Program-made: the position numbers and the translations under genes
Notes under the pieces: model-generated
The model's database searches: none
What the model saw: only the letters and a program-made list of their open reading frames with translations
What the model was told of the DNA's origin: nothing
Source: a virus
Lineage: Duplodnaviria > Caudoviricetes
IMG/VR virus record: IMGVR_UViG_3300042905_002653
Span: 1 to 53,647 of that record
Length of the DNA stretch: 53,647 bases
Direction: 5' to 3' (one strand)
Shown: positions 1 to 53,647 of the stretch, piece after piece
Position numbering within the stretch: the first letter of the stretch is position 1
How the letters are laid out: each line of letters starts with the position of its first letter

Positions 1-220
1 CGGTGGTCGCCGTATCATTCCAGAGGCAGGACGACTGAGCCTCCCAGCACACCTGACAGACGGTGCCGCTGCCGTTGCCGTTGCCGCGCTGGACGCGGCC
101 TTCATTCATGACCAGCGGATCCCGCCCCAGGTTGCCGCCGCGCAATCGCTTCTCAAGCTGCGATCGTGCAACCCAGCCCGCGAGGAATCCGCCAGCGATA
201 CAGGACAGAATGTAGATCAT
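1..220 (-). CDS. Hypothetical membrane-anchored phage protein (3' end outside window)
   Basis: Manual translation MIYILSCIAGGFLAGWVARSQLEKR... stays open to position 1; ATGA overlap with the upstream ORF. Confidence 0.5.
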   Translation of the reverse strand, partial: MIYILSCIAGGFLAGWVARSQLEKRLRGGNLGRDPLVMNEGRVQRGNGNGSGTVCQVCWEAQSSCLWNDTATT

Positions 221-480
221 GGCTGCGGGTACAGTTCGTTGGCGATGGCCAGGAATTCGTGGCGGATCTGCTCTGATCTGTCGTAAGCGTCTGGGCCCAT
301 GCCAGCGTCTCGCATGTATGCAGGTTCTTCCGGCACTACCTGATCCACAGCAGCGCGAAGAGCGGCAGCTAGGCCGGCTTGGCGCGGATCCACAAGGTAT
401 GGATCGCACTCGGCCATTTCAAACGCTTTCCAGACGGCCTGAGCAGTAGGCGACAGTGGCGGCGCAGTGGGGTCAGGCAT
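217..480 (-). CDS. Hypothetical phage protein, LSPxAQAV...LAIAxEL family
   Basis: Paralogous to 1795-2058 and to the C-terminal part of 47782-48696. Confidence 0.75.
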   Translation of the reverse strand: MPDPTAPPLSPTAQAVWKAFEMAECDPYLVDPRQAGLAAALRAAVDQVVPEEPAYMRDAGMGPDAYDRSEQIRHEFLAIANELYPQP

Positions 481-537
481 AGTTGGGTGGTGGGGCAGTG
501 GGGTGAGTGCCGGGCAGGCCCCGGCTGGCCGTGGTGA

Positions 538-828
538 TCAGGCTGTCCTCCGCAGTCGATTAGGCGATGGCGTGCCGTAGCCGTAGCCGTAGCCGTTGCC
601 GTAGCCGTTGCCGTAGCCGTAGCCGTAGCCGTTGCCGTAGCCGTCGCCGTAGCCGTAGCCGTCGCCGTCGCCGTAGCCGTAGCCGTTGCCGTAGCCGTAG
701 CCGTAGCCGTTGCCGTCGCCGTAGCCGTAGCCGTCGCCGTCGCCGTAGCCGTTGCCGTTGCCGTAGCCGTAGCCGTAGCCGTTGCCGTCGCCGTTGCCGT
801 TGCCGACTGGCATCAGTGCGGTAGCCAT
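538..828 (-). CDS. Gly-X (X=Y/N/D) dipeptide-repeat protein
   Basis: GGC-[T/A/G]AC hexamer array at ~574-805; ATG at 828 overlaps the TGA of the upstream gene. Confidence 0.7.
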   Translation of the reverse strand: MATALMPVGNGNGDGNGYGYGYGNGNGYGDGDGYGYGDGNGYGYGYGNGYGYGDGDGYGYGDGYGNGYGYGYGNGYGNGYGYGYGTPSPNRLRRTA

Positions 829-1136
829 CACAGCCCCCATTGGTCATGCACGGGGACGCTGAAGATTTCAGCACCTTCCGGCAGTTCAATCGCAGCGTGC
901 TTGCGAATGTCAGCTTGGCTGGGATCGTCAATCACGGCAGCAAAGCCGCATGATTCCCAGCGAAACACCCATACACAACGATCAAGGCGGATGCGCCCGT
1001 TTTCGCGGGTGACATCTCCGGCATAGATAAATCCGCGGTCAATGACCACAACTGCGCGGTTGCCAGTAGGCCTAGTCTCAGGTACGGAATCGGCGCGAAC
1101 GTAATTGACGCCATTGATTGAAATTGTTTCAGACAT
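828..1136 (-). CDS. Small beta-rich phage protein (DUF6948-like), coupled to the Gly-X repeat gene
   Basis: VVVIDRGFIYAGDV...LDRCVWVFRW resembles phage proteins I recall preceding GxGYG-repeat ORFs; family name not verified. Confidence 0.65.
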   Translation of the reverse strand: MSETISINGVNYVRADSVPETRPTGNRAVVVIDRGFIYAGDVTRENGRIRLDRCVWVFRWESCGFAAVIDDPSQADIRKHAAIELPEGAEIFSVPVHDQWGL

Positions 1137-1198
1137 AAGACTGATGCAGAAGTAAAGTGGTACCGAGATTGGGTGCGGCTCTCGGCGGGCCGCGGTGA

Positions 1199-1387
1199 TC
1201 AGGCCGCCAGCAGGCGGCGGACGGTGGTGCGGCTGCAGCCCAGCCGATCAGCGATCCGCTGCTGCGTCCATCCATCGCGGCGCCAGCGGCGGGCGCGTTG
1301 CTGGCGGCTCTCGGTGGCCCAGAGCAGGACCAGCAGGGGGAGCAGCAGGATCGCCAGCAGGGTGGCAGCAATACAGGTGATGGACAT
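1199..1387 (-). CDS. Small protein with N-terminal TM helix and C-terminal HTH
   Basis: Hydrophobic IAATLLAILLLPLLVLLW then GWTQQRIADRLGCSRTTVRRLL; start uncertain. Confidence 0.65.
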   Translation of the reverse strand: MSITCIAATLLAILLLPLLVLLWATESRQQRARRWRRDGWTQQRIADRLGCSRTTVRRLLAA

Positions 1388-1457
1388 TTCAGATACCGGC
1401 GAGTGCCGGGCGAGGATTGGCATCGGCGCCGCGCTCGGGCTGCCGATGCCCGCAATC

Positions 1458-1628
1458 CTAGCGCAGCAATTCCGAATCTGCAACACCTTCGCCCCTGACC
1501 ACCGTCACCAGCTCAGCCACCACGTTCACCGCCGTTCGCTGGCACGTCTCACACGGCTGTCCACAGCGCCTGTCTGGTGGGAATGGACACGCTGCTAACG
1601 CCAGGCGTTGCACTGGGCTGGTAGTCAT
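1458..1628 (-). CDS. Small Cys-rich hypothetical protein
   Basis: MTTSPVQRLALAACPFPPDRRCGQPCETC; start overlaps upstream stop. Confidence 0.5.
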   Translation of the reverse strand: MTTSPVQRLALAACPFPPDRRCGQPCETCQRTAVNVVAELVTVVRGEGVADSELLR

Positions 1629-1798
1629 CGGGTCAGATAGCGAACAAAAGGAGTAGACCCGGCCCATGCCCCACGGGTGGTAATTGGAAACAGTCCGCAG
1701 GATCCCCATTTCAAGGCGGCACCTATGGAACCGGTATTGCACCAGACCCAACGGCCGATGTAGCCGCCGTTGCTGGTGATCGAGATGAAGTGATTCAT
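1625..1798 (-). CDS. Small hypothetical protein
   Basis: MNHFISITSNGGYIGRWVW...; ATGA overlaps on both sides. Confidence 0.45.
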   Translation of the reverse strand: MNHFISITSNGGYIGRWVWCNTGSIGAALKWGSCGLFPITTRGAWAGSTPFVRYLTR

Positions 1799-2058
1799 GG
1801 TTGTGAGTCCAGTTCGGCGGCGATGGCGAGGATTTCGTGTGTGGCGTAAACCATGCCGTTTAAGAAAATGTGCGCATGGAAAGGTGATTGGCCATAGTCT
1901 TCTGGGGTTGGCTTTATCTGATTCGCAACAGCACGCAGAGCGGCGGCAAGTGGCGCATTGCGACCAGCGGTGCGAGTCTGAGTGCGCTGTGCTGCAACCC
2001 ATGCCTCCAATACAGCCTGAGCAGCAGGCGACAGCGGCGGGCGGTTGGGGGTGGTCAT
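1795..2058 (-). CDS. Hypothetical phage protein, LSPAAQAV family
   Basis: Paralog of 217-480; ATGA coupling. Confidence 0.75.
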   Translation of the reverse strand: MTTPNRPPLSPAAQAVLEAWVAAQRTQTRTAGRNAPLAAALRAVANQIKPTPEDYGQSPFHAHIFLNGMVYATHEILAIAAELDSQP

Positions 2059-2720
2059 GTCTGCACCTCCCCCGCAGGCAGCGGCAGGGCGCGGGCGGGG
2101 AGGCTGACGGTTTGATGCGACAGCCGCTCCGAGGGCTTGCGCAGAATCCAGCCGGCATCAGCGGCGCCATCCTGCGGCGCCCCAAACCAGCAACGTCCGG
2201 CTTCATCACACCACCCATCCCGCTCCCAGGGCCGCTCACTCACCGGCACGGGCGCGGGGCGGCGCTGCTCCAGCAGGTCGGCGGCGCGGGTGAGCATTCC
2301 TGCGTCCGGGTGGTCGCTGCTAGGGCCAAACTCCCCACTGGCATAGGTGCGCAACCACGCCACCGACTCCGTCACCTCCCCCTCGGCGGGCGGGGTGGGC
2401 TGGCGGCCCCAGCGGGCGAGGGCCTGGCGCTGTGCCCAGACAATGATTTCATCGAGGCCCAACTCGTCCCAGCCGTTGGCCGCGTCGGCTTGGGCGTTCC
2501 ACGCTGCCGCCAGCTGATCCAGCCCCAGTAGTTCCGCATCGCCAGGCTCCCCAGCGACGGCGGCCGGTTCCCTGCCCTCGGGCACAGCCGGTCCATCCGC
2601 CGACAATGCAGCGCAGGCGGCATAGAACGAATCGCTCCACGCAGGCACAGGTCCGTTCGGGTCGGATGCAGGCAGTCGGGCAATCAGCCGCTCCATCGCG
2701 GCGCGGATCGGGTCAGTCAT
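2055..2720 (-). CDS. Mosaic hypothetical phage protein
   Basis: N-terminal ~120 aa near-identical to 47782-48696; C-terminal PVPVSERPW...WCDEAGRCWF domain. Confidence 0.75.
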   Translation of the reverse strand: MTDPIRAAMERLIARLPASDPNGPVPAWSDSFYAACAALSADGPAVPEGREPAAVAGEPGDAELLGLDQLAAAWNAQADAANGWDELGLDEIIVWAQRQALARWGRQPTPPAEGEVTESVAWLRTYASGEFGPSSDHPDAGMLTRAADLLEQRRPAPVPVSERPWERDGWCDEAGRCWFGAPQDGAADAGWILRKPSERLSHQTVSLPARALPLPAGEVQT

Positions 2721-2893
2721 GATTCATCTCCAGGAATAAAGAACTCACAAAAAAACGTGATAATCAACGGCGGCTCCAGGAACACCTCACCACCAGCAGC
2801 AGTGCGCCGCTGGCAGGTCTGGCACTCCTCCAGCCAATCCTCAGGGCCATCGCCGAACCCTCGGCAGCGCTCGATGTTGGCAGGGAGGGTCAT
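2717..2893 (-). CDS. Small Cys-containing hypothetical protein (copy at 48693-48869)
   Basis: Manual translation [30 protein letters not shown]...; fills the gap with ATGA overlaps. Confidence 0.6.
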   Translation of the reverse strand: MTLPANIERCRGFGDGPEDWLEECQTCQRRTAAGGEVFLEPPLIITFFCEFFIPGDES

Positions 2894-3348
2894 GTTTCTG
2901 ACTCCGGTGAAGTGGTGGGGGTAACGAGATTGCGCACAGCCCAGTCACGAACAGATCGCCAGCGGCGGCGGCGTGACTGCTCATCGTTGCGCTCGTCGTG
3001 GTACTCGTTTTCGGAAACAACGGCATGAGCAAGGGTTTCGCTGATGTCAAACGGTTCAGCCAGATCGCGCCAATCCACGTCTGGATCAGTCGGATCAAAC
3101 CGCAGCGGCACAGCATCGGCACCTCGTTGAATCCTTACGGCACCCAGGGCGCAGACGCAGCCGGTTTCGGGATCCTCCAACGATCCGGCTGCCAGCTCTG
3201 GCACCGGCAGAGCATCCAAGCCGGCGATCAGATCACGCAGCAGTCGTTGACCACGGCGGCCACGGATGGCGCTTCGCATCGCTCCAGCGGCCTGGCCCTC
3301 CATCCACGGCTCATAGTCGTAGTCGTCGGAATCGTAGTAGCGGCTCAC
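2890..3348 (-). CDS. Hypothetical phage protein
   Basis: [15 protein letters not shown]...VCALGA...END...RWRSVRDW; coupled to neighbours. Confidence 0.75.
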
Positions 3349-3881
3349 AGCCCCACCTCCACACCAGCCGCATCAATCACGCTTTGCAGGTATTTCGTAG
3401 CCTCCTTGTTGGTGTCATAGAAATGCCCAGCCGCCTCCACTCCCAGCAGATACAAACCAGCCATGTGAACGCCAACTGCTGTTTCAAGCACGCAGCCAAC
3501 TTCACCGGCCAGATGAACAGCCCAGCCGCTTATGCAGTGGGTCGTTTCGCAGGTGTGCCAGTCGTTCATGTACAGTGCACCCGGCTGCAGCGCAGCTCGG
3601 GCTACGGCGAGCAATCGAGCGGGAGCGTCTGCGGCAATTTTGAGTCCAATGACGCCGCTGAGGTTGGCGCCGCTGAGGTCGGCGCGCGTGAGGTTGGCGC
3701 CCGTGAGGTAGGCGCGCGTGAGGTTGGCGCCGCTGAGGTCGGCGCCCGTGAGGTCGGCGCCCGTGAGGTTGGCGCGCGTGAGGTAGGCGCTAGGTCTTTG
3801 CAGTCGCTTACCCGTGCTCGAATCACTCAGCCACTGCGCGTGCAGTGCCAGGTCATCGGCTGTGATTGTGTCGGTGCTCAT
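3345..3881 (-). CDS. Pentapeptide-repeat protein with C-terminal WHTCxTTHCIxGW domain
   Basis: A[N/D/Y]L[T/S][G/R] repeats; start chosen by alignment to paralog 52319-52900 (frame is open further upstream). Confidence 0.85.
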
Positions 3882-3976
3882 GGTGCGAAAGGGTGGGTTG
3901 ATGAACAGTTGGCCTTCATGCAGGAATCCGCCGGTGCCCAGGCTGGGCGGATACCAGGTGCCGGCGGTGGTGATGG

Positions 3977-4159
3977 TCATGCCGCCACCCCCTTGAAGCG
4001 GCTCAGGATGTGCTCTCGGTAGTTGAAGAACTGCGCCTCTGCTGGTGGTGCACCAGATGGCAGCCAATCGGCATGGAGATGAGACCATTCCCGCCAACAG
4101 CCCGATGCCCAACACCAGTGGCGGCCATTCATCTGGGCATGGTCAAGGTGGGGGGTCAT
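3977..4159 (-). CDS. Small Trp-rich hypothetical protein (copy at 49953-50135)
   Basis: ATGA coupling to the MTase stop. Confidence 0.5.
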
Positions 4160-5583
4160 GCCGCCACCTCATGCCGCCTGCGCTGCTTCGGCCGGCGGTG
4201 CTGCTCCGGCAGCACCTGGCCCTTGATTCGCGCATACCTCGCGTTCACCGCCGCCCAGACTTCCTCGTCCTTGAACTCGAAGTGCACCGTGCCCTTCTTG
4301 TATGCACGGAACCGGAAGAAGCCCCACTCATACCACTTACCAGGCCAGAACACACCATCAGCAGGCTTGACGGGTTGGCCCACCTCGTCGTACTTCCGGC
4401 CGGTGATGAAACACAGCGCCTTGATCAGGTCCTGGATCTCATCCGCCTGGCTGCCGTAGGTCAGCACCCGTACGTACTCGCCGCACCATGCTGGTTCAGC
4501 CATGTAGGACCGGATGAAGCGCCGGTTGAGCATGTAACCCGAGTTGGTCACCCAGCCCTCCACACCGAACCGGTTCCCCTTGGTGTGCTTCGTCAGGCTG
4601 TCGATCGCCTGCTCTACCGCACGATCCACCCTGGCCTCTTGCGTGCCGGCGACGATCTGCAGCATCCGGTAGATGTTCCGCTCGGTGAACGGGATCCGGC
4701 TCTGTTTCTCCACGAACTGGTTGATGTCCTTGGCCAGCTGCGACGTGGCCAGCTGCGTCGGCAGGAACTCAGCGAAGACGTGTTTCCATGCCGCCTTCTG
4801 CAGATCCTTCCTGAACCGGTTGCGCGTTACCGGTGCACCTTCGACGGTGGCCTGTAAGCCCAGCTCCTGGCCGAAGAACCCATCCAGCACGCTGCGCAGC
4901 CTGGTGCCGGCCTCCACCTGCTCATCGAAAATCCGGCACGCCTCCACATACCGCTGCACGATGTCACTGCTGCGGCGGTACTGGATCAACCCCTCGCCTT
5001 GGGCCTCGATGTCGTCGGGGCCTAGGTAGAAGCCGTCGAACTCATCAGCGCCGCTTACACGTTGGCCAGGCTTGGTGAGCCGCACCAGCCCGACGCTCAC
5101 CTTGGTGGGACGCTCGGCGGTGGTGAAGCACTCGCCCAGATCGTCCAGGCTGCCGTATGCCTCGATCAGCTTGGCCAGCTGTAGCTGCAGCCCACGGAAC
5201 ACGCCTGAGACGGTGTTCCAGTTGCACAGCGCCACGATCTCGCACCCAGGCGGGGCGATCTCCCAAGCGTGCAAAATGTGGGCCTCGTCCGCCGAGAACG
5301 GCGGGTTCATCACGATCAGCTCGATGTGGCTGACCTGATGGGCCTCCACCAGCAGGAAGTCATGCCCCAGGTAGTAACCGCCCCGCAGGCTGGTCAGCAT
5401 GTCCCGCAGCTGCGGTTCCTTCTCGCACCACAGCACCTCCGCCGCGCCACGCTCCAGGCACTCCCGCACCAGGTTCCCTGAGCCGGCGCTGGGCTCCAGC
5501 ACCGTCTTGCCCCGCAGGTCGAGCGGGTCGAGCATCTCGGCCGCTACCTCGGGTGGGGTGGGGTAGAAGTCGGGGTTAAACAT
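4156..5583 (-). CDS. SAM-dependent DNA amino-methyltransferase with DUF4942-like C-terminus
   Basis: DFYPTP, motif I LEPSAGSG, motif IV MNPPF; C-terminal FFRFRAYKKGTVHFEF; start at MFNPDF. Confidence 0.85.
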   Translation of the reverse strand: MFNPDFYPTPPEVAAEMLDPLDLRGKTVLEPSAGSGNLVRECLERGAAEVLWCEKEPQLRDMLTSLRGGYYLGHDFLLVEAHQVSHIELIVMNPPFSADEAHILHAWEIAPPGCEIVALCNWNTVSGVFRGLQLQLAKLIEAYGSLDDLGECFTTAERPTKVSVGLVRLTKPGQRVSGADEFDGFYLGPDDIEAQGEGLIQYRRSSDIVQRYVEACRIFDEQVEAGTRLRSVLDGFFGQELGLQATVEGAPVTRNRFRKDLQKAAWKHVFAEFLPTQLATSQLAKDINQFVEKQSRIPFTERNIYRMLQIVAGTQEARVDRAVEQAIDSLTKHTKGNRFGVEGWVTNSGYMLNRRFIRSYMAEPAWCGEYVRVLTYGSQADEIQDLIKALCFITGRKYDEVGQPVKPADGVFWPGKWYEWGFFRFRAYKKGTVHFEFKDEEVWAAVNARYARIKGQVLPEQHRRPKQRRRHEVAA

Positions 5584-6154
5584 CACTGCCCCCCAACATC
5601 TGAAACGTGATCGCCCACACCCACGGGTTGGCGTCCCATGATCCGGGGCCGTTGATCTGCTCCCAAAGCCGGCGGTAAAGCACGCCGCCCCAGTTATCGG
5701 ACGTTTGTTCAAATGCGTTTGGCGTTACACCTTCCGCCCGTGCATCCCCTTCGCTGATCTCCTGCAGCCGCTGCACGCGAACGTCGGTGATCTCCAGCAG
5801 AATCCGCGATGCGGCTCGGGGCATGAAGATCGACGGGCGCCAGCGTGTGACGACAACATCCCATTCAGCCGAGTGGGGACGCTCAACGAAAACAGATTGC
5901 GCCTCCCCGTGATCAGCGCGATAGACCACCGGCGGGCCTGCTTTGGCTTCGTTCATGGCGAACGTCTCCCGTACCCACAGCCGGTCGCCGGGGCTGCCAT
6001 GCCGGCAGCCATTTTGGCGTGGGAATCGCTGAAGGATCCCGTCGAGATTTGGCATTTCGTCAAACTCCTTTGCAACCCTCCGCGTCTGGGTCTTGCTGCC
6101 GTCGAGGATGGCCCGCACCATCGGGCCGCTGAACAGGATCGGTCGTTCTTTCAT
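5576..6154 (-). CDS. ASCH/PUA-like phage protein
   Basis: MKERPILFSGPMVRAILDGSKTQTRR, GDRLWVRE, WRPSIFMPR, WDANPWVW family motifs. Confidence 0.85.
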   Translation of the reverse strand: MKERPILFSGPMVRAILDGSKTQTRRVAKEFDEMPNLDGILQRFPRQNGCRHGSPGDRLWVRETFAMNEAKAGPPVVYRADHGEAQSVFVERPHSAEWDVVVTRWRPSIFMPRAASRILLEITDVRVQRLQEISEGDARAEGVTPNAFEQTSDNWGGVLYRRLWEQINGPGSWDANPWVWAITFQMLGGSDV

Positions 6155-6312
6155 GGCTGGGCCTCCCCCTCGGCAGGCGGCTCGGGGTGGGCGAGGGCGG
6201 TCAGTCTGTTCAGCTCGGAGACGATCTCTTCAATTCGCATCATTACGCCATCGCGCAGGATGGCGGCACCGTCTGCGCAAACGCCCTCGGTGTAGCGGGT
6301 CAGGTCAGTCAT
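6151..6312 (-). CDS. Small hypothetical protein
   Basis: Manual translation MTDLTRYTEGVCADGAAILRDG...PPAEGEAQP; ATGA overlaps. Confidence 0.55.
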   Translation of the reverse strand: MTDLTRYTEGVCADGAAILRDGVMMRIEEIVSELNRLTALAHPEPPAEGEAQP

Positions 6313-6539
6313 TCGATGGTCTCCGCAGTGCAGCCAGGCCAGCGGTTCTGGCAGTAGCGAATGGCCCTGCCCCGGCTGGGCGCCGGGATGGTGATCGTCA
6401 TGGGTCGCATCGAGGGGATCTTCACCTGCAGGCGATAAGGGCGGGTCGTCTCAGTCGGCAGTGGCCGGCTAAGGCCGGGGCCCAGGGCGGGCTGGTGCTC
6501 GTCGGAGTCGTACAGCGGTCGTGGTTGCCAGGCCATCAT
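6309..6539 (-). CDS. Hypothetical protein
   Basis: Coupled ORF in operon; ends AIRYCQNRWPGCTAETIE. Confidence 0.6.
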   Translation of the reverse strand: MMAWQPRPLYDSDEHQPALGPGLSRPLPTETTRPYRLQVKIPSMRPMTITIPAPSRGRAIRYCQNRWPGCTAETIE

Positions 6540-6706
6540 TCGTGCTCCATATCAAGGACTCGCTCAAGGGCGCGGACATAGCCATCCCAGTAGCGCTCGG
6601 AGTGGTGCTCCCTGCGCTGCGCTTCCCGCAGGCGATTCACCCCGTCGAGGTGAAGTCGAAGGACGGCGGCTCGGGGGACATCGAGCGGGGTTTCTTGCTC
6701 GGGCAT
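6536..6706 (-). CDS. Small hypothetical protein
   Basis: Manual translation MPEQETPLDVPRAAVLRL...YWDGYVRALERVLDMEHE. Confidence 0.55.
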   Translation of the reverse strand: MPEQETPLDVPRAAVLRLHLDGVNRLREAQRREHHSERYWDGYVRALERVLDMEHE

Positions 6707-6876
6707 GGTTCGATGTTGCGGGGGTCGTGGATGTTGGTGGTCTGCTGGCCGGTGCCGCGCAGCAGCAGGGCCATGAGGCTGCGGCTGCGGACGGTCACTA
6801 CCTGGGCCTTGCGCCAGCCGCCCTGGTAGCGGACCCGGACGGGCTGGCCGGGTTCGTAGTCGGCGGTCCAGGCCAT
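6637..6876 (-). CDS. Small SH3/Tudor-like beta-barrel protein
   Basis: YEPGQPVRVRYQGGWRKAQVV pattern; fold is inferred. Confidence 0.5.
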   Translation of the reverse strand: MAWTADYEPGQPVRVRYQGGWRKAQVVTVRSRSLMALLLRGTGQQTTNIHDPRNIEPCPSKKPRSMSPEPPSFDFTSTG

Positions 6877-7091
6877 CGGAACCAGTCCCGCTGGCCAGCG
6901 CCCTGGTCGTATCGGCTCAGGTCGCGGAAGCTCTTGTCGAAGAACTCCGGGTGTTCGGTGAGGAAGCCCGGCGTGGGCAGCACCGGCTCGCCGGGTTGGC
7001 TGGTCTTGTTGAACTGCGAGATCGACCAGAGGCCACCCAGAAGGCCCTTCTCCAGGATTTGCTGCAGCGACTGCGGACTGATCAGGTGCAT
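6798..7091 (-). CDS. Hypothetical protein
   Basis: MHLISPQSLQQILEKGLLGGLWSISQF; part of the operon. Confidence 0.5.
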   Translation of the reverse strand: MHLISPQSLQQILEKGLLGGLWSISQFNKTSQPGEPVLPTPGFLTEHPEFFDKSFRDLSRYDQGAGQRDWFRWPGPPTTNPASPSGSATRAAGARPR

Positions 7092-7594
7092 GGCGCCTCC
7101 TGCTGTTCCTTGAGCTGCCGCAGATAGCCCTGCCACTGCTCATCGGTCAGGCCCTGGGCCTCGGCCGCAGCGGGCCGCAGCGGGGGCTGGCCGCCGCCCA
7201 CCACCTGGTAGGCATCTGGGTTCTGGATGTCCGGCGGTGGCAGCATCGAGCGCGCTTCGGTCGGCAGCAGCGCCAGCTGGGCAGGCTTGAACTGCACGAA
7301 ACCCGGCAGGCCCTCGGCAGGGCCCCAGCTGCGGTTGGCCAGCCCCGCCTCCCGCCGGTACAGCGGGGCCATCAACTCCCGCCAGGTGGGGTAGCGGGTA
7401 AAGCCGGCGGGCAGCGCCTGCACCCACTGCTCTGCGGCCCACATCAGCTGCGGGTCGTTCACCTCGGGGAACTCGGAGGTGAAGCTGTGGAACTTGAGCT
7501 TGCAGACATGGGCGCTCCAGCGGTCGGCCTCCTTGAGCCGGAGGTGGCCCGCAACCATTTCGGCCACGGCCAGGAAGGTCTCGCGGGTCACCAT
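7082..7594 (-). CDS. Hypothetical protein, possible helicase loader (lambda P-like position)
   Basis: Directly follows the initiator-like gene; helical N-terminus ending RYPTWREL; function inferred from context only. Confidence 0.5.
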   Translation of the reverse strand: MVTRETFLAVAEMVAGHLRLKEADRWSAHVCKLKFHSFTSEFPEVNDPQLMWAAEQWVQALPAGFTRYPTWRELMAPLYRREAGLANRSWGPAEGLPGFVQFKPAQLALLPTEARSMLPPPDIQNPDAYQVVGGGQPPLRPAAAEAQGLTDEQWQGYLRQLKEQQEAPCT

Positions 7595-8151
7595 GACGCC
7601 AGCGCCTCCCGCATCGCTGGGTCGGTGGGCGTCGGGCGGGTGCCGGCCGCAGCGGCCAGGTCGGAGCGGTCGAGAAACTCAGGCTTGAGCGCCTGCCAGC
7701 CGTGCTCCATTCCGGCCTTAGCCAGCTGCAGCTGCAGCTCCCTGGGCAGGCGCGCCACACGGTTGACGCTGCTCAGCCAAGCGGCCTCAGTCCAGACGGC
7801 CTTGGCCTTGTGTTTGCTCCAGCGGGACTCGTTCCACCACTGCACCAGCAGCGGCTGCGCTTCCAAGCAGACCTGGCCCAGCAGGTCGCCGCCCAGCTGG
7901 GCCTCAAACCGGGCAGCCTTGGCCACCTTCACCTTGGGGAGCTCCACCGGCGGGGTTGGCACCACCTCCAGCGCAGGCGGCTGGGCCACTTCCACGTAGC
8001 CGCTGGATCGGCCGGCGTAGAGCGCCACCCGCTCGAGGGTGCGGAACTGCTCGCCGCAGCCCTGGCAGATCCTGATGCGCAGGTCGGCCTCGGGCCGGGC
8101 CCGGGTTTCGATTACCCGGCTCTTGTCGTGGCCGCAGTGGGGGCACTTCAT
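7588..8151 (-). CDS. NrdR-like Zn-ribbon fused to a replication-initiator-like C-terminal domain
   Basis: MKCPHCGHDKSRVIETR...RIRICQGCGEQFRTLERV; no ATP-cone; C-terminus WWNESR...WTEAAW...HGWQAL. Confidence 0.65.
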   Translation of the reverse strand: MKCPHCGHDKSRVIETRARPEADLRIRICQGCGEQFRTLERVALYAGRSSGYVEVAQPPALEVVPTPPVELPKVKVAKAARFEAQLGGDLLGQVCLEAQPLLVQWWNESRWSKHKAKAVWTEAAWLSSVNRVARLPRELQLQLAKAGMEHGWQALKPEFLDRSDLAAAAGTRPTPTDPAMREALASW

Positions 8152-8357
8152 TGGCCTGCCTCCTTGGGCGCCCACTCCCCGCACCAGTCATCGCGGAGCA
8201 CCAGCGGCCACACCGCATACTCCCCGCCATTGATGCCAGGCCGTGGTGCCATCCGGCAGCACTTGGCTCTGTTCTGATCCCACCTGTTCATCGGCCGGCT
8301 GTACCTGCAGTTGATGCAGTTCTGGTCAGCGACGGGCGGGTAGCTGTGATTGCTCAT
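8148..8357 (-). CDS. Small Cys-rich (metal-binding) phage protein
   Basis: CINCRY...CCRMAPRP...WCGEW; paralog at 52135-52326. Confidence 0.7.
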   Translation of the reverse strand: MSNHSYPPVADQNCINCRYSRPMNRWDQNRAKCCRMAPRPGINGGEYAVWPLVLRDDWCGEWAPKEAGQ

Positions 8358-8715
8358 CCCAGATCACCTTGAGAAGGATTGATTGTTTGTTCATGGGGGA
8401 TTGCTCCCACTCGGCAACGATTCGCTTGAGCACCGTCACCCGGTCATCGACCCAGAGGATCCCCTTGCCGGCATCCATCACGGCGCCAGCCAGGTTGTCC
8501 AGATCGCTGGTGCCTGGCCCGCGGAACGTGAACTGCACGCACAGCAGCTGCCCTTTCTGCAGCGGCGGGATCGTCCACCACTCGCCGAGAATTGCCCGGC
8601 ACTGCTTCATCCAGCTGGCGTACTTGGTGTCGGTGTAGGCATGGCCGCTGAATCGCGGCCTGGCCTTGGGCTGGAGCGGCAGCGGCAGCTCGAAGTCGGC
8701 AGAGCGCACCGTCAT
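8326..8715 (-). CDS. rusA: RusA-family Holliday junction resolvase
   Basis: PKARPRF, DLDNLAGAVMDA, WVDD motifs. Confidence 0.85.
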   Translation of the reverse strand: MTVRSADFELPLPLQPKARPRFSGHAYTDTKYASWMKQCRAILGEWWTIPPLQKGQLLCVQFTFRGPGTSDLDNLAGAVMDAGKGILWVDDRVTVLKRIVAEWEQSPMNKQSILLKVIWDEQSQLPARR

Positions 8716-9335
8716 CAGAAGGGCACTTCCTCTTCGCTCGGATCACCCCCAAGACCGAAAGGGTCCGGGTCGCCGCTCTCCTGCTCGGGCAGCGCGAAGC
8801 CTTCCTCAGCATCACCAAACGCCGCGGCATGGTTGGGCGGGGTGTACGGCTGATAAGTGATCACCCGCACCGCTTCAAGCTGCAGGCTGATGCCCTTGCC
8901 GCCTTCGGGGCTGTCCCAGGAGTAGTAGGTGAAAGCCACCTTCCCGGTGCTGCCGTTCCCGATCAGCATGTCCACGGGCCATGGCTGACCCTTGGCGTCC
9001 TGGACGATGGGCGGCGGCAAGGGCGTGCCTCGCTTGGTAGCCACGTTGCGGCTGAAACTGAACTTCCACAGATCGGTCTCGTCGCCCTTCTCATCGAGGT
9101 ATGTCTTGACCGGCATGCCGTTCTGGCCGGGTCGGGCCGCAGCGCCGTGCTCGGCGACGAACAGCTGCTTCAGCTTCTTCACGAAGGCCTGGGCCTCGGC
9201 GTCCCCCTTGGGCATCAGCAGCTCGATGCTGTAGGCCTCCTTCTCCGATGCCTTCCCGGCGTTCTGGATACCGGGGGTCAGGATCTTCGCCCACATCAGG
9301 TCGCCCAGTGGGGTGACCATGGTCTCTCGCGCCAT
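8715..9335 (-). CDS. ssb: T7 gp2.5-type single-stranded DNA-binding protein
   Basis: TPLG..WAKI, IGNGSTGKV, GISLQLEAVRVI, acidic tail ending VPF; follows RNAP. Confidence 0.85.
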   Translation of the reverse strand: MARETMVTPLGDLMWAKILTPGIQNAGKASEKEAYSIELLMPKGDAEAQAFVKKLKQLFVAEHGAAARPGQNGMPVKTYLDEKGDETDLWKFSFSRNVATKRGTPLPPPIVQDAKGQPWPVDMLIGNGSTGKVAFTYYSWDSPEGGKGISLQLEAVRVITYQPYTPPNHAAAFGDAEEGFALPEQESGDPDPFGLGGDPSEEEVPF

Positions 9336-9341
9336 GTTGTG

Positions 9342-9355
9342 CTGCATCCATGCAG
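9342..9355. promoter_or_regulatory. CTGCA-N4-TGCAG palindrome before ssb
   Basis: CTGCATCCATGCAG. Confidence 0.7.
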
Positions 9356-9400
9356 AGTTGCAGCAGCACTCTGCCTCCTAGGGGCTTCACCGTCAAGCAC

Positions 9401-11803
9401 CTAGGAGAACAGGTAGGGGTTTTGGCCGATCCGCCCTTCATCCAGGGTGCCCACAATCGGCGGCCTCGGAATCCTTAAACCCTTTGCAGCGCCTTTGATC
9501 TCGGCTGTGATCTCAGCCAGCCAGTCCGGCCGGTACAGCTCGGAGATCCGGTAGCTGAGCGTCGTGCTCAGCCACTCCGCATCGCAGGGCGCAACGGCAA
9601 AACAGTCATGGTTTGGCAGCATCGTGACACCTTGTGCTGCACCCTCGTTGACCATTGCCCACACCAGCGCCGCATCGAAGCTGTGGATCAGGTTGGCCGT
9701 GATCCCCCTTGTGGTCTCCCGGCCGCTGAGCTCACCCGGCACGGGGTCATCGAGCACGGTCTGCCACCGCCGGCTGCCATGCAGCAGCGTCCTCACCTTG
9801 CTGGTGCCGCTCAGCTCCTTGCCCAGCTGGATGGGCAGCCCCATGGGTGACGTCCACCGCAGCGGGGCGTTCGCCTTCATGCACTGGCGGCACGCATCCT
9901 TCAGCCACTTCTGCAGGGCCACCGCGCCACCCAGCCGGGCGCCCACGGCCAGGCCGAACTTCCGCGCCAGGTAGCGGCAGGGAATCAGCCGCTGCTCCTC
10001 CAGCTTGTCCAGCCCCACCATCCCCTCGGCCTCGTCCAACTGGGCCACCAGCTGCTCGGTCAGCCCCAGCAGCTGGGCGCCGTAGACGGTGGACATGACG
10101 GGCAGCTTGGCCATGGCCCTGCTGATGCCACGCTCCAGCCACTCCCGCGCCAGGCGCTGCTCCCGGTAGCTGCCGGCCTCCAGGTCGCTGCGCAGCAGCA
10201 GCGTCACCTCGGCGGCCACCTCCTCGTAGAGATCGTGGCGGGTGGTGCCGATCAGGTTGCACGCCCGGGCAATGGCCTGGTCGCGCACCAGGGCGGCCAT
10301 GATCCCCGGCCCGCTGGTGGTCTGGTCCAGCCGCACCAGCTGCCGGATCGGCCGGGACGGATCCTCCAGCCATAGCTGCATGGCCCGGCAACACTGCAGG
10401 AACTGCCAGGGCTCCTTGGCATCGCGCCACAGGTGGGCCCGCTCTACCGGATCCTCGGCCGCGGCCAGCATCCTCTCCAGTTGATCCCGGCCCCACTGCA
10501 GCCGGTCCACCCAGCTGCCCTTGATCCCCCAGTGGATCGCGGCTGCCTTGAAGATCCAGTCGGCGGCGCGGTCGTCGCAGGGCCGGGCATTGGCCACCAG
10601 CACCTGGGCCTTCTCCCAGTCCGGCCCCTGGTGGGTGGTGGCCCGGTTGGCGGTGTAGACCCTGCCCCGCATGTCCATGCAGTAGCTGAACCAGATCGAC
10701 TGGCCGGCCAGCTGCTCGGCCTGGCGGATTGATGTCTCGATGGTGTTGCGGATGCGGGCGTTGATCCGGCGGTCGTTGTGGCAGGCGTCCAGCTCCCGGT
10801 GGCGCTGGGCCATCGCCTCACGACCCACCAGCTCATGGGGCATGGGCGGCAGCTCAGGCGGCCGGCTGCTCACCGGGAACAGGCCCCGGATCGAGGCATC
10901 CCAGGCGATCCGCTGGTGCTCCACCATCCAGGGGTCGATCTCCAGCTGCTGCGCCTGCAGGGTGTTCACCACCCGCAGGGCAGGGGCCAGCGCCTCGGCG
11001 GTGAGGTAGTCGAGGGGGTGGCCCTGCCGTGAGCGCACCAGCCGCTGAGTGTTGCCCAGGTGGCCGCCGCCGGTCATCCCCGCCCATGGCCTGGGCTGGG
11101 TGAGCATCGGCAGCTTGCGGGCTGGCCTGGGCCGCGGCGGATTGGCGGCGATGACATCGGCCACCGCTGCAGCGGGCGCCAGCTGCAGGCCGCGGCAGCT
11201 CACCGACTTGAAGGTGCGCAGCAGCTGGGTCTCGGTGATGATCAGCTCGAGCAGGAAAGCACCCACCTGGAAGCGCTCCTCGCGGGTCCAGGGGGCGGCC
11301 GTGATCCCCAGCGCCTTGAGGTTCTCGGTTGATGCCAGGGCCTTGCCGTGCCGGCGGCGGCCGATGCGCAGCAGGTCCTGGCCCCTGTCCTCAACCGGCA
11401 GCGTTCTGATCTCGGTCTCGATCGCCTTGCCGATGGCGTTGGCCATCGAGCGATGCGACCCGGGCCGGCTGATCCGGTCCAGCACCACGGTGAGCGCCAC
11501 GGCAGCGATCGAGCGGGGCCCCTTCTCGCCCATGTGGAACAGCAGCCACATGCCGGCGTGATACGGGCCGGCCACCACCTGGCGGGTGATGGCCAGGCCG
11601 ATGGTGTGCTCCAGCGCCAGGGCCACACGCTCGCCGTGGGCGCGGAGCAGGACGCTGCCGTACTCGGTGACGCTCTCGCGCTCCTGCCGCCGGAGCCTGG
11701 CCCGGTCGATCGCGGCGCGGTTGGCAGCGGCCTCCTCGGCCCGCTGTTCCAGATGCCGCTGCCGCTGCTCGGGGGCGGTGGATGAACTGCCGGATGCAGA
11801 CAA
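9401..11803 (-). CDS. T7-like single-subunit RNA polymerase
   Basis: DMRGRVY, motif A LDQTTSG, motif B RAMAKLPVMSTVYG, ANLIHSFDA, motif C HDCF, C-terminus YLFS; catalytic residues present. Confidence 0.95.
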   Translation of the reverse strand: MSASGSSSTAPEQRQRHLEQRAEEAAANRAAIDRARLRRQERESVTEYGSVLLRAHGERVALALEHTIGLAITRQVVAGPYHAGMWLLFHMGEKGPRSIAAVALTVVLDRISRPGSHRSMANAIGKAIETEIRTLPVEDRGQDLLRIGRRRHGKALASTENLKALGITAAPWTREERFQVGAFLLELIITETQLLRTFKSVSCRGLQLAPAAAVADVIAANPPRPRPARKLPMLTQPRPWAGMTGGGHLGNTQRLVRSRQGHPLDYLTAEALAPALRVVNTLQAQQLEIDPWMVEHQRIAWDASIRGLFPVSSRPPELPPMPHELVGREAMAQRHRELDACHNDRRINARIRNTIETSIRQAEQLAGQSIWFSYCMDMRGRVYTANRATTHQGPDWEKAQVLVANARPCDDRAADWIFKAAAIHWGIKGSWVDRLQWGRDQLERMLAAAEDPVERAHLWRDAKEPWQFLQCCRAMQLWLEDPSRPIRQLVRLDQTTSGPGIMAALVRDQAIARACNLIGTTRHDLYEEVAAEVTLLLRSDLEAGSYREQRLAREWLERGISRAMAKLPVMSTVYGAQLLGLTEQLVAQLDEAEGMVGLDKLEEQRLIPCRYLARKFGLAVGARLGGAVALQKWLKDACRQCMKANAPLRWTSPMGLPIQLGKELSGTSKVRTLLHGSRRWQTVLDDPVPGELSGRETTRGITANLIHSFDAALVWAMVNEGAAQGVTMLPNHDCFAVAPCDAEWLSTTLSYRISELYRPDWLAEITAEIKGAAKGLRIPRPPIVGTLDEGRIGQNPYLFS

Positions 11804-11892
11804 GGTGCGGCATCGGTAGCGGGATGCACTTATTACACCCCACCCCCGCAGAGTTGATCAGTGGGCCCCGTACTGCAGTTTCGGCGGGACAT

Positions 11893-11906
11893 CTGCAGGG
11901 ATGCAG
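11893..11906. promoter_or_regulatory. Palindrome between attP and RNAP
   Basis: CTGCAGGGATGCAG. Confidence 0.7.
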
Positions 11907-11920
11907 AACTGCAAAACGGT

Positions 11921-11958
11921 TTATGAGTCCGCTGCTTTCACCAGATAGCTAGACCCCC
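11921..11958 (-). tRNA. 5' half of a CAT-anticodon tRNA (Ile2 or Met); putative attP core, not a full tRNA
   Basis: GGGGGTC-TA-GCTATCTGGTGAAAGC-A-GCGGA-CTCATAA (acceptor strand, D arm, anticodon stem strand, loop), then similarity breaks; lies just downstream of the integrase. Confidence 0.8.
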
Positions 11959-12076
11959 GGGCAGTTGTGGCCTGGGTTTTGGGGTTTTTGGGTGGATGCG
12001 GAGGATGCCGATTTCGGCACCGATCCGCATCCATTTCGGCAGCCACTCTACGGCTGGTGGATACATCCGATTGAGT

Positions 12077-13063
12077 TCAGGCCTCCAGCGCTGCCACGCA
12101 GCTGGCCAGGGCCTCGGTGTGAAGGTGGAGATAGCGCTGCACGCTCTGGAGCGAGGTCCACCCGCCGAAGGTCATCAGCTGATGCAGCGGGATCCCACGG
12201 CTGGCCAGCTTGCTGGCGCAGGTGTGGCGGGTGCAGTGGATGGTCAGCGCCTCGTCGTTGATGCCCAGCTGCTCCTTGGCCTTGCTGAACAGCCAGCGAA
12301 ACTCGCTGTAGCGGTAGGGCCAGACCCGATGGCCCGGGACGGCCGGCAGATGGGGCAGCAGGGCATCCATGGCCCGGCGGGTGAGCGGGATCGAGCGGGC
12401 CCGGTTGGCCTTGGTCTCCCAGAAGGTGACGCGGGCCCGCTCGATGTCCACGTCCTGGCGCTTGAGCTTCTCGATCTCCCCCCAGCGGGCGCAGCTCTCC
12501 AGCAGGAACACGAACAGATCGGCCGCGGCGGGCTGGCCCATGGCCCGGAACGCATCGCAAAAGCCGGTGATCTCCTGCTCGGTGAAGGTGCGGTCCTTGG
12601 TGTTGCGGTTGGTCAGCTGCCGGGGCATGGCCGGGATGGCGCCCAGGTGGCCGTGGAGCACGGCATCGCTGAACATGGCCCGCAGGCAGCTGGTCTTGGC
12701 GTTGACGGTGCCGGGGCGGTTGCCGCGCTGGAGCAGCAGCTGGCGCCACTCGTTCACCATCGGGGCGGTGATGCTGCCCAGCTGGGTGAGCGGGCCAAAG
12801 TGATCCACGGCGGCCTGGGAATAGATCGAGGCGGTGCGCTCGAAGGCCTTGCCGGCCCAGCGGATGCGCAGGGAGAGGTCGCGGGCGTCCTTGATGGTGA
12901 TGCCGTCGGGCTCGCCGACCTGGCGGGCCACCAGCAGCTCCAGCATCTGGCGCTTGGCTTCGAGGGCCTCGGCTTTGGTCTTGCGCTTGGCGGTGCGGCG
13001 GGTGCCGCCCACGGTGACATCGGCGATCCAGCCATCGGCTGTCCGCCGGACTGATCCGGCCAT
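12077..13063 (-). CDS. int: Tyrosine integrase
   Basis: CARWGE (R), TKAN (K), HCTRH, GW, RYLH (Y). Confidence 0.95.
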   Translation of the reverse strand: MAGSVRRTADGWIADVTVGGTRRTAKRKTKAEALEAKRQMLELLVARQVGEPDGITIKDARDLSLRIRWAGKAFERTASIYSQAAVDHFGPLTQLGSITAPMVNEWRQLLLQRGNRPGTVNAKTSCLRAMFSDAVLHGHLGAIPAMPRQLTNRNTKDRTFTEQEITGFCDAFRAMGQPAAADLFVFLLESCARWGEIEKLKRQDVDIERARVTFWETKANRARSIPLTRRAMDALLPHLPAVPGHRVWPYRYSEFRWLFSKAKEQLGINDEALTIHCTRHTCASKLASRGIPLHQLMTFGGWTSLQSVQRYLHLHTEALASCVAALEA

Positions 13064-13093
13064 GGTGGTTCTCGGTGGTGGTGGTGGTGGTGT

Positions 13094-13411
13094 TCAGATG
13101 CGCTGCAGTTGCTGCAGCAGGGTGCGGCCCTTGCTGGAGAGCCGAACCAGGAAGCGCCGGCCCTCGTCCGGGTCGCGCTCCACGGTGAGCAGCCGGTAGC
13201 CGCGGTCGCCGTGGCGGTTGCGATCGGACAGGGCCGACACGCTGCGGGAGACGCTGGAGTTGGTGAGGTTTAGGGCCTCCTCCAGGTGCTCGAAGGTGCA
13301 GTGCTCGGTCGCGGCGACCTCTAAGAACAGTCGCGCTTGATGGAGCGGGAACCTAGTAGGGTCCTGCGCTGCAAACACAGCCAGGGCTTGGGAAAGCGAA
13401 GCCAAATCCAT
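13094..13411 (-). CDS. MarR-like winged-helix regulator
   Basis: LEEALNLTNSSVSRSVSAL...DPDEGRRFLVRLSSKG; upstream of int, as in cyanopodoviruses. Confidence 0.85.
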   Translation of the reverse strand: MDLASLSQALAVFAAQDPTRFPLHQARLFLEVAATEHCTFEHLEEALNLTNSSVSRSVSALSDRNRHGDRGYRLLTVERDPDEGRRFLVRLSSKGRTLLQQLQRI

Positions 13412-13441
13412 GGGCCCATGTGGCAACGGTTACTAGGAGTC

Positions 13442-13455
13442 TGGCACCGATGCAG
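13442..13455. promoter_or_regulatory. Palindrome variant before the MarR-like gene
   Basis: TGGCACCGATGCAG (2 mismatches). Confidence 0.45.
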
Positions 13456-13547
13456 AGCAAGGCGGCGCCGGCCGCCGTGCTCCTCGACCCACAGGTTCAG
13501 CTCCCGCCAGCCGGTAGGGAACGGCAGGGCGATCGACGCGATCAGGG

Positions 13548-13889
13548 CTATCCGCATAGGGCTGATGGTGCAAACGTACTATCTATCAAATCACGGCCGT
13601 TCTGGGTTAGAGCCAGTCGGAACCCTGATTTATGGGGGTGTCTGGTCCGCCCGATCAGCCTCAGGTTGCTGCGTCGGGCGTTGATCCCGGTGGTGCCGCG
13701 GCCGCAGAGGATGAGCACCAGCCGCTCGGCCTGGCTGATGCTCATCCCCATCTGGCGTTGCAGTTCGGGCGCGCTGTCTGCGCCGGATGCGATGCGCAAG
13801 AGCGCCTCAACCGCAGCAGCGCTCAGGTACGGCTGGGCCGCCCGGATCCCGCGGATCATGGCGGCCACATCTGCAGGGGTGGCGCTCAC
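13548..13889 (-). CDS. Second winged-helix DNA-binding protein
   Basis: ELQRQMGMSISQAERLVLIL...FRLALTQNGRDL; GTGA overlap with the upstream ORF. Confidence 0.65.
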   Translation of the reverse strand: MSATPADVAAMIRGIRAAQPYLSAAAVEALLRIASGADSAPELQRQMGMSISQAERLVLILCGRGTTGINARRSNLRLIGRTRHPHKSGFRLALTQNGRDLIDSTFAPSALCG

Positions 13890-14035
13890 AGCTTCGGCCT
13901 CCTGATGACCAGCCACACGCAGCCGACGGCCAGGGCCACCAGCCAGAAGAACTGGAACAGTGGCCAGAGGGTCAGCACCAGGGCGATCAGCGCCGGCACC
14001 CCCAGCGGCCGCAGCAAGCGGGCCAGGCGTCTCAT
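13886..14035 (-). CDS. Small membrane protein
   Basis: Manual translation MRRLARLLRPLGVPALIALVLTLWPLFQFFWLVALAVGCVWLVIRRPKL. Confidence 0.55.
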   Translation of the reverse strand: MRRLARLLRPLGVPALIALVLTLWPLFQFFWLVALAVGCVWLVIRRPKL

Positions 14036-14217
14036 CGGATCGCCTCCACTTTCTGCAGGGCGGCCGCGGCCACCTCCAGCTGGATCTCGGTGTCGGCCCA
14101 GCTGTCGTCCCCAGGCGGCAGGGCCTGAACCTGGGCGGCCAGCAGATCGGTGAGCAGTTGCACCCTGGGGCGCAGCAGCTGGGCCAGCAGGGCGGCCTCG
14201 ATCGGTGTGATGCTCAT
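14032..14217 (-). CDS. Early hypothetical protein
   Basis: ATGA-coupled chain. Confidence 0.6.
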   Translation of the reverse strand: MSITPIEAALLAQLLRPRVQLLTDLLAAQVQALPPGDDSWADTEIQLEVAAAALQKVEAIR

Positions 14218-14489
14218 GCGATTGCCTCCAGAACGCGGGCGGGTTTGGTGGTGGTGCGCTTGCGGGTGCGCGGTGATCTCTTGGGTGTGGGCGCGGGCGC
14301 CGGCTCGGGTGCTGGTGCTGGTGTTCGTGTTGGTGCTGGTGTGATGGTCACGGCGGGCCGGGCCGGCCGCCAGCCCGCCAGCAGCAGGGCCAGGGCCAGC
14401 CCGTGGGCCAGCAGGGTGCGCAGGGCCAGGGCCACAGCCCAGCAGCCCAGCAGGGCCAGTTCCGCGGTCGCTGGTGGTGTGTTGTTCAT
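14214..14489 (-). CDS. Early membrane protein with Pro/basic tail
   Basis: Hydrophobic N-terminus, PAP linker, RTRKR tail. Confidence 0.6.
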   Translation of the reverse strand: MNNTPPATAELALLGCWAVALALRTLLAHGLALALLLAGWRPARPAVTITPAPTRTPAPAPEPAPAPTPKRSPRTRKRTTTKPARVLEAIA

Positions 14490-14497
14490 GGTGGTGA

Positions 14498-14656
14498 TCA
14501 GAAGGGGTCGTTTTCCATCGAGTCGTAGAGCGCTTCGCGCGCCATTGCTTCGCGGATTTGCTCCCGCTCGATCTGCAGTGCTTCGGCTTCGGTGTAGCCG
14601 TGTGTCATCCAGTAACCGGCGATCGTTTCATCCCCGGCTGTGACTTTGCGGGCCAT
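14498..14656 (-). CDS. Early hypothetical protein
   Basis: MARKVTAGDETIAGYW...; preceded by an ACC-rich leader. Confidence 0.55.
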   Translation of the reverse strand: MARKVTAGDETIAGYWMTHGYTEAEALQIEREQIREAMAREALYDSMENDPF

Positions 14657-14744
14657 GGTGTTCTCGTTGGTGGTGATGGTGGTGGTGTGCTGGCGTGAGA
14701 CCAGCAGGGAGCGGACGGATCCGCTCCGGGCTGGTGTCGGGTGA

Positions 14745-14948
14745 TCAGGCCTCCTCGACGGTGAAACCGCGCTGCCTGAACCATTCGGGCTCAGTCCCAA
14801 ACAGTTGAGCCGGGATCTTCTGCGATGCGATCGCGTGACAGTGCAGCCGGATCCGTTCGCACTCAAACCGCGGACAGGGATCGTCAGGGAGCCGGGTAAA
14901 GGTCCGGCCCTCAGCCTTGAACGTGTCGCCGACCTTGATGCGTCGCAT
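14745..14948 (-). CDS. Early hypothetical protein
   Basis: Directly follows ardC. Confidence 0.55.
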   Translation of the reverse strand: MRRIKVGDTFKAEGRTFTRLPDDPCPRFECERIRLHCHAIASQKIPAQLFGTEPEWFRQRGFTVEEA

Positions 14949-14951
14949 GGC

Positions 14952-15890
14952 TCAGGCCTCCTCGGCTGGTGCCTCGGGCGCGATCAGGTCGGCCGCCTTC
15001 TTGGCTGCCCCCAGGGCCTTGAGCAGGGCCCGCGGGTCCTCCTTCAGCACCTGAATCCAGCTGTTCAGATAGCCGGCGTGGTGCTGCAGTTCAGAGCCGA
15101 TCTGCAGCCGGCGGCAGAGGATGGCGCTGCCCATCTCGGCCACCAGCTCCTCGCGTGCGTAGCTCGGGCTGCCGAACTGGCCGGACAAGTTGCGGGCAAG
15201 GCGGCTTTTGTGGCCGGTGCTGTGGATCGCTTCATGGGCCCACACCGCGGCGAAGTTCTCGCGGGTGTCAAAGGCTCGCGGCTCTGGCAGGGAGATCCGA
15301 TCCAAGCTCACGCTGTAGCAAGCGAGGGCGCCGCCGGTCTGGGCCTTGACCTCCCAGGCGGCCAGCACGTCCTCGGCATGGGCCAGGCGCTCGAGCTCGG
15401 GCCGGTTCTCGATGTTGCCGGTGGCCTCGTCGATGCGGCGGGCCAGGGCCCGGCCGGCGTCCTCGTCAACGCCCACCAGGTCGGCGGCATTGAACACGGG
15501 GACCAGCTTGTAGACGGTGAAGCTCCGGGCCTTGCTGCTGATTTCGCCGGGCTGGGCGTTGTCGTCCTCGATGGTGACGGGCCGTGGCTGGGCGATGCGG
15601 GCGGCCTTGCTGCCCTTGGCCGGGTGCCAGCCGTTGGCCTTGGCCTGGCCCGCTCCCATCCACAACGGCAGGGTGTTACCCCGGCTGAGGTTGCCCACCT
15701 CCAGCAGCAGGGGATTGCCCCCGCGGTACTGGTGGCCGGTGAGCAGGTTTCGGTGGGCGCAATCACCCACCCATGGACGCTGCCACGGGTTAAGGCCCTG
15801 CTCCATGAGGGCGATCAGATCGGCGGCCAGCTTTTCCTCAGGGGTGGGCCCGTCGTAGGTCCTGCGCTTGCGCGCTGCGGTCTTGGTCAT
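14952..15890 (-). CDS. ardC: ArdC-like antirestriction protein (ssDNA-binding domain plus zincin-like metallopeptidase)
   Basis: PWQRPW, NLLTGHQYRGGNPLLL, VFNA, AHEAIHSTGH, YAREELVAEMGSA. Confidence 0.9.
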   Translation of the reverse strand: MTKTAARKRRTYDGPTPEEKLAADLIALMEQGLNPWQRPWVGDCAHRNLLTGHQYRGGNPLLLEVGNLSRGNTLPLWMGAGQAKANGWHPAKGSKAARIAQPRPVTIEDDNAQPGEISSKARSFTVYKLVPVFNAADLVGVDEDAGRALARRIDEATGNIENRPELERLAHAEDVLAAWEVKAQTGGALACYSVSLDRISLPEPRAFDTRENFAAVWAHEAIHSTGHKSRLARNLSGQFGSPSYAREELVAEMGSAILCRRLQIGSELQHHAGYLNSWIQVLKEDPRALLKALGAAKKAADLIAPEAPAEEA

Positions 15891-16115
15891 TGGTGGTGGT
15901 GGTGGTGGTGGTGGTGGTGTGCTGCTGAGGGCAGCAGGGAACCGCCGTAGCGGCTCCGGGCTGTCGTCAGTGGCTGGCTTTGCCGTAAGGCTTCCGGCCG
16001 CTGAGCTTTTGGCGTCGGTCGTGGTCGCGTGCTTCCGCGGCCGTCACCAGTGGCACCCGGTCCCAAACGGTCCCGGTGTTGGCTGCTGTCATCGGTGCGC
16101 CCCCTTAGCGGTGTC

Positions 16116-16129
16116 CTGCATGGCTGCAG
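16116..16129. promoter_or_regulatory. Palindrome in the early leader region
   Basis: CTGCATGGCTGCAG. Confidence 0.55.
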
Positions 16130-16439
16130 TGGGCGGCAGGGCGGGCACCGGCGGCACCAAGGCCGCGGCGATCATCCCGGCCGCTCCCAGGGCCGCGCAG
16201 GCCAGGCTGAAGGCGGGCGAGCTCCTAGTAGGCCGGCCGGCGCCAGTGGTGCGGCGTTGCAGCCGACGCGGCGCTGTGCGCCGTTTCGGATGCCCTGCCC
16301 CAGCCACAGCGCGCCAGGCCGGCTCGCGTGTGTAGGTCATCAGTTGTCCAGGTTCGGTGGTGGTGGTCTGCGTTGCTGCAGACCTTGCCAGTATGTAGGC
16401 AAACCGCATGGGTGCGGATTGGTTGGATGCTGGCGATCG

Positions 16440-16492
16440 TGTACTTGTAACAATTCGTTACCTGAGAATAGGAATGGGAACCATTCTCAAAA
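16440..16492 (-). promoter_or_regulatory. Candidate host-RNAP early promoter with Fur-box-like hexamer array
   Basis: AT-rich island upstream of the early genes; minus strand TTGAGA...TATTCT (spacing imperfect); plus strand GAGAAT-AGGAAT-GGGAAC-C-ATTCTC; GTAAC-N5-GTTAC at 16447-16461. Confidence 0.5.
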
Positions 16493-16516
16493 AAAAGGCA
16501 GGGCCGCAGCCCCACC
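16489..16516 (-). terminator. Intrinsic terminator
   Basis: GGTGGGGC-TGCG-GCCCTGCC followed by T8. Confidence 0.65.
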
Positions 16517-16596
16517 AGCTCAACTCAGCGGATCCCCTATCCGTTGAAGGGCCAGGCGCCGCAGGCGATCGGGCAAGGGTGGGTGCTTGCTGGCCA

Positions 16597-16666
16597 GCAC
16601 CGGCGCCAGCAGGGCAGGCCCAGGCCCGCACCGGCGCCAGCAGGGCAGGCCCAGGCCCGCACCGGC
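16597..16666. repeat. 31-bp tandem repeat (2 copies plus partial)
   Basis: GCACCGGCGCCAGCAGGGCAGGCCCAGGCCC at 16597 and 16628. Confidence 0.85.
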
Positions 16667-17001
16667 CGGCCCAGGGCGGCCGCAGGCCCCCGGCAGGGGG
16701 GAACCGGCTGCTCCACGCGCAGGGGACCCCACCAGATCACGCGACCCAAAATCGACCTTCAGCGACGGGGCAGGTCAGCAGCGGGGGCGAGGGGCGGGTG
16801 AGAGTTCTGCGTGGATGCAGCTGGTGCGCCCTGCGGGCCAACCCGGCGGAAGCTGGGCGGCGGGGTGTGTGGTGTGGCGGGGCTGGTGGGTGTGGAGCCC
16901 GGCTGTAGGCGGGTTGGGGCTGTTGCGGCTGTGGGTGGGTCGTCTTGTTGTCCCTACTGGTTTTTCTCCCTCCAGTAGAGAGATCAGAGATCACGCAAAG
17001 T

Positions 17002-17015
17002 TTGCAGTGGTGCAG
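17002..17015. promoter_or_regulatory. Palindrome variant before the RepL-like gene
   Basis: TTGCAGTGGTGCAG. Confidence 0.6.
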
Positions 17016-17166
17016 AGGGCCCTGGTGGGGCTACATTGCAGTCATGTGAAATCTGCAGGTAGCAAACCCCTTGCCCTCACTGGGTCGGATCCAGCGAGAG
17101 CAACTTCCTAGGAGGCCTTGCCTACTAGGTTTGGGGCGCCTGCGGGACCTGTGAAACCGCGAGCAC

Positions 17167-17577
17167 ATGAAGCCTAGAGAGGACGGTCAAGAGGACTTCT
17201 GCATGGTTGGATTCGAGGCCATCAGCGAGCTGGTGGGTGCTGCCACCCGGGAGAAGCGGCTGCAGCCCCGCGACGGAACGGTGTTGTGGATGGTGGTGGC
17301 CAGCGTCAACTGGCGCAGCGGGCGGGCCAGCGTGACGGCCGCGGCCATTGCCAGCGACCTGGGGCTCAAGATGACGCAGTGCGCCTCCTCGATCCGACGG
17401 CTGCAGGCCGAGGGTTTGATCGCCCGCGGCATCGACCCCAGATCGCGGCACTCGTTCTTCCTGCTCAACCCCCGCTTGAGCTGGGTTGGGTCAACGCAAC
17501 GCCGCGGCCACCTCTACAAGCAATGGGACGAGCTGACGAAGATCCCCAAGCTGGATGAGTTGGACGAGGCTGGGTAG
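17167..17577 (+). CDS. Winged-helix protein, RepL-like
   Basis: IASDLGLKMTQCASSIRRLQAEGLI followed by FLLNPRLSWVG. Confidence 0.65.
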   Translation: MKPREDGQEDFCMVGFEAISELVGAATREKRLQPRDGTVLWMVVASVNWRSGRASVTAAAIASDLGLKMTQCASSIRRLQAEGLIARGIDPRSRHSFFLLNPRLSWVGSTQRRGHLYKQWDELTKIPKLDELDEAG

Positions 17578-17589
17578 GGTGTGACTGCT

Positions 17590-17603
17590 CTCCACCGCTG
17601 CAG
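17590..17603. promoter_or_regulatory. Palindrome variant before ORF 17606
   Basis: CTCCACCGCTGCAG, 2 bp before the ATG. Confidence 0.55.
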
Positions 17604-17605
17604 CG

Positions 17606-17938
17606 ATGTCTGCCAACCAGTCGGCCAACGTCTACCTGGACAGCGCGGTGCGGTGTGCGATGAGCAAGTTCAACGGGTCGGTGGTGCCGCTGTGGCGCAT
17701 CTGGCGGCGGATTGTTGAGCTCGGTGCTGCAGCCCCAGCGTTCATCGCCCCGCAGGTCACGGCGGTCCAAGCACGGGTGACGGGCTTGAACGCACTCACC
17801 AAGTCGGCGCTGGCGGCGCTGCTGCTGGCGGACTGGGGGGAGACGGTGGACCCGGACAATTTCACCAAGAACCAGCTGATCGAGAAGGTGCTGGCCTACG
17901 AGGGCACTTGGGTGGAAGTGGGCTACACGGTCGGTTGA
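17606..17938 (+). CDS. Hypothetical protein
   Basis: Clean ORF with phage-like codon usage, preceded by a palindrome variant. Confidence 0.65.
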   Translation: MSANQSANVYLDSAVRCAMSKFNGSVVPLWRIWRRIVELGAAAPAFIAPQVTAVQARVTGLNALTKSALAALLLADWGETVDPDNFTKNQLIEKVLAYEGTWVEVGYTVG

Positions 17939-18068
17939 GCTACATTGTGATGACCTGCTGGGGTGGTTCCCGGGGTTCCACTGAATCGAGAGCAGCAGCG
18001 AAAGCTCTGATTCATGTGATTCGGTGGTGGTGTGAGGGCCTTTCTGCTCCGGCAGGGGGGCTCTCTGC

Positions 18069-19832
18069 ATGAGCGTCTACCCCATCCCGCCCGAACTGGG
18101 CATCGGCCGGTTCGCGTACTTCTTCTGCTACATCCTGCGGGAGCTGGGGCTGGCCGAGGAGCCGACCAAGCAGCAGCTGCGGATCTGCGAATGGGATGAG
18201 GTGGGCCCCGACCGGACGGTGACGGTTGGGTTCCGCGGGATTGCCAAGAGCACGATCAGCGGCGCCAGGGCGCTGCATCGGCTGCGCATCGACCCGGAGG
18301 GGGAGAAGATCCTGATCCCCGGTGCGACCGAGACCAAGGCCGAGGAGATCACCACCTTCATGCAGCGGTGCATCCGGGAGATCGACCTGCTGCAGTGCTT
18401 GGCGCCAAGGGATAACCAGCGGCAGTCCGTGCTGGCGTTTGATGTGGGCCCAGCAATCATCGGCGGTGACGGTGCGCCATCGGTGCGGGCGTGCGGGATC
18501 CTCAGCCCCTCGTTGACCGGCAAGCGGGCCACGATGATCATCCCGGATGACATCGAGACGCTCACCAACTCGATCACACCGCTGAAGCAGGAGCGGTTGT
18601 GGCAGGCCACCACGGAGTTCGAGTCGATCCTGCTGCCGGATGCGGGGCAGCCGCTGCCGCGGCAGATCAGCTTCCGCGGCACGCCGCACCTCGAAACCTC
18701 GATGTACTGGCGGCTGGTGCGCGAGCGCGGGTACAAGATGCGGATGTGGCCGGCCCGCTACCCCAAGCCGGATGAGCTGGATGTCTACGACGGCTGCCTC
18801 GACCCGCTGATGGTGGAGGAGGTGACCACCCATCCGCAGCTGGTGGGTGAGCCGACGGACCCCGAACGGTTCGATGACACGGAGCTGGTCAAGCGGGAGA
18901 CGGGCAGCACCAAGGCCAGCTGGCAGCTGCAGTACATGCTCAACTGCCGGCTGAGCACCCTCGACAAGTTCCCCATCCGCCTGGGGGATCTGATCGTGAT
19001 GGCGCTGGACGGGAAGGCGCTGCCGGAGGTGGTGAGCTGGGCATCAGGGTCGGAGCAGCGGATCAACGAGCTGCCCTGCGTGGGCCTTGGCGCTGACCGC
19101 TACTACCACCGGCCGATGACCGTTCAGGGGTGGCTGGCGAAGGCAGAGAAGTGGCGCAGCGTGCTGGCGATCGACCCATCCGGCCGCGGCAGTGACGAAC
19201 TGGCCTGGGCGGTGGTGGCAGAGCTGAACGGCAACCTGTTCCTGCTCGAATCCGGTGGCACCACCCGAGGGTATGAGGACGATGTGCTGGTGATGCTGGC
19301 GAAGATCGCCAAGCGGTGGGAGGTGAACGCTGTGATCCCTGAGCCCAACTTCGGCGATGGGATGTTCAGCAAGATCCTGCAGCCGGTGATGCAGCGCATC
19401 TACCCCTGCTCAATCGAGGAGGCGCCCAGATCAGCTGGGCAGAAGGAGCGGCGCATCATCGACGTGCTGGCGCCACTGGTGCAGCAGCACCGGCTCGTAG
19501 TGAACAGCGAGCTGATCCGCAAGGACTGGGAGGGCGCAGAGCGGGACGTGGACACGGGCCACCCTCGGTCACTGATGTACCAGCTGAGCCGGATCACGAC
19601 CGACCGGGGGAGCCTGCTGTACTACGACCGGATCGACGCCCTGGCGATCGCTGCAGCCCATTTCGTGGAAGCCGCGGCCCAGGACCAGGAGCGAGCAGCC
19701 CGAAGGCGCCAGGAGGAGCTGGTAGAGGCCTCCCTGGCGGCGTGGTTCGATGAGACGGGGGCGCGTGTGGATGCGCTGGCGCTGGGGATCATCCCAAAGG
19801 GCAGCGGCGCCACCGGTGGCGTCAGGCGCTAG
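18069..19832 (+). CDS. terL: Terminase large subunit (T7 gp19-like)
   Basis: Walker A GFRGIAKS, LTGKRA, Walker B IIPDDIE, GTPH, nuclease IDPSGRGSDE, NFGDGMF, DRIDALA. Confidence 0.95.
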   Translation: MSVYPIPPELGIGRFAYFFCYILRELGLAEEPTKQQLRICEWDEVGPDRTVTVGFRGIAKSTISGARALHRLRIDPEGEKILIPGATETKAEEITTFMQRCIREIDLLQCLAPRDNQRQSVLAFDVGPAIIGGDGAPSVRACGILSPSLTGKRATMIIPDDIETLTNSITPLKQERLWQATTEFESILLPDAGQPLPRQISFRGTPHLETSMYWRLVRERGYKMRMWPARYPKPDELDVYDGCLDPLMVEEVTTHPQLVGEPTDPERFDDTELVKRETGSTKASWQLQYMLNCRLSTLDKFPIRLGDLIVMALDGKALPEVVSWASGSEQRINELPCVGLGADRYYHRPMTVQGWLAKAEKWRSVLAIDPSGRGSDELAWAVVAELNGNLFLLESGGTTRGYEDDVLVMLAKIAKRWEVNAVIPEPNFGDGMFSKILQPVMQRIYPCSIEEAPRSAGQKERRIIDVLAPLVQQHRLVVNSELIRKDWEGAERDVDTGHPRSLMYQLSRITTDRGSLLYYDRIDALAIAAAHFVEAAAQDQERAARRRQEELVEASLAAWFDETGARVDALALGIIPKGSGATGGVRR

Positions 19833-20088
19833 CCGGCGGGCGGATCGGCACCACCTTGGCCTTCTCCTCCAGCGTGCCGAAGCTGTGCAGCTTGCTGGCC
19901 ATCCGCTTCATCGCATCAGCAGCGGTGCCCTCGATCGGTGCGGCGCTGATGTTGTTCTGCTTCATCAGCTGGGTGAACAGTCGCCGATCCTCGGCGCTGG
20001 CATCACCGTTGCGGATCTTTTCGACCAGCTCATTGACGATGAGCTTGTGGCCCTCGTCATAGAGCTCTCGCAAATCGCTATCAGCCAC
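19822..20088 (-). CDS. terS: Terminase small subunit (T7 gp18-like)
   Basis: HKLIVNELVEKIRNGDASAED...QLMKQNNI; GTG start assumed. Confidence 0.75.
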   Translation of the reverse strand: MADSDLRELYDEGHKLIVNELVEKIRNGDASAEDRRLFTQLMKQNNISAAPIEGTAADAMKRMASKLHSFGTLEEKAKVVPIRPPASA

Positions 20089-20090
20089 GG

Positions 20091-20104
20091 TTGCATGGGT
20101 GCAG
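20091..20104. promoter_or_regulatory. Palindrome variant between divergent terS and endolysin
   Basis: TTGCATGGGTGCAG. Confidence 0.65.
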
Positions 20105-20116
20105 AGATCTGTCCCC

Positions 20117-20944
20117 ATGATGACAAAGGCCCAGACTGGCGACTACGCCGAACACTTCGACCCCAGCAAGCCCAACCACCGCGATTGGTTGCTGGCGGTT
20201 CTGGGCCGGGTGATGGCGCACGAGCCCCAGTCCTTTCTTGACCCTGGCAACTCTCTGCACCGTGAATGGCTGAAAGCGCTGCTCGATCAGCTGCTGAAGC
20301 ATGAGCCGGATGCGCTGAAAGAAGGCGGCAAGCTGCGCGAGCTATGGAAGGCTGACGCCACGGTGAAGGCTGCCAACCCGCTGGTTGGCGTGCCCTACTA
20401 CAGCCAGCGCGACTCGGGCCAGGTCAGCCAGCGGGATCGAACTTGTTTCTCGTCCAGTTGCGCAATGCTCCTGGAGGCCGTCAAGCCCGGGACGCTGAAA
20501 GGGGCCAACGGAGACGACCAGTACCTGGCGGTGGTGCAGCGCTTTGGGGATACCACTGACCCAGCAGCGCAAATCAAGGCCCTGGCGCACTACGGGGTGA
20601 CGGCCGAGCGGGTGATGGATGCCGATTTCCAACTGATCGAGCGTCAGATCGCCCGCGGCATCCCCGTGCCCTGCGGCTATCTGCATCGCGGTCATGTTGA
20701 CCGGCCGCAAGGCGGCGGCCACTGGCTGACCGTTTATGGGCACACCTCAACCCATGTGACTGTCCACGACCCCTGGGGCGAACCCGACCTGATCAGCGGC
20801 GCCACTCTCGACGCCAACGGCAAGGGGCTGCGCTTCACCCGCCTCAACTTCGGCAAGCGATGGATGGTCGAGCCGATTGGCGGCGGTGCCCACCGCTACG
20901 CCCCTGGCAAGGGCTGGGCCATGGTCGTCCACGCCGTCCGCTGA
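20117..20944 (+). CDS. C39-like cysteine peptidase, probable endolysin
   Basis: VPYYSQRD, RTCFSSSCAML, GGHWLTVYG, VHDPWG; adjacent to holin-like genes. Confidence 0.8.
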   Translation: MMTKAQTGDYAEHFDPSKPNHRDWLLAVLGRVMAHEPQSFLDPGNSLHREWLKALLDQLLKHEPDALKEGGKLRELWKADATVKAANPLVGVPYYSQRDSGQVSQRDRTCFSSSCAMLLEAVKPGTLKGANGDDQYLAVVQRFGDTTDPAAQIKALAHYGVTAERVMDADFQLIERQIARGIPVPCGYLHRGHVDRPQGGGHWLTVYGHTSTHVTVHDPWGEPDLISGATLDANGKGLRFTRLNFGKRWMVEPIGGGAHRYAPGKGWAMVVHAVR

Positions 20945-21130
20945 CACCCACGGCAGTGCCGGCAGGCGGCCGCCAGAGAGGCCTCTGAGGCGCTTCGGGA
21001 GGCTGGTGCCGATGAAGTGGCCGGCGGGTTCGATGAAGGCCTTGAGCGCGACCAGCTGGACCATCCTGGCCAGCAGGGATGCCGCCACGATGTCCCCGAC
21101 AATGCGGACATCGTCCAGGGACCACTTCAT
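20747..21130 (-). CDS. Hypothetical membrane protein (3' end overlaps the endolysin antisense)
   Basis: ATGA-coupled to 21127-21378; hydrophobic N-terminus. Confidence 0.4.
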   Translation of the reverse strand: MKWSLDDVRIVGDIVAASLLARMVQLVALKAFIEPAGHFIGTSLPKRLRGLSGGRLPALPWVSADGVDDHGPALARGVAVGTAANRLDHPSLAEVEAGEAQPLAVGVESGAADQVGFAPGVVDSHMG

Positions 21131-21378
21131 GGGTCGTGGTGGACGAAGCGCCCCTTCTCGTCGCGGGGTCGCTCGATGCCGGCAGGCGGGCGGCGCAGCT
21201 CGGGGTTTTCGGTCCAGTAGCCCTGCTCGTAGGACTTCTTGGCCACGGAGAGGCCCATGACAGCCAGGGCGGTGTTCCAGCGCTCAGCCGTCCAGCCGCC
21301 GGTGCCGGCGTAGATCAGGCCGACGGCAACGGGAAGGATCAGGGAGATGTCGAACTGGCCGGTGATGCGTGTCCTCAT
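21127..21378 (-). CDS. Holin-like membrane protein
   Basis: Two hydrophobic segments and charged tail RDEKGRF. Confidence 0.55.
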   Translation of the reverse strand: MRTRITGQFDISLILPVAVGLIYAGTGGWTAERWNTALAVMGLSVAKKSYEQGYWTENPELRRPPAGIERPRDEKGRFVHHDP

Positions 21379-21554
21379 CGGTCGCCCTCAAGGTGCCTGA
21401 TCCGGCTTTCGTGGTTCTCAAGCCATTGCTGCACTGCCTGGAGGGTCGAGGTGATCTTGCCCTCGAAGCGACCTGTCACGAATGCGATGCGCCAGAGCGC
21501 TGCTACGCCAGCACCGCTTATGCCAAGAAGCGTGAGGGATTCGGCAATGCCCAC
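21375..21554 (-). CDS. Small TM plus coiled-coil protein (lysis cassette)
   Basis: LTLLGISGAGVAALWRIAF...LENHESRIRHLE; GTG start behind the palindrome. Confidence 0.6.
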   Translation of the reverse strand: MGIAESLTLLGISGAGVAALWRIAFVTGRFEGKITSTLQAVQQWLENHESRIRHLEGDR

Positions 21555-21565
21555 GGCGAGCTGGT

Positions 21566-21579
21566 CTGCACTGCTGCAG
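21566..21579. promoter_or_regulatory. Palindrome before the holin-like genes
   Basis: CTGCACTGCTGCAG. Confidence 0.65.
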
Positions 21580-21752
21580 CGTAACGACCAGGCAAGAGGC
21601 GGCAAGTACCCGCCGGCTGCGCTACGGCTGCACCAGATCAGACCCCATCCAGTCGCCGGGGATCGCCAGCAGCAGCGCCAACGGCAGGGGCAGGGCACCC
21701 AGCAGCCAGACCATCCCAGCAGCCACCAGGGCAACGGCAGCGGCGAATCGGA

Positions 21753-21917
21753 TCAAGCCGGGCGTTCTTCCTCCAGCAGCCACTGCGCAATCAGCCGCCA
21801 CTGGTCCGGGGAGAGCGATGGCCTGGCGTGCAGGTAGTCGGCACGTTCATCAGCATCCCGTAGCAATCGCCGGGCGAGCTGTCGCTTGTGGTCGCAAATT
21901 ACTCTTACTCGGTCCAT
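21753..21917 (-). CDS. Small hypothetical protein
   Basis: Manual translation MDRVRVICDHKRQLARRLLRDADERADYLH... Confidence 0.4.
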   Translation of the reverse strand: MDRVRVICDHKRQLARRLLRDADERADYLHARPSLSPDQWRLIAQWLLEEERPA

Positions 21918-22070
21918 TGGATCCTGACCAACGCTGCAAAAAACAGCACAGTAATCAGCAGTATGGGCGACATCCCTACTGCCAGCATCCCAACCTCGGT
22001 CCAGGAATGGTTGGGGCAGGTCATAAGAGGTAGGGCATGGTAGCGGCCGTGACTAAGGGGGGTGGGTTTG

Positions 22071-22895
22071 TTATGCGATGCGGTAGCGGACGATCACGAT
22101 GCCGGAGCCGCCGGTGGCGCCGGTGGCGGAGCCTGCGTTATTCGCCCCGCCGCCGCCGCCGCCTGTATTAGCTGTGCCGTTTGTGCAATTATTCGTGCCT
22201 GACACAGTAGAGGCTCCTTGGCCGCCGCCACCAAGGCCACCAGGTTGCGGTGTGGCCGAATTATCCGACATCCCGCCGCCGCCGCCACCGTAATAAGCAG
22301 TGCTTCCCGTAATAGACGATGCGATCCCTATCCCTCCAGCGCCACCTACTGAAACAGAAGAAATATCTGATCCGGCAGCCCCAGCACCTCCACCACCACC
22401 GCCGCTTGAACTGCCACCATAGCCGCCTTTAAATCCTTGACCGCTTGTCCCATTGCCAGGATTAGCACTACCACCACCACCACCACCACCGCTGCCGCCA
22501 TTGCCGCCATCACCAGGCCTTCCTCCATTCCCTCCGCCGAAAGCAGTTACTCCTAAAGCTGAACTGTTGCTGCCGCTTACAGCGGCTGTTGCTGAGGTGG
22601 CTCCAGATCCGCCACCGCCAACTGCGATTGTATAAGTTTGCGCATTTATTTGCATTGCCCCCGTCAGGACGCCGCCTGCGCCACCACCCCCACCCCGCAC
22701 ACGACCACCACCCCCACCACCAGCAACCACCAGATACTCAAACTCCCCACCATTCACCACCGTCAGCGTTGATGTGCCGACAGTGGCAAAGGTGTGGACG
22801 CGGTAAGTAATGCCGCTAACCGTGACTGTGGTTTCATTGCCGCCTGTGGCGGCGGGATAGGACGGACCAAACCGATAAGGATTAAGAAGCCACAT
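22071..22895 (-). CDS. Glycine-rich domain tail/virion protein
   Basis: YRVHTF, EYLVVAGGGGGG, YYGGGGGG, GGSGIVIVRY. Confidence 0.85.
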   Translation of the reverse strand: MWLLNPYRFGPSYPAATGGNETTVTVSGITYRVHTFATVGTSTLTVVNGGEFEYLVVAGGGGGGRVRGGGGGAGGVLTGAMQINAQTYTIAVGGGGSGATSATAAVSGSNSSALGVTAFGGGNGGRPGDGGNGGSGGGGGGGSANPGNGTSGQGFKGGYGGSSSGGGGGGAGAAGSDISSVSVGGAGGIGIASSITGSTAYYGGGGGGMSDNSATPQPGGLGGGGQGASTVSGTNNCTNGTANTGGGGGGANNAGSATGATGGSGIVIVRYRIA

Positions 22896-22896
22896 G

Positions 22897-23415
22897 TCAG
22901 CCCAGCCCCTCCACAAACTCAGCCGGAAGGTCGAATCCCGAGGCCAGCAATTGCATCTGCGCCGCCAGTTCGGCTGACACCAGCCCTGCACCCGCCGCAT
23001 CGCCCCAGGCAGCGAGGAACGTTGCAGGGTCGCCTTGGGCGGCCTGCCCCAGGCCCACGCCCATCATGTCGCGCAGCACTGGATTCACCGCTTCGATGGC
23101 CCACAGCAGCGCCTTGATCTCGTCGCTGCCCGCCAACGACAGAGCAAACTGCACCCACCTCGGCGTCGGAGTAACCACAGCCGGCGGCAGCTCCACCAGC
23201 TCCCACCCCTTGCGCAGCACCAGGGCATCGAGATCGACGTCCTGGGTCGGCTCCAGCCCGTAGATCGCCGGGTCGTAATCCGTGGGCGGCTCGGCCTGCT
23301 CAATCCAGAGCATCACCACCGGCGGCTCGAGGCCCACCACATCCTCATCATCCTGCCGGGGCCAGCGGATCAGCGTGTCTGAATCAGGGTTGTAAAGGAT
23401 CCTCGGCATGTTCAC
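22897..23415 (-). CDS. Hypothetical tail-associated protein
   Basis: In tail operon; WPRQDDEDVVGL motif. Confidence 0.7.
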   Translation of the reverse strand: MNMPRILYNPDSDTLIRWPRQDDEDVVGLEPPVVMLWIEQAEPPTDYDPAIYGLEPTQDVDLDALVLRKGWELVELPPAVVTPTPRWVQFALSLAGSDEIKALLWAIEAVNPVLRDMMGVGLGQAAQGDPATFLAAWGDAAGAGLVSAELAAQMQLLASGFDLPAEFVEGLG

Positions 23416-23855
23416 ACCCTCCGAACGTAAAGGCCGACCTTGAGGCCAGAGCCCGCCGTTGAGCTGCCAACCTGATCAATATCGATCGTCATCTCCGCGT
23501 CATCCGCCAGAGCTGAATCGCTAATCACTGCAGGCGTCGCCGCAGTCGTGCTGGTTTTCTCCGTGGCATCAATGCTCAATTTGGTGCTGAGCACGCTCAC
23601 GCCACCCTCGTTCACATCCACCACAAGGTTGGCGCCTGCCGGGGCCGTGGTCACGCTCGCCCGCACGCTTAGCAGCGTCGCCGCGAATGGCATCCTGAAG
23701 GTGATCTTGGCCGCGCCAGTGGTAAGTGCTGTCGGCTCATCAGAGCACGCCACCCACAGCCACTCCTCGACTATCGCAGGCCCCGGCGAGCCTCCCTCCC
23801 CGCTGTCCATGTCGAGGCCGCCGAGCAGTGGGTTGAACTTGAACTTGACGGCCAT
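23412..23855 (-). CDS. Tail-associated beta-sandwich protein
   Basis: TFRMPFA, DIDQVGSSTAGSGLKV. Confidence 0.7.
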   Translation of the reverse strand: MAVKFKFNPLLGGLDMDSGEGGSPGPAIVEEWLWVACSDEPTALTTGAAKITFRMPFAATLLSVRASVTTAPAGANLVVDVNEGGVSVLSTKLSIDATEKTSTTAATPAVISDSALADDAEMTIDIDQVGSSTAGSGLKVGLYVRRV

Positions 23856-23857
23856 GA

Positions 23858-24049
23858 TCAGCTCTTGGTAACGGTGGCCAGCAGCCCGTTGCTGTAGGTC
23901 AGCGTCAGGGTCGCAACGGTGTTCCCGAACTCCCCGCCAGCCTTGTAGACGACCTGGCTGACCTGGCCGTTCGAGTAGGTCAGGCTGATGTGGTCGTGCT
24001 CAGGGATGCCCAAGCCGCGCTGGGCCAGGCCAAAAGGTTCAGCAGCCAT
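23858..24049 (-). CDS. Small virion-associated protein
   Basis: GLGIPEHDHISLTY...VATLTLTY. Confidence 0.65.
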   Translation of the reverse strand: MAAEPFGLAQRGLGIPEHDHISLTYSNGQVSQVVYKAGGEFGNTVATLTLTYSNGLLATVTKS

Positions 24050-24075
24050 TGGGACGCAGCGGGTCTCGCCCTATT

Positions 24076-24089
24076 CTGCAGGGGTGCAG
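24076..24089. promoter_or_regulatory. Palindrome before ORF 24049
   Basis: CTGCAGGGGTGCAG, intergenic. Confidence 0.7.
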
Positions 24090-24103
24090 GACAGGCTGCC
24101 AGC

Positions 24104-24457
24104 TCACCCCCACGGCAGCGGCATCGGCACGATGGCCGGGTTGCGCTTGGCAGCCAGGACCCCCGCCAGGCCGGCGCGGAGCTGCTCGACGGTGGACTCG
24201 CCCTCGCCAGCGCGGGCGTCGATGGTGGCTTCCAGCCAGGCGATGACGGTAGCCGGGGTCAACTCGGAGTAGGCGGTGAAGTCGTCCGGGTCGGCGGCAC
24301 CCAGGGGCACATCGCCGTAGGCATCGGTGGTGTTGATGCCATCGGTGCCGAACAGCCGCCAGTGGATCTTGCGCACCACGTCGGTGAGTTCGCCCTCGGT
24401 GGGTGCGGCGTCAAGGCGCTCAATGCGCCAGGTGTAGGTGACAGTGGGCTCAGGCAT
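24104..24457 (-). CDS. Putative tail-fibre chaperone
   Basis: TYTWRI...IHW...FTAYSELT...VIAW...LPW; follows fibre genes. Confidence 0.7.
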   Translation of the reverse strand: MPEPTVTYTWRIERLDAAPTEGELTDVVRKIHWRLFGTDGINTTDAYGDVPLGAADPDDFTAYSELTPATVIAWLEATIDARAGEGESTVEQLRAGLAGVLAAKRNPAIVPMPLPWG

Positions 24458-24611
24458 TGGAGGCGTCCTCGGTGGGAGTGGGGGCTTCGATCAGCTCGAC
24501 GCCAGCCAGGAAGGCCTGGAGCTGACCAGCGGCGAACTGCTGAAGGATGGGATCACCGCTGGCGCGTGCAGCGGCGTAGGAGTTGATGAGCTGGAGCAGG
24601 GTTTCTTTCAC
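24450..24611 (-). CDS. Small hypothetical protein
   Basis: Manual translation MKETLLQLINSYAAARASGDPILQQFAA... Confidence 0.55.
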   Translation of the reverse strand: MKETLLQLINSYAAARASGDPILQQFAAGQLQAFLAGVELIEAPTPTEDASNA

Positions 24612-24616
24612 GGGGA

Positions 24617-25459
24617 TCAGGCGCCGATGAGGCCGTGCGAGGTGAGATCGTCGATGAGCGCTTTGACACGCTCAGCGAGCTGCTCGGTGGTGACGTTGGA
24701 GGTGGCGAACGTGGTGCGGGTGGCAGTGCCGCCGGCCGCTGCCCAGCCAGTCTTGCGAGACCCGACCACATTGTTGGTGCCGACCATGAAGGAATCGGCG
24801 GCGCTGGTGAGCTGGATGTTGCCGGTGACAGAAAGGCGTTCGGTGCCGCTGGTGTTGTTGATTTGGATGTTGCCTTGCGGCGTTACGCGCATACGCACGG
24901 GCAGAGTTGTATCGCCAACCTGCCGTGTTGCCAAAAGGATCTCCGTCGGAGTTGCCCCTCCTCCAGGGGTTCCATTCACTCTGGCGCTGATCCTCGCATT
25001 GCCAATAAGCGCAGTGCCATCAGAAGCACTGAAAAGAAGAATGCCAACGGTGTCTCCGTCTTGGAGTGGAGCATCGCTGCCAACGGTCGAACCCCGGCTC
25101 GCGGCCAGAATGAGGCGCGGAGTCAGATTCCCGGAGCTGGTTCCTGTAACGGCAATCGTTGCTGTTTCGGCAGTAGATCCCTCGACCTGTATAGCAGGCC
25201 TGTATTGTTCGCCTCCAAACGCGAGCCCTACCGTGAAGTTTGTCCGATCTGGGCCAATAACAATCCCTTTTGAGCTTAAAATCCTAGCCCAAGAGTAGAC
25301 ACCATCTGCCTTGATCGATGCGTACGTCTGCCCATCCGTCCCCAGCACCGTCGCACCCGGCATTGCCGCCGCGTCATACGGAATCGGCAGTGCAGTCTCC
25401 TGCAACCCCTCCGTGCGGAACCTGCGGCCTGAGCCTGTGCGGATCTTGTCGAGTGTCAT
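24617..25459 (-). CDS. Tail fibre-like protein
   Basis: RMRVTPQGNIQIN...LSVTGNI fibre repeat; C-terminus KALIDDLTSHGLIG. Confidence 0.75.
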   Translation of the reverse strand: MTLDKIRTGSGRRFRTEGLQETALPIPYDAAAMPGATVLGTDGQTYASIKADGVYSWARILSSKGIVIGPDRTNFTVGLAFGGEQYRPAIQVEGSTAETATIAVTGTSSGNLTPRLILAASRGSTVGSDAPLQDGDTVGILLFSASDGTALIGNARISARVNGTPGGGATPTEILLATRQVGDTTLPVRMRVTPQGNIQINNTSGTERLSVTGNIQLTSAADSFMVGTNNVVGSRKTGWAAAGGTATRTTFATSNVTTEQLAERVKALIDDLTSHGLIGA

Positions 25460-25962
25460 CAGGGTGCCTCTGAGTCAGGTGCGTGTGTCTGGGCTTCCAG
25501 CTCGCTGGCGCTGCCAAAGCACATCAGAGAGTTATTCGTTTCAGCCCTGATTTGCAGCCGGTCCCCCACGGTATTGGCTGGCTCTTTCAGGAGCCTGCAG
25601 CCCTGGATTTGCAGCGCCACCGTCTCCCCGGCCGGCACCAAGACCTGAGGCGTGAGCGAAATGCGAAGCGCGAAACTGCCCCGCATCTCCACGCTGACCT
25701 CAACCCATCGGGCCGTGGCAGTTGTATTGCGCACGATCAGCGGGGTCTCGATGAACACCTCGCCGGGGCGCAGCTCCCTGTCGGTATCGGCGGGATCTGG
25801 AATCGCGCCAGCATCCCCCGTCGCTGGAACTGAAAAGTCAGGCGCCTCGACAAGGGTGAACCAGGTGGTTGGGATCAGCCCGGTATCGGCTGATTGAAGC
25901 CGAGGAATGAACAGCTGGAGAGGCTTGCCGCTGCTCGGTTGGTCGGTGTTGATGCGTGGCAT
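25459..25962 (-). CDS. Tail-associated hypothetical protein
   Basis: Beta-rich ORF between fibre genes. Confidence 0.7.
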   Translation of the reverse strand: MPRINTDQPSSGKPLQLFIPRLQSADTGLIPTTWFTLVEAPDFSVPATGDAGAIPDPADTDRELRPGEVFIETPLIVRNTTATARWVEVSVEMRGSFALRISLTPQVLVPAGETVALQIQGCRLLKEPANTVGDRLQIRAETNNSLMCFGSASELEAQTHAPDSEAP

Positions 25963-25965
25963 GGA

Positions 25966-27999
25966 TCAGTAGCTCCTGGAGATGACGGCACGGGTGACCC
26001 GGCCACGGATGGCTGAGTCGAACGGTGGGCCGCCGAGCTGGCCGGATCTCGCGTCGATCGTCAGCCCGCCGACGAATGCGGCATTGCCGGCGTCGTCCTG
26101 GCCGCTGAACTTCACCCGGGCGCCATTGCGCTGCACGATGCTGCGCTGGATGCGGCGGGCGGCCCGGCTGGGAGGCACCCGGAAATATTCCACGCCGGCC
26201 ATTGGTGCGGTCCACTGGTGATTGATGGCGGTGATCTCGCTGCGCAGCTTGCGCCGCACCGTCTCCACCGGCGTTGGCGCGGGGCCGGATCCCACCTCGG
26301 ACCAGTAGTTGTCCATCGTGGCCTTGAGGCGGGCCACCAGGGCATTGACGAAGGCCACGGCGCCGCTGGTGAGCTGGCCACCGGCAATCAGCTGCGCGGC
26401 CAGGCGATCCCAGCTCGCCTTGAACGCGGCATGGAAGCTGTAGGCGTAGACGCAGGTGCCATCGAACTTGAACATGCCCTCGGCAAAGTTGAGCATCGGT
26501 CGCTCAAAGCCATGCACCAGGCTCGCCGCCAGCGCATCGAGGAACAGGCCGCTGTCGGTGCGGGTGAGTGTCTCGAATCCTGCGGGCCAGGTGTTGGCGC
26601 TGTGATTGGCCACCAGGAAGGACCACACATCGTTGATGAGCGCCACCCGCGCACCGTTGATGATCGTGGCGGCGTTGCCCTGGGTGGCGAGCACCGCTGG
26701 ATTCACTTTCAGCGGCACCACCCGCTGGATGCTGCCCTCGCTCCAGAAGCTGTAATCACCGAACTGGGAGCTGGAGCCCGACACCACCATCTGGCCGCCA
26801 TCGAGACACATGAAATGCCGGTGAGCGCCCACGCCGATGGCGTTCACCGGGTTCACAAAGCCCCGGTTGCGTGCCACATACCCCAGTCCATTGGCGGTGC
26901 TCGGGGTGAAGCCCCAGGTCATGATGTTGGGGTACACCGTGTAGGCGGACAGCACCGACGCATCCGCCAGTACGCAGCCGCCGCCACGGGGGTGCGCCGG
27001 GTTGCCGCCAGGCGCATCCATCGGCAGCGGTGTGGGCACATCCGTGGTCACGCTCGTCACCACGCAGTTCTGGCCATAGGGCACGCCGCCGGGGAGGATC
27101 AGAGCCCCGGGCCTGAACGCCATGGCGAACCCCTTGGTGGGGTTGTCGAAGTCGTCAATCCGCCAGCCGGTGAACTTCAGCCCGTAGAGGTGAACACCGT
27201 TGCCGCACAGGAACACATTGCGCTCCTCGTTACCGCTGGTGGGCCGGATCACGGTGCGGCGCTGCATGTTGCTGCTGATGATCGTGGTGAAGTCCGGCAC
27301 CGGGATCTCGCCCGCCGTGCTCACGTCGCCAAGCAACTTGACGGTCCAGCCCACCTTGTCGCCCTGGGCCTCGATGATCTCCAGCGCCCGCTCGATGGAC
27401 GCCAGCGCCCGGTCCTCGTTCCGCCCCGTGGAGTTGTTGTTGCCGCCAGGGGCTACATACAGCGTCTTGTGGACGTCGTGGCTGGGCCTTGCGGTAACAG
27501 TGATCGGCGCTGTGCCGTCGAATGGCACTCCGTTGATCGCCCGCGGGGTGGTGAGGCGATCTGCTCTGACCGCTGCGGCAGCGCTGACAGCAAAGCCTGC
27601 CGATGCGGCATAGGTTGCAGTCCCAGCGGCCTGCGACAGGGCCGCGAAGCGGCTGCGGTCGAGCAGCTCCTGGATCACATACAGGCTCTGCAGATCGGCC
27701 CGGTTGTGATCAAAGGCCTGAATTGTGGAGCCGTCGGTCCACTCCACCAGCTGTACCGCCTTGGGCGTGGCGCGGAGGATGGTCAGCTCCTGTCCATTGG
27801 GGGCAGGGTCAGTGAGCCGGATGCGGGTGTCGCTGATCCAGGTGAAGCCGCCAGGGGTGAACAGCTCTGTGGCGAGTGTGTCCTCGAAGTAGTCCCACCC
27901 ATAGCCGACGCGCACATGGGCGCGGCTGAGATAGGGGAACGGCACATCGAAGTCCTTGGTGCTGCCGTTGCCGGGGTAGGTGATGTAGGAGAGGGACAC
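25966..27999 (-). CDS. Tail fibre/spike (T7 gp17 N-terminal anchor plus beta-helix-like region)
   Basis: YPGNGSTKDFDVPFPYLSRAHVRV...QSLYVIQE; INGVPFDGT; LYVAPGGNNNSTG. Confidence 0.9.
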   Translation of the reverse strand: MSLSYITYPGNGSTKDFDVPFPYLSRAHVRVGYGWDYFEDTLATELFTPGGFTWISDTRIRLTDPAPNGQELTILRATPKAVQLVEWTDGSTIQAFDHNRADLQSLYVIQELLDRSRFAALSQAAGTATYAASAGFAVSAAAAVRADRLTTPRAINGVPFDGTAPITVTARPSHDVHKTLYVAPGGNNNSTGRNEDRALASIERALEIIEAQGDKVGWTVKLLGDVSTAGEIPVPDFTTIISSNMQRRTVIRPTSGNEERNVFLCGNGVHLYGLKFTGWRIDDFDNPTKGFAMAFRPGALILPGGVPYGQNCVVTSVTTDVPTPLPMDAPGGNPAHPRGGGCVLADASVLSAYTVYPNIMTWGFTPSTANGLGYVARNRGFVNPVNAIGVGAHRHFMCLDGGQMVVSGSSSQFGDYSFWSEGSIQRVVPLKVNPAVLATQGNAATIINGARVALINDVWSFLVANHSANTWPAGFETLTRTDSGLFLDALAASLVHGFERPMLNFAEGMFKFDGTCVYAYSFHAAFKASWDRLAAQLIAGGQLTSGAVAFVNALVARLKATMDNYWSEVGSGPAPTPVETVRRKLRSEITAINHQWTAPMAGVEYFRVPPSRAARRIQRSIVQRNGARVKFSGQDDAGNAAFVGGLTIDARSGQLGGPPFDSAIRGRVTRAVISRSY

Positions 28000-28004
28000 C
28001 AGCT

Positions 28005-28018
28005 CTGCACGGCTGCAG
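28005..28018. promoter_or_regulatory. Palindrome before the tail fibre
   Basis: CTGCACGGCTGCAG, 5 bp from the GTG. Confidence 0.7.
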
Positions 28019-28047
28019 ACCTATTGTGCCCCTCCCTTGCGGGTGCG

Positions 28048-31000
28048 CTACCGCTGGGCCGGGACTGGCTGGCCCAGGGATTCCATCAGGTCGCGCAGCT
28101 TGTCGGTCTGACCCTTGAACGCCTCCCTGGCAATCGCTGCCCGCCGCTCGCGCCAGTCCTGGGCGGCGGGGGTGCTCGATGCCTCCAGCTGGTCCTGAGT
28201 GAGCAGCTGGTAGTAGTCGTAGACGCCCTGGATCATCTGCGATGCGGCCTGTGCGCGGCGGCGTGCTGGCGGCATGTCCCGCACTTCCAGATCGGAGGTG
28301 GTGCCGGGGAGATCCTGCATCCGCTTGTAGACCGGATCGTTGAACAGGGAGGTGAAGGCCTCGACGATCGTGCGGCCCTTGACGTGCTTTGAGAGGAACG
28401 GGCCCAGGTCGATCGTGGCGCTGCTGCCGCTCTTGGCCACCACCACGCCAGCGCCCGCGAACTGCTTGCGCATGTCGATCGGGGTTTCCAGCTGCATAGG
28501 GAAGCTCACCGACACCTTGCGGCCGGCCAGCGCCATCCGCGCCTCCAGGGGGATGTTGCCCTTCACGGCGCCGAAGGTGTCGTTGTACTCCTTCTGCAGC
28601 TCGCTGCTCATCGACACCCCCTCCAGCTGACGGGTGAGCAGTGGCCCGGGCAGGGTGAGGCGGCCCTGGGCGTCGAGCTCGGCATAGACCCGCTGGTTGG
28701 CGCGGGGCCACATGCGCGGGTGGAAGCGGGATTTCATCGCCTCGGCCCAGTCGGCGCCGAACTCCAGATGGATGGGCTGGCCCAGGAAGTCCTGCTCCTT
28801 GCGCGGTGCGCCGCCGGGGAGGCCCAGCAGGGGAATGGTGCCGAAGGCCAGGTTGCGCAGGGTGCGCTCCAGCTTGGCCGCCGGGTCGTCCTCGCCCAGC
28901 GTTGCCCGCTCGGTCGCATTGGGCAGCTCGTCCCGGTAGAAGTCGGTGGCATTGGAGCCGGTGGCCCGCTGCAGATCGCGCATGATGCCGCTGCCAGGCA
29001 GCTGGCCCTGGCCGAGCCACTGCACCAGCCGGGGCATCTGCTGTTCTGGATCGAGCAGCGCATCCACCAGCCGCTGCAGCTGGCCGAAGCCGGTCTGGCG
29101 GATGATCTGGCTGGTGAGCACCTGGGCGATCCCCCACCAAGCCTTGTTCTGGTCGAAGTTGCTGTATGTGCCGCTGACGAAGGTTTCCTTGAGGTCCTTC
29201 CACAGGAACAGGGTATTGAGGATCGGCAGGCCGCCCAGGTAGGGCACTCCCGCGATGCTGTTGGGCTTGTTGCCTTCCAGCAGCCAGGCGCGGCGGGCGT
29301 TCGGCTCCAGTGGTCCGTTGCCCTCGATCAGGCCCATCATGTCGAGGCCGGCGAACAGGCCCAGCAGGCCGCCAGTGGTCACCCATCCCGCCTGCACCTT
29401 GGCGATCTGCTCCTTGGTGGGGTTCTTGTCGAAGATGATCTCGATCGTTTCCGCCAGCGGCCCGAAGGTGAGGCGGGTGTCGAACAGGAACTGGTTGAAC
29501 GGCGCCCGCCAGTAGGGCACCAGCGCATCGACGGCCCAGTGTTTGCGTGCTTCCATCACGGCCGTGTCGATGGCGCCGGGCAGGCCGCCCTCTGGCTTGG
29601 CCTGCATCCGGTTCCTGAGCGAGTAGGCCATTGCCTCCTGCGCCTCTGGCGTGTCCAGCGTGGGGCGGCCGTAGGTCTCCCGCACCCGCTCGGCGGTGAT
29701 GATCGCCTTGATCTCGTCGTCGGTGATGTCGCTGCCCTTGAGCTTGTGCTGCCGGCGGAAGGCCTTGACGTTCGCCTCGGTGGGGGCGGCCTGGTAGAAG
29801 GCCTCCTCCATCTGTTTCAGCACCCACTCGTCGCGGGTGCGCTGATCCAGCAGGCCCAGCTGCACGCCATCGCGGCGGGCCTTGATCTCCAGGTCGTTCT
29901 TGAGCTTGAACACGAAGGCGTCGTAGCCCAGCACGCTGTCGGTGGCGCTCATCGCCCGCAGCGCGGGGGTGAGCATTGCCGGGTTCTTGCCGCTCCAGTG
30001 GTAGCGGAGCATGGCCACGCCAGCCTGGATCTTGTGGACCGTGGTGGCGTAGTTCTCGGGCCGCAGCGGGCCGCCGGGGCGGTACGGCTGCTCGATGATC
30101 GCCTGCACCTGGCCCAGCAGCTGCTCGTTGTTGCTGCTGCTCCTGCCGTAGGTGTCGAGGTTGCCGCCGAACGGTGCATCGCCGCGGAGGAAGGAATCGG
30201 CCGCCAGCTCGCGCCAGCTGCGCCGCACCGCATCGTGGCTGTAGGCCGCGCTCTCCCAGGCGATCCGCAGGCCCTCGCCGAACGCTTCGCGGCTGAACCG
30301 GGTGCCGTGGGGGGTGAGGTTGCCGATGTTCTCGAAGGCCTGGTGGACGAAGCCATGGGTGTTGGCCAGCCAGGTGCCCATCAGGTTGGCCTTGGCCTGG
30401 CTGCCGAAGTTCTGCAGCTGGCTGTCCTTCACCAGCGCATTGCCGAAGCGCAGGTGGGGGTTCTCCCAGCCCTTGCCGATGCTGCTGCTGGGGTCAATCG
30501 AATCCACGATCGCGCCGACCCGGAGCTGCTCGACCTGCTCGGCGGCGCCATTGTCGATCGCTTCCATCACCCGGCCGAAGTGGCTGTCGGGTGTCACCTC
30601 GCGGGCGGGGGCGCCGATCGTCTCGGCGGCCTCGGTCATGTCCACCCGGAAGTTGTCGGGTGCGGCAAAGTCGTCCTGCAGGCTGCGCAGCGCCTGGCCG
30701 GTGCGGCGCTTGGCCATGTTGACGTGGCGCTCGCTCATCAGCGCCAGCTTGTAGGCGCTGAATGTGCGGGCCCGCAGGGCATCCGGCACTGGGGCGCTGG
30801 TGGTTCGCATGTACTCGGCCACGGTTTGCAGCGTGTCGAGGTAGCTGGTCTTGGCGGTTTCCGACAGGAACCGCAGCCGGGTCATCCGTTCGGCCAGGGT
30901 GGTGAAGGCCGCGGCGTTGTTGGCCAGGGCCGCGGCGATCGTGTCGGCATCGGTGAACTCCTTGTAGGCATCAGCCACGGACTGCAGCAGCCGCTCGCGG

Positions 31001-31440
31001 CCGTACACCTCGGTCACAAAGGCGAAGTCGTCCGGGTCGAGCTCCTTCCAGGCCCCAGTCAGGGCCTCGCTGAGCTTGGCGTAGTCCTCGGCGTTCTGGA
31101 TGTTGGCGTTGTCGATCAGCTGCCGGTAGTTGACGAAGCGGCCCTCGGCGCCGACGGGCTTGGCGCGGTTGCCCAGGCCCCGCTGCACCATCCGGTCCAG
31201 CTCGTCGGAGCTCATGCTCGACACATAGCCGTGGTAGGCCCGGTTGATCTCCGCATCGCTGATCGAGCGCGAGGTGCCGTCCTGCATGGGGATGACGAAC
31301 TGGCGCTTCACCTCGTCTTTGAGGAACTGTTCGCCGGCCTTGCGTGCGCGTTCGGATGCTTCGAGGTCTTTCTGCAGCTGAGCGTTCTGCTCCTGCAGGC
31401 GCTTGATCTCGTCGTAGAAGTCGTTGCAGTTGTTGGCCAT
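28048..31440 (-). CDS. Internal virion (ejection) protein, gp16-like
   Basis: 1130 aa, helical, immediately before the tail fibre. Confidence 0.75.
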   Translation of the reverse strand: MANNCNDFYDEIKRLQEQNAQLQKDLEASERARKAGEQFLKDEVKRQFVIPMQDGTSRSISDAEINRAYHGYVSSMSSDELDRMVQRGLGNRAKPVGAEGRFVNYRQLIDNANIQNAEDYAKLSEALTGAWKELDPDDFAFVTEVYGRERLLQSVADAYKEFTDADTIAAALANNAAAFTTLAERMTRLRFLSETAKTSYLDTLQTVAEYMRTTSAPVPDALRARTFSAYKLALMSERHVNMAKRRTGQALRSLQDDFAAPDNFRVDMTEAAETIGAPAREVTPDSHFGRVMEAIDNGAAEQVEQLRVGAIVDSIDPSSSIGKGWENPHLRFGNALVKDSQLQNFGSQAKANLMGTWLANTHGFVHQAFENIGNLTPHGTRFSREAFGEGLRIAWESAAYSHDAVRRSWRELAADSFLRGDAPFGGNLDTYGRSSSNNEQLLGQVQAIIEQPYRPGGPLRPENYATTVHKIQAGVAMLRYHWSGKNPAMLTPALRAMSATDSVLGYDAFVFKLKNDLEIKARRDGVQLGLLDQRTRDEWVLKQMEEAFYQAAPTEANVKAFRRQHKLKGSDITDDEIKAIITAERVRETYGRPTLDTPEAQEAMAYSLRNRMQAKPEGGLPGAIDTAVMEARKHWAVDALVPYWRAPFNQFLFDTRLTFGPLAETIEIIFDKNPTKEQIAKVQAGWVTTGGLLGLFAGLDMMGLIEGNGPLEPNARRAWLLEGNKPNSIAGVPYLGGLPILNTLFLWKDLKETFVSGTYSNFDQNKAWWGIAQVLTSQIIRQTGFGQLQRLVDALLDPEQQMPRLVQWLGQGQLPGSGIMRDLQRATGSNATDFYRDELPNATERATLGEDDPAAKLERTLRNLAFGTIPLLGLPGGAPRKEQDFLGQPIHLEFGADWAEAMKSRFHPRMWPRANQRVYAELDAQGRLTLPGPLLTRQLEGVSMSSELQKEYNDTFGAVKGNIPLEARMALAGRKVSVSFPMQLETPIDMRKQFAGAGVVVAKSGSSATIDLGPFLSKHVKGRTIVEAFTSLFNDPVYKRMQDLPGTTSDLEVRDMPPARRRAQAASQMIQGVYDYYQLLTQDQLEASSTPAAQDWRERRAAIAREAFKGQTDKLRDLMESLGQPVPAQR

Positions 31441-31442
31441 GG

Positions 31443-34400
31443 TCAGCAGCCCTCCTGTTGAGCTTGACGGCGGATTTCATCCATCCGCTGGTTGTTGGTT
31501 TCGATCTGTTTGCGGGCGGCCTGGTCGGCCTTTTTGGATCGCGGCTTGACTGGCGGCTCGTCGCTGTCGGTGAGCTTCATCGGCTCGGGCCGGATCGGGG
31601 CTGGCGCCAGGGCGGGATCGCCTTCCATCGCATCCAGATCGTCCACCAGCCCCTTGATGCGCTGCAGCCGCTCCCCGGCGGCCCGGTAGAGGCGCGCATC
31701 TGATTGCGCCATGGCGCGGGCGTTCTGCTCGAACAGGTCCGCAATCGACGGGCCGGCGTCGTACCCGTCCGCCATGCCCAGCTCCTTCTTCTGCTCGAAG
31801 GTGAGCAGCTCGTAATCCATCGCATCGCGGGCGCCCTCTCTGGCGATCGCCTGCATCTGCGCATCGCGCTCGGCGAACTCCAGCCCCAGCCGCAGCTCGT
31901 CCGCAGCGGCCTGCGCAGCGGGGCTGCCGGGCTCCAGCTGGCCACGGGCCTCCAGATCGGCACGGGCCACATCGGGCCGCACGCTGGGCCCATCGGGCAG
32001 CTCGGGGATGGGGGTCTCGGGTGGGCGAATCTCGGCCTGGTCGGCGGCCTTCTGCACGGCCTGGATCTGCAGCGCAGCACGCTCCTCGGGGGAGAGGGCC
32101 GGCGCCGGTGCGTCCGCCGCTGGCGCTGCCTCAGGTCGCGCCGTGGGCATCCCCTGCTCGTCGAGGCTGCGGCGGACGGCCTCGGCGATGTCGCCACGGA
32201 TCCGATCAGCGATCACGCCAGGCTTGGCGCCCTCGGCGATCTGGCGGGCACCGTCGTTCAGCAGGTCGCTTACCGGCCCCGGAGCGTATTTGAGCTCGTC
32301 GAACATGGCCAGCACCTGGGTGGTGTCGGCTGCGATGGCCTTGTTGCCGGCCACGTTGATCTTGTTGCCCGCCTGCTCCAGCCGGCCGGCGCCCTTGGCG
32401 GCCGTGCCAAAGAAGCGCTTGTCCTTGAGCAGGTCCTGGCGGATCTTCACCACCAGATCGGCCTTCTGGCTCATCAACGACATGGCCTCGGTGTTGCCGA
32501 ACAGGTCCACCTGGCTGCCCTGCACCACAGGGGCGCTGCGCACCTGGGCCACCATCTCGGCGAACTTGGCATCGCTCATGTCCTGGCCGCCCAGGGCCTT
32601 GAACGCCGTCTGCATCTGGGTCTCGTCCAGCCCGCTGCCGCCCAGGGAGGCCGCCTTGCCCACCGACAGCCGGCCATCCACGGCCGCCTGGAAGATGTTG
32701 TCCGGCAGCTGCGCCAGCGCCAGCCCGCGGGCCGCATTGCCGCTGCTCATCGGCACGCCCATCTGCTGCAGCTGGTCGGGGCTGGTGATGCCGCTGTCCC
32801 GCATGAACTTGGCCGCATCGAACACCGTGCCCTGGCCGGCCTTGATGTTGGACAGAGCTCCCATAGCCCGGGCCTCCTGGGCGGTGGCCGCCGGCAGCTC
32901 GCGCACCGGCACCGTGGGGATGCCCAGCTGCTGCGCCCGCGCCAGCCGGTTGTGGCCGTTCACGACATAGGTGCGGCCATCGGCCGGGTCGGTCCACACA
33001 TCGAGCGCGCCTTCGGCGTTGGTGTCCCACCGGTTCACGCCAGCGAGGCTGCTGCCCAGCTGCTCGCCCTGCTCGTTCACGCCCTGCTTGAACTGGAACC
33101 GCTCGGGGTCGGCCGCGATCTCGGTCGTGGGTCGCATCCCCTGGTTCCAGTCGCGCACCAGCAGGCTCTGGCCGGTCTGCTGCTGATAGGCGGCCAGGCC
33201 CTCGATGATGTCGGCCTTGGTGAACTCCTCCCAGTCGCGGCCGGTCAGGTCGCCGATCAGCTGTGACAGCTCGGGGTTGTTGCCTGGCGCCGCCACGCTC
33301 CGCAGCGTGTCCATCGGCATGGCCTCCAGCGTGGCCTCATAGGGGATCGGCTGGCCGTCGGGCCCCAGCCGCTCGGCGATGTTTTCGCCTGGCGCCATCA
33401 CCGCACCCTGCGCCAGCTCCGGCCGCACCGGCATCGCCTGCCGTTCCTGCAGCAGCTGATCGAGCTGCTCCACCACCGGGCCCGGCTGGCTCACCAGCAT
33501 CTGCAGCTGGTCGTCATCGAGCTCGCGCACCAGGTTGAACACCACGTCTGCCTCGGGCAGCTCGGGGTCGTAGATCATCTCGAAGGGGCTGTCCTCGATC
33601 CCCTCCACCTCCAGCTGACCGCCGGCGGGCGCGTCGGGCTCGGCTGCTTTGGGCGGCTGGGCGTCGATCTCGAGGCTGATCTGGGCCGCTGGGGCATCGG
33701 CCGCAGCAGGCAGGGCCGGCGCTGCAGTGGGGGTGGGCTCTGCAGCAGGCAGGGCCGGCGCCGCCGGGGGGCGCTCACCGCCGCCGCCAATCCACCTGTC
33801 GATCTCTGCCTGCGCTGTCGCCTCTGCCTCGATCTCGGACGTGCGCAGCGCAATCGCACCCGTGTCCGGGTCGGTCACTGTGACCCCGGCCTGTTCCAGC
33901 TGTGCGCGGGCGTCCGTGATCTCGGCCACCTTGCGGTTGCTGGCGGTCCACCGCTTGCTGTTGCGCAGGGAGCTGATGATGCCCGGGCTGCGCGTCACCC
34001 CGGCCGCCACCTCGCCCACGCCGCTGATGGCCACGCCGGGCAGGGCATTGGGGATGAGGCTCTTGATGGCCGAGTCGATCCAGTCGTCCTCGCCCACGTC
34101 CACCGACAGGGGCAGCTTCATCCCGAAGGCATCGCCCAGGTTGGCCAGGTTGCCGCCGCGGTTGTCGTCCGCGAAGGTGGCCAGCAGCTCGCCAGCAGCC
34201 AAGCGTGCCCCGCCGGTGATCACTGCGCCCGTGGCGCCAACACCAATGGCAGGGATGGCTTTCACCGCTGCAGCGGTGGCGATCACGGAGGTGCCAACGC
34301 TGCGAGCGGTGGCATCCAGGCCCCGCTCAAACTCGTTCTGCTGCCCGGGCGGGGTGGCGCCCATCACCCGGTAGCCGGCCTGGCTCACCCGCTCGATGAA

Positions 34401-34904
34401 GTTGCCGGGCCTGCTGCCCTCCGGGTTGGCTGGCTTGCCGCTCGGCTTCTGCCCCAAGGCCACCACCAGCTTGCCGGCGTTCTCGGCGGCCCCCACGGTG
34501 AGCGCTGCGTTGATGTTGCGGCCGGCCTGCCCCGCGATGGTGGGCAGCACGTTCATCACATTCAGGCCGGGGATCGAGCCGGTCACCGCCTGCCGCACCC
34601 GGCCGCCGAAGCCCTGGGGGTTGCGGCGGTTGGTGTCGGCGATCTGCTTGCCGATGTACTTGAGCTCGTTCTTGATCGCCCCGAGCGGGTTGCTCCAGGG
34701 CGAGCGGTTGAGCTTGCCGGTGCTCTGCAGCCGCTGGTAGCTGGCGGGGGACTGCCACCGCCAATCGGGGCCAGCCCACGCCACCTGGCGACCACCCAGG
34801 ACAGAGCGCGAACCGAGCGGGCGGTTCTGGTCGGTGTGCTTGGGGCCCTGCTGCGGCTTGTCGGGGACAACAGGCTGGCCGGAGCCGGTGAACTTGATAG
34901 GCAT
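31443..34904 (-). CDS. Internal virion protein with central ParB/Srx-like domain
   Basis: IAADPERFQFK...VWTDPADGRTYVVNGHNRL; position in ejection-protein block. Confidence 0.75.
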   Translation of the reverse strand: MPIKFTGSGQPVVPDKPQQGPKHTDQNRPLGSRSVLGGRQVAWAGPDWRWQSPASYQRLQSTGKLNRSPWSNPLGAIKNELKYIGKQIADTNRRNPQGFGGRVRQAVTGSIPGLNVMNVLPTIAGQAGRNINAALTVGAAENAGKLVVALGQKPSGKPANPEGSRPGNFIERVSQAGYRVMGATPPGQQNEFERGLDATARSVGTSVIATAAAVKAIPAIGVGATGAVITGGARLAAGELLATFADDNRGGNLANLGDAFGMKLPLSVDVGEDDWIDSAIKSLIPNALPGVAISGVGEVAAGVTRSPGIISSLRNSKRWTASNRKVAEITDARAQLEQAGVTVTDPDTGAIALRTSEIEAEATAQAEIDRWIGGGGERPPAAPALPAAEPTPTAAPALPAAADAPAAQISLEIDAQPPKAAEPDAPAGGQLEVEGIEDSPFEMIYDPELPEADVVFNLVRELDDDQLQMLVSQPGPVVEQLDQLLQERQAMPVRPELAQGAVMAPGENIAERLGPDGQPIPYEATLEAMPMDTLRSVAAPGNNPELSQLIGDLTGRDWEEFTKADIIEGLAAYQQQTGQSLLVRDWNQGMRPTTEIAADPERFQFKQGVNEQGEQLGSSLAGVNRWDTNAEGALDVWTDPADGRTYVVNGHNRLARAQQLGIPTVPVRELPAATAQEARAMGALSNIKAGQGTVFDAAKFMRDSGITSPDQLQQMGVPMSSGNAARGLALAQLPDNIFQAAVDGRLSVGKAASLGGSGLDETQMQTAFKALGGQDMSDAKFAEMVAQVRSAPVVQGSQVDLFGNTEAMSLMSQKADLVVKIRQDLLKDKRFFGTAAKGAGRLEQAGNKINVAGNKAIAADTTQVLAMFDELKYAPGPVSDLLNDGARQIAEGAKPGVIADRIRGDIAEAVRRSLDEQGMPTARPEAAPAADAPAPALSPEERAALQIQAVQKAADQAEIRPPETPIPELPDGPSVRPDVARADLEARGQLEPGSPAAQAAADELRLGLEFAERDAQMQAIAREGARDAMDYELLTFEQKKELGMADGYDAGPSIADLFEQNARAMAQSDARLYRAAGERLQRIKGLVDDLDAMEGDPALAPAPIRPEPMKLTDSDEPPVKPRSKKADQAARKQIETNNQRMDEIRRQAQQEGC

Positions 34905-34924
34905 GGGTTACCTCCCGGAGATGG

Positions 34925-37798
34925 TCATCGGCCCATCTCCTCGCGGAGCGCACGCTCGTAGTAGGCCTTGAGCTGGGCGAAGCTCTTGCCGCCTTGGCCG
35001 TAGTAGCTGGTGCCGGTGCGAGCGGTGGGGAAGGATGCCCACTCGGGTGCGAGGCGGTCGGCCACCTGAACGGTGAAGCCGCCGGGCAGGGATGGATCCA
35101 CGCCACGGTTCCGCACCAGCCGCACCGCTCCCATGTCCTGTCGCTCTGGCGTCATTGCGCCGCCGCCGACCAGCCTGCTGTTCCAGGTGGTGGAGAGGAA
35201 CTGGTAGGCCCCGGCGGCGTCGGAACTGAGTCCATTGCTGCTGTTGACAATCCGGGGGTGGCGGCTGAGATCGTTGAACTTCCGGCCGGTGAACATGGTG
35301 CGGTAGCCGTCCGGGCCATCGGTGCCCTCGGCAAACCGGATGGTGCGCAGCAGTGCCCTGGTCTGGGGCGGGAGGTTGCGTGCTGCGATGCCCGCTCCAC
35401 CACCGCCACCCCCTCGGGTCGCCACCCGCTGGCCGCCGCCCATCCCCACCGCTGACGGCAAAGGCCGCTGCTGTGCCGCCACTGCGGGCTGGGCACCCAG
35501 CAACATGTCCAGCAGCCAGCCGCCAGCGGCTGCAACTGGGCCGGGGGTGGGGTTGCCGCGCCGCGCCGCCGTGTTCTGCGCATTGCTGGCCGCGCCCTGG
35601 GCCTGGCGCCCGTCGCGCATCAGCCGCTGCCGTTCCTGTGGTGTCATTTCCATGCCGGGGTAGTAGTCGAGGTGGCGATTGATCAGCTGGCCCGGGGTGG
35701 TGCCGGCTTCGCGGGCGAAGCGCTGCAGCGCTGCGCTGGGCTGCTGGCCGCCCAGAATCCGGTTGCCCTCGTTCACCACCGACTGGGCATCGAGCACCGG
35801 CTGGTTGCGCCAGCTCTGCAGCAGCGCCCGCCTGTCGGGGATGTTGTCGAGCTGTGCGCTGGGGTAGACCTTGCCGGTGAATGGCTTGGTGCCAGGTGGC
35901 GGGCCGCTGCTCTGCTGCCCTGCTGCAGCGGGCTGGGCCGGGGCCCCCTGTGCGCCGGGGACGCCGCCGACACCGGGGAACAGGTACTGGCGGGCCGATG
36001 GCGCGCTCTTGCCGTACTCCTCCACCGCCCGGCTGGCCACCTGGGTCACCTCGGCCGGGGTGAGCGGGCGGCCCAGCTTGCCCTGCTCCTCTGCGATCCG
36101 GTTGTTGATGTGGGACTGGAAGGCGCTGAACTGCCGCCGTGCCGACTCGGCCACGTTGGCATCGGTCCACCCGGCCATCACGCTCTCGACGCTCACCCCG
36201 CGCAACGCGGCCTCGGTGACCGAGTTGGGGTAGGCGGCCCTGAGGTTGGCCTTGATCGACCGCTCGATCACCGCATTGGCCTGGGGTGCGGTGGGTGAGG
36301 CCTTCTGCTCGTTGTTGCGCCGGCGGATGGCGGCGTACTGGCGGCGCAGCTCGGCCTTCTTGTCGTCCGGGGCAGAGGCCAGGGCGGCCTCGAGCTCGGC
36401 ATCGGCCTGGTTGGGATCCCAGGCGGTGCCATAGCGGCCGTCCATGTCGAGCAGCAGCTGCTCGACCCCTTCAGTGCTGCGGCCCAGGTTGCGCACTGCG
36501 TCGATCGTGGCGCTGCTTTTCTGCTCCAGCTCCAGCTTCTCGAAGTTGCCCAGCCCCTTGTACTTGTCGCTGGCGCGCAGCTTCTCAATCTCCTGCAGCC
36601 GCTCCGGCCCATCTGGCAGCTCGTAGGTGAGCCGGGCCAGATCGTCTTGGTAGCCCCTGCTGAGCGCCTCCCGCTTGCGCTGCTCGCGCTTGTACTCGAC
36701 CTCCCCGTACTTGATCTCTTGATCAAGGAACACGTCCGGGAACATCATCCCCGCCAGCTGGCCGGGCTGACCATCGGGGCCGGGCGGGCCCACCCGCACA
36801 AAGGCCATGACCCGCTTCAGCTGACCCAGGCCAAAGGCCTCGGCCTGCGCCTGCACGTTGGCGATGACCTCCTGCGTCATCTGCGTCATCTGACCCGACA
36901 GCCCTGCCTCGTCCCTGATGCGCGACAGCACCAGCTGGAAGCGGCTCGCCAGCGCCTGCTCCCACGCCTTGGGGTCATCCTCCTGGCGAACGATCCGCTG
37001 GCGACCGTCGGGGTCGAACACCTCGATCTGCTTGAGGCTCACCGCTGCCTGGTAGATGCCCAGGATCTCGGCCGTTGCCGTCCGCGGGATGGTGCGGGTG
37101 AGGTAGTTATTGCGGTCCTGCCACTGGACATCGGTGATGCGATCCCAGGCCTGGTTGACCTCGGGCGCCACGAACTGCATGAAGCCCGGGGAGCTCTCAT
37201 CCACCCCGTACTTCTGGGCCACCTTGGTGACCTCGGCCGCCTTCCACCGCCCCAGCTCTGCTGCGCCCTCGGGTGTGCCCGGGTTGATCAGCACCAGATC
37301 GGAGTTGGCCCGGTAGGCATTGAGCAGGGAGGTGCGCATCTCGGCCCCGGCCAGCCGCGCCAGCGTCCGCTGCCGCCCCGCCTGCCGGAAGGGGTTGACC
37401 GTATCCATCGCCAGTGCAGCGATCGGGTCGGTCTGCGCCAGCTTGCGGTTCTCGGCGGCGTACTCGGCCCCCGACTGGGCCTGCTGCTCCTCCAGCAGGG
37501 CCTTGGCCCGCAGCGCTTCGTTCACGCCCCTCTGCACCTGGGCCTGGGCGTAGACCTGCAGGCCGGTTCCCATCAGCTGGGTCAGCTGCTGGTTGAACGG
37601 CGCCAGTGCCTGCGCCACCTGCTGGAAGCGGTTGATGCCCGGTGCATCGCCGCCGCTGCCCTGGTTGATCACATTGATCTGCTGCACCCGGGGGATCTCG
37701 ATCGGCCCCGCTGGCTCCGCGACATCCCGCCGTGCGGGCTGAATGAAGGTGCTCAGCGGCTGGGCCTGGGGTCTGATCTGGTTCTGGGGGAGTGCCAT
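34925..37798 (-). CDS. Internal virion protein (gp15-like) with C-terminal lambda-type lysozyme/transglycosylase
   Basis: ALLRTIRFAEGT, AAGAYQFLSTTW, QD, EWASFP, YGQ. Confidence 0.85.
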   Translation of the reverse strand: MALPQNQIRPQAQPLSTFIQPARRDVAEPAGPIEIPRVQQINVINQGSGGDAPGINRFQQVAQALAPFNQQLTQLMGTGLQVYAQAQVQRGVNEALRAKALLEEQQAQSGAEYAAENRKLAQTDPIAALAMDTVNPFRQAGRQRTLARLAGAEMRTSLLNAYRANSDLVLINPGTPEGAAELGRWKAAEVTKVAQKYGVDESSPGFMQFVAPEVNQAWDRITDVQWQDRNNYLTRTIPRTATAEILGIYQAAVSLKQIEVFDPDGRQRIVRQEDDPKAWEQALASRFQLVLSRIRDEAGLSGQMTQMTQEVIANVQAQAEAFGLGQLKRVMAFVRVGPPGPDGQPGQLAGMMFPDVFLDQEIKYGEVEYKREQRKREALSRGYQDDLARLTYELPDGPERLQEIEKLRASDKYKGLGNFEKLELEQKSSATIDAVRNLGRSTEGVEQLLLDMDGRYGTAWDPNQADAELEAALASAPDDKKAELRRQYAAIRRRNNEQKASPTAPQANAVIERSIKANLRAAYPNSVTEAALRGVSVESVMAGWTDANVAESARRQFSAFQSHINNRIAEEQGKLGRPLTPAEVTQVASRAVEEYGKSAPSARQYLFPGVGGVPGAQGAPAQPAAAGQQSSGPPPGTKPFTGKVYPSAQLDNIPDRRALLQSWRNQPVLDAQSVVNEGNRILGGQQPSAALQRFAREAGTTPGQLINRHLDYYPGMEMTPQERQRLMRDGRQAQGAASNAQNTAARRGNPTPGPVAAAGGWLLDMLLGAQPAVAAQQRPLPSAVGMGGGQRVATRGGGGGGAGIAARNLPPQTRALLRTIRFAEGTDGPDGYRTMFTGRKFNDLSRHPRIVNSSNGLSSDAAGAYQFLSTTWNSRLVGGGAMTPERQDMGAVRLVRNRGVDPSLPGGFTVQVADRLAPEWASFPTARTGTSYYGQGGKSFAQLKAYYERALREEMGR

Positions 37799-38607
37799 CA
37801 GATGTTGCTCAGGGTGCCGAAGGTGCTCAGCCCGGCCTGCACCCCGCCCATCAGGCCGGTGAGGCCATTGAGCACGCCAGCGCTACGGCTGGGGCCCGTG
37901 CCGGTGAAGGTGGGTGCCGCCGGCATCAGCAGCGTGGGCAGCGGCTGGAACGGCGCCATCGGCTCCAGGTACGGCTGCTGCTCGTAGAACTGCTGGCTGT
38001 TGTACTGGCTCAGGTACTGCGTCACCTGCGCGGTCTGGGCCCGGCTGAACTGCCTGTTGCGCAACCCCTCATTGATCTGCTGGATCGCGGCGAAGTCGCC
38101 CTGCTGCCGGGCGTAGTCGTTGATCAGCCGGTCGATGCTGCTCCCCTCCTGGCCGCTGGCCGCCACGGTGGACCGCGCCTTCAGCGCCGCCACCTGGTAC
38201 TGCTGGTAGGCCACGGCATCGGCCATCGAGGTCTCGACCAACTGCTGACTCAGCGCCTGCGACTGCAGCGCAAAGTCCGCGCCCGCTGCCGCCCTGGTCT
38301 GGCCCACCACCTCGGCCTGGGCGATTGCCCTGCTCAGCTCGAAGTTGCGCAGGCTGTTCACATAGGCCAGCTGCTGGTTGTGCGCCAGCGTTGCCTGCCA
38401 GTAGCTGTGCTGCTGGTTGGCGTCCGTCAGCCGCTGGTTGAAGCCCGCCTGCCACTGGGCGAATTGGGTGTTGGCATCCTGTTGAGCGCGCTGGTTCAGC
38501 CAGTCCTGCTGCGCTGCAGCCTGCTGCTGGCCGGCGCCGAACATCCCCAGCAGGGCGTTCGCCCCGCCCATCGCCAGGGAGCCGATCAGTGGGGTGATGA
38601 CAACCAT
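37798..38607 (-). CDS. Internal virion protein B (gp14-like)
   Basis: Q/A-rich with hydrophobic Gly-rich termini; synteny. Confidence 0.75.
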   Translation of the reverse strand: MVVITPLIGSLAMGGANALLGMFGAGQQQAAAQQDWLNQRAQQDANTQFAQWQAGFNQRLTDANQQHSYWQATLAHNQQLAYVNSLRNFELSRAIAQAEVVGQTRAAAGADFALQSQALSQQLVETSMADAVAYQQYQVAALKARSTVAASGQEGSSIDRLINDYARQQGDFAAIQQINEGLRNRQFSRAQTAQVTQYLSQYNSQQFYEQQPYLEPMAPFQPLPTLLMPAAPTFTGTGPSRSAGVLNGLTGLMGGVQAGLSTFGTLSNI

Positions 38608-39056
38608 CAGGCCCCCCTGCTGCAGCGGCAGAACAGCTCACTGCAGGGCCCCATTGGCATTGGTGTGGCCACGGCGAACCCCAGCGACTGCAGCCATCGC
38701 AGCGTGTGGGTGCGCTTGGCCAGCACCCAGTTGTGCAGCGGCCCGGCGCCATCAGCAATCAGGGCATCCACCCATTGCTTTGCACCCCTGATGAACTGCC
38801 GCTGATGGCTGGGCGTGGCCAGCAGCGCATCGGTGGCCAATAGCCAGATCACCCCGCCAGTTGCCACGCCGCACAATCCCACTGGCTCACCATCATCTCC
38901 CTCTATGCAACGGCAGTCAGCGGAGAATCGCCAGCTCTGCATTACGGCATCGCGGGGATTCATCCCATGGCTGCAGAACACCTCGATCGCATCCCCCTGG
39001 CGCAGGTTGCGGGCGACGTGCCGGGCCCTGCTTTCTGTCGGCGGCGCCCACCTCAT
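38607..39056 (-). CDS. gp13-like protein (acetyltransferase-like fold)
   Basis: NLRQGDAIEV, IWLLATD, LHNWV, RWLQSLGF. Confidence 0.8.
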   Translation of the reverse strand: MRWAPPTESRARHVARNLRQGDAIEVFCSHGMNPRDAVMQSWRFSADCRCIEGDDGEPVGLCGVATGGVIWLLATDALLATPSHQRQFIRGAKQWVDALIADGAGPLHNWVLAKRTHTLRWLQSLGFAVATPMPMGPCSELFCRCSRGA

Positions 39057-41548
39057 CGCGCCACCCTCGCCTTGCTGTGGGCCATCCCCACCCATTCGCA
39101 GGTGGCGAACTGGCACGGGTCCGGTCGATCACTGCGCAGCTCAACAATGCAGGCATCCCCGCGGGACTGGATCGGGATGGTGAACACCCCATCCAGGTAG
39201 CGCTGCGGGCTGGGCTCGGAGGCGGGGAACACCTCGGCGCCGTGTGTTGAGGCCTGCACCGCCAGCCCCTTGCCGGTGAAGGTGTAGACCGCTGCATCGC
39301 GGCGCTCGGCCATCACATGGGCCTGGAAATAGAGGGTGCCGTGGTAGCGGAGCTTGGCGTGCCGCACCTGCAGCCGCTCCACATTCCCCGGCACCCGGCC
39401 ATCGCCGGCATCGCGGTAGAGCTTGAACCGGGTAAAGCGGTAGAGGAACTGGTAGGCCTCGCCGAACCAGATCTCCTGGTTGCGCCAGTCGCCGCGGGCG
39501 GTGATGGTGTTGCCAGAGCTGGCTTCGCCCAGCAGGGTGCCGCCGCCCTGGGCCGGGTCGCGGCGCTGCACCGCCATCGTCCGGGCAGCCACCGTGTAGG
39601 GCAGCGTCCAGATGGTGCGGTCGGTGTCCGGGTCGTAGCTGCCGTTGGCCACGCGCAGCGGGTTGGGCGTGGCGCTGGTGGTGCTCACCATCCGGTCCAG
39701 CAGCGGCAGCGGCCGGCCGCCAGGCGTGCTGGTGCGGTCGGTGGCCGACATCTTCTCCAGCCACACCCCGTCGTCGTACTGGGCCAGGACATAGAGCACC
39801 TCTTGCACACACACGATCTGCAAGATGCGAGTGGCGCCGCTCAGCTCCCAGTGGCTCCAGCTGCTTTGCTCCCGCCGCACACCCTCGCCGGTGTTGCGGT
39901 TGAAATACTTGAACACATAGATCCGCTTGCGATAGCCCGGCTTTTCAGACACGGCAAACCACGAATAGCCAATGTCATTGGCCGTCATGCGGGTGACTTC
40001 GCTGGGGATGTAGCTGCTCACATAGGGCGTGAGATCGTTGGTGTCCGCTACCAGCGCGGTGCCGGCGCCGCGGATGCTGAACTCCTGGAACTGCGACCAG
40101 TCGGCATCTGCCTGGCAGAACACAATCGAGCCAGCTACCAGGATCGGCCGCACGTTTGAGTCGATCTCGTATTGCGTGAGCAGGGTGATCTGGGCCGTGG
40201 CGGGAGTCAGCGGCGCCCCTTGAGAGTTGAGCCGGAACTGGATCTGATCCGCAAAAACGATCAGCTCGTCCTGATACGGGACGGCGTACCGGAGCAGCGC
40301 CACCCGTGGGTTGGTTGCCGTCAGGTCGATCGGGTCCGTGTCGAGGACGGCGGTAGCGGTCTCGGGGAAGAACTCAAAGAAGTCCCTGGTGCGGCTGAGG
40401 ATGATGTTCTCGTCCGCCAGGAATCCCATCCGGTTCTTGTAAACGAAGATGTCTTGAATAGGGCGGCCGATGAATGACGGGTCGGGTGCTGACTCCAGAT
40501 CCCCTGCGGTCCTTTGCCCCCACTGGGGGATCTGCACGCCAGCAGTCGTCTGGCTATCGGCAGGACCAAACCAGAACGTGCCGCCCGGCCGCCGCACCAG
40601 CACATGGGGCATGGTGGCCGGGTCGATGCGGTACTGCAGCCCTGGAGCGATGGTTTCCTCCCAGGCGCCCTCGCCAAAGCCGCCCTGCCTGGGGACGAAC
40701 TGGACGTAGTAGTTGTCGAACTTGTTGCTGGGGTCCCCATCAACCTTGACCTGGTATCCCTGCGGCGCAATCGTCGGCAGCTCGCTGAACACCTGCACCG
40801 AGTTGAGGATCGCCGTGATGTCGGCATTGGCCCTGGCATCGGTGGCATCAACCGTGATCGGGTCATTGCTGCGGATCCACAGCACCGACCCGCGCCGGCT
40901 GATCGTCACCCCGGCCACCCCCAGCAGGGCGGTGCGCAGCTGGGCGGCGATGTCGTCGGCGCTGATCCGGTTCTCGGTGACAGTGGGCCCATCCACCACC
41001 ACCGGCTGGATGGCGGTCTGCACTGTCGCCGCGGTGCCGTTGAGATTCACCGTGTAGGTCTGGCCGTAGTTGGCCGCCTTCACCCACACCAGGCACTCGT
41101 GGGGGGAAGGCCGCGGCGTTGCCGGGGCGGTATCGGCAAGCATCGCCGGCAGCCGCTGGGTGTTGCTGATGAAGGTGAAGTCCGCGATCGTCGCCGCTCG
41201 CAGGTCGAGGCGTGCATTGGCGCCGCCGGCCAGGTAGCTGTAGCCATCGGGCGCCACCACGCTGCGCTCGATCCCGGTGAGCAGCTCGAACACCCTGATG
41301 CCGCTGCTGGCCAGCACCACCAGGTATTGCTCTGCCGCATCGCGCTGAATCAGGTGCAGGGCCGCATTGCCCAGCGGCTCGTTGGAGACCTTGGCGATCG
41401 CCTGCGTGCCCTCCCGCTTGCGCAGACCATCAGCCAGGGAGCTCATGGCATTGATCTGCACCTCGGCCTGGGTGGGATCGCGCAGCGCATCCGGCTGCTG
41501 GCTGATCCCCTGGATCAAATTGGGGATGATGTAGCTGACCAGGCTCAC
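39053..41548 (-). CDS. Tail tubular protein B (gp12)
   Basis: IPNLIQGISQQPD, PSFIG, YKNRMGFL, QSSWSHW. Confidence 0.95.
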   Translation of the reverse strand: MSLVSYIIPNLIQGISQQPDALRDPTQAEVQINAMSSLADGLRKREGTQAIAKVSNEPLGNAALHLIQRDAAEQYLVVLASSGIRVFELLTGIERSVVAPDGYSYLAGGANARLDLRAATIADFTFISNTQRLPAMLADTAPATPRPSPHECLVWVKAANYGQTYTVNLNGTAATVQTAIQPVVVDGPTVTENRISADDIAAQLRTALLGVAGVTISRRGSVLWIRSNDPITVDATDARANADITAILNSVQVFSELPTIAPQGYQVKVDGDPSNKFDNYYVQFVPRQGGFGEGAWEETIAPGLQYRIDPATMPHVLVRRPGGTFWFGPADSQTTAGVQIPQWGQRTAGDLESAPDPSFIGRPIQDIFVYKNRMGFLADENIILSRTRDFFEFFPETATAVLDTDPIDLTATNPRVALLRYAVPYQDELIVFADQIQFRLNSQGAPLTPATAQITLLTQYEIDSNVRPILVAGSIVFCQADADWSQFQEFSIRGAGTALVADTNDLTPYVSSYIPSEVTRMTANDIGYSWFAVSEKPGYRKRIYVFKYFNRNTGEGVRREQSSWSHWELSGATRILQIVCVQEVLYVLAQYDDGVWLEKMSATDRTSTPGGRPLPLLDRMVSTTSATPNPLRVANGSYDPDTDRTIWTLPYTVAARTMAVQRRDPAQGGGTLLGEASSGNTITARGDWRNQEIWFGEAYQFLYRFTRFKLYRDAGDGRVPGNVERLQVRHAKLRYHGTLYFQAHVMAERRDAAVYTFTGKGLAVQASTHGAEVFPASEPSPQRYLDGVFTIPIQSRGDACIVELRSDRPDPCQFATCEWVGMAHSKARVAR

Positions 41549-42186
41549 AGGAACACGCCTCCCAGCAGCCGATCGGTCAGGCCCTCAGCTGGCTGGAAGG
41601 TGGGGAACCGCCGCCGGCCGGTGATCATGTTCGGCGCCTCTTGGATGTTCTCCACCCGGAGCAGCTCGATCAGCGCCTGCTGCTCGTCCAGGGCGGTGTA
41701 CTGCACCCCGGCGGTGTCGCCGATGGTGCGTGCGCTGAACACCCGGGCGGCACGGATCAGGCTCCAGCGGTTGAAGGCCTCAGGGCACTCGTTCCACGGC
41801 AGCAGCCACACCACCTCCGCCCGCAGTTCGGCCACCGGGATCTGGTAGCTGCGGCTCTCCTTGTCGTAGACCCGCTGGCCCCGCAGCTGGTAGCGGTGCT
41901 GGAACTCGTACGGGTCCGGCTGCCAGCTGACGATGTTGGCCGGCACCGTGATCTCCCCGTTGGTGGCGCGGGTGAAGGGGTAGGCGCGCTCGCTGTTCCA
42001 GCTCCAGCCGCGGGTCTGCCCTTCCTTGTGCAGCTCCAGGATGGTGGCCTCGGCGGTGCGGGCCTCCAGTACCTGCTGATTCTCAAGGGTGCTCACCGGC
42101 TGTTCGCCGATGTTGATCAGCACCACGTTCACCGCATCCAGCAGGGTGGTGCGGCCAGGCGTGGCGCTCTGGTTTTCGACGCCCAT
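41545..42186 (-). CDS. Tail tubular protein A (gp11)
   Basis: LDAVNVVLINIGEQPV, GWSWNSE, RAARVF. Confidence 0.95.
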   Translation of the reverse strand: MGVENQSATPGRTTLLDAVNVVLINIGEQPVSTLENQQVLEARTAEATILELHKEGQTRGWSWNSERAYPFTRATNGEITVPANIVSWQPDPYEFQHRYQLRGQRVYDKESRSYQIPVAELRAEVVWLLPWNECPEAFNRWSLIRAARVFSARTIGDTAGVQYTALDEQQALIELLRVENIQEAPNMITGRRRFPTFQPAEGLTDRLLGGVFL

Positions 42187-42191
42187 CTGCT

Positions 42192-42205
42192 CTGCGGCGG
42201 TGCAG
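42192..42205. promoter_or_regulatory. Palindrome variant before tail tube A
   Basis: CTGCGGCGGTGCAG, 5 bp from the ATG. Confidence 0.65.
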
Positions 42206-42227
42206 CCCTCATGCTATCGGTGCCAAC

Positions 42228-42259
42228 AAAAAGGCCCCAGCGCGCCAAACGCTGGGGCC
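42228..42259 (-). terminator. T-phi-like terminator after the capsid gene
   Basis: GGCCCCAGCG-TTTGGCG-CGCTGGGGCC-TTTTTGTT. Confidence 0.85.
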
Positions 42260-42284
42260 CCATGACCTTTGCTCCAGTCAAAGA

Positions 42285-43319
42285 CTAGGGCACTTCGATT
42301 ACGGCTGCACCCTCAGCACGGAGGATCCCCATGCCGATGGCCATCCGGGCCACAAACAGCTGGCTCTGATACACCACGTTGTAGTCACCGCCAGGGGCAG
42401 TCATCTGCAGCTGCGGGCGCCGCAGGGTGAGGCAGCCGATGGCGTCCTTGTGGAAGATCAGCGCCCGGCACTTCGACAGGTTCTGCTGGTAGGCAGCGTT
42501 GCGGTCGAAGGTCGTGTTGGTGTAGGCCGCCTGGGTGACGTGGTTGGACCACATCACGGGGAGTCCCTTCACCCGGCCGATGGTGCCGCCGCCATAGGTG
42601 CCATTGGCCGACCCTTGGTTGAAGTCGGAGTTGATCACCTTGGAGCCTTCGTTCAGGAAGTCGTACTCGTCCGGGGGGACGACAACCACCATGTCCTCAA
42701 CGGGCACGTCCTTCTTCTGCATGGCGACTTTGATGTCGCCGATTACAGAAGCGAGCTCGTCACCTTTGGCCTGCTTCGAGGCAGTGGCATAGCCGGCGCT
42801 GAGGGTCCGGGCGGTGCCGGTGCGGCCGGCATTGCTGGCCTTGCTCAGCGGCTCGGTGGTGCGCTTGGCCGCGGCATAGAGCACCCGGGCAAGCCGGGCA
42901 TCCTTCTCGCGGGCCAGGGCCTCGCCCAGCTGGTACATCATGTCCTGCCGATACTGCACGTCCTCCATGAGGTCGTCCAGGTCGTAAACGGTGTCAGGTG
43001 CCACCAGCAGACCATCGAGATTGATGATCTCCTCGTTGCGATCCGACGGTGCGTTGCTGGGGTTGGGGTTGTTGGCGTCGGTGGGGACGTTGGTGATCGG
43101 CGTGCCGGGGGTGTGGTACCCAGCAATCCGACGACCGGTCACCTTGAACCGGGCAGAATGGCCGCCCCGGATGGAGCGCTCCTTCACCCGGCCGGTGAAA
43201 ACGGTCTTGCGATCGAAGGCGGTAAGCACCTCCGACATGCCCAGTTTCAGGAACAGGGCGTAGTTGTCTGCGGCGTTGCCTTTGATTTGGCCAAGCCGCG
43301 ATGGCGTGATAAGCGTCAC
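42285..43319 (-). CDS. Major capsid protein (gp10)
   Basis: ALFLKL..SEVLTAF, RSIRGGHSARF, LGEALA, GMGILRAE. Confidence 0.95.
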   Translation of the reverse strand: MTLITPSRLGQIKGNAADNYALFLKLGMSEVLTAFDRKTVFTGRVKERSIRGGHSARFKVTGRRIAGYHTPGTPITNVPTDANNPNPSNAPSDRNEEIINLDGLLVAPDTVYDLDDLMEDVQYRQDMMYQLGEALAREKDARLARVLYAAAKRTTEPLSKASNAGRTGTARTLSAGYATASKQAKGDELASVIGDIKVAMQKKDVPVEDMVVVVPPDEYDFLNEGSKVINSDFNQGSANGTYGGGTIGRVKGLPVMWSNHVTQAAYTNTTFDRNAAYQQNLSKCRALIFHKDAIGCLTLRRPQLQMTAPGGDYNVVYQSQLFVARMAIGMGILRAEGAAVIEVP

Positions 43320-43393
43320 TGCAGGGTTTGCGGTGAGCCTCTGCTATCCCCAGGCTTTTGCGATCAGGGTGTCGCCCTCGGGCGGCCTGTGCT

Positions 43394-43407
43394 CTGCATG
43401 AGTGCAG
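43394..43407. promoter_or_regulatory. Palindrome before the capsid gene
   Basis: CTGCATGAGTGCAG with an adjacent degenerate copy (TGAACTCATGCA). Confidence 0.7.
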
Positions 43408-43426
43408 ATGAACTCATGCACCCTTG

Positions 43427-44401
43427 CTACAGGAAGATTGGGGATCGTGCAAACTTGGCGTCGATGTATCGCCGGTATTTCTCGTCCACCAGGTAGCGCT
43501 GCTTGCCGCCCTTGGTGAGCACCGCCTTGGCCTCCAGCGCCTCCTCCTCGTTCTCGAACACATCCAGCGCTGGGGTGGCGTTGCCGCCGCTGGCCAGCAC
43601 CAGGTCGGGCTCCTTGTCGGCGCTGGCCGCCTTGTTCTGCAGCCACCGCACCGCCATTTCTGCGGCGGCCCGGCTGCCGGTGTTCACCGCATCGTTGTAG
43701 CTGGCCAGCTCGGCCTCGCTCAAGTTGGTGGCAGCCCACTGGCTGAGCTTGGCGAACTGCTGGTCGCCGCCCACCAGGGAACGGACGGCCGCGGCATCCT
43801 CATCGCTCAGGCCTGGGGCGGTGGTGTCGGCCGCGGCGGCAGGGCGGAAGGCGGCCTCGTAGCGCTCGATCAGCTGCGCAGGCAGGCCCAAGGCGCCGGC
43901 CAGCTTGTCGCGCATGGCGCTGGTGTCCTCGCCCTTCTGCACTGCGGCATCCCACAGCGCCAGGTCGATGCCCTCGCGCTCGGCTGCTGCCACCACGGTC
44001 TCCCCGTAATGGCCCACGGCGTCCTCGCGGGACAGCGGGGCCACCGGCTCAGGGTCAGCTGTCGAGGATTCCTCGGTAGCTGAATCGGCCCGCTGGCCCA
44101 GCTTTTGCTGCAGCGCCAGGTAGGCCTTCTCCAGTTCCTCGGGGCTCTTGAACTTCCCGGCCAGGGGGCGGGCCTCGCCGGCCGGCTCGTCGCCTTCGGC
44201 CTCCACCTCGTCGCCTTGGACAGTGAGGGTGGCGAAGTCAGGTTGTGCCGCAGGCGCCGGTGGCTGGATGGTGCCGCTGGCCAGCGCAGCGTCCTCCTCG
44301 GCGATCTCCTGCAGGAACCCGGCCAGTGCGTCCTTGTCGTAGCCGGGGCCGGCCAGCGCCATTTGCTCGGGCGTGATGTCCATGGTGGGGGTGGTGGTCA
44401 T
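43427..44401 (-). CDS. Capsid scaffolding protein (gp9)
   Basis: LAGKFKSPEELEKAY, VGGDQQF..WA..NL, RY..D..YR. Confidence 0.9.
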   Translation of the reverse strand: MTTTPTMDITPEQMALAGPGYDKDALAGFLQEIAEEDAALASGTIQPPAPAAQPDFATLTVQGDEVEAEGDEPAGEARPLAGKFKSPEELEKAYLALQQKLGQRADSATEESSTADPEPVAPLSREDAVGHYGETVVAAAEREGIDLALWDAAVQKGEDTSAMRDKLAGALGLPAQLIERYEAAFRPAAAADTTAPGLSDEDAAAVRSLVGGDQQFAKLSQWAATNLSEAELASYNDAVNTGSRAAAEMAVRWLQNKAASADKEPDLVLASGGNATPALDVFENEEEALEAKAVLTKGGKQRYLVDEKYRRYIDAKFARSPIFL

Positions 44402-46026
44402 TCGGGTTGTGGTTGCTGGATCTCTTGAACGGTCTGGGCGGCGTTGGCCAGCTTCTGCGGGTCGGCCATCGCCGACTGCATCACGGCCGCCTGCTGCTGG
44501 GCCTCCATCGCGGCCTGCCGCTCCTCCTCGATCTGCTGCTGGCTCTTGATCAGACCCACCGTGTCGATGCCCATTGCGGCAGCGAGGCGGCTGATCAGCT
44601 CCGACGGGATCAGGTATTGCAGCGTGCCTTCGGGGGTGATGGTCTGCTGCAGGATCTGCATGAAGCGGGCATGGCGTTCGAGGTCGTTGCCCCGGCCCAC
44701 GGCCGCCAGGCCCACGCTCACCACCGGCTTGATGGTGTCGTCGGGCAGCTTGGGCAGCCCGCCGGACTGGGTGAGCAGGTACAGCCGCCGGGCGATGTAG
44801 GGGTACTGGAACTCAGTCGTGAGCACGCTGTAGATCCCGCCCAGGCTGTTCTCGATCTGCTGCGCTTGGATCCGCACCTCCTCGGCCGTGGTGCGCTCCG
44901 AGTCGCGGGCTTCGTTCAGCATGAAGCTCACGGCCAGCCGGGCCTCCACCCGCTGCAGCCGCTGCTCGGCCACCGCCAGATCGCTGCCCTTGCCCACCTG
45001 CACGGCGGTGATGTCCTCCGGGTTGCCGGTGAGGCAGGCGCCGTTGGCGGCCTCGTTGAACTGCTTGGCGGTGACGGCTGCACCCGGCTTGGCCAGGAAC
45101 TTGCACATCGAGCTGACCAGCGCGCCCTCTGTCAGCGCCCGGGTGAGGGCGTTGGCGGTTTGCAGGTCGGCCATGGTGGCCGCCTCGACATAGCCCGGCC
45201 CGTAGTCCTCCGAGTCGATGGCGAACATGCGCAGCGGAATCCAGGGGCTGTGCTCCCGGTTGCAGCTGCCCTCGCTGCCCTCGATGCGGCGGCCCTTGAG
45301 CTCCTGATACCAGCTGCAGCGGCTCTTGTTCCAGCTGATGTGGGTGTAGACCTTGACCAGTCGCTCATCAGGCAGGGTCTCGGTGCCGCCGCCGGGGCGC
45401 TCCTCGGTGAGCGGATCCATCGGCTCCACCTGGTCGAGGATCTTGCGGGCCGCCTCGGGCAGTTCGTCGGCCGGGATCCGCTCGCACACCACCGCCTCCA
45501 GCGGCCGGCCCACGGGGTCGCGGCGCAGCACATAGCGGTAGAGGTTGAACACCTTGGCGCCCTCCTTGGGCAGCCAGATCAGGCAGTTGCCGGCAATGAT
45601 CAGGTGCAGCAGCGCCTGGTGCAGAGCGGTGCGGTCGTTGCTGGCCTCGATGCTGCGTAGCACCGCCCGCTCCATCATCCCCAGGGTCTTGTCCACCTGG
45701 GTCTTGAGCTCAGCGATCTGCTCCGGGCTGTCGCCGGTCGCAATCATTTCGGCCTGCTGCGCAGCAAAGGCCATGTCGTCGTGGACGAACCGGAAGAAGG
45801 TCTCGGTGGGCGGCAGCAGGGCCAGCAGCAGCCGGCTGGCGATGTTGTGGACACCCCGCTGACCGATGCCATCCCACGGGTGGTCGATCTTCTGCAGCGC
45901 CTGGGCCTCGGGTTCGCCATCGAACGGCATCACCCAGGGCAGCGTGAGTGCAGACGCCTCCCGCCCGCGGTCAATCCAGTGGTTGCGCGCTGGTTCGAGC
46001 TTCTTGTAGCGGTTCTCTGCTGTCAT
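44398..46026 (-). CDS. Portal / head-tail connector (gp8)
   Basis: GVHNIASRLLLALLPP, EDYG, RDSERTTAEEVR, LGGIYS. Confidence 0.95.
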   Translation of the reverse strand: MTAENRYKKLEPARNHWIDRGREASALTLPWVMPFDGEPEAQALQKIDHPWDGIGQRGVHNIASRLLLALLPPTETFFRFVHDDMAFAAQQAEMIATGDSPEQIAELKTQVDKTLGMMERAVLRSIEASNDRTALHQALLHLIIAGNCLIWLPKEGAKVFNLYRYVLRRDPVGRPLEAVVCERIPADELPEAARKILDQVEPMDPLTEERPGGGTETLPDERLVKVYTHISWNKSRCSWYQELKGRRIEGSEGSCNREHSPWIPLRMFAIDSEDYGPGYVEAATMADLQTANALTRALTEGALVSSMCKFLAKPGAAVTAKQFNEAANGACLTGNPEDITAVQVGKGSDLAVAEQRLQRVEARLAVSFMLNEARDSERTTAEEVRIQAQQIENSLGGIYSVLTTEFQYPYIARRLYLLTQSGGLPKLPDDTIKPVVSVGLAAVGRGNDLERHARFMQILQQTITPEGTLQYLIPSELISRLAAAMGIDTVGLIKSQQQIEEERQAAMEAQQQAAVMQSAMADPQKLANAAQTVQEIQQPQPE

Positions 46027-46418
46027 CGGCCGATGTTCAACCCGGTGGCCGGTGCGCGGCGGGTGCCGATGGTGAGGCTCGGGGTGCGCGGAGCAGCGGG
46101 CGCAGCGGGCTGGATGGCCTCAGTGGTCTGGGCGGCAGCGGCCGGCGCCTGCTGCGTGGTCTCGACGGTGTAGGACTGGTTGGCCATGGCTGCGCTGGAG
46201 CTGATCGCGGCCTGTTGCTGCTGCAGTTCCTCGGCAGCTGCCCCGGCGGCGGCATTGGCCTCGTCGATCTGTGCCTGCAGCTGCTGCTGGAACTCGGCCT
46301 GGCTGGCCTCTGCTGCCTTGGTGGCCATGTTGAGCTGCTTCTCCTGCTGCTTGATCTCCTTGTTGGAGGGCCCCTGGTACACAACCTTGGGGGGCTGGGG
46401 GGTTGATCCCATGCACAT
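46023..46418 (-). CDS. Virion assembly protein (gp7.3-like)
   Basis: MC start, ends SLTI...GLNIG; precedes the portal. Confidence 0.7.
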   Translation of the reverse strand: MCMGSTPQPPKVVYQGPSNKEIKQQEKQLNMATKAAEASQAEFQQQLQAQIDEANAAAGAAAEELQQQQAAISSSAAMANQSYTVETTQQAPAAAAQTTEAIQPAAPAAPRTPSLTIGTRRAPATGLNIGR

Positions 46419-46420
46419 GA

Positions 46421-46822
46421 TCAGTACCTGGCGATGTTGAGGCCGGTGCCGGCCTTGTTGCCGCTGGCCGCCTTGGGCTCGATGCGCAGGGTGGTCTTGC
46501 CCTGGGGGCTGGTCATCCCCTGGCGGCTGCTGCCCAGCACCGGCGCCTTGGCGGCCGGCTCGGGAGTCGGCGCACCGATCAGCGCTGCCATCCGTGCTGC
46601 GTCGGCAGCGGTCTGCGATGCGCGCTGCTCCTGGGCCGCCAGCAGCTGCTGCATCGTCCCCTGCTGGTTGAGGGTGGCCTGGTTGAGCCGCTCCTGCATC
46701 AGCATGGTGGAGCTCTCCTGCTGCTGGCGCAGCGCGGCCATCTGCTGATCGGCCATCCGATCAAAGGCGCCCATGTCCGGCATGGTGATCGTCGCCCGTG
46801 GGGCGGAACCTCCGAAGCACAT
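46421..46822 (-). CDS. Virion protein (gp6.7-like)
   Basis: MCFGG start, GKTTLRI...GLNI; paralogous tail to the next gene. Confidence 0.7.
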   Translation of the reverse strand: MCFGGSAPRATITMPDMGAFDRMADQQMAALRQQQESSTMLMQERLNQATLNQQGTMQQLLAAQEQRASQTAADAARMAALIGAPTPEPAAKAPVLGSSRQGMTSPQGKTTLRIEPKAASGNKAGTGLNIARY

Positions 46823-46989
46823 CAGCTGAGGCCCTCCTGTTGTTCGGCGTGCCAGCGCTTGATGCAATCCACCACCGCCTGCTCACCGATCCAGTGATCA
46901 ATGTCCCGATGGGACATCGAGCGATCCGGCTTTTGGCCAAAGGTGGCGTCGAGCCGCTTGATCAGTTCATCGCTGACGATGGGAAACAC
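46822..46989 (-). CDS. gp6.5-like small protein
   Basis: Manual translation MFPIVSDELIKRLDATF...IGEQAVVDCIKRWHAEQ (55 aa). Confidence 0.7.
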   Translation of the reverse strand: MFPIVSDELIKRLDATFGQKPDRSMSHRDIDHWIGEQAVVDCIKRWHAEQQEGLS

Positions 46990-47002
46990 TGCATCCATGC
47001 AG
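46989..47002. promoter_or_regulatory. Palindrome at the start of the late operon
   Basis: CTGCATCCATGCAG, identical to the 9342 site. Confidence 0.7.
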
Positions 47003-47005
47003 ACA

Positions 47006-47785
47006 TCACAAGGCTACCGGGGGGCTCCATAGGCGGACAGTCTGGTTTTCGAGGTCGTATTCACCAGCGCGAAGGATGCGTGCGCAGCGTGCCTGGGTGA
47101 TGGCGTAGTGCTCACCGAAGCCTTTTTTCTCAAAGGCCTTGAGCACGGCCTGCCACATCTGCAGCTCACTGGTGCAGCCGGCCAGCGCCTTCTGAGCCGT
47201 CACCGGGCCATAGCCCGGGCAGCCGGGGTAGTTGTCGCTGGCGTCGCCGGTGAGGGTCTGGGCGTAGAACGCCAGGTCGGCATCGAGCAGGTTCACCTCC
47301 TGCAGCTCACCGTTGCGCAGGTGCAGGCCAGGCAGGGTGAGCATGTCCTTGTCGATCGAGCAGATCACGTCGCCCCACTCATGGAGCACGCCCAGCACGT
47401 CGTCGCCTTCGAGGTCGGGCAGCTCGGCGGTCTGCCACCCCCGGGCCGGGCCGGCCTTGGTCACCCAGTCCACCAGCTGCCGGTAGCCGGCGGGCTTGCG
47501 GTACTTCTTGCGGTTGGCCTTGTACTGGGGCCACACGCCATAGCGAAAGCTGGTGCGGCTGCCGAACACCAGCACTGGCTGATGATCGGGGAGGGTGTCG
47601 CGGATCTCGCCGATGGCGTCCTGGAACAGTGCCTGGGCATCGCCGTGGCGACAGGTGTAGGTCCAGTCATCGGGCGCCCATTCCGTCTCCACTTTGCAGG
47701 CTGCAGCAGCCCGGAACAGGTAGACCTCCGCATCAATCAGGGCTTTCACTCCCTCCCACAGCGGTGGGCAGTTGGGCGTGGTCAT
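47006..47785 (-). CDS. 5'-3' exonuclease (T7 gp6-like)
   Basis: YKANR, EGDDVLG, SIDKDM, GDASDNYPGCPG. Confidence 0.92.
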   Translation of the reverse strand: MTTPNCPPLWEGVKALIDAEVYLFRAAAACKVETEWAPDDWTYTCRHGDAQALFQDAIGEIRDTLPDHQPVLVFGSRTSFRYGVWPQYKANRKKYRKPAGYRQLVDWVTKAGPARGWQTAELPDLEGDDVLGVLHEWGDVICSIDKDMLTLPGLHLRNGELQEVNLLDADLAFYAQTLTGDASDNYPGCPGYGPVTAQKALAGCTSELQMWQAVLKAFEKKGFGEHYAITQARCARILRAGEYDLENQTVRLWSPPVAL

Positions 47786-48696
47786 GGCCGGGCCTCCAGT
47801 TCGTTGGCGATGGCGAGATTCCGTTGACGCTCGGACTCCACACCATCGCGGAATGGCCAGTAGCTATCGCCTACCACATGGGCGGGCACTCCGCCGGCCC
47901 GCCCCGCAGCAGCGCGAAGGGCGGCGGCAGCGATCCTGTGGTTTTCATCCATGAAGTCCATGTTGACTTCATACATTGCGTCGGACACCGCCTGCGCAGC
48001 GGGCGACAGCGGCGGGCGGTTGGGGGTGATCATGACTGCACCTCCCCCCGCAGGCACCGGCAGGGCGTGGGAGGGGAGCAACCAGCCGGCGTACGCCATG
48101 GATGGCGGGATCATTAGCCAACACGGCGGGCCATCTGGCGGACACCACCAGCACTCGCCGTCTAGGTCAAGCCACCCGCCCCGCTCCCAAGGCCGCTCAG
48201 TCACCGGCACCGGCACCACCACCGGCACGGGCGTGGGGTGCTGCTGCTGGAATAACTCGGCGGCGCGGTGGCATTTGGCACCTTCGGAGTATTGGCCAAG
48301 ATCCCTCCATTCCCTGGCGCTTGTCTGCAACCACGCCACCAACTCCGTCACCTCCCCCTCGGCGGGCGGGGTGGGCTGGCGGCCCCAGCGGGCGAGGGCC
48401 TGGCGCTGTGCCCAGACAATGATTTCATCGAGGCCCAACTCGTCCCAGCCGTTGGCCGCGTCGGCTTGGGCGTTCCACGCTGCCGCCAGCTGATCCAGCC
48501 CCAGTAGTTCCGCATCGCCAGGCTCCCCAGCGACGGCGGCCGGTTCCCTGCCCTCGGGCACAGCCGGTCCATCCGCCGACAATGCAGCGCAGGCGGCATA
48601 GAACGAATCGCTCCACGCAGGCACAGGTCCGTTCGGGTCGGATGCAGGCAGTCGGGCAATCAGCCGCTCCATCGCGGCGCGGATCGGGTCAGTCAT
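47782..48696 (-). CDS. Mosaic hypothetical protein (fusion of the families at 2055-2720 and 1795-2058)
   Basis: Internal MITPNRPPLSPAAQAV in frame. Confidence 0.65.
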   Translation of the reverse strand: MTDPIRAAMERLIARLPASDPNGPVPAWSDSFYAACAALSADGPAVPEGREPAAVAGEPGDAELLGLDQLAAAWNAQADAANGWDELGLDEIIVWAQRQALARWGRQPTPPAEGEVTELVAWLQTSAREWRDLGQYSEGAKCHRAAELFQQQHPTPVPVVVPVPVTERPWERGGWLDLDGECWWCPPDGPPCWLMIPPSMAYAGWLLPSHALPVPAGGGAVMITPNRPPLSPAAQAVSDAMYEVNMDFMDENHRIAAAALRAAAGRAGGVPAHVVGDSYWPFRDGVESERQRNLAIANELEARP

Positions 48697-48865
48697 GATT
48701 CATCTCCAGGAATAAAGAACTCACAAAAAAACGTGATAATCAACGGCGGCTCCAGGAACACCTCACCACCAGCAGCAGTGCGCCGCTGGCAGGTCTGGCA
48801 CTCCTCCAGCCAATCCTCAGGGCCATCGCCGAACCCTCGGCAGCGCTCGATGTTGGCAGGGAGGG

Positions 48866-49324
48866 TCATGTTTCTGACTCCGGTGAAGTGGTGGGGGTAA
48901 CGAGATTGCGCACAGCCCAGTCACGAACAGATCGCCAGCGGCGGCGGCGTGACTGCTCATCGTTGCGCTCGTCGTGGTACTCGTTTTCGGAAACAACGGC
49001 ATGAGCAAGGGTTTCGCTGATGTCAAACGGTTCAGCCAGATCGCGCCAATCCACGTCTGGATCAGTCGGATCAAACCGCAGCGGCACAGCATCGGCACCT
49101 CGTTGAATCCTTACGGCACCCAGGGCGCAGACGCAGCCGGTTTCGGGATCCTCCAACGATCCGGCTGCCAGCTCTGGCACCGGCAGAGCATCCAAGCCGG
49201 CGATCAGATCACGCAGCAGTCGTTGACCACGGCGGCCACGGATGGCGCTTCGCATCGCTCCAGCGGCCTGGCCCTCCATCCACGGCTCATAGTCGTAGTC
49301 GTCGGAATCGTAGTAGCGGCTCAC
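48866..49324 (-). CDS. Hypothetical protein (copy of 2890-3348)
   Basis: Identical translation. Confidence 0.75.
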
Positions 49325-49857
49325 AGCCCCACCTCCACACCAGCCGCATCAATCACGCTTTGCAGGTATTTCGTAGCCTCCTTGTTGGTGTCATAGAAAT
49401 GCCCAGCCGCCTCCACTCCCAGCAGATACAAACCAGCCATGTGAACGCCAACTGCTGTTTCAAGCACGCAGCCAACTTCACCGGCCAGATGAACAGCCCA
49501 GCCGCTTATGCAGTGGGTCGTTTCGCAGGTGTGCCAGTCGTTCATGTACAGTGCACCCGGCTGCAGCGCAGCTCGGGCTACGGCGAGCAATCGAGCGGGA
49601 GCGTCTGCGGCAATTTTGAGTCCAATGACGCCGCTGAGGTTGGCGCCGCTGAGGTCGGCGCGCGTGAGGTTGGCGCCCGTGAGGTAGGCGCGCGTGAGGT
49701 TGGCGCCGCTGAGGTCGGCGCCCGTGAGGTCGGCGCCCGTGAGGTTGGCGCGCGTGAGGTAGGCGCTAGGTCTTTGCAGTCGCTTACCCGTGCTCGAATC
49801 ACTCAGCCACTGCGCGTGCAGTGCCAGGTCATCGGCTGTGATTGTGTCGGTGCTCAT
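49321..49857 (-). CDS. Pentapeptide-repeat protein (copy of 3345-3881)
   Basis: Identical translation. Confidence 0.85.
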
Positions 49858-50131
49858 GGTGCGAAAGGGTGGGTTGATGAACAGTTGGCCTTCATGCAGG
49901 AATCCGCCGGTGCCCAGGCTGGGCGGATACCAGGTGCCGGCGGTGGTGATGGTCATGCCGCCACCCCCTTGAAGCGGCTCAGGATGTGCTCTCGGTAGTT
50001 GAAGAACTGCGCCTCTGCTGGTGGTGCACCAGATGGCAGCCAATCGGCATGGAGATGAGACCATTCCCGCCAACAGCCCGATGCCCAACACCAGTGGCGG
50101 CCATTCATCTGGGCATGGTCAAGGTGGGGGG

Positions 50132-51565
50132 TCATGCCGCCACCTCATGCCGCCTGCGCTGCTTCGGCCGGCGGTGCTGCTCCGGCAGCACCTGGCCCTT
50201 GATTCGCGCATACCTCGCGTTCACCGCCGCCCAGACTTCCTCGTCCTTGAACTCGAAGTGCACCGTGCCCTTCTTGTATGCACGGAACCGGAAGAAGCCC
50301 CACTCATACCACTTACCAGGCCAGAACACACCATCAGCAGGCTTGACGGGTTGGCCCACCTCGTCGTACTTCCGGCCGGTGATGAAACACAGCGCCTTGA
50401 TCAGGTCCTGGATCTCATCCGCCTGGCTGCCGTAGGTCAGCACCCGTACGTACTCGCCGCACCATGCTGGTTCAGCCATGTAGGACCGGATGAAGCGCCG
50501 GTTGAGCATGTAACCCGAGTTGGTCACCCAGCCCTCCACACCGAACCGGTTCCCCTTGGTGTGCTTCGTCAGGCTGTCGATCGCCTGCTCTACCGCACGA
50601 TCCACCCTGGCCTCTTGCGTGCCGGCGACGATCTGCAGCATCCGGTAGATGTTCCGCTCGGTGAACGGGATCCGGCTCTGTTTCTCCACGAACTGGTTGA
50701 TGTCCTTGGCCAGCTGCGACGTGGCCAGCTGCGTCGGCAGGAACTCAGCGAAGACGTGTTTCCATGCCGCCTTCTGCAGATCCTTCCTGAACCGGTTGCG
50801 CGTTACCGGTGCACCTTCGACGGTGGCCTGTAAGCCCAGCTCCTGGCCGAAGAACCCATCCAGCACGCTGCGCAGCCTGGTGCCGGCCTCCACCTGCTCA
50901 TCGAAAATCCGGCACGCCTCCACATACCGCTGCACGATGTCACTGCTGCGGCGGTACTGGATCAACCCCTCGCCTTGGGCCTCGATGTCGTCGGGGCCTA
51001 GGTAGAAGCCGTCGAACTCATCAGCGCCGCTTACACGTTGGCCAGGCTTGGTGAGCCGCACCAGCCCGACGCTCACCTTGGTGGGACGCTCGGCGGTGGT
51101 GAAGCACTCGCCCAGATCGTCCAGGCTGCCGTATGCCTCGATCAGCTTGGCCAGCTGTAGCTGCAGCCCACGGAACACGCCTGAGACGGTGTTCCAGTTG
51201 CACAGCGCCACGATCTCGCACCCAGGCGGGGCGATCTCCCAAGCGTGCAAAATGTGGGCCTCGTCCGCCGAGAACGGCGGGTTCATCACGATCAGCTCGA
51301 TGTGGCTGACCTGATGGGCCTCCACCAGCAGGAAGTCATGCCCCAGGTAGTAACCGCCCCGCAGGCTGGTCAGCATGTCCCGCAGCTGCGGTTCCTTCTC
51401 GCACCACAGCACCTCCGCCGCGCCACGCTCCAGGCACTCCCGCACCAGGTTCCCTGAGCCGGCGCTGGGCTCCAGCACCGTCTTGCCCCGCAGGTCGAGC
51501 GGGTCGAGCATCTCGGCCGCTACCTCGGGTGGGGTGGGGTAGAAGTCGGGGTTCAGGAAACTCAT
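50132..51565 (-). CDS. DNA methyltransferase, DUF4942-like (copy 2; differs only at the N-terminus)
   Basis: MSFLNPDFYPTP versus MFNPDFYPTP. Confidence 0.85.
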   Translation of the reverse strand: MSFLNPDFYPTPPEVAAEMLDPLDLRGKTVLEPSAGSGNLVRECLERGAAEVLWCEKEPQLRDMLTSLRGGYYLGHDFLLVEAHQVSHIELIVMNPPFSADEAHILHAWEIAPPGCEIVALCNWNTVSGVFRGLQLQLAKLIEAYGSLDDLGECFTTAERPTKVSVGLVRLTKPGQRVSGADEFDGFYLGPDDIEAQGEGLIQYRRSSDIVQRYVEACRIFDEQVEAGTRLRSVLDGFFGQELGLQATVEGAPVTRNRFRKDLQKAAWKHVFAEFLPTQLATSQLAKDINQFVEKQSRIPFTERNIYRMLQIVAGTQEARVDRAVEQAIDSLTKHTKGNRFGVEGWVTNSGYMLNRRFIRSYMAEPAWCGEYVRVLTYGSQADEIQDLIKALCFITGRKYDEVGQPVKPADGVFWPGKWYEWGFFRFRAYKKGTVHFEFKDEEVWAAVNARYARIKGQVLPEQHRRPKQRRRHEVAA

Positions 51566-51942
51566 CCCACCCCCCGCAGATGCAGCGCCTTGCCAGTGCC
51601 GCTACACGCACCGCACTCCCGGTAGGTGGTGCCATTGATGCCGGTTGACTTGACCTGCTGGCCGCTGCCGCCGCAGTGACTGCACAGCCCGGTCTCGTTC
51701 TCCCAGCAGATGCGGGCCTGTTTCACCTCGTCGGCGGTGATCACAACCCGTTCCAGCTGGCCCAGCGGTGCCCACTTCGGCCGGCCTTTCCGTGGTCCGC
51801 GTGAGTAGGTGCCGATCGGCACAGCGCCACGCAGGTAGAACCCCAGGTCGCGGTCAAGGCAGCCATAGATCCGTGGCTGCCAGTCAGCAGGCAGGCCATG
51901 TACACGCCGCGCTGCAATGGCGTGGATGTCGGGTGCACTCAC
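51562..51942 (-). CDS. Hypothetical protein with C-terminal CxxCxGxG zinc finger
   Basis: CSHCGGSG and CGACSGTG. Confidence 0.7.
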   Translation of the reverse strand: MSAPDIHAIAARRVHGLPADWQPRIYGCLDRDLGFYLRGAVPIGTYSRGPRKGRPKWAPLGQLERVVITADEVKQARICWENETGLCSHCGGSGQQVKSTGINGTTYRECGACSGTGKALHLRGVG

Positions 51943-52142
51943 CTCCCCACCTCCTGCAGCACACGCCGCAGCAGCTCAGCCATGCTCTCACCAGGCATCA
52001 AAAACGCCCTGAGCCGTTCCACTTCCGTAAGCGGAAGCACCACCGTTAAACGGCGGGTTTCTCCTTTTGTCATTGCTTGATCACTCGTTGGTGGTTGTGT
52101 AGCCAGCCGCTCCATCGCGGCGATCGTGGAGGGGTCAATCAT
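51939..52142 (-). CDS. Ribbon-helix-helix-like small protein
   Basis: RRLTVVLPLTEVERL...SMAELLRRVL; start uncertain. Confidence 0.55.
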   Translation of the reverse strand: MIDPSTIAAMERLATQPPTSDQAMTKGETRRLTVVLPLTEVERLRAFLMPGESMAELLRRVLQEVGR

Positions 52143-52326
52143 CAATCGCGCTCCATTCACCGCACCACCGCACCGCAGGGCACCGTGCTGGGTACTGCGG
52201 GCTGGTGCTCGGCCTCGGCGCATGACGGCAACACAGATTCACCGTCAAGTTGTCATCACTGGCGCGTCGCCAATAGCGACAGTTGAAACAACTCTGCTGT
52301 TCCATTGGCGGGTAACGATCAGCCAT
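52135..52326 (-). CDS. Small Cys-rich protein (paralog of 8148-8357)
   Basis: YPP...CFNCRY...CCRHAPRP...WCGEW. Confidence 0.7.
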   Translation of the reverse strand: MADRYPPMEQQSCFNCRYWRRASDDNLTVNLCCRHAPRPSTSPQYPARCPAVRWCGEWSAIDD

Positions 52327-52900
52327 CAGCCACCACCCCGCGCAAATACTCCAGCGCCTTCTCATTCCTGTCATAGAAATGCTGATGCGCTTCTGTCCCT
52401 AGCAACAACAACCCAGCAAGTTCTGGACCCATCATTGACTCCATCAGCCGGCCAGGTTCGCCCGCCAAGTGAATAGCCCAGCCCGCAATGCAATGCGTGG
52501 TGCCGCATGTATGCCAATTGGACATCTGCAGCGCATCAGGTTGTAATGCTGCAGCGGCTACAGCTTTCAGGCGATCAGCTGCATCGGCTGCTATTGGTAG
52601 GCCGACGGCATCGCGCAGGTCGGCACCCCGCAGGAAGGCACCCCGCAGGACGGCATCCCGCAGGACGGCATCGCGCAGGACGGCACCCCGCAGGACGGCA
52701 TCGCGCAGGAAGGCATCGCGCAGGACGGCACCCCGCAGGAAGGCATCGCGCAGGTCGGAATCGCGCAGGTCGGCATCGCGCAGGAAGGCATCGCGCAGGT
52801 CGGAATCGCGCAGGTCGGCCCCGACTTTCACCAGTCGCACACCATCAGGTTCGCCGCGCAGCGATTTGGCGTGCAGCTCTAGTTCCTGTGCTGTAATCAT
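52319..52900 (-). CDS. Pentapeptide-repeat protein
   Basis: A[D/F/V]LR[D/G] repeats; WHTCGTTHCIAGWA. Confidence 0.85.
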   Translation of the reverse strand: MITAQELELHAKSLRGEPDGVRLVKVGADLRDSDLRDAFLRDADLRDSDLRDAFLRGAVLRDAFLRDAVLRGAVLRDAVLRDAVLRGAFLRGADLRDAVGLPIAADAADRLKAVAAAALQPDALQMSNWHTCGTTHCIAGWAIHLAGEPGRLMESMMGPELAGLLLLGTEAHQHFYDRNEKALEYLRGVVADG

Positions 52901-53172
52901 TGGTTGTCTCCGTTGTTGGTCTCTGTTGCCACCACCCCGCGCAACGAGCGCAACAGGATCGTGTTCATCCCCGCGCCGTTCAACTGGCCAATCTGTGCAT
53001 CGATCAGCGCCAGCACCCTGAACCGTTCAGCCATCGTCGCCTCTACCCAAGCAGCCCTCACACGGTCGTCCACAGTGAGGGTCTCCATCGCATGGGCTGT
53101 TGCGGTCTCCCGTTGCTCTAGCTCCAGCAGCAACGTGTCGAGCTGCTGCTTTACCTGTGTGATGTTGTCCAT
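52897..53172 (-). CDS. Hypothetical protein
   Basis: Coupled ORF downstream of ssb. Confidence 0.6.
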   Translation of the reverse strand: MDNITQVKQQLDTLLLELEQRETATAHAMETLTVDDRVRAAWVEATMAERFRVLALIDAQIGQLNGAGMNTILLRSLRGVVATETNNGDNQ

Positions 53173-53174
53173 GA

Positions 53175-53561
53175 TCAGAACGGCGGATCTTCGTCAGGCA
53201 CATACCCGCCGCCACCGTTGCTGGCTGGTGCGGCCGGATGGCTCTCGTTGTCACCCTTGCTGCCAAGCAGGCTCAGGCGCTCCACGTTCACCACGAACTT
53301 CTGCCGTTTTTCACCGGTCGTCTTGTCCACCCACCGCTCGGTAGACAGCCGACCGGTCACAGCAATCTGGCTGCCCTTCTTCACATAATCAGCCGCGATC
53401 TGTGCAGTCTTGCCCCAGATCTTCAACTCAAACCAGTCCGGCTCATCACCTTTCTTGGCAGCATTCACCGCCAAGCTCAGATTGGCAACCATGCTGCCGC
53501 TCTCGAAATACTTAAGCTCCGGGTCGCGGCCGGCCCGGCCGACCAAAGTGATCACATTCAT
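53175..53561 (-). CDS. ssb: Bacterial-type (cyanobacterial-like) SSB
   Basis: LVGRAGRDPELKYFESG, DWF...WGKTAQIAADYVKKGS, tail DPPF. Confidence 0.92.
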   Translation of the reverse strand: MNVITLVGRAGRDPELKYFESGSMVANLSLAVNAAKKGDEPDWFELKIWGKTAQIAADYVKKGSQIAVTGRLSTERWVDKTTGEKRQKFVVNVERLSLLGSKGDNESHPAAPASNGGGGYVPDEDPPF

Positions 53562-53647
53562 GGGATTTCAGTTCTGGAAGTGGATGGTAATCAGTCAGCC
53601 CAACCGGCAGGTGCCGGGGCTGTCTCTGCTGGTGCTGGTTCGGCGGT

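Follow-up and report, generated by a model that had tools for sequence, protein, structure and literature searches.

Two lake phages share a near-identical 3.2-kb block that probably carried an assembler round a circular podophage genome

The analysed record reads A-R-X-R-B, and this layout was most likely produced when an assembler traversed a loop in which a circular genome shared an edge (R) with the path of another phage. The window is the entire lake-metagenome record, a single 53,647-bp contig free of N. A sequence-only reading of it had claimed that a whole phage lies inside a second phage. That is probably not physically true, as indicated by an independent B-R-A contig (L005), by R-less contigs that close the podophage circle and by graph branches at the edges of R. 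Of the two explanations which that reading offered, an assembler walk through a shared block was favoured and a real cointegrate was unsupported. The real biology is ordinary phage mosaicism: in a recent swap, a variable slot of the podophage received a methyltransferase/pentapeptide cassette.

The repeated block and its edges

Self-BLAST of the window revealed a gapless direct repeat, R, of 3227 bp (2351-5577 = 48327-51553) with 99.97% identity and a spacing of 45,976, exactly where the sequence-only reading had placed a near-identical block in the layout A-R-[podophage]-R-B. The sole mismatch (G at 2365 vs A at 48341) lay 15 nt from the repeat edge, and the 3212 bp from 2366 to 5577 were perfectly identical. 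Such identity cannot arise by chance, and a perfect stretch is expected if an assembler writes out a single graph edge two times. The features of R were as follows:

2351..5577, minus strand: R copy 1, shared block (self-BLAST identity; gene families by PHROG/Pfam)
In R copy 1, minus strand: N-terminal 118 codons of the 2055-2720 gene and two small ORFs
2890-3348, minus strand: phrog_25637 gene in R copy 1
3345-4115, minus strand: pentapeptide-repeat gene in R copy 1
4156-5583 (R1 copy) and 50132-51565 (R2 copy), minus strand: DUF4942 methyltransferase
48327..51553, minus strand: R copy 2, with the gene set of copy 1 (same evidence)

The left edge of R fell within a gene (2055-2720(-) vs 47782-48696(-)), whose two proteins had the first ~118 residues in common and diverged beyond; leftward of R, weaker homology persisted (2012-2102 vs 47987-48078, 90%). 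The right edge fell within the methyltransferase ORF, 6-12 nt from its 5' end, and was effectively a gene boundary. The methyltransferase start overlapped the stop of the phrog_874 gene by ATGTTTAA in R1 and that of the phrog_22148 gene by ATGA in R2. Because both starts are well-formed coupled junctions, both contexts were taken as evolved genomes and not random joins.

The two phages that carry the block

Together, X and one R (45,976 bp) form the complete genome of a T7-like cyanopodovirus that has an integrase and is collinear with Synechococcus phage S-SRP02; the claim that the interior and one R make a complete T7-like phage was borne out by gene families and collinearity. In tblastn, 29 of the 68 queried window ORFs matched S-SRP02, collinearly and all inside 6798-47785, and the ORFs of A, R and B gave zero matches. 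The S-SRP02 homologues of 6798-7136 and of the exonuclease (47006-47785) were about 1 kb apart. The following features were assigned to the podophage:

5578..48326, minus strand: X, body of the S-SRP02-like T7-type cyanopodovirus (PHROG and Pfam matches; 29 collinear tblastn matches)
5576..6154, minus strand: phrog_874 gene, right-hand cassette part in the podophage, outside R (PHROG E 1.6e-70)
9401..11803, minus strand: single-subunit (T7-type) RNA polymerase (phrog_414, E 1.3e-125)
11921..11960, minus strand: putative attP core corresponding to positions -2 to 38 (5' half) of a tRNA-Met(CAT), unbroken
12077..13063, minus strand: tyrosine integrase (PF00589, E 1.9e-19; phrog_1, E 6e-47)
13094-13426: MarR-like regulator, ahead of the integrase
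14952-15890: ArdC-like gene
17167..20944, plus strand: module in opposite orientation to the rest, like its S-SRP02 counterpart
18069-19832, plus strand: large terminase
20099-20944, plus strand: C39-like peptidase/endolysin
25966..46026, minus strand: T7-type virion module including scaffold, tail tube A and B and internal virion proteins
25966-27999, minus strand: tail fibre
42285-43319, minus strand: capsid
44398-46026, minus strand: portal
47006..47785, minus strand: 5'-3' exonuclease, first conserved podophage gene downstream of the variable slot (phrog_107, E 8e-56; PF02739)

The contiguity of integrase, attP-like site and RNA polymerase that had been described was confirmed as uninterrupted in the window, with the 40-nt tRNA-Met-like segment sitting between the two genes. 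The putative attP core matched a tRNA-Met of MAG G001 at 38 of 40 nt, and the 40-mer with these two mismatches was present in 14 of 301 genomes of that MAG's family. In the relatives L057/L079, L014 and L056, the core was kept at 40/40 nt.

A-R-B derives from another, unrelated phage, of which it is a fragment; that phage encodes a primase, a helicase, an SSB, a terminase and a protease-capsid protein of its own. Its parts in the window outside R were as follows:

1..2350, minus strand: A, downstream flank of R in the second (HK97-type) phage, with small ORFs
538-840, minus strand: (G-N/Y/D)n repeat protein, in A
1199-1486, minus strand: helix-turn-helix (HTH) protein, in A
In A, minus strand: diverged C-terminal part of the 2055-2720 gene
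51554..53647, minus strand: B, upstream flank of R in the second phage, including small ORFs
51562-51942, minus strand: phrog_22148 gene, in B
52319-52900, minus strand: pentapeptide-repeat gene related to that in R, in B
53175-53561, minus strand: E. coli-type SSB, in B (PF00436, E 9e-28)

Apart from 2012-2102, A had no nucleotide match to X, and none of the eight ORFs in or overlapping A matched S-SRP02 by tblastn. A held paralogues of the C-terminal part of 47782-48696; these, the SSB and the second pentapeptide-repeat gene agreed with the earlier statement that A and B have their own SSB and paralogues of internal genes. Of the nine loci recovered by the B gene, five (IMG/VR contigs L002-L006) carried B-R and matched the window from 53647 into R at 98.7-99.97%. 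Four of these five continued past B, on its upstream side, for at least 8.2 kb of sequence missing from the window, which encoded a primase, a helicase, an endonuclease, a RecE-like exonuclease and an SSB; TerS, TerL (phrog_15) and a fused protease-capsid gene were located farther along the second-phage contigs. This replication/terminase/protease-capsid module had no nucleotide match to X. Only L005 traversed all of R: it read B-R-A with the podophage absent, matched the window from 2597 to 20 at 98.6% within the contiguous contig, and carried a 1353-nt insertion in its R. The five B-R contigs, this module and L005 in particular support the assignment of A and B to a separate phage, which is an HK97-type tailed phage with an early and replication region ordered B-R-A. 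Contigs of its relatives reached 60-66 kb.

Alternatively, A and B might be alternative alleles ("bubble arms") of the podophage variable region in a second strain of one phage, since, in the podophage lineage, the early genes are separated from the exonuclease by a hypervariable slot and the end of A is homologous to the sequence immediately left of R2. We considered this highly improbable: the second-phage module behind B contradicts it, and the window ends and the interior had no k-mer in common.

Junctions, unitig depths and the assembly loop

In the favoured mechanism, two real, separate phages of one lake community have a near-identical 3.2-kb R in common. One of them is the T7-type cyanopodovirus with an integrase, which belongs to the S-SRP02 lineage and has a circular map of 45,976 bp. 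R would collapse, in a de Bruijn graph, into a single edge with entrances from A and X-end and exits to X-start and B, and R plus X would form a cycle hanging off the path A-R-B. One pass round this cycle would yield A-R-X-R-B, both R copies being identical by construction. SPAdes-type assemblers go round a simple loop once. Were the record a long-read assembly, a 3.2-kb block would probably be too short to cause a false loop.

For two lake-water runs, X1 and X2, Logan unitigs (k=31) were compared with window positions 1-12000. In both runs, unitigs started or stopped at 2366/2395 and 5548/5577, and these branches at the R edges indicated that both R contexts coexist in each sample. In X1, the depths were 44.7 (A unitig), 34.6 (X-end to R) and 34.0 (X main), and R at 2366-3664 had a depth of 75.4, near the summed 79.3. 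In X2, they were 36.3 (A), 48.5 (X-end to R), 49.5 (X main) and 33.3 (R to X-start). At least 82% of the words of 1-8000 were present in all 20 runs listed as containing the sequence.

These depths also bear on a real cointegrate, in which a circular R-bearing podophage joined the second phage (prophage or replicating DNA) by one homologous, Campbell-type crossover in R, so that some or all of the population would carry A-R-X-R-B as one molecule. The layout is the exact product of such a crossover between a circle and a linear partner with a common R, 3.2 kb of identity is ample recombination substrate, and both phages co-occur in X1 and X2. A was never rarer than the R-bearing podophage (44.7 vs 34 in X1; 36.3 vs 33.3 for R to X-start in X2), and the near-equality in X2 is what a cointegrate predicts. 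A cointegrate accompanied by free second phage and other podophage variants fits the depths as well as two free phages do. However, with an A:X depth ratio of 1.3 in X1 and 0.74 in X2, a cointegrate cannot be the only form, and the two parental genomes, represented by the independent B-R-A contig and the circle-closing contigs, already explain all four junctions with no extra event required. In addition, 46 kb plus the second phage genome would probably exceed a T7-type or HK97-type capsid. The contig also stops about 2 kb past each R, and its first 19 nt belong to another branch, since L005 and both Logan runs diverge from the window at position 20; this suggests that graph branches, rather than genome ends, bound the contig. 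The record has neither overlapping termini nor a terminal repeat. We therefore regard a cointegrate as improbable, and the loop traversal is preferred.

Independent contigs joined the X ends directly, all without R. L032 ran from 9107 to 6161 at 99.93%, through 163 nt of other sequence, and then from 48369 to 47730 at 100%. L057, a contig of a Prochlorococcaceae MAG (89-96% identity), joined 6701 to 47748 via about 380 nt, and L014 and L016 (about 80% identity) joined the X ends via 2.7 and 4.4 kb. The slot thus held about 380 nt in L057, 163 nt and a whole gene in L032, 2.7-4.4 kb in L014/L016 and four small ORFs in S-SRP02; R was absent from all five of these other podophage-lineage sequences covering it. 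No independent contig closing the podophage circle across R was found: a 40-nt R to X-start junction probe had 0 matches in IMG/VR, and a metagenome scan returned only the R-less L032 and the R-internal fragment L043. The sequence-only reading had held that long reads supporting only A-R-B and a separate circle would mark the nesting as an assembly chimera; A-R-B without the podophage was seen in L005, and the circle was closed only by the R-less sequences.

The absence of R from these five, and the adjacency of phrog_874 and a methyltransferase in L095, a relative of the second phage, would also fit a podophage that never has R, with a chimeric R to X-start join and R confined to the second phage family. 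This reading has very little probability, because one 9.4-kb unitig of X2 (6090-15499) spans X main across 6161 into the phrog_874 gene and shares a 30-nt overlap with the R-entering unitig 5548-6119. Moreover, the X-end unitig enters R (2351-2395) at X depth in both runs, and the phrog_874/methyltransferase junction is a tidy overlap.

The exchanged cassette and comparison with known systems

The cassette would have entered the hypervariable slot that separates the early genes from the exonuclease gene. It comprises phrog_874, the DUF4942 methyltransferase, the pentapeptide-repeat protein, phrog_25637 and the 5' part of the gene common to both phages. Its edges were marked as follows:

6162..6174, minus strand: 13-nt motif GCCGAGGGGGAGG, copy 1, right cassette edge in the podophage
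48327..48369, minus strand: 43-nt stretch common to L032, the R-bearing podophage and the second phage; putative left crossover site
48351-48363, minus strand: 13-nt motif GCCGAGGGGGAGG, copy 2, inside the 43-nt stretch

L032 was 100% identical to 47730-48369 and diverged after; identity to the A-side copy begins at 2351/2366. L032 lacks the phrog_874 gene and matches X only down to 6161, and both motif copies lie within one continuous ORF there, 183 nt apart start to start. Over its 3' 400 nt, the phrog_874 gene had 99.5% identity with L095, which is distantly related to the second phage and in which this gene lies upstream of a methyltransferase. The cassette probably came from a phage in the family of the second phage, the transfer would have run into the podophage, and the cassette may have an anti-restriction role. 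The recent exchange of a methyltransferase/pentapeptide module that had been claimed is supported by the identity of R, the R-less L032 and the L005 and other B-R contigs.

According to the Phables preprint (PMC10104058), phage mosaicism and repeats lead to fragmented, chimeric contigs and shared unitigs. Chimeric or looped contigs that arise from shared modules in phage metagenome assembly resemble the present case: a unitig common to two phage genomes, branches exactly at its ends, a shared edge near the summed depth and an edge present twice around a circular genome. In the Campbell model of circle insertion, direct repeats of the shared segment flank a complete circle, as here, but the stoichiometry here is not 1:1 and the parental forms are documented independently.

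The gene order of S-SRP02 (MW822601; Autographiviridae; PMC8790148) is like that of the window phage throughout. The common order runs from the MarR-like regulator, integrase, RNA polymerase, gp2.5-type SSB, RusA and NrdR-like regulator to the variable slot, and from there through the 5'-3' exonuclease, portal, scaffold, capsid, tail tubes and internal proteins to the fibre. In both phages, the terminase and C39 peptidase are on the opposite strand, and neither a family-A DNA polymerase nor a T7-type primase-helicase was found. The 29 collinear protein matches had 27-74% identity; at the nucleotide level, there were only two short matches (69-75%). The window phage is larger (45,976 vs 42,143 bp) and, unlike S-SRP02, has the R cassette and the ArdC-like gene (14952-15890); its integrase adjoins the tRNA-Met-like segment, whereas BLAST found none in S-SRP02.

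In the modular mosaicism of tailed phages, accessory or anti-restriction genes have been exchanged recently at gene boundaries. R resembles such modules in the abrupt switch from unrelated sequence to 99.97% identity, in having one edge at a gene boundary and the other at a short shared stretch within a homologous gene, and in its cargo of a methyltransferase and a pentapeptide-repeat protein. Compared with known mosaicism, nothing is unusual; what is documented here is which two phages are paired (a temperate cyanopodovirus of T7 type with an HK97-type phage), together with the presence/absence polymorphism.

Arrangement of the record and edges of the repeat

The record consists of one contig of 53,647 bp, free of N. 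Self-comparison of the window by BLAST revealed a sole long direct repeat (R), in which 2351-5577 matched 48327-51553 over 3227 bp, ungapped, at a spacing of 45,976. The only mismatch between the two copies was found at 2365/48341, and 2366-5577 comprised 3212 bp of perfect identity. The A-R-X-R-B arrangement described by the sequence-only reading was therefore present in the record, with the following parts:

1-2350: flank A
2351-5577: first copy of R
5578-48326: X, the podophage body
48327-51553: second copy of R
51554-53647: flank B

The left edge of R was intragenic. The ORFs at 2055-2720 (minus strand) and 47782-48696 (minus strand) were alike for the first ~118 residues and divergent after, and weaker homology was observed leftward of R (2012-2102 vs 47987-48078, 90%). 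The right edge fell within the methyltransferase ORF, 6-12 nt from its 5' end, and the N-termini of the two methyltransferases differed (MFNP... in one copy, MSFLNP... in the other). The upstream gene differed between the copies, and the methyltransferase start overlapped its stop, with ATGTTTAA at the first copy and ATGA at the second, and these overlaps were compact and natural-looking. It was also observed that three minus-strand gene starts (2058, 48033, and 47785) had a near-identical opening, ATGA(C/T)CACNCCCAAC(C/T)GCCC..., which encodes M(T/I)TPN(R/C)PPL. This opening corresponded to repeat family D7, and 2002-2073 was 88% identical to 47977-48048 over 72 nt. Such conserved gene-start sequences could serve as recombination points in both phages.

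Two other accounts of the ends were ruled out. A and B were not diverged ends of X, as tblastx detected only the homology at 2012-2350 together with short low-complexity matches. The whole record was neither terminally overlapping nor circularly permuted, as its ends overlapped neither the interior nor each other; the first and last 400 nt had no match of at least 20 nt elsewhere in the window. Divergence from the window began at position 20 in two lake-water runs with Logan unitigs (X1 and X2) and in L005, a 20.3-kb contig of the second phage.

Parental paths of the two phages

To characterize the owner of A and B, IMG/VR was searched with the B gene at 51562-51942, and nine loci were obtained. 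Five of them (L002-L006) showed 98.7-99.97% identity to the window from position 53647 onward into R, and four of these five extended at least 8.2 kb further upstream into DNA without a match in the window. This upstream DNA encoded a primase, a helicase, an endonuclease, a RecE-like exonuclease, and an SSB, and walking on from the primase revealed TerS, a phrog_15 large terminase, a portal-sized ORF, and a fused protease-major-capsid gene. Judged by this gene content, the owner of A and B is a different, HK97-type tailed phage. R was present in all five contigs and X in none of them. L005 was the only one that crossed all of R; it read B-R-A and continued 689 nt past the left end of the window, and the other four ended within R or soon after. 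The reading in which A and B are bubble arms of one phage was considered very improbable. Within R, L005 carried a 1353-nt insertion (13589-14941) with two ORFs without assigned family, and a deletion in L004 (11811-11834) removed the pentapeptide and phrog_25637 genes.

The two ends of X were joined in independent sequences. L032, a 3750-nt metagenome contig, followed the window from 9107 to 6161 at 99.93% and, after 163 nt of differing sequence, from 48369 to 47730 at 100%. L057, a 30.9-kb contig from a Prochlorococcaceae MAG with 89-96% identity, joined 6701 to 47748 via ~380 nt. Two IMG/VR contigs with ~80% identity (L014 and L016) joined the start of X to its end via 2.7 and 4.4 kb, and in the deposited phage S-SRP02 the homologue of 6798-7136 preceded that of the exonuclease by ~1 kb. 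None of these five sequences contained A or B, the closure was not across R, and L032 and L057 lacked R. A metagenome scan with the 47782-48696 protein yielded 24 loci, among which only L032 and L043 matched the window at the nucleotide level. The variable joins in the five sequences indicated a hypervariable slot between the early genes and the exonuclease, which in the window is occupied by R and a phrog_874 gene. The window was alone among six podophage-lineage sequences covering the slot in having R there.

Depth at the repeat and the nature of the nesting

Twenty lake-water/freshwater metagenome runs each contained at least 82% of the words sampled from 1-8000. Contigs from X1 and X2 (Logan, k=31, with k-mer depth) and two raw-read runs were placed on 1-12000. 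In both Logan runs, unitigs ended or started at 2366/2395 and 5548/5577, and these breaks at the edges of R indicated that both contexts of R were present in each sample. The X-end to R unitig was recognised by its loose end, the letters of which equal window 47957-47986.

Table. Unitig depth in runs X1 and X2
A (1458-2395): X1, 44.7; X2, 36.3
X-end to R: X1, 34.6; X2, 48.5
X main (9.4-9.8 kb): X1, 34.0; X2, 49.5
R to X-start (5548-6119): X1, not listed; X2, 33.3
R: X1, 75.4 at 2366-3664, then 58.7-65.5; X2, 48-60

In X1, the depth of R at 2366-3664 (75.4) was close to the sum of the two entering paths (44.7+34.6), and the later parts of R were lower (58.7-65.5). In X2, the depth of R was below that sum, and variant unitigs were present. 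In neither run was A shallower than the R-bearing podophage, and in X2 the two depths were nearly equal.

In X2, the X main unitig extended without a break from 15499 past 6161 as far as 6090 and had a 30-nt overlap with the R to X-start unitig, which indicated that the podophage really carries the cassette, that is, the phrog_874 gene and the R genes. That the join from R to X is itself chimeric was regarded as highly unlikely. A 40-nt probe of the R to X-start junction had 0 matches in IMG/VR, and the IMG/VR probe and the metagenome scan revealed no contig other than the window that closed the podophage circle across R. The right edge of the cassette was heterogeneous in the podophage population (window 6090-6161). 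The X1 X main unitig ended at 6128, branching close to the junction at 6161 as L032 does, and the X2 unitig passed 6161 and branched at 6090-6119 inside phrog_874, where the depth of 49.5 split into 33.3 and a remainder.

Flank A contained a 12-nt tandem repeat (537-848), which encodes a (Gly-Asn/Tyr/Asp)n protein (ORF 538-840, minus strand). In metagenome runs this segment drew ~10x the surrounding depth together with adapter and poly-G artefacts, which marks it as shared, low-complexity sequence where assembly is likely to run into trouble. The raw-read runs (X21 and X22) placed 33 and 130 reads, nearly all on this repeat and largely adapter/poly-G artefacts, and gave no usable depth.

Simple loops are traversed once by SPAdes-type assemblers. 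Two genomes, a podophage X+R with a circular map and a second phage reading ...B-R-A..., would supply all four junctions of the record. In a de Bruijn graph, the path A-R-B would bear a cycle (R, X), one traversal of which would give A-R-X-R-B, and identical copies of R would follow from that single traversal. The results were consistent with this scheme, since independent contigs followed the simple paths (B-R-A in L005, and X-start joined to X-end in the R-less L032 and L057), and branches at the edges of R were accompanied in X1 at 2366-3664 by a shared-edge depth close to the sum. According to PMC10104058, shared unitigs and chimeric contigs arise from phage mosaicism. We therefore consider it very likely that the nesting is an assembler's traversal of a loop through the shared R and that the two phages are separate.

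The rival explanation is a Campbell-type cointegrate that is real in part of the population. Direct repeats (3227 bp with one mismatch) flank an inserted circle, as such an event would leave, although an assembly loop predicts the same picture. A cointegrate should also have equal copy number of flank and interior with R doubled, but A and X differed in both runs (44.7 vs 34.0 in X1; 36.3 vs 49.5 in X2). The A:X ratios of 1.3 and 0.74 indicated that a 1:1 cointegrate was not the sole form; depth ruled out 'cointegrate only' and stayed compatible with a mixture containing some cointegrate. In addition, a cointegrate requires a further event to which nothing in the data points and would, we infer, exceed the capacity of either capsid. 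We consider this explanation unlikely. Also quite unlikely is its fuller version, in which a circular cyanopodovirus, after gaining R, recombined across the 3.2-kb block with a co-infecting or resident HK97-type phage and the cointegrate persists in the lake. If true, a T7-type phage could ride in the lysogen of another phage, leaving its own integrase and tRNA-Met attP unused.

The proposal that a whole phage is nested in a second one held for the layout of the record. The nesting itself is probably not a real feature. If real, it would be an unusual mode of one phage carried inside another; as things stand, it serves chiefly as a caution and as a description. What counts as a 'high-quality' viral record of 53.6 kb would in fact combine a 46-kb phage with 4.4 kb from another and 3.2 kb present twice, and genome size, completeness, taxonomy, and gene sharing would all be misjudged from such a record.

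The exchanged cassette and its podophage carrier

In L032, one ORF spanned the homologue of 6151-6312, the 163 nt, and the homologue of 47782-48696. The same ORF was split in the window, where its first part ended just past the motif GCCGAGGGGGAGG at 6162-6174, at which the phrog_874 gene begins. This 13-nt motif occurred again at 48351-48363, within a 43-nt stretch (48327-48369) common to L032, the window podophage, and the second phage. The split ORF and the recurring sequences suggested that the cassette (6160 to 5578 plus R) replaced ~150 nt of a podophage gene, and the left crossover would lie within the 43-nt stretch of a gene family possessed by both phages.

An IMG/VR search with the phrog_874 protein was evaluated for the best 80 of 576 relatives. 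No near-identical cassette was found among these 80, and only L095, L097, and L159 matched the window at the nucleotide level. In L095 (45.8 kb; region 10001-12308), a distant relative of the second phage, a phrog_874 gene was flanked by a B-like gene and a 78%-identical methyltransferase, at the position directly upstream of the methyltransferase that is occupied by phrog_22148 in L005. Compared with that of the window, the L095 phrog_874 gene was a mosaic, with ~96% identity over the first ~80 nt, a divergent middle, and 99.5% over the 3' 400 nt. Together with the occurrence of R in all five second-phage contigs and one of six podophage sequences, this gene makes a member of the second phage's family the likeliest cassette donor. 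The family names alone of the methyltransferase and the pentapeptide-repeat protein suggest anti-restriction or counter-defence cargo. The record captures the exchange of a plausibly anti-restriction methyltransferase/pentapeptide cassette between unrelated lake phages, with an identifiable crossover site and with cassette-less podophage contigs also existing.

Families were assigned by PHROG and Pfam scans of 94 and 39 ORFs, respectively. The podophage X+R contained the following genes:

17-21 kb, opposite strand: large terminase and C39-like peptidase
from ~16 kb, minus strand: ArdC-like protein, then MarR-like regulator
12077-13063, minus strand: tyrosine integrase (PF00589)
9401-11803, minus strand: T7-type single-subunit RNA polymerase (phrog_414, E 1.3e-125, full-length)
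after the RNA polymerase, in order, minus strand: gp2.5-type SSB, RusA, NrdR-zinc-ribbon regulator, small ORFs, phrog_874 gene
R, minus strand: DUF4942 methyltransferase, pentapeptide-repeat protein, phrog_25637 protein
onward from 48326, minus strand: 5'-3' exonuclease, portal, scaffold, capsid, tail tubes A and B, internal virion proteins, tail fibre

A gene with ArdC-N plus MPTase-PolyVal domains (anti-restriction-like) was located at 14952-15890. An Rfam match to SorX in 11500-17200 scored 23.5 bits, below the gathering score of 46.6, and was taken as chance. No tRNA genes were found in the window, L056, or L057.

Between the integrase and the RNA polymerase, 11921-11960 corresponded to the 5' half of a tRNA-Met(CAT) (positions -2 to 38, up to and including the anticodon loop), with its sense on the minus strand. 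It matched 38/40 nt of the tRNA-Met(CAT) gene in a MAG that also holds a related phage contig (ARAGORN on L080), so that a tyrosine recombinase (PF00589) stands beside a tRNA-like segment, as in an attP. With two mismatches, the 40-mer occurred once each in 14 of 301 sampled genomes of the MAG's family, the tRNA gene being confirmed by ARAGORN at the MAG locus only and not in the other genomes. The segment was conserved at 40/40 in three relatives (L057, L014, and L056) with differing flanks. Its two differences from the tRNA-Met of those 14 genomes compensate each other in the D stem (A12-T23 to T12-A23), suggesting a true host with the T12-A23 tRNA-Met allele. Among the 301 genomes, which are only a sample of the family, neither integrated copies flanked by attL/attR nor a second half-site was found, and the phage contig was the sole exact copy. 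These features fit a picocyanobacterial host and an intact, unused putative attP. Integrases usually target the 3' half of a tRNA, and copying of the 5' half is unusual. The podophage has a close relative in a picocyanobacterial MAG and a putative attP that copies the tRNA-Met 5' half.

Among deposited phages, megablast of 25000-49000 matched only S-SRP02 (4% covered), which was also the best match for 1-8000. By tblastn, 29 of 68 queried window ORFs matched S-SRP02, all collinear and all within 6798-47785, and no ORF of A, R, or B matched it. The T7-type RNA polymerase (46% identical to that of S-SRP02), the virion module in T7 order by PHROG, and this collinearity place X+R, on sequence grounds, among the S-SRP02-like T7-type podophages. 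S-SRP02 (MW822601, 42,143 bp, Autographiviridae; PMC8790148) has the same architecture as X+R. No match to a DNA polymerase or a T7-type primase-helicase was obtained among the 94 ORFs scanned, and the S-SRP02 annotation is likewise without both. The RNA polymerase, gp2.5-type SSB, RusA, and 5'-3' exonuclease are common to the window phage and S-SRP02.

Follow-up and report, generated by a model that had tools for sequence, protein, structure and literature searches.

How does a T7-like phage copy its genome when it encodes neither a DNA polymerase nor a primase-helicase? The question is raised by the window analysed here, a stretch of 53,647 nt covering positions 1 to 53,647 of IMG/VR virus record IMGVR_UViG_3300042905_002653. 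It carries a T7-like podovirus of the S-SRP02-like group ('clade S'), whose hosts are freshwater picocyanobacteria. This phage keeps the T7-type transcription (RNAP), virion and packaging genes together with a recombination set: a gp2.5-like protein, an exonuclease of the gp6 type, and RusA where T7 has gp3. An earlier note on this DNA had read the locus as a T7-like phage with a lambdoid replication module. The genes concerned are:

9401-11803, minus strand: T7-type single-subunit RNA polymerase (RNAP), 800 aa, intact (PF00940, E 1.5e-47; PF14700, E 1.3e-13)
8715-9347, minus strand: gp2.5-like ssDNA-binding/annealing protein (SSB; phrog_112, E 3.2e-24; Pfam SBB_T7 at 23.7 bits, under the cut-off of 27)
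8326-8715, minus strand: Holliday-junction resolvase RusA, at the position that gp3 has in T7 (PF05866 at 31.9 bits, cut-off 22.8; phrog_140, E 2.3e-13)
8148-8357, minus strand: 69-aa ORF with no assigned function and no Pfam or S-SRP02 match
7588-8151, minus strand: NrdR-type zinc-ribbon protein, 187 aa (PF22811, E 7e-10)
7082-7594, minus strand: 170-aa orphan protein, candidate helicase loader, with a G39P-like N-domain (residues 2-76)
6637-7143, minus strand: 168-aa conserved ORF with no assigned function; the true start is probably further downstream
6151-6706, minus strand: three small ORFs (6536-6706, 6309-6539 and 6151-6312)
5576-6154, minus strand: phrog_874 protein, 192 aa, no assigned function (E 1.6e-70), first gene of an accessory cassette
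47006-47785, minus strand: gp6-like 5'-3' exonuclease/flap endonuclease, 259 aa (PF02739 at 47.3 bits, cut-off 34.3)

The earlier note was right that the RNAP, SSB and exonuclease genes are present in the unit, and it misplaced the last of these beside position 5578. The ORF at 5576-6154 was rejected as the exonuclease; it is the phrog_874 gene (no Pfam, NCBIfam or PDB match; a homologue in 1 of 87 relatives' loci), and the true end of the DNA-metabolism module is the gp6-like gene at 47006-47785. Of the 889 positions of the Pol I model, the 259-aa exonuclease covers 5-204 only; it is 69% identical to S-SRP02 p034; the S-SRP02 paper names that phage's 246-aa exonuclease 'DNA polymerase I'.

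The phage is permuted in the contig about an exact direct repeat of 3,212 bp, whose two copies are 100% identical, and for this reason the phrog_874 ORF and the exonuclease lie 41 kb from each other in contig coordinates. The features at the contig ends are:

1-2365: left flank Y, from a second phage ('beta'), matched by the contig L110
2366-5577: repeat copy R1, with a DUF4942 N6-methyltransferase (4156-5583, ATG at 5583), a pentapeptide-repeat protein (3345-4115), two further ORFs (2890-3348 and 2717-2893) and the following gene's 5' end
47782-48696, minus strand: 304-aa ORF with no assigned function and no family or PDB match, last gene of the cassette
48342-51553: repeat copy R2, in the context of the second phage (methyltransferase ATG at 51565)
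51554-53647: right flank X, from the second phage, with a zinc-finger ORF, a pentapeptide-repeat protein and a classical OB-fold SSB (53175-53561; PF00436, E 9e-28)

The genome unit of the T7-like phage measures 45,976 bp, and the outermost 2.4 and 2.1 kb of the contig come from an unrelated, co-occurring second phage. X, repeat and Y are contiguous at 98.6-99% identity in L110, an independent IMG/VR contig in which the T7-like phage is absent, and X joined to the repeat is carried by L089, L090, L110, L123 and L124. Unitigs of three lake metagenomes end exactly at 2366 and 5577, and in them flank Y had 1.3, 0.73 and 2.1 times the depth of phage A. The contig is probably an assembly path through a repeat shared with the second phage. 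The 3.2-kb methyltransferase cassette is common to both phages at 100% identity, and in each of the two contexts the methyltransferase begins with a proper start codon. In the T7-like phage a cassette of ~4.5 kb (phrog_874, DUF4942 methyltransferase, pentapeptide-repeat protein and others) separates the small ORFs from the exonuclease. Its terminal 304-aa ORF, which has homologues in 4 of 87 loci, is represented in the left flank by ORFs of 221 aa (2055-2720) and 87 aa (1795-2058), and the stretches 2012-2253 and 47987-48214 are 72.6% identical in nucleotides; D7 and D13 are the repeat families that occur here.

So odd a structure, with an exact 3.2-kb repeat and foreign flanks, could be taken to mean that the element is defective, or that a one-off deletion or misassembly has cost it gp4 and gp5; the second phage does have a primase and a helicase just past flank X (L110 carries primase, SF2 helicase, CoiA-like, VRR-NUC and YqaJ genes ahead of X). 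We find this barely credible. Homology to the close relative L082 stops at ~6300, and there window position 6300 is joined directly to 47751. In both L082 and S-SRP02 the small ORFs run straight into the exonuclease, and the repeat therefore marks an insertion and no deletion. Moreover, neither a DNA polymerase nor a primase-helicase was detected in any of 19 relatives searched as whole records. Sixteen of these records are at least 90% complete, terminal repeats are present in three, and the set includes the cultured, plaque-forming phage S-SRP02. The absence is thus lineage-wide, and neither a defect nor a misassembly.

In the window itself, profiles run against all six frames of the full 53.6 kb gave no match at E<=10 to PF00476 or PF03796, nor to PF13155, PF13362, PF08273, PF09250, PF00136 or PF13481; no family A or B polymerase, DnaB-type helicase, AAA_25, Toprim, primase zinc ribbon or Prim-Pol was found. 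The same search of the T7-like cyanophage S-CBP42, used as a positive control, returned PF00476 at 9.5e-36 and PF03796 at 1.5e-24. Pfam scans of 50 window ORFs likewise returned no polymerase, primase or helicase domain. The claim that both genes are missing has therefore held: the scan is empty for DNA_pol_A, DnaB and Toprim, no divergent polymerase or primase came to light, and none of the 19 relatives has gp4 or gp5. The lack of both genes is already published for this phage's lineage. A Nature 2025 report (PMC12695635) describes clade S T7-like cyanophages without DNA polymerase and primase-helicase. Absence of DNAP has been published for clades C, S and T, as well as for groups AG-1.2 to AG-1.4 and AG-11, which makes the statement that gp4 and gp5 are near-universal outdated. 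By elimination, the phage likely depends on host polymerases.

Profile searches are blind to a polymerase of unfamiliar fold among unannotated ORFs, and a polymerase or primase too divergent to be recognized could be sought in unassigned ORFs such as 6637-7143, 47782-48696 or three proteins of 957-1153 aa. Many ORFs do lack a family, and Cai et al. (PMC9860041) voice the same caveat for clade C. We consider a hidden enzyme very improbable, since the large ORFs occupy the position of internal virion proteins and match phrog_6651 (internal virion protein), phrog_90 (E 1.5e-26, endolysin-type domain) and phrog_21 (E 2.9e-44), while the phrog_874 and 304-aa ORFs are as rare among relatives as stated above. 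Space is also short: the interval from RNAP gene end to portal gene start is 4.9-8.7 kb (median 5.8 kb, n=53), of which, by a rough sum, ~4 kb is taken by known or conserved gene types. The ORF at 6637-7143 has no match in Pfam, PHROG, NCBIfam or PDB, and homologues in 78 of 87 loci.

Among the closest known systems is Synechococcus phage S-SRP02 (MW822601.1), which is syntenic with the window at 35-75% amino acid identity, shares the order MarR-int-RNAP-SSB-RusA-'NrdR'-p029-...-exonuclease-portal, encodes TerL and a C39-like peptidase on the other strand, as the window does, and likewise lacks DNA polymerase and primase-helicase. RusA is 74% identical to p027, whereas the RNAPs share merely 46%. 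Unlike S-SRP02, the window has an ArdC-like gene and the methyltransferase cassette ahead of the exonuclease; no window ORF matched p014, the S-SRP02 'DNA pol III beta'. The MPP-C/clade C cyanopodoviruses are also T7-like and lack the polymerase gene, and Cai et al. (ISME J 2023, PMC9860041) propose that they rely on Pol I or Pol III of the host; they have the primase-helicase as a core gene, in contrast to the window and its clade.

What stands in the place of that gene is a conserved pair. Among the uncultured Mediterranean phages of group G9, MedDCM-OCT-S38-C3 (Stopalavirus) and MedDCM-OCT-S37-C6 (Oinezvirus) have RNAPs 35-38% identical to that of the window and the same overall gene order. 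S38-C3 carries an 'NrdR' gene paired with a 151-aa gene in the slot between Rus and exonuclease where S37-C6, a marine cousin of the window phage, keeps a gp4-like 473-aa Toprim/DnaB_C protein (E 2.1e-19), which marks the slot as an exchangeable replication cassette. All 87 of 87 loci share the order int-RNAP-SSB-RusA-Zn-ribbon-loader-exo-portal, with the gp2.5-like SSB present in 75/87 and the zinc-ribbon gene in all. The zinc-ribbon and 170-aa genes are adjacent, zinc-ribbon gene upstream, in 86/87 loci, a count that includes L082 (3-nt overlap; 85/87 without it); the exception, L034, has a gap of 665 nt. In the window the start of the 170-aa gene overlaps the zinc-ribbon stop by 7 nt.

The zinc-ribbon protein begins with an NrdR-type ribbon (residues 1-45), which a variable linker joins to a helical C-domain (95-187) that is conserved; it has no ATP-cone. 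PF22811 is found in 48/48 family members, PDB NrdR (7p37_A) matches at E 2.4e-9 over positions 1-74 only, and the ribbon superimposes on an NrdR structure in VIA with Z 5.0 and an rmsd of 1.7 over 43 residues; TIGR00244 reaches 26.5 bits against a cut-off of 124.65. The zinc ribbon is the DNA-binding part of NrdR. The C-domain has no VIA fold match (Z<=4.2) and resembles, at TM 0.52-0.59, the C-terminal regions of phage proteins with HTH_36 or Lin1244_N domains, which are presumably replication proteins. These features suggest a candidate origin-binding initiator. In 36/48 members, however, the ribbon also matches Ogr/Delta, which are phage transcription activators, and a purely regulatory role therefore fits equally.

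Its partner has no family in Pfam, PHROG or NCBIfam, and the whole family comprises just 44 cluster representatives among 1.84 billion proteins; Pfam matched 0/38 members and 0/10 remote homologues. In a structure model with pLDDT 87, the top match of the N-domain in VIA wide is the SPP1 loader G39P (1no1_A; Z 6.0, under the level VIA itself treats as secure; rmsd 2.4, 67/67 target residues), with the runner-up at Z 4.7. Weak BFVD rows are labelled 'replisome organizer' or 'G39P N-terminal', and in Atlas features the protein scores 0.93 to a cluster with PF11417 in 34% of members. PDB Foldseek returned nothing at E<=0.001. The protein may thus be a helicase loader, on a weak structural match, and the 'Zn-ribbon' and 'loader-like' labels given earlier agree with both folds, the roles being predictions.

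In SPP1, G38P binds the origin, G39P is the loader and G40P the helicase, and a DnaB-type helicase is so redirected to the phage origin. The modelled resemblance is one of layout: two small neighbouring genes, the first for a DNA binder and the second for a protein whose N-domain is G39P-like. The pairs share no sequence homology (hhalign probabilities 0.1%, for G39P, and 0.2%), the zinc ribbon has no sequence match to G38P (DnaD-like in the SPP1 record), no phage helicase gene follows, and SPP1 is a siphovirus of Bacillus. Redirection of this kind is also cited by Cai et al. (PMC9860041).

An alternative that we regard as rather doubtful, though worth weighing, is that the host replisome is used with no phage initiator or loader: the zinc ribbon would be a transcription regulator and the 170-aa protein would have another job, while replication would start from phage-RNAP transcripts or R-loops, or from gp2.5/exonuclease/RusA recombination intermediates, and in either case the host restart primosome would go on to load DnaB. 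Initiation from transcripts or R-loops is known from the T7 primary origin, mitochondrial DNA and ColE1, and the phage does encode RNAP, gp2.5-like protein, exonuclease and RusA. The NrdR type of the ribbon, its Ogr/Delta matches and the 170-aa family's lack of a sequence link to any loader fit this account, as does our failure to find a conserved origin: neither S-SRP02 nor L082 keeps the sole iteron-like array, which has three units of 31 nt (16592-16689) and lies next to an AT-rich island. Against it speak the invariance of the pair across all 87 loci in the exact slot of the cousin's primase-helicase, G39P as single best structural match with the whole target covered, and the phage proteins that the C-domain resembles.

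A temperate life had also been proposed, and two genes upstream of RNAP no more than suggest it:

12077-13063, minus strand: tyrosine integrase (PF00589, E 1.9e-19), 64% identical to S-SRP02 p021
13094-13426, minus strand: MarR-like regulator (MarR_2, E 1.8e-4, under cut-off), 54% identical to p020

The integrase-RNAP junction is intact in the contig. No integrated copy was found, all seven genome-contig matches being on contigs <=42.5 kb, and 11 of 50 relatives with enough flank keep the same module with no integrase homologue.

The term 'lambdoid' fits RusA only. Lambda brings initiator (O) and loader (P) and takes helicase, primase and Pol III from its host; lambdoid phages typically carry RusA. 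This gene is what the window shares with them; no ORF matches O, P or any other initiator or loader family in Pfam, and the likeness to the proposed logic is functional at most. As to recruitment of the host replisome, dependence on host polymerases stands as likely, and the conserved pair in the primase-helicase slot with its weakly G39P-like N-domain makes recruitment by initiator and loader plausible, as a prediction.

A clade S module without polymerase or primase-helicase that works through the host replisome, on a repeat-flanked contig, is in our judgement the best explanation and on balance a probable one. The zinc-ribbon protein would bind phage DNA at an origin, the 170-aa protein, presumably translationally coupled to it, would deliver host DnaB, and host DnaG and Pol III would then copy the genome. 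The gp2.5-like protein, exonuclease and RusA would support recombination-dependent replication and the processing of concatemers for the T7-type terminase. In these phages, the host replisome may be handed over by a conserved gene pair.

Almost all genes of the window lie on the minus strand, at a GC content of about 65%. Pfam scans covered 50 window ORFs, PHROGs 20 and NCBIfam 10; no tRNA was found in the window, nor any Rfam family at gathering score. The features that the analysis draws upon are as follows.

14952-15890, minus: ArdC-like anti-restriction gene, with an ArdcN domain and a zincin peptidase domain (phrog_7245, E 3e-68)
13094-13426, minus: MarR-like gene
12077-13063, minus: tyrosine integrase
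9401-11803, minus: T7-type RNA polymerase (RNAP; PF00940, E 1.5e-47, and PF14700)
8715-9347, minus: gp2.5-like single-stranded DNA-binding protein (SSB)
8326-8715, minus: RusA (PF05866, 31.9 bits, cut-off 22.8)
between RusA and the zinc-ribbon gene, minus: 69-aa ORF
7588-8151, minus: zinc-ribbon protein
7082-7594, minus: 170-aa ORF
6637-7143, minus: 168-aa ORF, then three small ORFs
5576-6154, minus: phrog_874 protein, then the first copy of a long repeat
47782-48696, minus: 304-aa ORF, below the second copy of the repeat
47006-47785, minus: gp6-like 5'-3' exonuclease (PF02739, 47.3 bits, cut-off 34.3)
18069-19832, plus: TerL; a C39-like peptidase gene is also on the plus strand

After the exonuclease the minus strand carries, in order, two small ORFs, portal, scaffold, capsid, tail tube A and nozzle, then internal proteins of 269, 957, 1153 and 1130 aa and the tail fibre. 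The T7-type virion and packaging set is thus present (portal, capsid, tail tube A, nozzle, tail-fibre N-domain and TerL; PF12236, PF21703, PF17212, PF25675 with E 4e-221, PF03906 and PF22530). The proteins encoded at 6637-7143, 5576-6154 and 47782-48696 had no phmmer match in the PDB at E<=0.1. In the 1153-aa internal protein (31443-34904, minus strand), residues 592-913 match phrog_21 (E 2.9e-44), a PHROG that bears the label 'portal protein', and show a weaker match to a ParB-like PHROG; the T7-type portal gene itself is a different one, at 44398-46026. A 16-nt inverted repeat at 9375-9407 (88% complementary, 1-nt loop) is placed precisely between the stop of RNAP and the start of SSB and may serve as a terminator or as a hairpin for RNA processing.

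The gp4 primase-helicase and the gp5 family A polymerase have long been treated as core genes of T7-like phages. The earlier note had claimed that both are missing here while RNAP and gp6 are intact, and the absence is correct and robust. A six-frame profile search of the whole record gave no match at E<=10 to DNA_pol_A (PF00476), DnaB_C (PF03796), Toprim_2 and Toprim_3 (PF13155, PF13362), Zn_Ribbon_Prim (PF08273), Prim-Pol, DNA_pol_B or AAA_25. As a positive control, the identical search in the T7-like cyanophage S-CBP42 recovered DNA_pol_A (E 9.5e-36) and DnaB_C (E 1.5e-24). RNAP is intact as claimed. The gp6-like gene scores above its cut-off and encodes a 5'-3' exonuclease N-domain without a polymerase domain, its match to the 889-position Pol I model being confined to positions 5-204. 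The large ORFs lacking annotation lie where internal virion proteins are encoded and have PHROG matches of that kind.

The nearest phage record is the cultured Synechococcus phage S-SRP02, whose host is a freshwater Synechococcus. Its gene order is alike, with 34 of the 69 window ORFs matching collinearly, at identities of 62% for TerL, 64% for the nozzle, 62% for the capsid, 54% for the portal and 46% for RNAP. The plus-strand block at 17167-21837 (TerL, C39-like peptidase and neighbours), which opposes nearly all other genes and is unusual in T7-like phages, is common to S-SRP02. A small minus-strand ORF converging on TerL (19822-20118) is homologous to S-SRP02 p011, which, in the available text of a 2025 Nature paper, is used as TerS (PMC12695635). 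The ArdC-like protein, in the presumed early region, has no counterpart in S-SRP02.

A search for relatives in IMG/VR with an alignment of the 170-aa protein turned up 101, and 80 loci were retained; seven more came from GTDB genomes. The order int-RNAP-SSB-RusA-zinc ribbon-170 aa-exonuclease-portal held in 87/87 loci, and the end of RNAP and the start of the portal gene were 4.9-8.7 kb apart (median 5.8 kb, n=53). The whole records behind 18 long IMG/VR loci were examined together with S-SRP02; none of the 19 contained DNA_pol_A or DnaB_C at E<=1 (16 were at least 90% complete and three had terminal repeats). The absence is therefore a lineage trait. Of the seven GTDB contigs, four bear Cyanobium or Prochlorococcaceae in their titles. 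The other three (L085, L086 and L088) are likewise members of the lineage but sit in MAGs labelled Klebsiella, Sphingomonadaceae and Lysobacterales, which probably reflects faulty binning and not the host; one measures 23.2 kb, and the remaining two, at 40.6 and 42.5 kb, are as long as a phage genome. Twenty metagenome runs of lake or freshwater origin, spread over 19 studies, each contained 82% or more of the words sampled from window 1-8000.

This absence is already in print for the clade, of which the window is a new, fairly divergent member. In the available text of the Nature 2025 NblA paper (PMC12695635), which defines clades of T7-like cyanophages, clade C has no DNA polymerase, and clade S, for which S-SRP02 is our reference, is defined as lacking both DNA polymerase and primase-helicase. 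Cai et al. 2023 (PMC9860041), in the portion available, describe clade C as without DNA polymerase but with primase-helicase, and propose the use of host Pol I or Pol III. Between them, these two papers and a 2025 survey (PMC12361551) place clades C, S and T and groups AG-1.2 to AG-1.4 and AG-11 among the phages without DNA polymerase. The accessible part of the S-SRP02 paper (PMC8790148) makes no mention of the absence and lists the 246-aa exonuclease as 'DNA polymerase I'. The near-universality of gp4 and gp5 asserted in the earlier note thus has to be given up: they are no longer universal among T7-like phages.

The record, which the window covers in full at 53,647 bp and which IMG/VR classes as 'linear', contains an exact direct repeat of 3,212 bp (2366-5577 and 48342-51553, offset 45,976 bp), with unrelated sequence outside the two copies. 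It encodes a DUF4942 methyltransferase, a pentapeptide-repeat protein and small ORFs. A simple circular wrap-around was rejected, as only 2366-5577 repeats and the outer flanks (1-2365 and 51554-53647) are unrelated to the phage. In the relative L082 (83-96% nucleotide identity), window position 6300 is joined directly to 47751, at the start of the exonuclease gene, and S-SRP02 is arranged alike. The contig thus carries a permuted form of the phage, whose unit comes to 42,764 + 3,212 = 45,976 bp. Relative to its kin it has an insertion of about 4.5 kb (6312-5578, the repeat, and 48341-47786) in a variable region before the exonuclease, where the distance from the 170-aa gene to the exonuclease is 0.6-3.0 kb in relatives. 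The methyltransferase was found in 0/87 relatives' loci.

In an independent IMG/VR contig, L110 (IMGVR_UViG_3300044733_003359), right flank, repeat and left flank follow one another uninterrupted at 98.6-99% identity, and the T7-like phage is missing; four further contigs have the right flank joined to the repeat. Upstream of the right flank, L110:1-8000 encodes a primase (Zn_Ribbon_Prim + Toprim_3), an SF2 helicase, CoiA-like, VRR-NUC and YqaJ exonuclease proteins and then a classical SSB. Based upon this layout and gene content, the flanks belong to a different phage. The methyltransferase starts at an ATG at 5583 in the T7-like phage, overlapping the phrog_874 stop, and at an ATG at 51565 in the second phage. 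Logan unitigs of three lake metagenomes end exactly at 2366 and 5577, and the word depths in these three runs were as follows.

Unitig word depth of the left flank, the repeat and the T7-like phage in three runs
Run X1: left flank about 45; repeat 59-75; phage 34; flank to phage 1.3
Run X2: left flank about 36; repeat 48-60; phage 49.5; flank to phage 0.73
Run X3: left flank about 15; repeat 12-21; phage 7.2; flank to phage 2.1

The depth of the repeat is roughly the sum of those of its two flanks, which vary independently across the three runs. The simplest reading is that these are two separate genomes with a common cassette, the contig probably being one path through a shared node, that is, a chimeric assembly. 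A real cointegrate formed by homologous recombination is less likely. Raw reads of run X21 were uninformative, since almost all of the 30 placed fell on a low-complexity repeat at 535-801. The 3.2-kb cassette, 100% identical between two unrelated, co-occurring cyanophages, is a clear case of very recent gene exchange. The record also serves as a warning: CheckV scores it 100% complete, yet it is longer than one genome.

Several smaller observations were made around the repeat. The 304-aa ORF corresponds to two ORFs of the second phage's flank, of 221 aa (2055-2720) and 87 aa (1795-2058); the first 118 codons are identical, followed by about 72% identity, and a third ORF (217-480) has the same C-terminal end. 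A 12-nt tandem repeat of about 17 or more copies lies within an ORF of the left flank (537-848). Its bin reaches a word depth of 700-1400 in lake metagenomes, against about 50 around it, so it is common to many other sequences. Metagenome unitigs also break at about 6090-6128, near the start of the phrog_874 gene, from which co-occurring variants seem to differ after the small ORFs; this region looks like a hot spot for accessory genes.

The lineage had been proposed to be temperate. The integrase and the MarR-like gene are indeed present, but no integrated form was seen: all seven GTDB matches lie on contigs of at most 42.5 kb, int and RNAP adjoin without a break in the window as in S-SRP02 and L082, and the window's flanks are another phage, not host DNA at an att site. 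In the cousin S31-C1 a tRNA overlaps the 3' end of the int gene, whereas the window has no such tRNA and no Rfam match at E<=1 in 11700-13600. Of 50 relatives with 2 kb or more of sequence upstream of RNAP, 11 showed no integrase homolog, and all 11 keep the zinc-ribbon and 170-aa genes; three integrase-less phages (L055, L067 and L069) are among the 19 whole records without polymerase and helicase.

Both of these genes were present in 87/87 loci and adjacent in 86 (85 by script; L082, with a 3-nt overlap, was counted as adjacent), L034 having a gap of 665 nt. The position that they occupy is best seen in two uncultured marine cousins. MedDCM-OCT-S37-C6 (S37-C6; L128, AP013546.1), the RNAP of which is 38% identical to that of the window, has between Rus and exonuclease a 473-aa 'toprim domain' protein (18729-20150) containing DnaB_C (E 2.1e-19), whereas in S38-C3 the slot holds an 'NrdR' gene and a 151-aa gene. 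Position for position, the pair thus takes the place of a gp4-like gene, and the slot is an exchangeable cassette within this phage group. S37-C6 thus keeps a Toprim/DnaB_C primase-helicase, yet it too is without a family A polymerase.

The zinc-ribbon protein (187 aa) has 88 homologs of about 190 aa. In an alignment of 48 of them, four cysteines are invariant or nearly so, the linker varies, and the C-domain is conserved, with the motif WWNESRxSKH...GVEHGWQALK. The N-terminal ribbon matches PF22811 (E 6e-10) and NrdR in the PDB (profile E 2.4e-9, positions 1-74 only; structure 9fzf_A, Z 5.0, rmsd 1.7 over 43 residues); the NrdR ribbon was also the only Foldseek match in the PDB of the model (pLDDT 80; E about 3e-3), and the Ogr/Delta zinc finger is matched by 36 of the 48 members. 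That the protein is an NrdR repressor was ruled out, because it has no ATP-cone and its TIGR00244 score, from residues 1-44 only, is 26.5 bits where the cut-off is 124.65. Its C-domain is all-helical, matches no NrdR chain and had no structural match above Z 4.2. In the Atlas it resembles C-terminal parts of phage HTH_36 or Lin1244_N proteins (TM 0.52-0.59) and, by features, Phg_2220_C (0.90), resemblances of a model that may be taken as leads only. The description of this gene as 'Zn-ribbon/initiator-like' accordingly stands for the ribbon but finds no Pfam initiator family, and hhalign against SPP1 G38P gave a probability of 0.2%.

The 170-aa protein has 227 homologs, none with a Pfam domain, and a set of 1.84 billion proteins yielded only 44 cluster representatives; with none of these above 295 aa, no fusions were seen. 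Foldseek of its model (pLDDT 87) against the PDB returned nothing at E<=0.001. With an exhaustive structural aligner, the top match was G39P (1no1_A), the helicase loader and inhibitor of SPP1 (Z 6.0, rmsd 2.4; 67/67 target residues aligned to model residues 2-76), followed by a next row at Z 4.7 and by DnaD-like domains at Z 3.4-3.7. In BFVD the only strong match was the S38-C3 homolog, several of the weak rows (E 0.1-6) being named 'Replisome organizer' and 'Replicative helicase inhibitor G39P, N-terminal'; by Atlas features the protein scores 0.93 to a cluster with PF11417 in 34% of its members. This likeness of the N-domain is weak and by fold only: 0/38 members match PF11417, the G39P-type loader family, at E<=10, and hhalign with SPP1 G39P gave a probability of 0.1%. 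'Loader-like', as the gene had been called, thus holds for the weak fold match and not for sequence membership. A predicted complex of the zinc-ribbon C-domain (residues 85-187) with the 170-aa protein scored 0.25 against a mark of 0.32, and so speaks neither for nor against contact between the two.

Across all members of both families and 10 remote homologs, Pfam matched nothing but zinc-ribbon families. Nor did Pfam-A, run on every ORF in 5576-9347 and on 38 + 48 family members, reveal a lambda O (initiator) or P (loader) family; of the 'lambdoid-style' module proposed in the earlier note, the RusA domain survives, but no homology to lambda O or P. Recruitment of the host replisome, the remaining part of that proposal, is likely by elimination, and an initiator-plus-loader mechanism is a reasonable and testable inference from position, conservation and the weak fold match. 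Tentatively, one T7-like branch may have swapped gp4 for a two-gene cassette, in which a zinc-ribbon protein would bind the origin and an orphan protein of G39P-like fold would capture host DnaB, leaving the phage with transcription by its own RNAP and full dependence on the cyanobacterial replisome.

In the hunt for an origin, a short-repeat search of 5578-18100 found one array, of a 31-nt unit in 3.2 copies (16592-16689). It lies 90 nt from an AT-rich island (16421-16500, 42% GC in the 65% GC genome); the two fall between the ArdC-like gene and the plus-strand block, where the sequence is apparently non-coding. The array was dropped as evidence for an origin because S-SRP02 and L082 do not conserve it; array or island could mark an origin, an end of the genome or a promoter region.

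In the papers cited here, so far as their available text goes, replication of T7-like phages that lack both genes is covered only by the statement that they "may rely on host genes". Our literature search retrieved no paper joining a cyanopodovirus with a helicase loader, or Autographiviridae with NrdR and primase. How T7-like phages replicate with neither polymerase nor primase-helicase is a question to which the zinc-ribbon/170-aa pair is a concrete candidate answer, testable in the cultured phage S-SRP02. Should the proposal be true, the 170-aa protein would found a new family of helicase loaders; and if the pair loads host DnaB, it would show that the T7 replisome module is exchangeable for a host-dependent one.

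Follow-up and report, generated by a model that had tools for sequence, protein, structure and literature searches.

A phage-specific 14-bp palindrome in a T7-like phage of freshwater picocyanobacteria, a candidate operator for a phage-encoded MarR-family protein

We found that the palindrome CTGCA-N4-TGCAG recurs along the genome of a T7-like phage infecting freshwater picocyanobacteria, where its copies are likely to sit just downstream of sigma70-like promoter elements, at or just behind the probable transcription starts. The protein that reads it is most likely a MarR-family dimer encoded beside the integrase gene. We give about an even chance to the reading that the copies are distributed MarR operators, likely repressive, which together would form a whole-genome lysogeny or latency lock.

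Results

Number and placement of the palindrome

The analyzed window of 53,647 nt is the whole of IMG/VR record IMGVR_UViG_3300042905_002653 and holds one viral genome of about 46 kb that was assembled past its own start, because positions 2351-5577 are repeated as 48327-51553 at 99.97% identity. The initial annotation had taken the flanks for a separate phage; the window ends are instead the replication-side genes of one genome, read twice, with variant ends. Its remark that the flanks lack the motif holds, as no copy with at most one mismatch was found in 1-9341 or 47003-53647.

All eight perfect copies listed in that annotation were recovered (Table 1), compared with a mean of 0.21 and a maximum of 2 in dinucleotide shuffles, and 0 of 100 shuffles reached eight. 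When up to one mismatch was allowed, 20 matches were found against 5.98 expected. Four of the five listed variants (17002, 17590, 20091 and 42192) carry one mismatch, while the copy at 13442 (TGGCACCGATGCAG) carries two. When every 5-nt half-site was combined with every spacer of 0-12, this palindrome showed by far the strongest enrichment in the genome (8 versus 0.05 from base composition). The suggested intergenic enrichment was upheld with a codon-aware control: non-coding DNA, which makes up 3,584 of 45,976 nt (7.8%), contained seven of the eight perfect and seven of the 12 one-mismatch copies, and coding DNA contained one and five, respectively, versus 0.03 and 2.1 ± 1.5 when codons were shuffled within genes. 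The single "coding" perfect copy, at 21566, lies ahead of the conserved part of a small gene, and this part matches an unannotated stretch of Synechococcus phage S-SRP02 (6066-6224) directly behind a perfect copy at 6033; because this match places the 21566 copy ahead of the gene, all eight perfect copies are best read as non-coding. Perfect copies lie 0-100 nt ahead of gene starts, and the distance to the start codon is 0-12 nt in 8 of 13 sites. The control region that holds several sites (15891-17166) is a non-coding stretch of 1.28 kb between the divergent early and packaging/lysis genes. The names RepL-like, holin and terS given earlier to nearby genes found no backing, as Pfam and PHROGs searches of 17167-17577, 17606-17938 and 16089-16409 returned no match.

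Table 1. Palindrome copies and associated features (window coordinates;., no strand assigned).
Feature	Position	Strand	Remarks
NrdR-like zinc-ribbon protein, weaker second candidate	7588-8184	-	Pfam Zn_ribbon_NrdR, 39.1 bits, above cut-off
Perfect palindrome	9342-9355	.	Between RNA polymerase stop (9401) and ssb ATG 9336, 6 nt off; occupied in relatives
Extra half-site TTGCAG	9358-9363		Adjoins 9342 palindrome
Sigma70-like promoter, ssb operon	9368-9396	-	TTGACG-N17-CAGAGT; ends 12 nt ahead of palindrome
Perfect palindrome	11893-11906	.	Between integrase/attP and RNA polymerase gene
attP-like copy, 5' half of tRNA-Met(CAT) gene	11917-11961	-	Just downstream of integrase
Tyrosine integrase	12077-13063	-	Pfam Phage_integrase, E 1.9e-19; 64% identical to S-SRP02 integrase
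MarR-family winged-helix protein, 105 aa, candidate binder	13094-13411	-	Recognition helix LTNSSVSRSV
Two-mismatch copy	13442-13455	.	30 nt ahead of MarR start
Perfect palindrome	16116-16129	.	Control region
One-mismatch copy	16368-16381	.	Control region
One-mismatch copy	16807-16820	.	Control region
One-mismatch copy	17002-17015	.	151 nt ahead of + strand gene 17167-17577
One-mismatch copy	17590-17603	.	2 nt ahead of ATG 17606; TAGGGT 9 nt upstream
One-mismatch copy	20091-20104	.	In 34-nt gap of divergent starts
Perfect palindrome	21566-21579	.	11 nt ahead of in-frame GTG 21554, small conserved gene; syntenic with S-SRP02 6033
Perfect palindrome	24076-24089	.	26 nt ahead of ATG 24049; gene homologous to S-SRP02 p003
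Perfect palindrome	28005-28018	.	5 nt ahead of GTG 27999, tail fibre gene
One-mismatch copy	42192-42205	.	5 nt ahead of ATG 42186 (tail tubular protein A); TAGCAT 5 nt upstream
Intrinsic terminator behind major capsid gene	42231-42261	-	13 pairs plus T run; RNA contigs end at 42264, 42267
Perfect palindrome	43394-43407	.	74 nt ahead of major capsid gene start
Sigma70-like promoter, capsid gene	43417-43452	-	TTGCAC-N17-TAGCAA-N6-A
Perfect palindrome	46989-47002	.	Head of late (portal-scaffold) operon; TAGCCT 8 nt upstream

Conservation and symmetry of the motif

Comparison with relatives revealed that the motif is kept at equal positions in S-SRP02 and in many uncultured phages. S-SRP02 has four perfect and five one-mismatch copies, of which seven precede genes and six are syntenic with the window, and one of the one-mismatch copies lies ahead of p003. 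At least one perfect copy was present in 60 of 64 loci whose capsid protein is at least 56% identical, including all nine loci of 38-41% G+C, and in none of the 15 loci whose capsid identity is 21-24%. P-SSP7 showed no comparable palindrome set. Across lineages, sites are found after the capsid terminator (which also precedes the 42192 copy), upstream of the capsid gene, at the start of the late operon and upstream of ssb. In three relatives (L082, L086 and L088), a palindrome lies about 100 nt ahead of the RNA polymerase gene. The 20091 copy is 2 nt from GTG 20082 of a - strand gene and 12 nt from ATG 20117 of a + strand C39 peptidase gene, and contig G003:C4 shows the equal divergent-gap arrangement. 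The phage contigs of four binned Cyanobium-type genomes carry 12, 6, 3 and 1 copies, and the remainder of each genome (2.4-3.0 Mb) carries 2, 6, 20 and 13, about chance density; the motif is phage-specific.

The symmetry of the motif extends into its flanks (T-CTGCA...TGCAG-A), as a T precedes it and an A follows it in 8 of 13 oriented sites each. In the genus Oinezvirus, both half-sites are altered together, to CTAC(A/G)-N4-TGTAG, at the post-capsid, RNA polymerase/ssb and tail positions. Among 38 unique 14-mers from two syntenic positions, 37 of which were scored, the pairs departing from the consensus comprised 29 broken, three wobble and no compensatory ones; the lack of compensatory changes in the variant copies argues that the selected feature is the DNA site of a dimer rather than an RNA hairpin. 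Hairpin energies were weak (-4.7 to -12.2 kcal/mol), with only one of eight unmatched by any of 200 shuffles, and Rfam contained no match for the element.

Promoter elements and transcripts

The -10-like hexamers that the initial annotation placed ahead of tube A, the late operon and the 17590 copy are all present at the spacings in Table 1. At ssb, the pattern TTGNNN-N16-18-YANNNT occurred in 20 of 30 unique RNA polymerase/ssb gaps of relatives, which are related and not independent sequences; shuffles averaged 1.33. The hexamer ahead of tail tube A (TAGCAT, TAACAT, TAGGAT or TAAACT) lies 4-5 nt from the motif and retains T1, A2 and T6 from lineage to lineage. Most late sites have a -10-like hexamer only, the sites at 13442, 16116, 16807, 21566 and 24076 have no convincing one, and scans with the strict sigma70 consensus recovered none of these promoters.

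Metatranscriptome contigs begin at three palindromes. Contigs of 100% identity from two studies end at 43391-43417 and 46983/46987, and one more ends at 27995, at the tail fibre site; in one run (X1), three of the eight pieces listed have a palindrome no more than about 10 nt from their 5' end. Contig ends are a weak guide to transcript ends. The deepest contig has an A at 43417 as its 5' end and passes through the capsid palindrome; if 43417 is the transcription start, as we infer, this palindrome would lie at about +11 to +24. At the late operon, the GTG start begins with the last G of the palindrome. No stretch has heavier coverage in the RNA runs than the capsid promoter with its perfect palindrome; strong expression during infection is therefore compatible with the site.

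Candidate binding proteins

The MarR-family assignment of the 105-aa protein agrees with PHROG 9665 (E 2e-22) and with a PDB profile search, in which the best 10 of 12 hits were MarR-family chains; Pfam MarR_2 scored 22 bits, under its 27-bit cut-off. A homodimer was predicted with a score of 0.71 versus 0.00 for the best of three controls. Of proteins with solved structures, 20 of 30 that form pairs of one chain and 1 of 23 that are single chains attain this mark. Because MarR dimers have already been solved, the protein may have passed through its resemblance to known structures. The runs agreed in at least 97% of contacts, the partner pLDDT was at least 88, and the N- and C-terminal helices form the predicted interface. 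The gene order MarR-integrase-RNA polymerase was found in all six relatives with upstream DNA, and also in S-SRP02, Oinezvirus, Stopalavirus and G003:C4. Additionally, the recognition helix varies with the motif: NS[ST]VSR occurs in phages with CT[G/C]CA-type sites, NASASR in those with CTACA-type sites, and NSAVSR in those whose sites begin with a base other than C; this link follows phylogeny and covers about three lineage groups. The window and relative L092 share an identical MarR helix and the common motif.

The only studied homologue, pMarR of P-SSP7, is 40% identical to the window protein. It was reported to be a dimer that binds downstream of the start site, raises expression and contacts the host RNA polymerase alpha subunit, and the authors themselves remark on the steric problem of a downstream site (PMC9692554). 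That study, which used an E. coli hybrid-promoter system, reported several footprints and a sub-micromolar affinity but no defined motif. In our alignment, its residues R67, S66 and G106 (PMC9692554) correspond to the invariant S55, R56 and G95 of the window protein. In temperate T7-like phages, MarR sites are described as flanking the RNA polymerase promoter (PMC10134795, citing Boeckman et al. 2022).

The zinc-ribbon protein has homologues in S-SRP02, Stopalavirus, G003:C4 and, in a short form, Oinezvirus, and none was found in P-SSP7. Over the ribbon, the window and L092 versions are 39% identical and differ in residues of the strand behind the first Cys pair.

Integrase and attachment site

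Over 39-45 nt, the attP-like copy shares 92-93% identity with tRNA-Met genes that lie on non-phage contigs of all four Cyanobium-type genomes, and host contig G001:C73 carries an intact tRNA-Met. An integrated copy of the lineage was not found; all seven close hits in the genome collection are contigs of at most 42 kb. For marine T7-like cyanophages, Shitrit et al. reported integration but no stable lysogeny (PMC8776855).

Discussion

A chance or compositional origin, for example through CTGCAG-rich codon usage, has a vanishingly small probability. CTGCAG and GCAGC-type words are indeed common at the 66% G+C of this genome, and five one-mismatch copies fall in coding DNA, but the shuffles, the codon shuffles, the crowding of copies into the non-coding fraction and the conservation in relatives, including those of 38-41% G+C, refute it. 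We also consider it improbable that the palindrome belongs to a promoter, or to an initially transcribed region, recognised by the single-subunit phage RNA polymerase, in the style of T7 class II/III promoters. The T7 promoters lie after the polymerase gene and before ssb-type, capsid, tail and fibre genes, and the site map resembles this arrangement. Moreover, no further repeated motif emerged as a promoter candidate, CCTAGG pairs lie behind the polymerase gene, and the stretch upstream of tube A (TTGGCACCGATAG) is loosely similar to the published Syn5 promoter (PMC3950665). However, the Syn5-like 'GGCAC' part is not kept in relatives, the free spacer and weakly conserved flanks are unlike 17-23-bp T7-type promoters, and a monomeric polymerase explains neither the exact two-fold symmetry nor the joint half-site change in Oinezvirus. 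The symmetric polymerase promoter offered by the initial annotation is further disfavoured by the RNA running through the capsid palindrome, by upstream hexamers that keep only the host -10 pattern T-A-N-N-N-T, and by the presence of sites upstream of the polymerase's own gene and within the early region. An RNA element, that is, a 5-6-bp hairpin at the transcript 5' end that governs how stable the mRNA is or how it is processed or translated, possibly via an RNA-binding protein, is similarly improbable and, if anything, slightly more so. The capsid site is transcribed, most sites stand close to start codons, and a palindrome forms the same hairpin in both directions, which fits the divergent pair at 20091. 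Such an element is at odds with the 29 broken pairs, with folding energies mostly no better than those of shuffles and with the lack of an Rfam match, and the control-region sites and those 74-150 nt ahead of genes misfit a translational role. In known protein-hairpin recognition, the loop sequence is kept and the stem sequence is free, whereas the opposite is seen here.

Two further readings concern the binder and the sign of its action. The MarR dimer could be a general activator whose downstream site helps the host RNA polymerase on weak phage promoters, many of which lack a -35, so that the host enzyme would be redirected to nearly all phage units. We judge this rather unlikely, but the activation reported for the P-SSP7 homologue, from a position downstream of the start site, makes it a serious rival. 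The matching residues, the -10-like hexamer alone at most late sites and the perfect site of the capsid gene, whose expression is the highest in the RNA runs, speak in its favor. Nevertheless, the best-defined promoters (ssb in relatives and capsid) already own a good -35 and -10, a site at +1 to +25 lies in the polymerase's path, and sites before the early region and near marR stand at units that must fire ahead of the protein; the P-SSP7 precedent itself comes from a phage lacking the palindrome set and has the limits given above. A non-MarR phage protein, with the zinc ribbon as the lead, is an unlikely reader of the palindrome. NrdR-type ribbons bind palindromic boxes as dimers, and the Pfam match and the lineage-wide occurrence, with absence from P-SSP7, fit this role; on the other hand, known NrdR boxes are A+T-rich and differ from the palindrome, the ribbon is poorly conserved among motif-sharing phages, as between the window and L092, whose MarR helices are identical, and its gene lies inside the ssb operon, which has its own site.

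The symmetry, phage specificity, synteny, Oinezvirus variants, lack of compensatory changes, placement at or just behind the probable transcription starts and MarR link thus favor the proposal of the initial annotation that a dimeric regulator acts at each unit as a distributed switch; we infer that binding probably represses and that lysogeny may occur. As we envisage it from the sequence, the palindromes would be operators for a dimeric phage-encoded DNA-binding protein, most likely the MarR protein upstream of the integrase. One operator would stand at the head of almost every transcription unit, at about -1 to +25 from the likely start, just behind a sigma70-like -10 that is sometimes joined by a -35, and usually 0-30 nt ahead of the first start codon. 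The bound dimer would keep RNA polymerase, whether host or phage enzyme, from clearing the promoter. The lac repressor blocks T7 polymerase in T7lac vectors, and a block of the phage polymerase may be likened to this. The early region, RNA polymerase, ssb/replication operon, late operon, capsid, tail tube, tail fibre and lysis side would each be locked separately. The regulator's own gene has the two-mismatch copy only, a possible weak auto-operator that would give weak self-control. If this is true, one small phage regulator could switch the whole genome on or off, and, with the integrase and the tRNA-Met attP, would place a lysogeny or latency lock on the entire genome of a T7-like cyanophage.

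The palindrome and its placement in the genome

The initial annotation had described the palindrome CTGCA-N4-TGCAG as a genome-wide element, and this was confirmed: eight perfect copies were present where 0.21 were expected, and the motif ranked first among all 5-Nx-5 palindromes. Copies with at most one mismatch numbered 20, against an expectation of 5.98. The codon-aware control that had been called for was also run, and the copies were found to concentrate in the non-coding DNA, which makes up 7.8% of the genome on our gene map and holds seven of the eight perfect and seven of the 12 one-mismatch copies. The coding DNA contained one perfect and five one-mismatch copies, compared with 0.03 and 2.1 +/- 1.5 when codons were shuffled within genes. 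The perfect copy counted as coding (21566) is located 11 nt ahead of the portion of a small gene that is conserved, and the counterpart of this gene in the cultured Synechococcus phage S-SRP02 is likewise preceded by a perfect copy. A de novo search for shared motifs (11-mers, one mismatch) returned G+C-rich codon repeats only.

Positions of the candidate operator sites and of the attP-like sequence in the window
Feature	Position	Strand	Detail
Late operon	46989		start overlapped by 1 nt
Site 17590	17590		2 nt to next start
Site 20091	20091		2 nt to minus-strand start, 12 nt to plus-strand start
Tail tube A	42192		5 nt to start
Tail fibre	28005		5 nt to start
ssb	9342		6 nt to start
Site 21566	21566		11 nt to start
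Site 24076	24076		26 nt to start
MarR	13442		two-mismatch copy, 30 nt to start
Capsid	43394		74 nt to start
RNA polymerase	11893		about 90-100 nt to start
Site 17002	17002		151 nt to start
attP-like copy of tRNA-Met(CAT) 5' half	11917-11961	-	39-45 nt, directly past integrase

Four copies fall within a non-coding region of 1.28 kb (15891-17166) that lies between divergent early and packaging genes and has no convincing coding signal; the same region contains a hairpin that resembles a terminator and carries a T8 run (16497-16516, minus strand). At 20082-20117, two divergent gene starts are only 34 nt apart with one palindrome between them, an arrangement that recurs in contig G003:C4 of a related phage (27905), and each promoter must therefore lie within the coding region of the other gene. 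We also observed that CCTAGG occurs only five times in the window, including copies at 9377 and 9400 (past the polymerase stop) and a copy at 17107, 60 nt ahead of a plus-strand operon. In relatives, the -10 hexamer of the ssb promoter follows a CCTAGG at a distance of 4 nt, and a second copy is often found within a 16-bp palindrome directly past the polymerase gene; this sequence may be a second control element.

Genome record, relatives and host

The window is a complete IMG/VR virus record with a completeness rating of 100%. A direct repeat of 3,227 bp (2351-5577 and 48327-51553, 99.97% identity, spacing 45,976 bp) was found, the outer flanks of which diverge between the two copies, and we interpret the record as a single genome of about 45,976 bp, circular or terminally redundant, that was assembled past its own start, probably via two strain variants. 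The reading as a prophage with a second, flanking phage was ruled out, as the window is a single viral record that repeats 3.2 kb of itself. The repeated block holds a DUF4942/methyltransferase-like protein (4156-5712 and 50132-51565) and a pentapeptide-repeat protein (3345-4115), and counterparts of these were found neither in S-SRP02, Oinezvirus and Stopalavirus nor in G003:C4. Tandem arrays are present at 537-848 (period 12 nt), 3605-3835 (repeated at 49581-49811; 15 nt) and 52559-52858 (15 nt), and the array at 3605-3835 falls within the pentapeptide-repeat gene.

The closest named relative is S-SRP02, with an RNA polymerase 46% identical, followed by the uvMED G9 fosmids that are today classed as Oinezvirus and Stopalavirus; no near-identical DNA was found in the phage collection. 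The gene order is collinear with that of S-SRP02 and runs from early small genes and ArdC through MarR (13094-13411), integrase, RNA polymerase, ssb, RusA, an NrdR-like zinc ribbon and a 5'-3' exonuclease to the late operon, which comprises portal, scaffold, capsid, tail tube A and B, internal proteins and tail fibre, with terL and a C39 peptidase carried on the opposite strand.

Although tRNA gene calling across the window returned no tRNA gene, comparison with host metagenome-assembled genomes (MAGs) revealed the attP-like half of tRNA-Met, which is 92-93% identical to tRNA-Met genes in four of four Cyanobium-type MAGs. Because of this match, and because Cyanobium and Prochlorococcaceae MAGs include contigs related to the phage, the host of this attP-bearing phage is, on sequence grounds, very likely a Cyanobium-type picocyanobacterium. 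The attP-like copy corresponds to the 5' half of the tRNA gene, whereas the 3' half is usual, and integration would therefore bring the polymerase gene and its palindrome immediately behind the promoter of the host tRNA gene. Integration would also separate the polymerase gene, together with its palindrome, from the marR-int operon.

Phage specificity and conservation of the palindrome

Phage contigs binned with four host genomes contained 12, 6, 3 and 1 copies, and the remaining 2.4-3.0 Mb of each genome contained 2, 6, 20 and 13. A host regulon was rejected as unlikely because the copies outside the phage contigs of these Cyanobium-type MAGs occur at approximately chance density. Conservation in relatives, which had been proposed as a check on the motif, was evident: of 64 IMG/VR loci whose capsid protein shares at least 56% identity, 60 had one perfect copy or more, among them all nine loci of low G+C content (38-41%). 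By comparison, none of 15 loci with a capsid protein only 21-24% identical had a perfect copy. The independent 41.8-kb contig G003:C4 reproduced the entire pattern, with copies preceding the genes for ssb, polymerase, capsid, tube A and tail fibre, as well as the MarR and control regions, the late operon and the divergent peptidase pair. In the 10-20-kb loci of distant MarR relatives, palindrome enrichment was obscured by GCTGC/CAGCAG repeats, and syntenic gaps were used instead because these loci were too noisy.

The gap after the capsid gene has a conserved order of intrinsic terminator, T-A-N-N-N-T hexamer (TAGCAT, TAACAT, TAGGAT or TAAACT), 4-5 nt, palindrome, 4-9 nt and the start of tube A, and at the head of the late operon the palindrome directly touches the start codon. 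In the gaps after the polymerase gene, TTGNNN-N16-18-YANNNT was found in 20 of 30 unique gaps versus 1.33 in shuffles, and was followed after 7-12 nt by the palindrome, intact or degenerate, and then by the CACAA-ATG of ssb. Ahead of the palindrome of the capsid gene stands a conserved GCATGAGT block, and a small conserved hairpin comes after the palindrome in the 5' leader (about 43367-43387, minus strand). This hairpin reads GGGCCTCC-TTAG-GGAGAC-ACCCC in relatives and GGCCGCCC-GAG-GGCGAC-ACC in the window; its stem letters vary by lineage with pairing retained, and it is found even in relatives of 38% G+C.

Position of the palindrome relative to probable promoters

Four metatranscriptome runs from two studies yielded contigs identical to the window. 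These data are contigs and not reads, and only the positions of contig ends on the covered parts were read. The capsid gene was the best covered in the 20-kb stretch examined (42264-43417; four runs, two studies), and therefore this or a near-identical phage was transcribed in those freshwater samples. The 3' boundary of the capsid message coincided with the terminator (42264/42267), and its 5' ends lay at 43391, 43394, 43402 and 43417 in the four runs, further upstream the deeper the contig. The deepest contig spans the entire capsid palindrome and 10 nt upstream of it, although contigs cannot fix a start; it ends on an A located 7 nt past TAGCAA, which is itself 17 nt past TTGCAC. Other contigs end inside a palindrome or 2-10 nt past it: at the late-operon palindrome, contigs from both studies end 2-6 nt beyond it, and one contig ends 10 nt beyond that of the tail fibre. 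In one run, three of the eight listed pieces start within about 10 nt of a palindrome, which for contigs is no proof of transcription starts.

Strict sigma70 consensus scans returned one and zero promoter-like sites, none of them at palindromes, five sites are without a -10-like hexamer, and the promoter reading is based on looser matches and conservation. Taken together, the contig ends and the -10-like hexamers would place the palindromes at about -1 to +25 of apparently host-type promoters.

Symmetry of the site and rival readings of the palindrome

Less probably, the palindrome might be the promoter of the phage polymerase. A k-mer search for another shared block found none. Promoters of the T7 type are asymmetric blocks of 15-23 bp that end at the start, and the palindrome does not have this form. 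Its symmetry is prolonged by the flanks, with a T ahead in eight of 13 sites and an A behind in eight of 13. The half-site centres of the resulting two-fold symmetric sequence, (T)CTGCA-N4-TGCAG(A), are 9 bp apart, or about one helical turn, and the conserved positions, 10-12 in number, are arranged symmetrically around a free spacer. Such a sequence could also act in RNA: at syntenic places in Oinezvirus, both halves are altered jointly to CTAC(A/G)-N4-TGTAG, which could fit a hairpin as well as a dimer of new specificity. Within lineages, departures at two syntenic positions comprised 29 broken pairs, three wobbles and no compensatory pair, and an Rfam search matched no family. Since compensatory pairs are absent, the RNA hairpins predicted from the palindromes are weak and the stem sequence is conserved with a free loop, the pattern is the signature of half-site reading on DNA by a two-fold symmetric protein.

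The binder should be encoded by every phage with the motif, and in the gene contents compared this holds for ssb, the exonuclease, the polymerase and the integrase as well as for MarR and the zinc-ribbon protein. The zinc-ribbon protein is a rival reader of the palindrome on this count. Its ribbon shares only 39% identity between the window and the related locus L092, though the motif and the MarR recognition helix are common to both; MarR is the better candidate, as far as sequence comparison can indicate. The rival protein (7588-8184) is an NrdR-type zinc ribbon without an ATP-cone, found lineage-wide and missing from the marine T7-like cyanophage P-SSP7.

The candidate MarR regulator

MarR is a minimal winged-helix protein of its family: the best 10 of 12 PDB profile matches were MarR-family chains (top match 2eth_A, E 7.6e-5), with alignments covering the helix and the wing; the two weakest matches were MntR and a LysR-family protein. 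MarR also matched PHROG 9665, "transcriptional regulator", with an E-value of 2e-22, and scored only 22 bits against Pfam MarR_2, for which the cut-off is 27 bits. A homodimer was predicted with good confidence, compared with none for the best control, and its interface was formed by residues 1-34 and 99-105 (the terminal helices), although this prediction may pass by likeness to solved MarR dimers. The recognition helix varied with the motif: NS[ST]VSR accompanied CT[G/C]CA, NASASR accompanied CTACA, and NSAVSR accompanied the form without the outer C. This association covers about three lineage groups and tracks phylogeny, and is no proof of recognition. Natural relatives without marR were not found, and marR and int were present together in six of six loci with upstream DNA. 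The Cys38 column at the start of the helix-turn-helix is a cysteine in at least 90% of 25 MarR sequences. Some MarR proteins sense oxidants via a single cysteine.

Comparison with known regulatory systems

Stoperators of mycobacteriophage L5 and cluster A are asymmetric 13-mers in one orientation that act on elongating polymerase. The parallel with these drawn in the initial annotation held in part: both systems have many copies genome-wide in short intergenic gaps and suggest multi-point control by a phage regulator. Unlike stoperators, however, symmetry extends over the site and its flanks, a single copy serves two divergent genes, and the sites are located at promoters, where a MarR-type dimer is the likely reader. 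The nearest analogue in symmetry is the set of conserved inverted repeats (CIRs) of the Streptomyces siphovirus phiC31, at which one repressor acts in many intergenic places, mainly in the early region; protein family, phage type and sequence differ from those here. In engineered T7lac vectors, an operator just downstream of the start blocks phage-type or host polymerase, and these are cited solely as a geometry that is workable against a single-subunit polymerase.

According to the LUZ100 paper (PMC10134795), Boeckman et al. (2022) put forward a MarR-based lysogeny module of integrase-bearing T7-like phages for Agrobacterium phage Pasto, and the module was then adopted for Pseudomonas phage LUZ100. 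In that hypothesis, a MarR-like repressor would bind at sites on either side of the polymerase promoter (PMC10134795). The gene order marR-int-RNAP with the attP-like tRNA-Met half matches this temperate T7-like module: the MarR-like gene is directly upstream of the integrase and near the single-subunit RNA polymerase gene, the space between integrase and polymerase gene holds a candidate MarR site (11893), and the att sequence adjoins the integrase. In that description, sites in Pasto and LUZ100 are placed only around the polymerase promoter, whereas here candidate sites stand at the head of some 13 units, capsid, tail and lysis-side genes among them, and are conserved across a whole cyanophage lineage. 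LUZ100 is reported to use a phage-specific promoter motif of 17 bp, present at eight places (PMC10134795), in contrast to the host-type upstream elements found here.

The pMarR protein of P-SSP7 (PSSP7_011, "gp0.7") is 40% identical to the protein studied here and homologous to it. In the P-SSP7 study, pMarR is reported to be a dimer that binds downstream of the start, as the position of our candidate sites would resemble, contacts RNAP alpha and raises expression (PMC9692554). The pMarR residues mutated there (a recognition-helix Ser-Arg and a C-terminal Gly; PMC9692554) are invariant in the present lineage, although the recognition helices differ. Moreover, pMarR is described there as an activator of the host gene rne with several footprints and without a defined motif (PMC9692554), whereas one palindrome is found here; when scanned, the P-SSP7 genome contained neither a CTGCA-type nor any other enriched palindrome. 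A term search of the S-SRP02 paper found MarR mentioned, with "promoter" and "palindrom" absent from the text, and no published description of CTGCA-N4-TGCAG was found in the literature searched, the coverage of which was limited.

Probable regulatory role and possible implications for lysogeny

The palindromes are a real, conserved and phage-encoded regulatory network with one candidate symmetric operator per transcription unit, and the sequence comparisons suggest that a MarR dimer would most likely read them. MarR could, less probably, be an activator rather than a repressor, as its P-SSP7 homologue would suggest; reading by the zinc-ribbon protein, a role in RNA and a polymerase-promoter role are further rivals of lower rank. 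We favour repression, as a distributed lysogeny or latency lock, because the sites lie in the path of the polymerase, some of them past strong promoters, and because the gene of marR itself has a weak copy only and the module includes an integrase and attP. The network extends two known kinds of control, namely that by MarR in temperate T7-like phages and that by multi-site operators, of which stoperators and the phiC31 repeats are examples.

A search of 185,579 species genomes returned eight matches with no integrated copy among them, although absence from MAG representatives is weak evidence; the close genome matches were phage-sized contigs, and tRNA-Met was intact in the host contig G001:C73. 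Shitrit et al. describe marine T7-like cyanophages as integrating without lysogeny and lacking repressor genes, and attribute the absent lysogens to missing regulatory genes (PMC8776855). It is conceivable, though we regard it as rather improbable, that the lineage of the S-SRP02 group, Oinezvirus and Stopalavirus, which includes freshwater and marine T7-like cyanophages, possesses a genome-wide lock, said to be missing from the well-studied marine T7-like cyanophages, made up of a MarR dimer, an operator for each unit, an integrase and a tRNA-Met attP, and that a cysteine sensing host redox state or light opens all units. If this were true, lysogeny or reversible dormancy would be possible in picocyanobacteria.

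Whether temperate phages of picocyanobacteria exist is a long-standing open question. In the related lineage described here, a candidate regulator and the full set of its target sites are legible in the DNA, and the cultured member S-SRP02, which grows on Synechococcus SR-C1, makes the question directly testable. The finding also bears on how integrase-bearing T7-like phages keep a highly processive polymerase quiet, and provides a candidate for a natural pair of operator and regulator that comes in at least two specificities (CTGCA and CTACA). Were the regulator an activator, this would be a rare case of genome-wide activation from downstream of the start.
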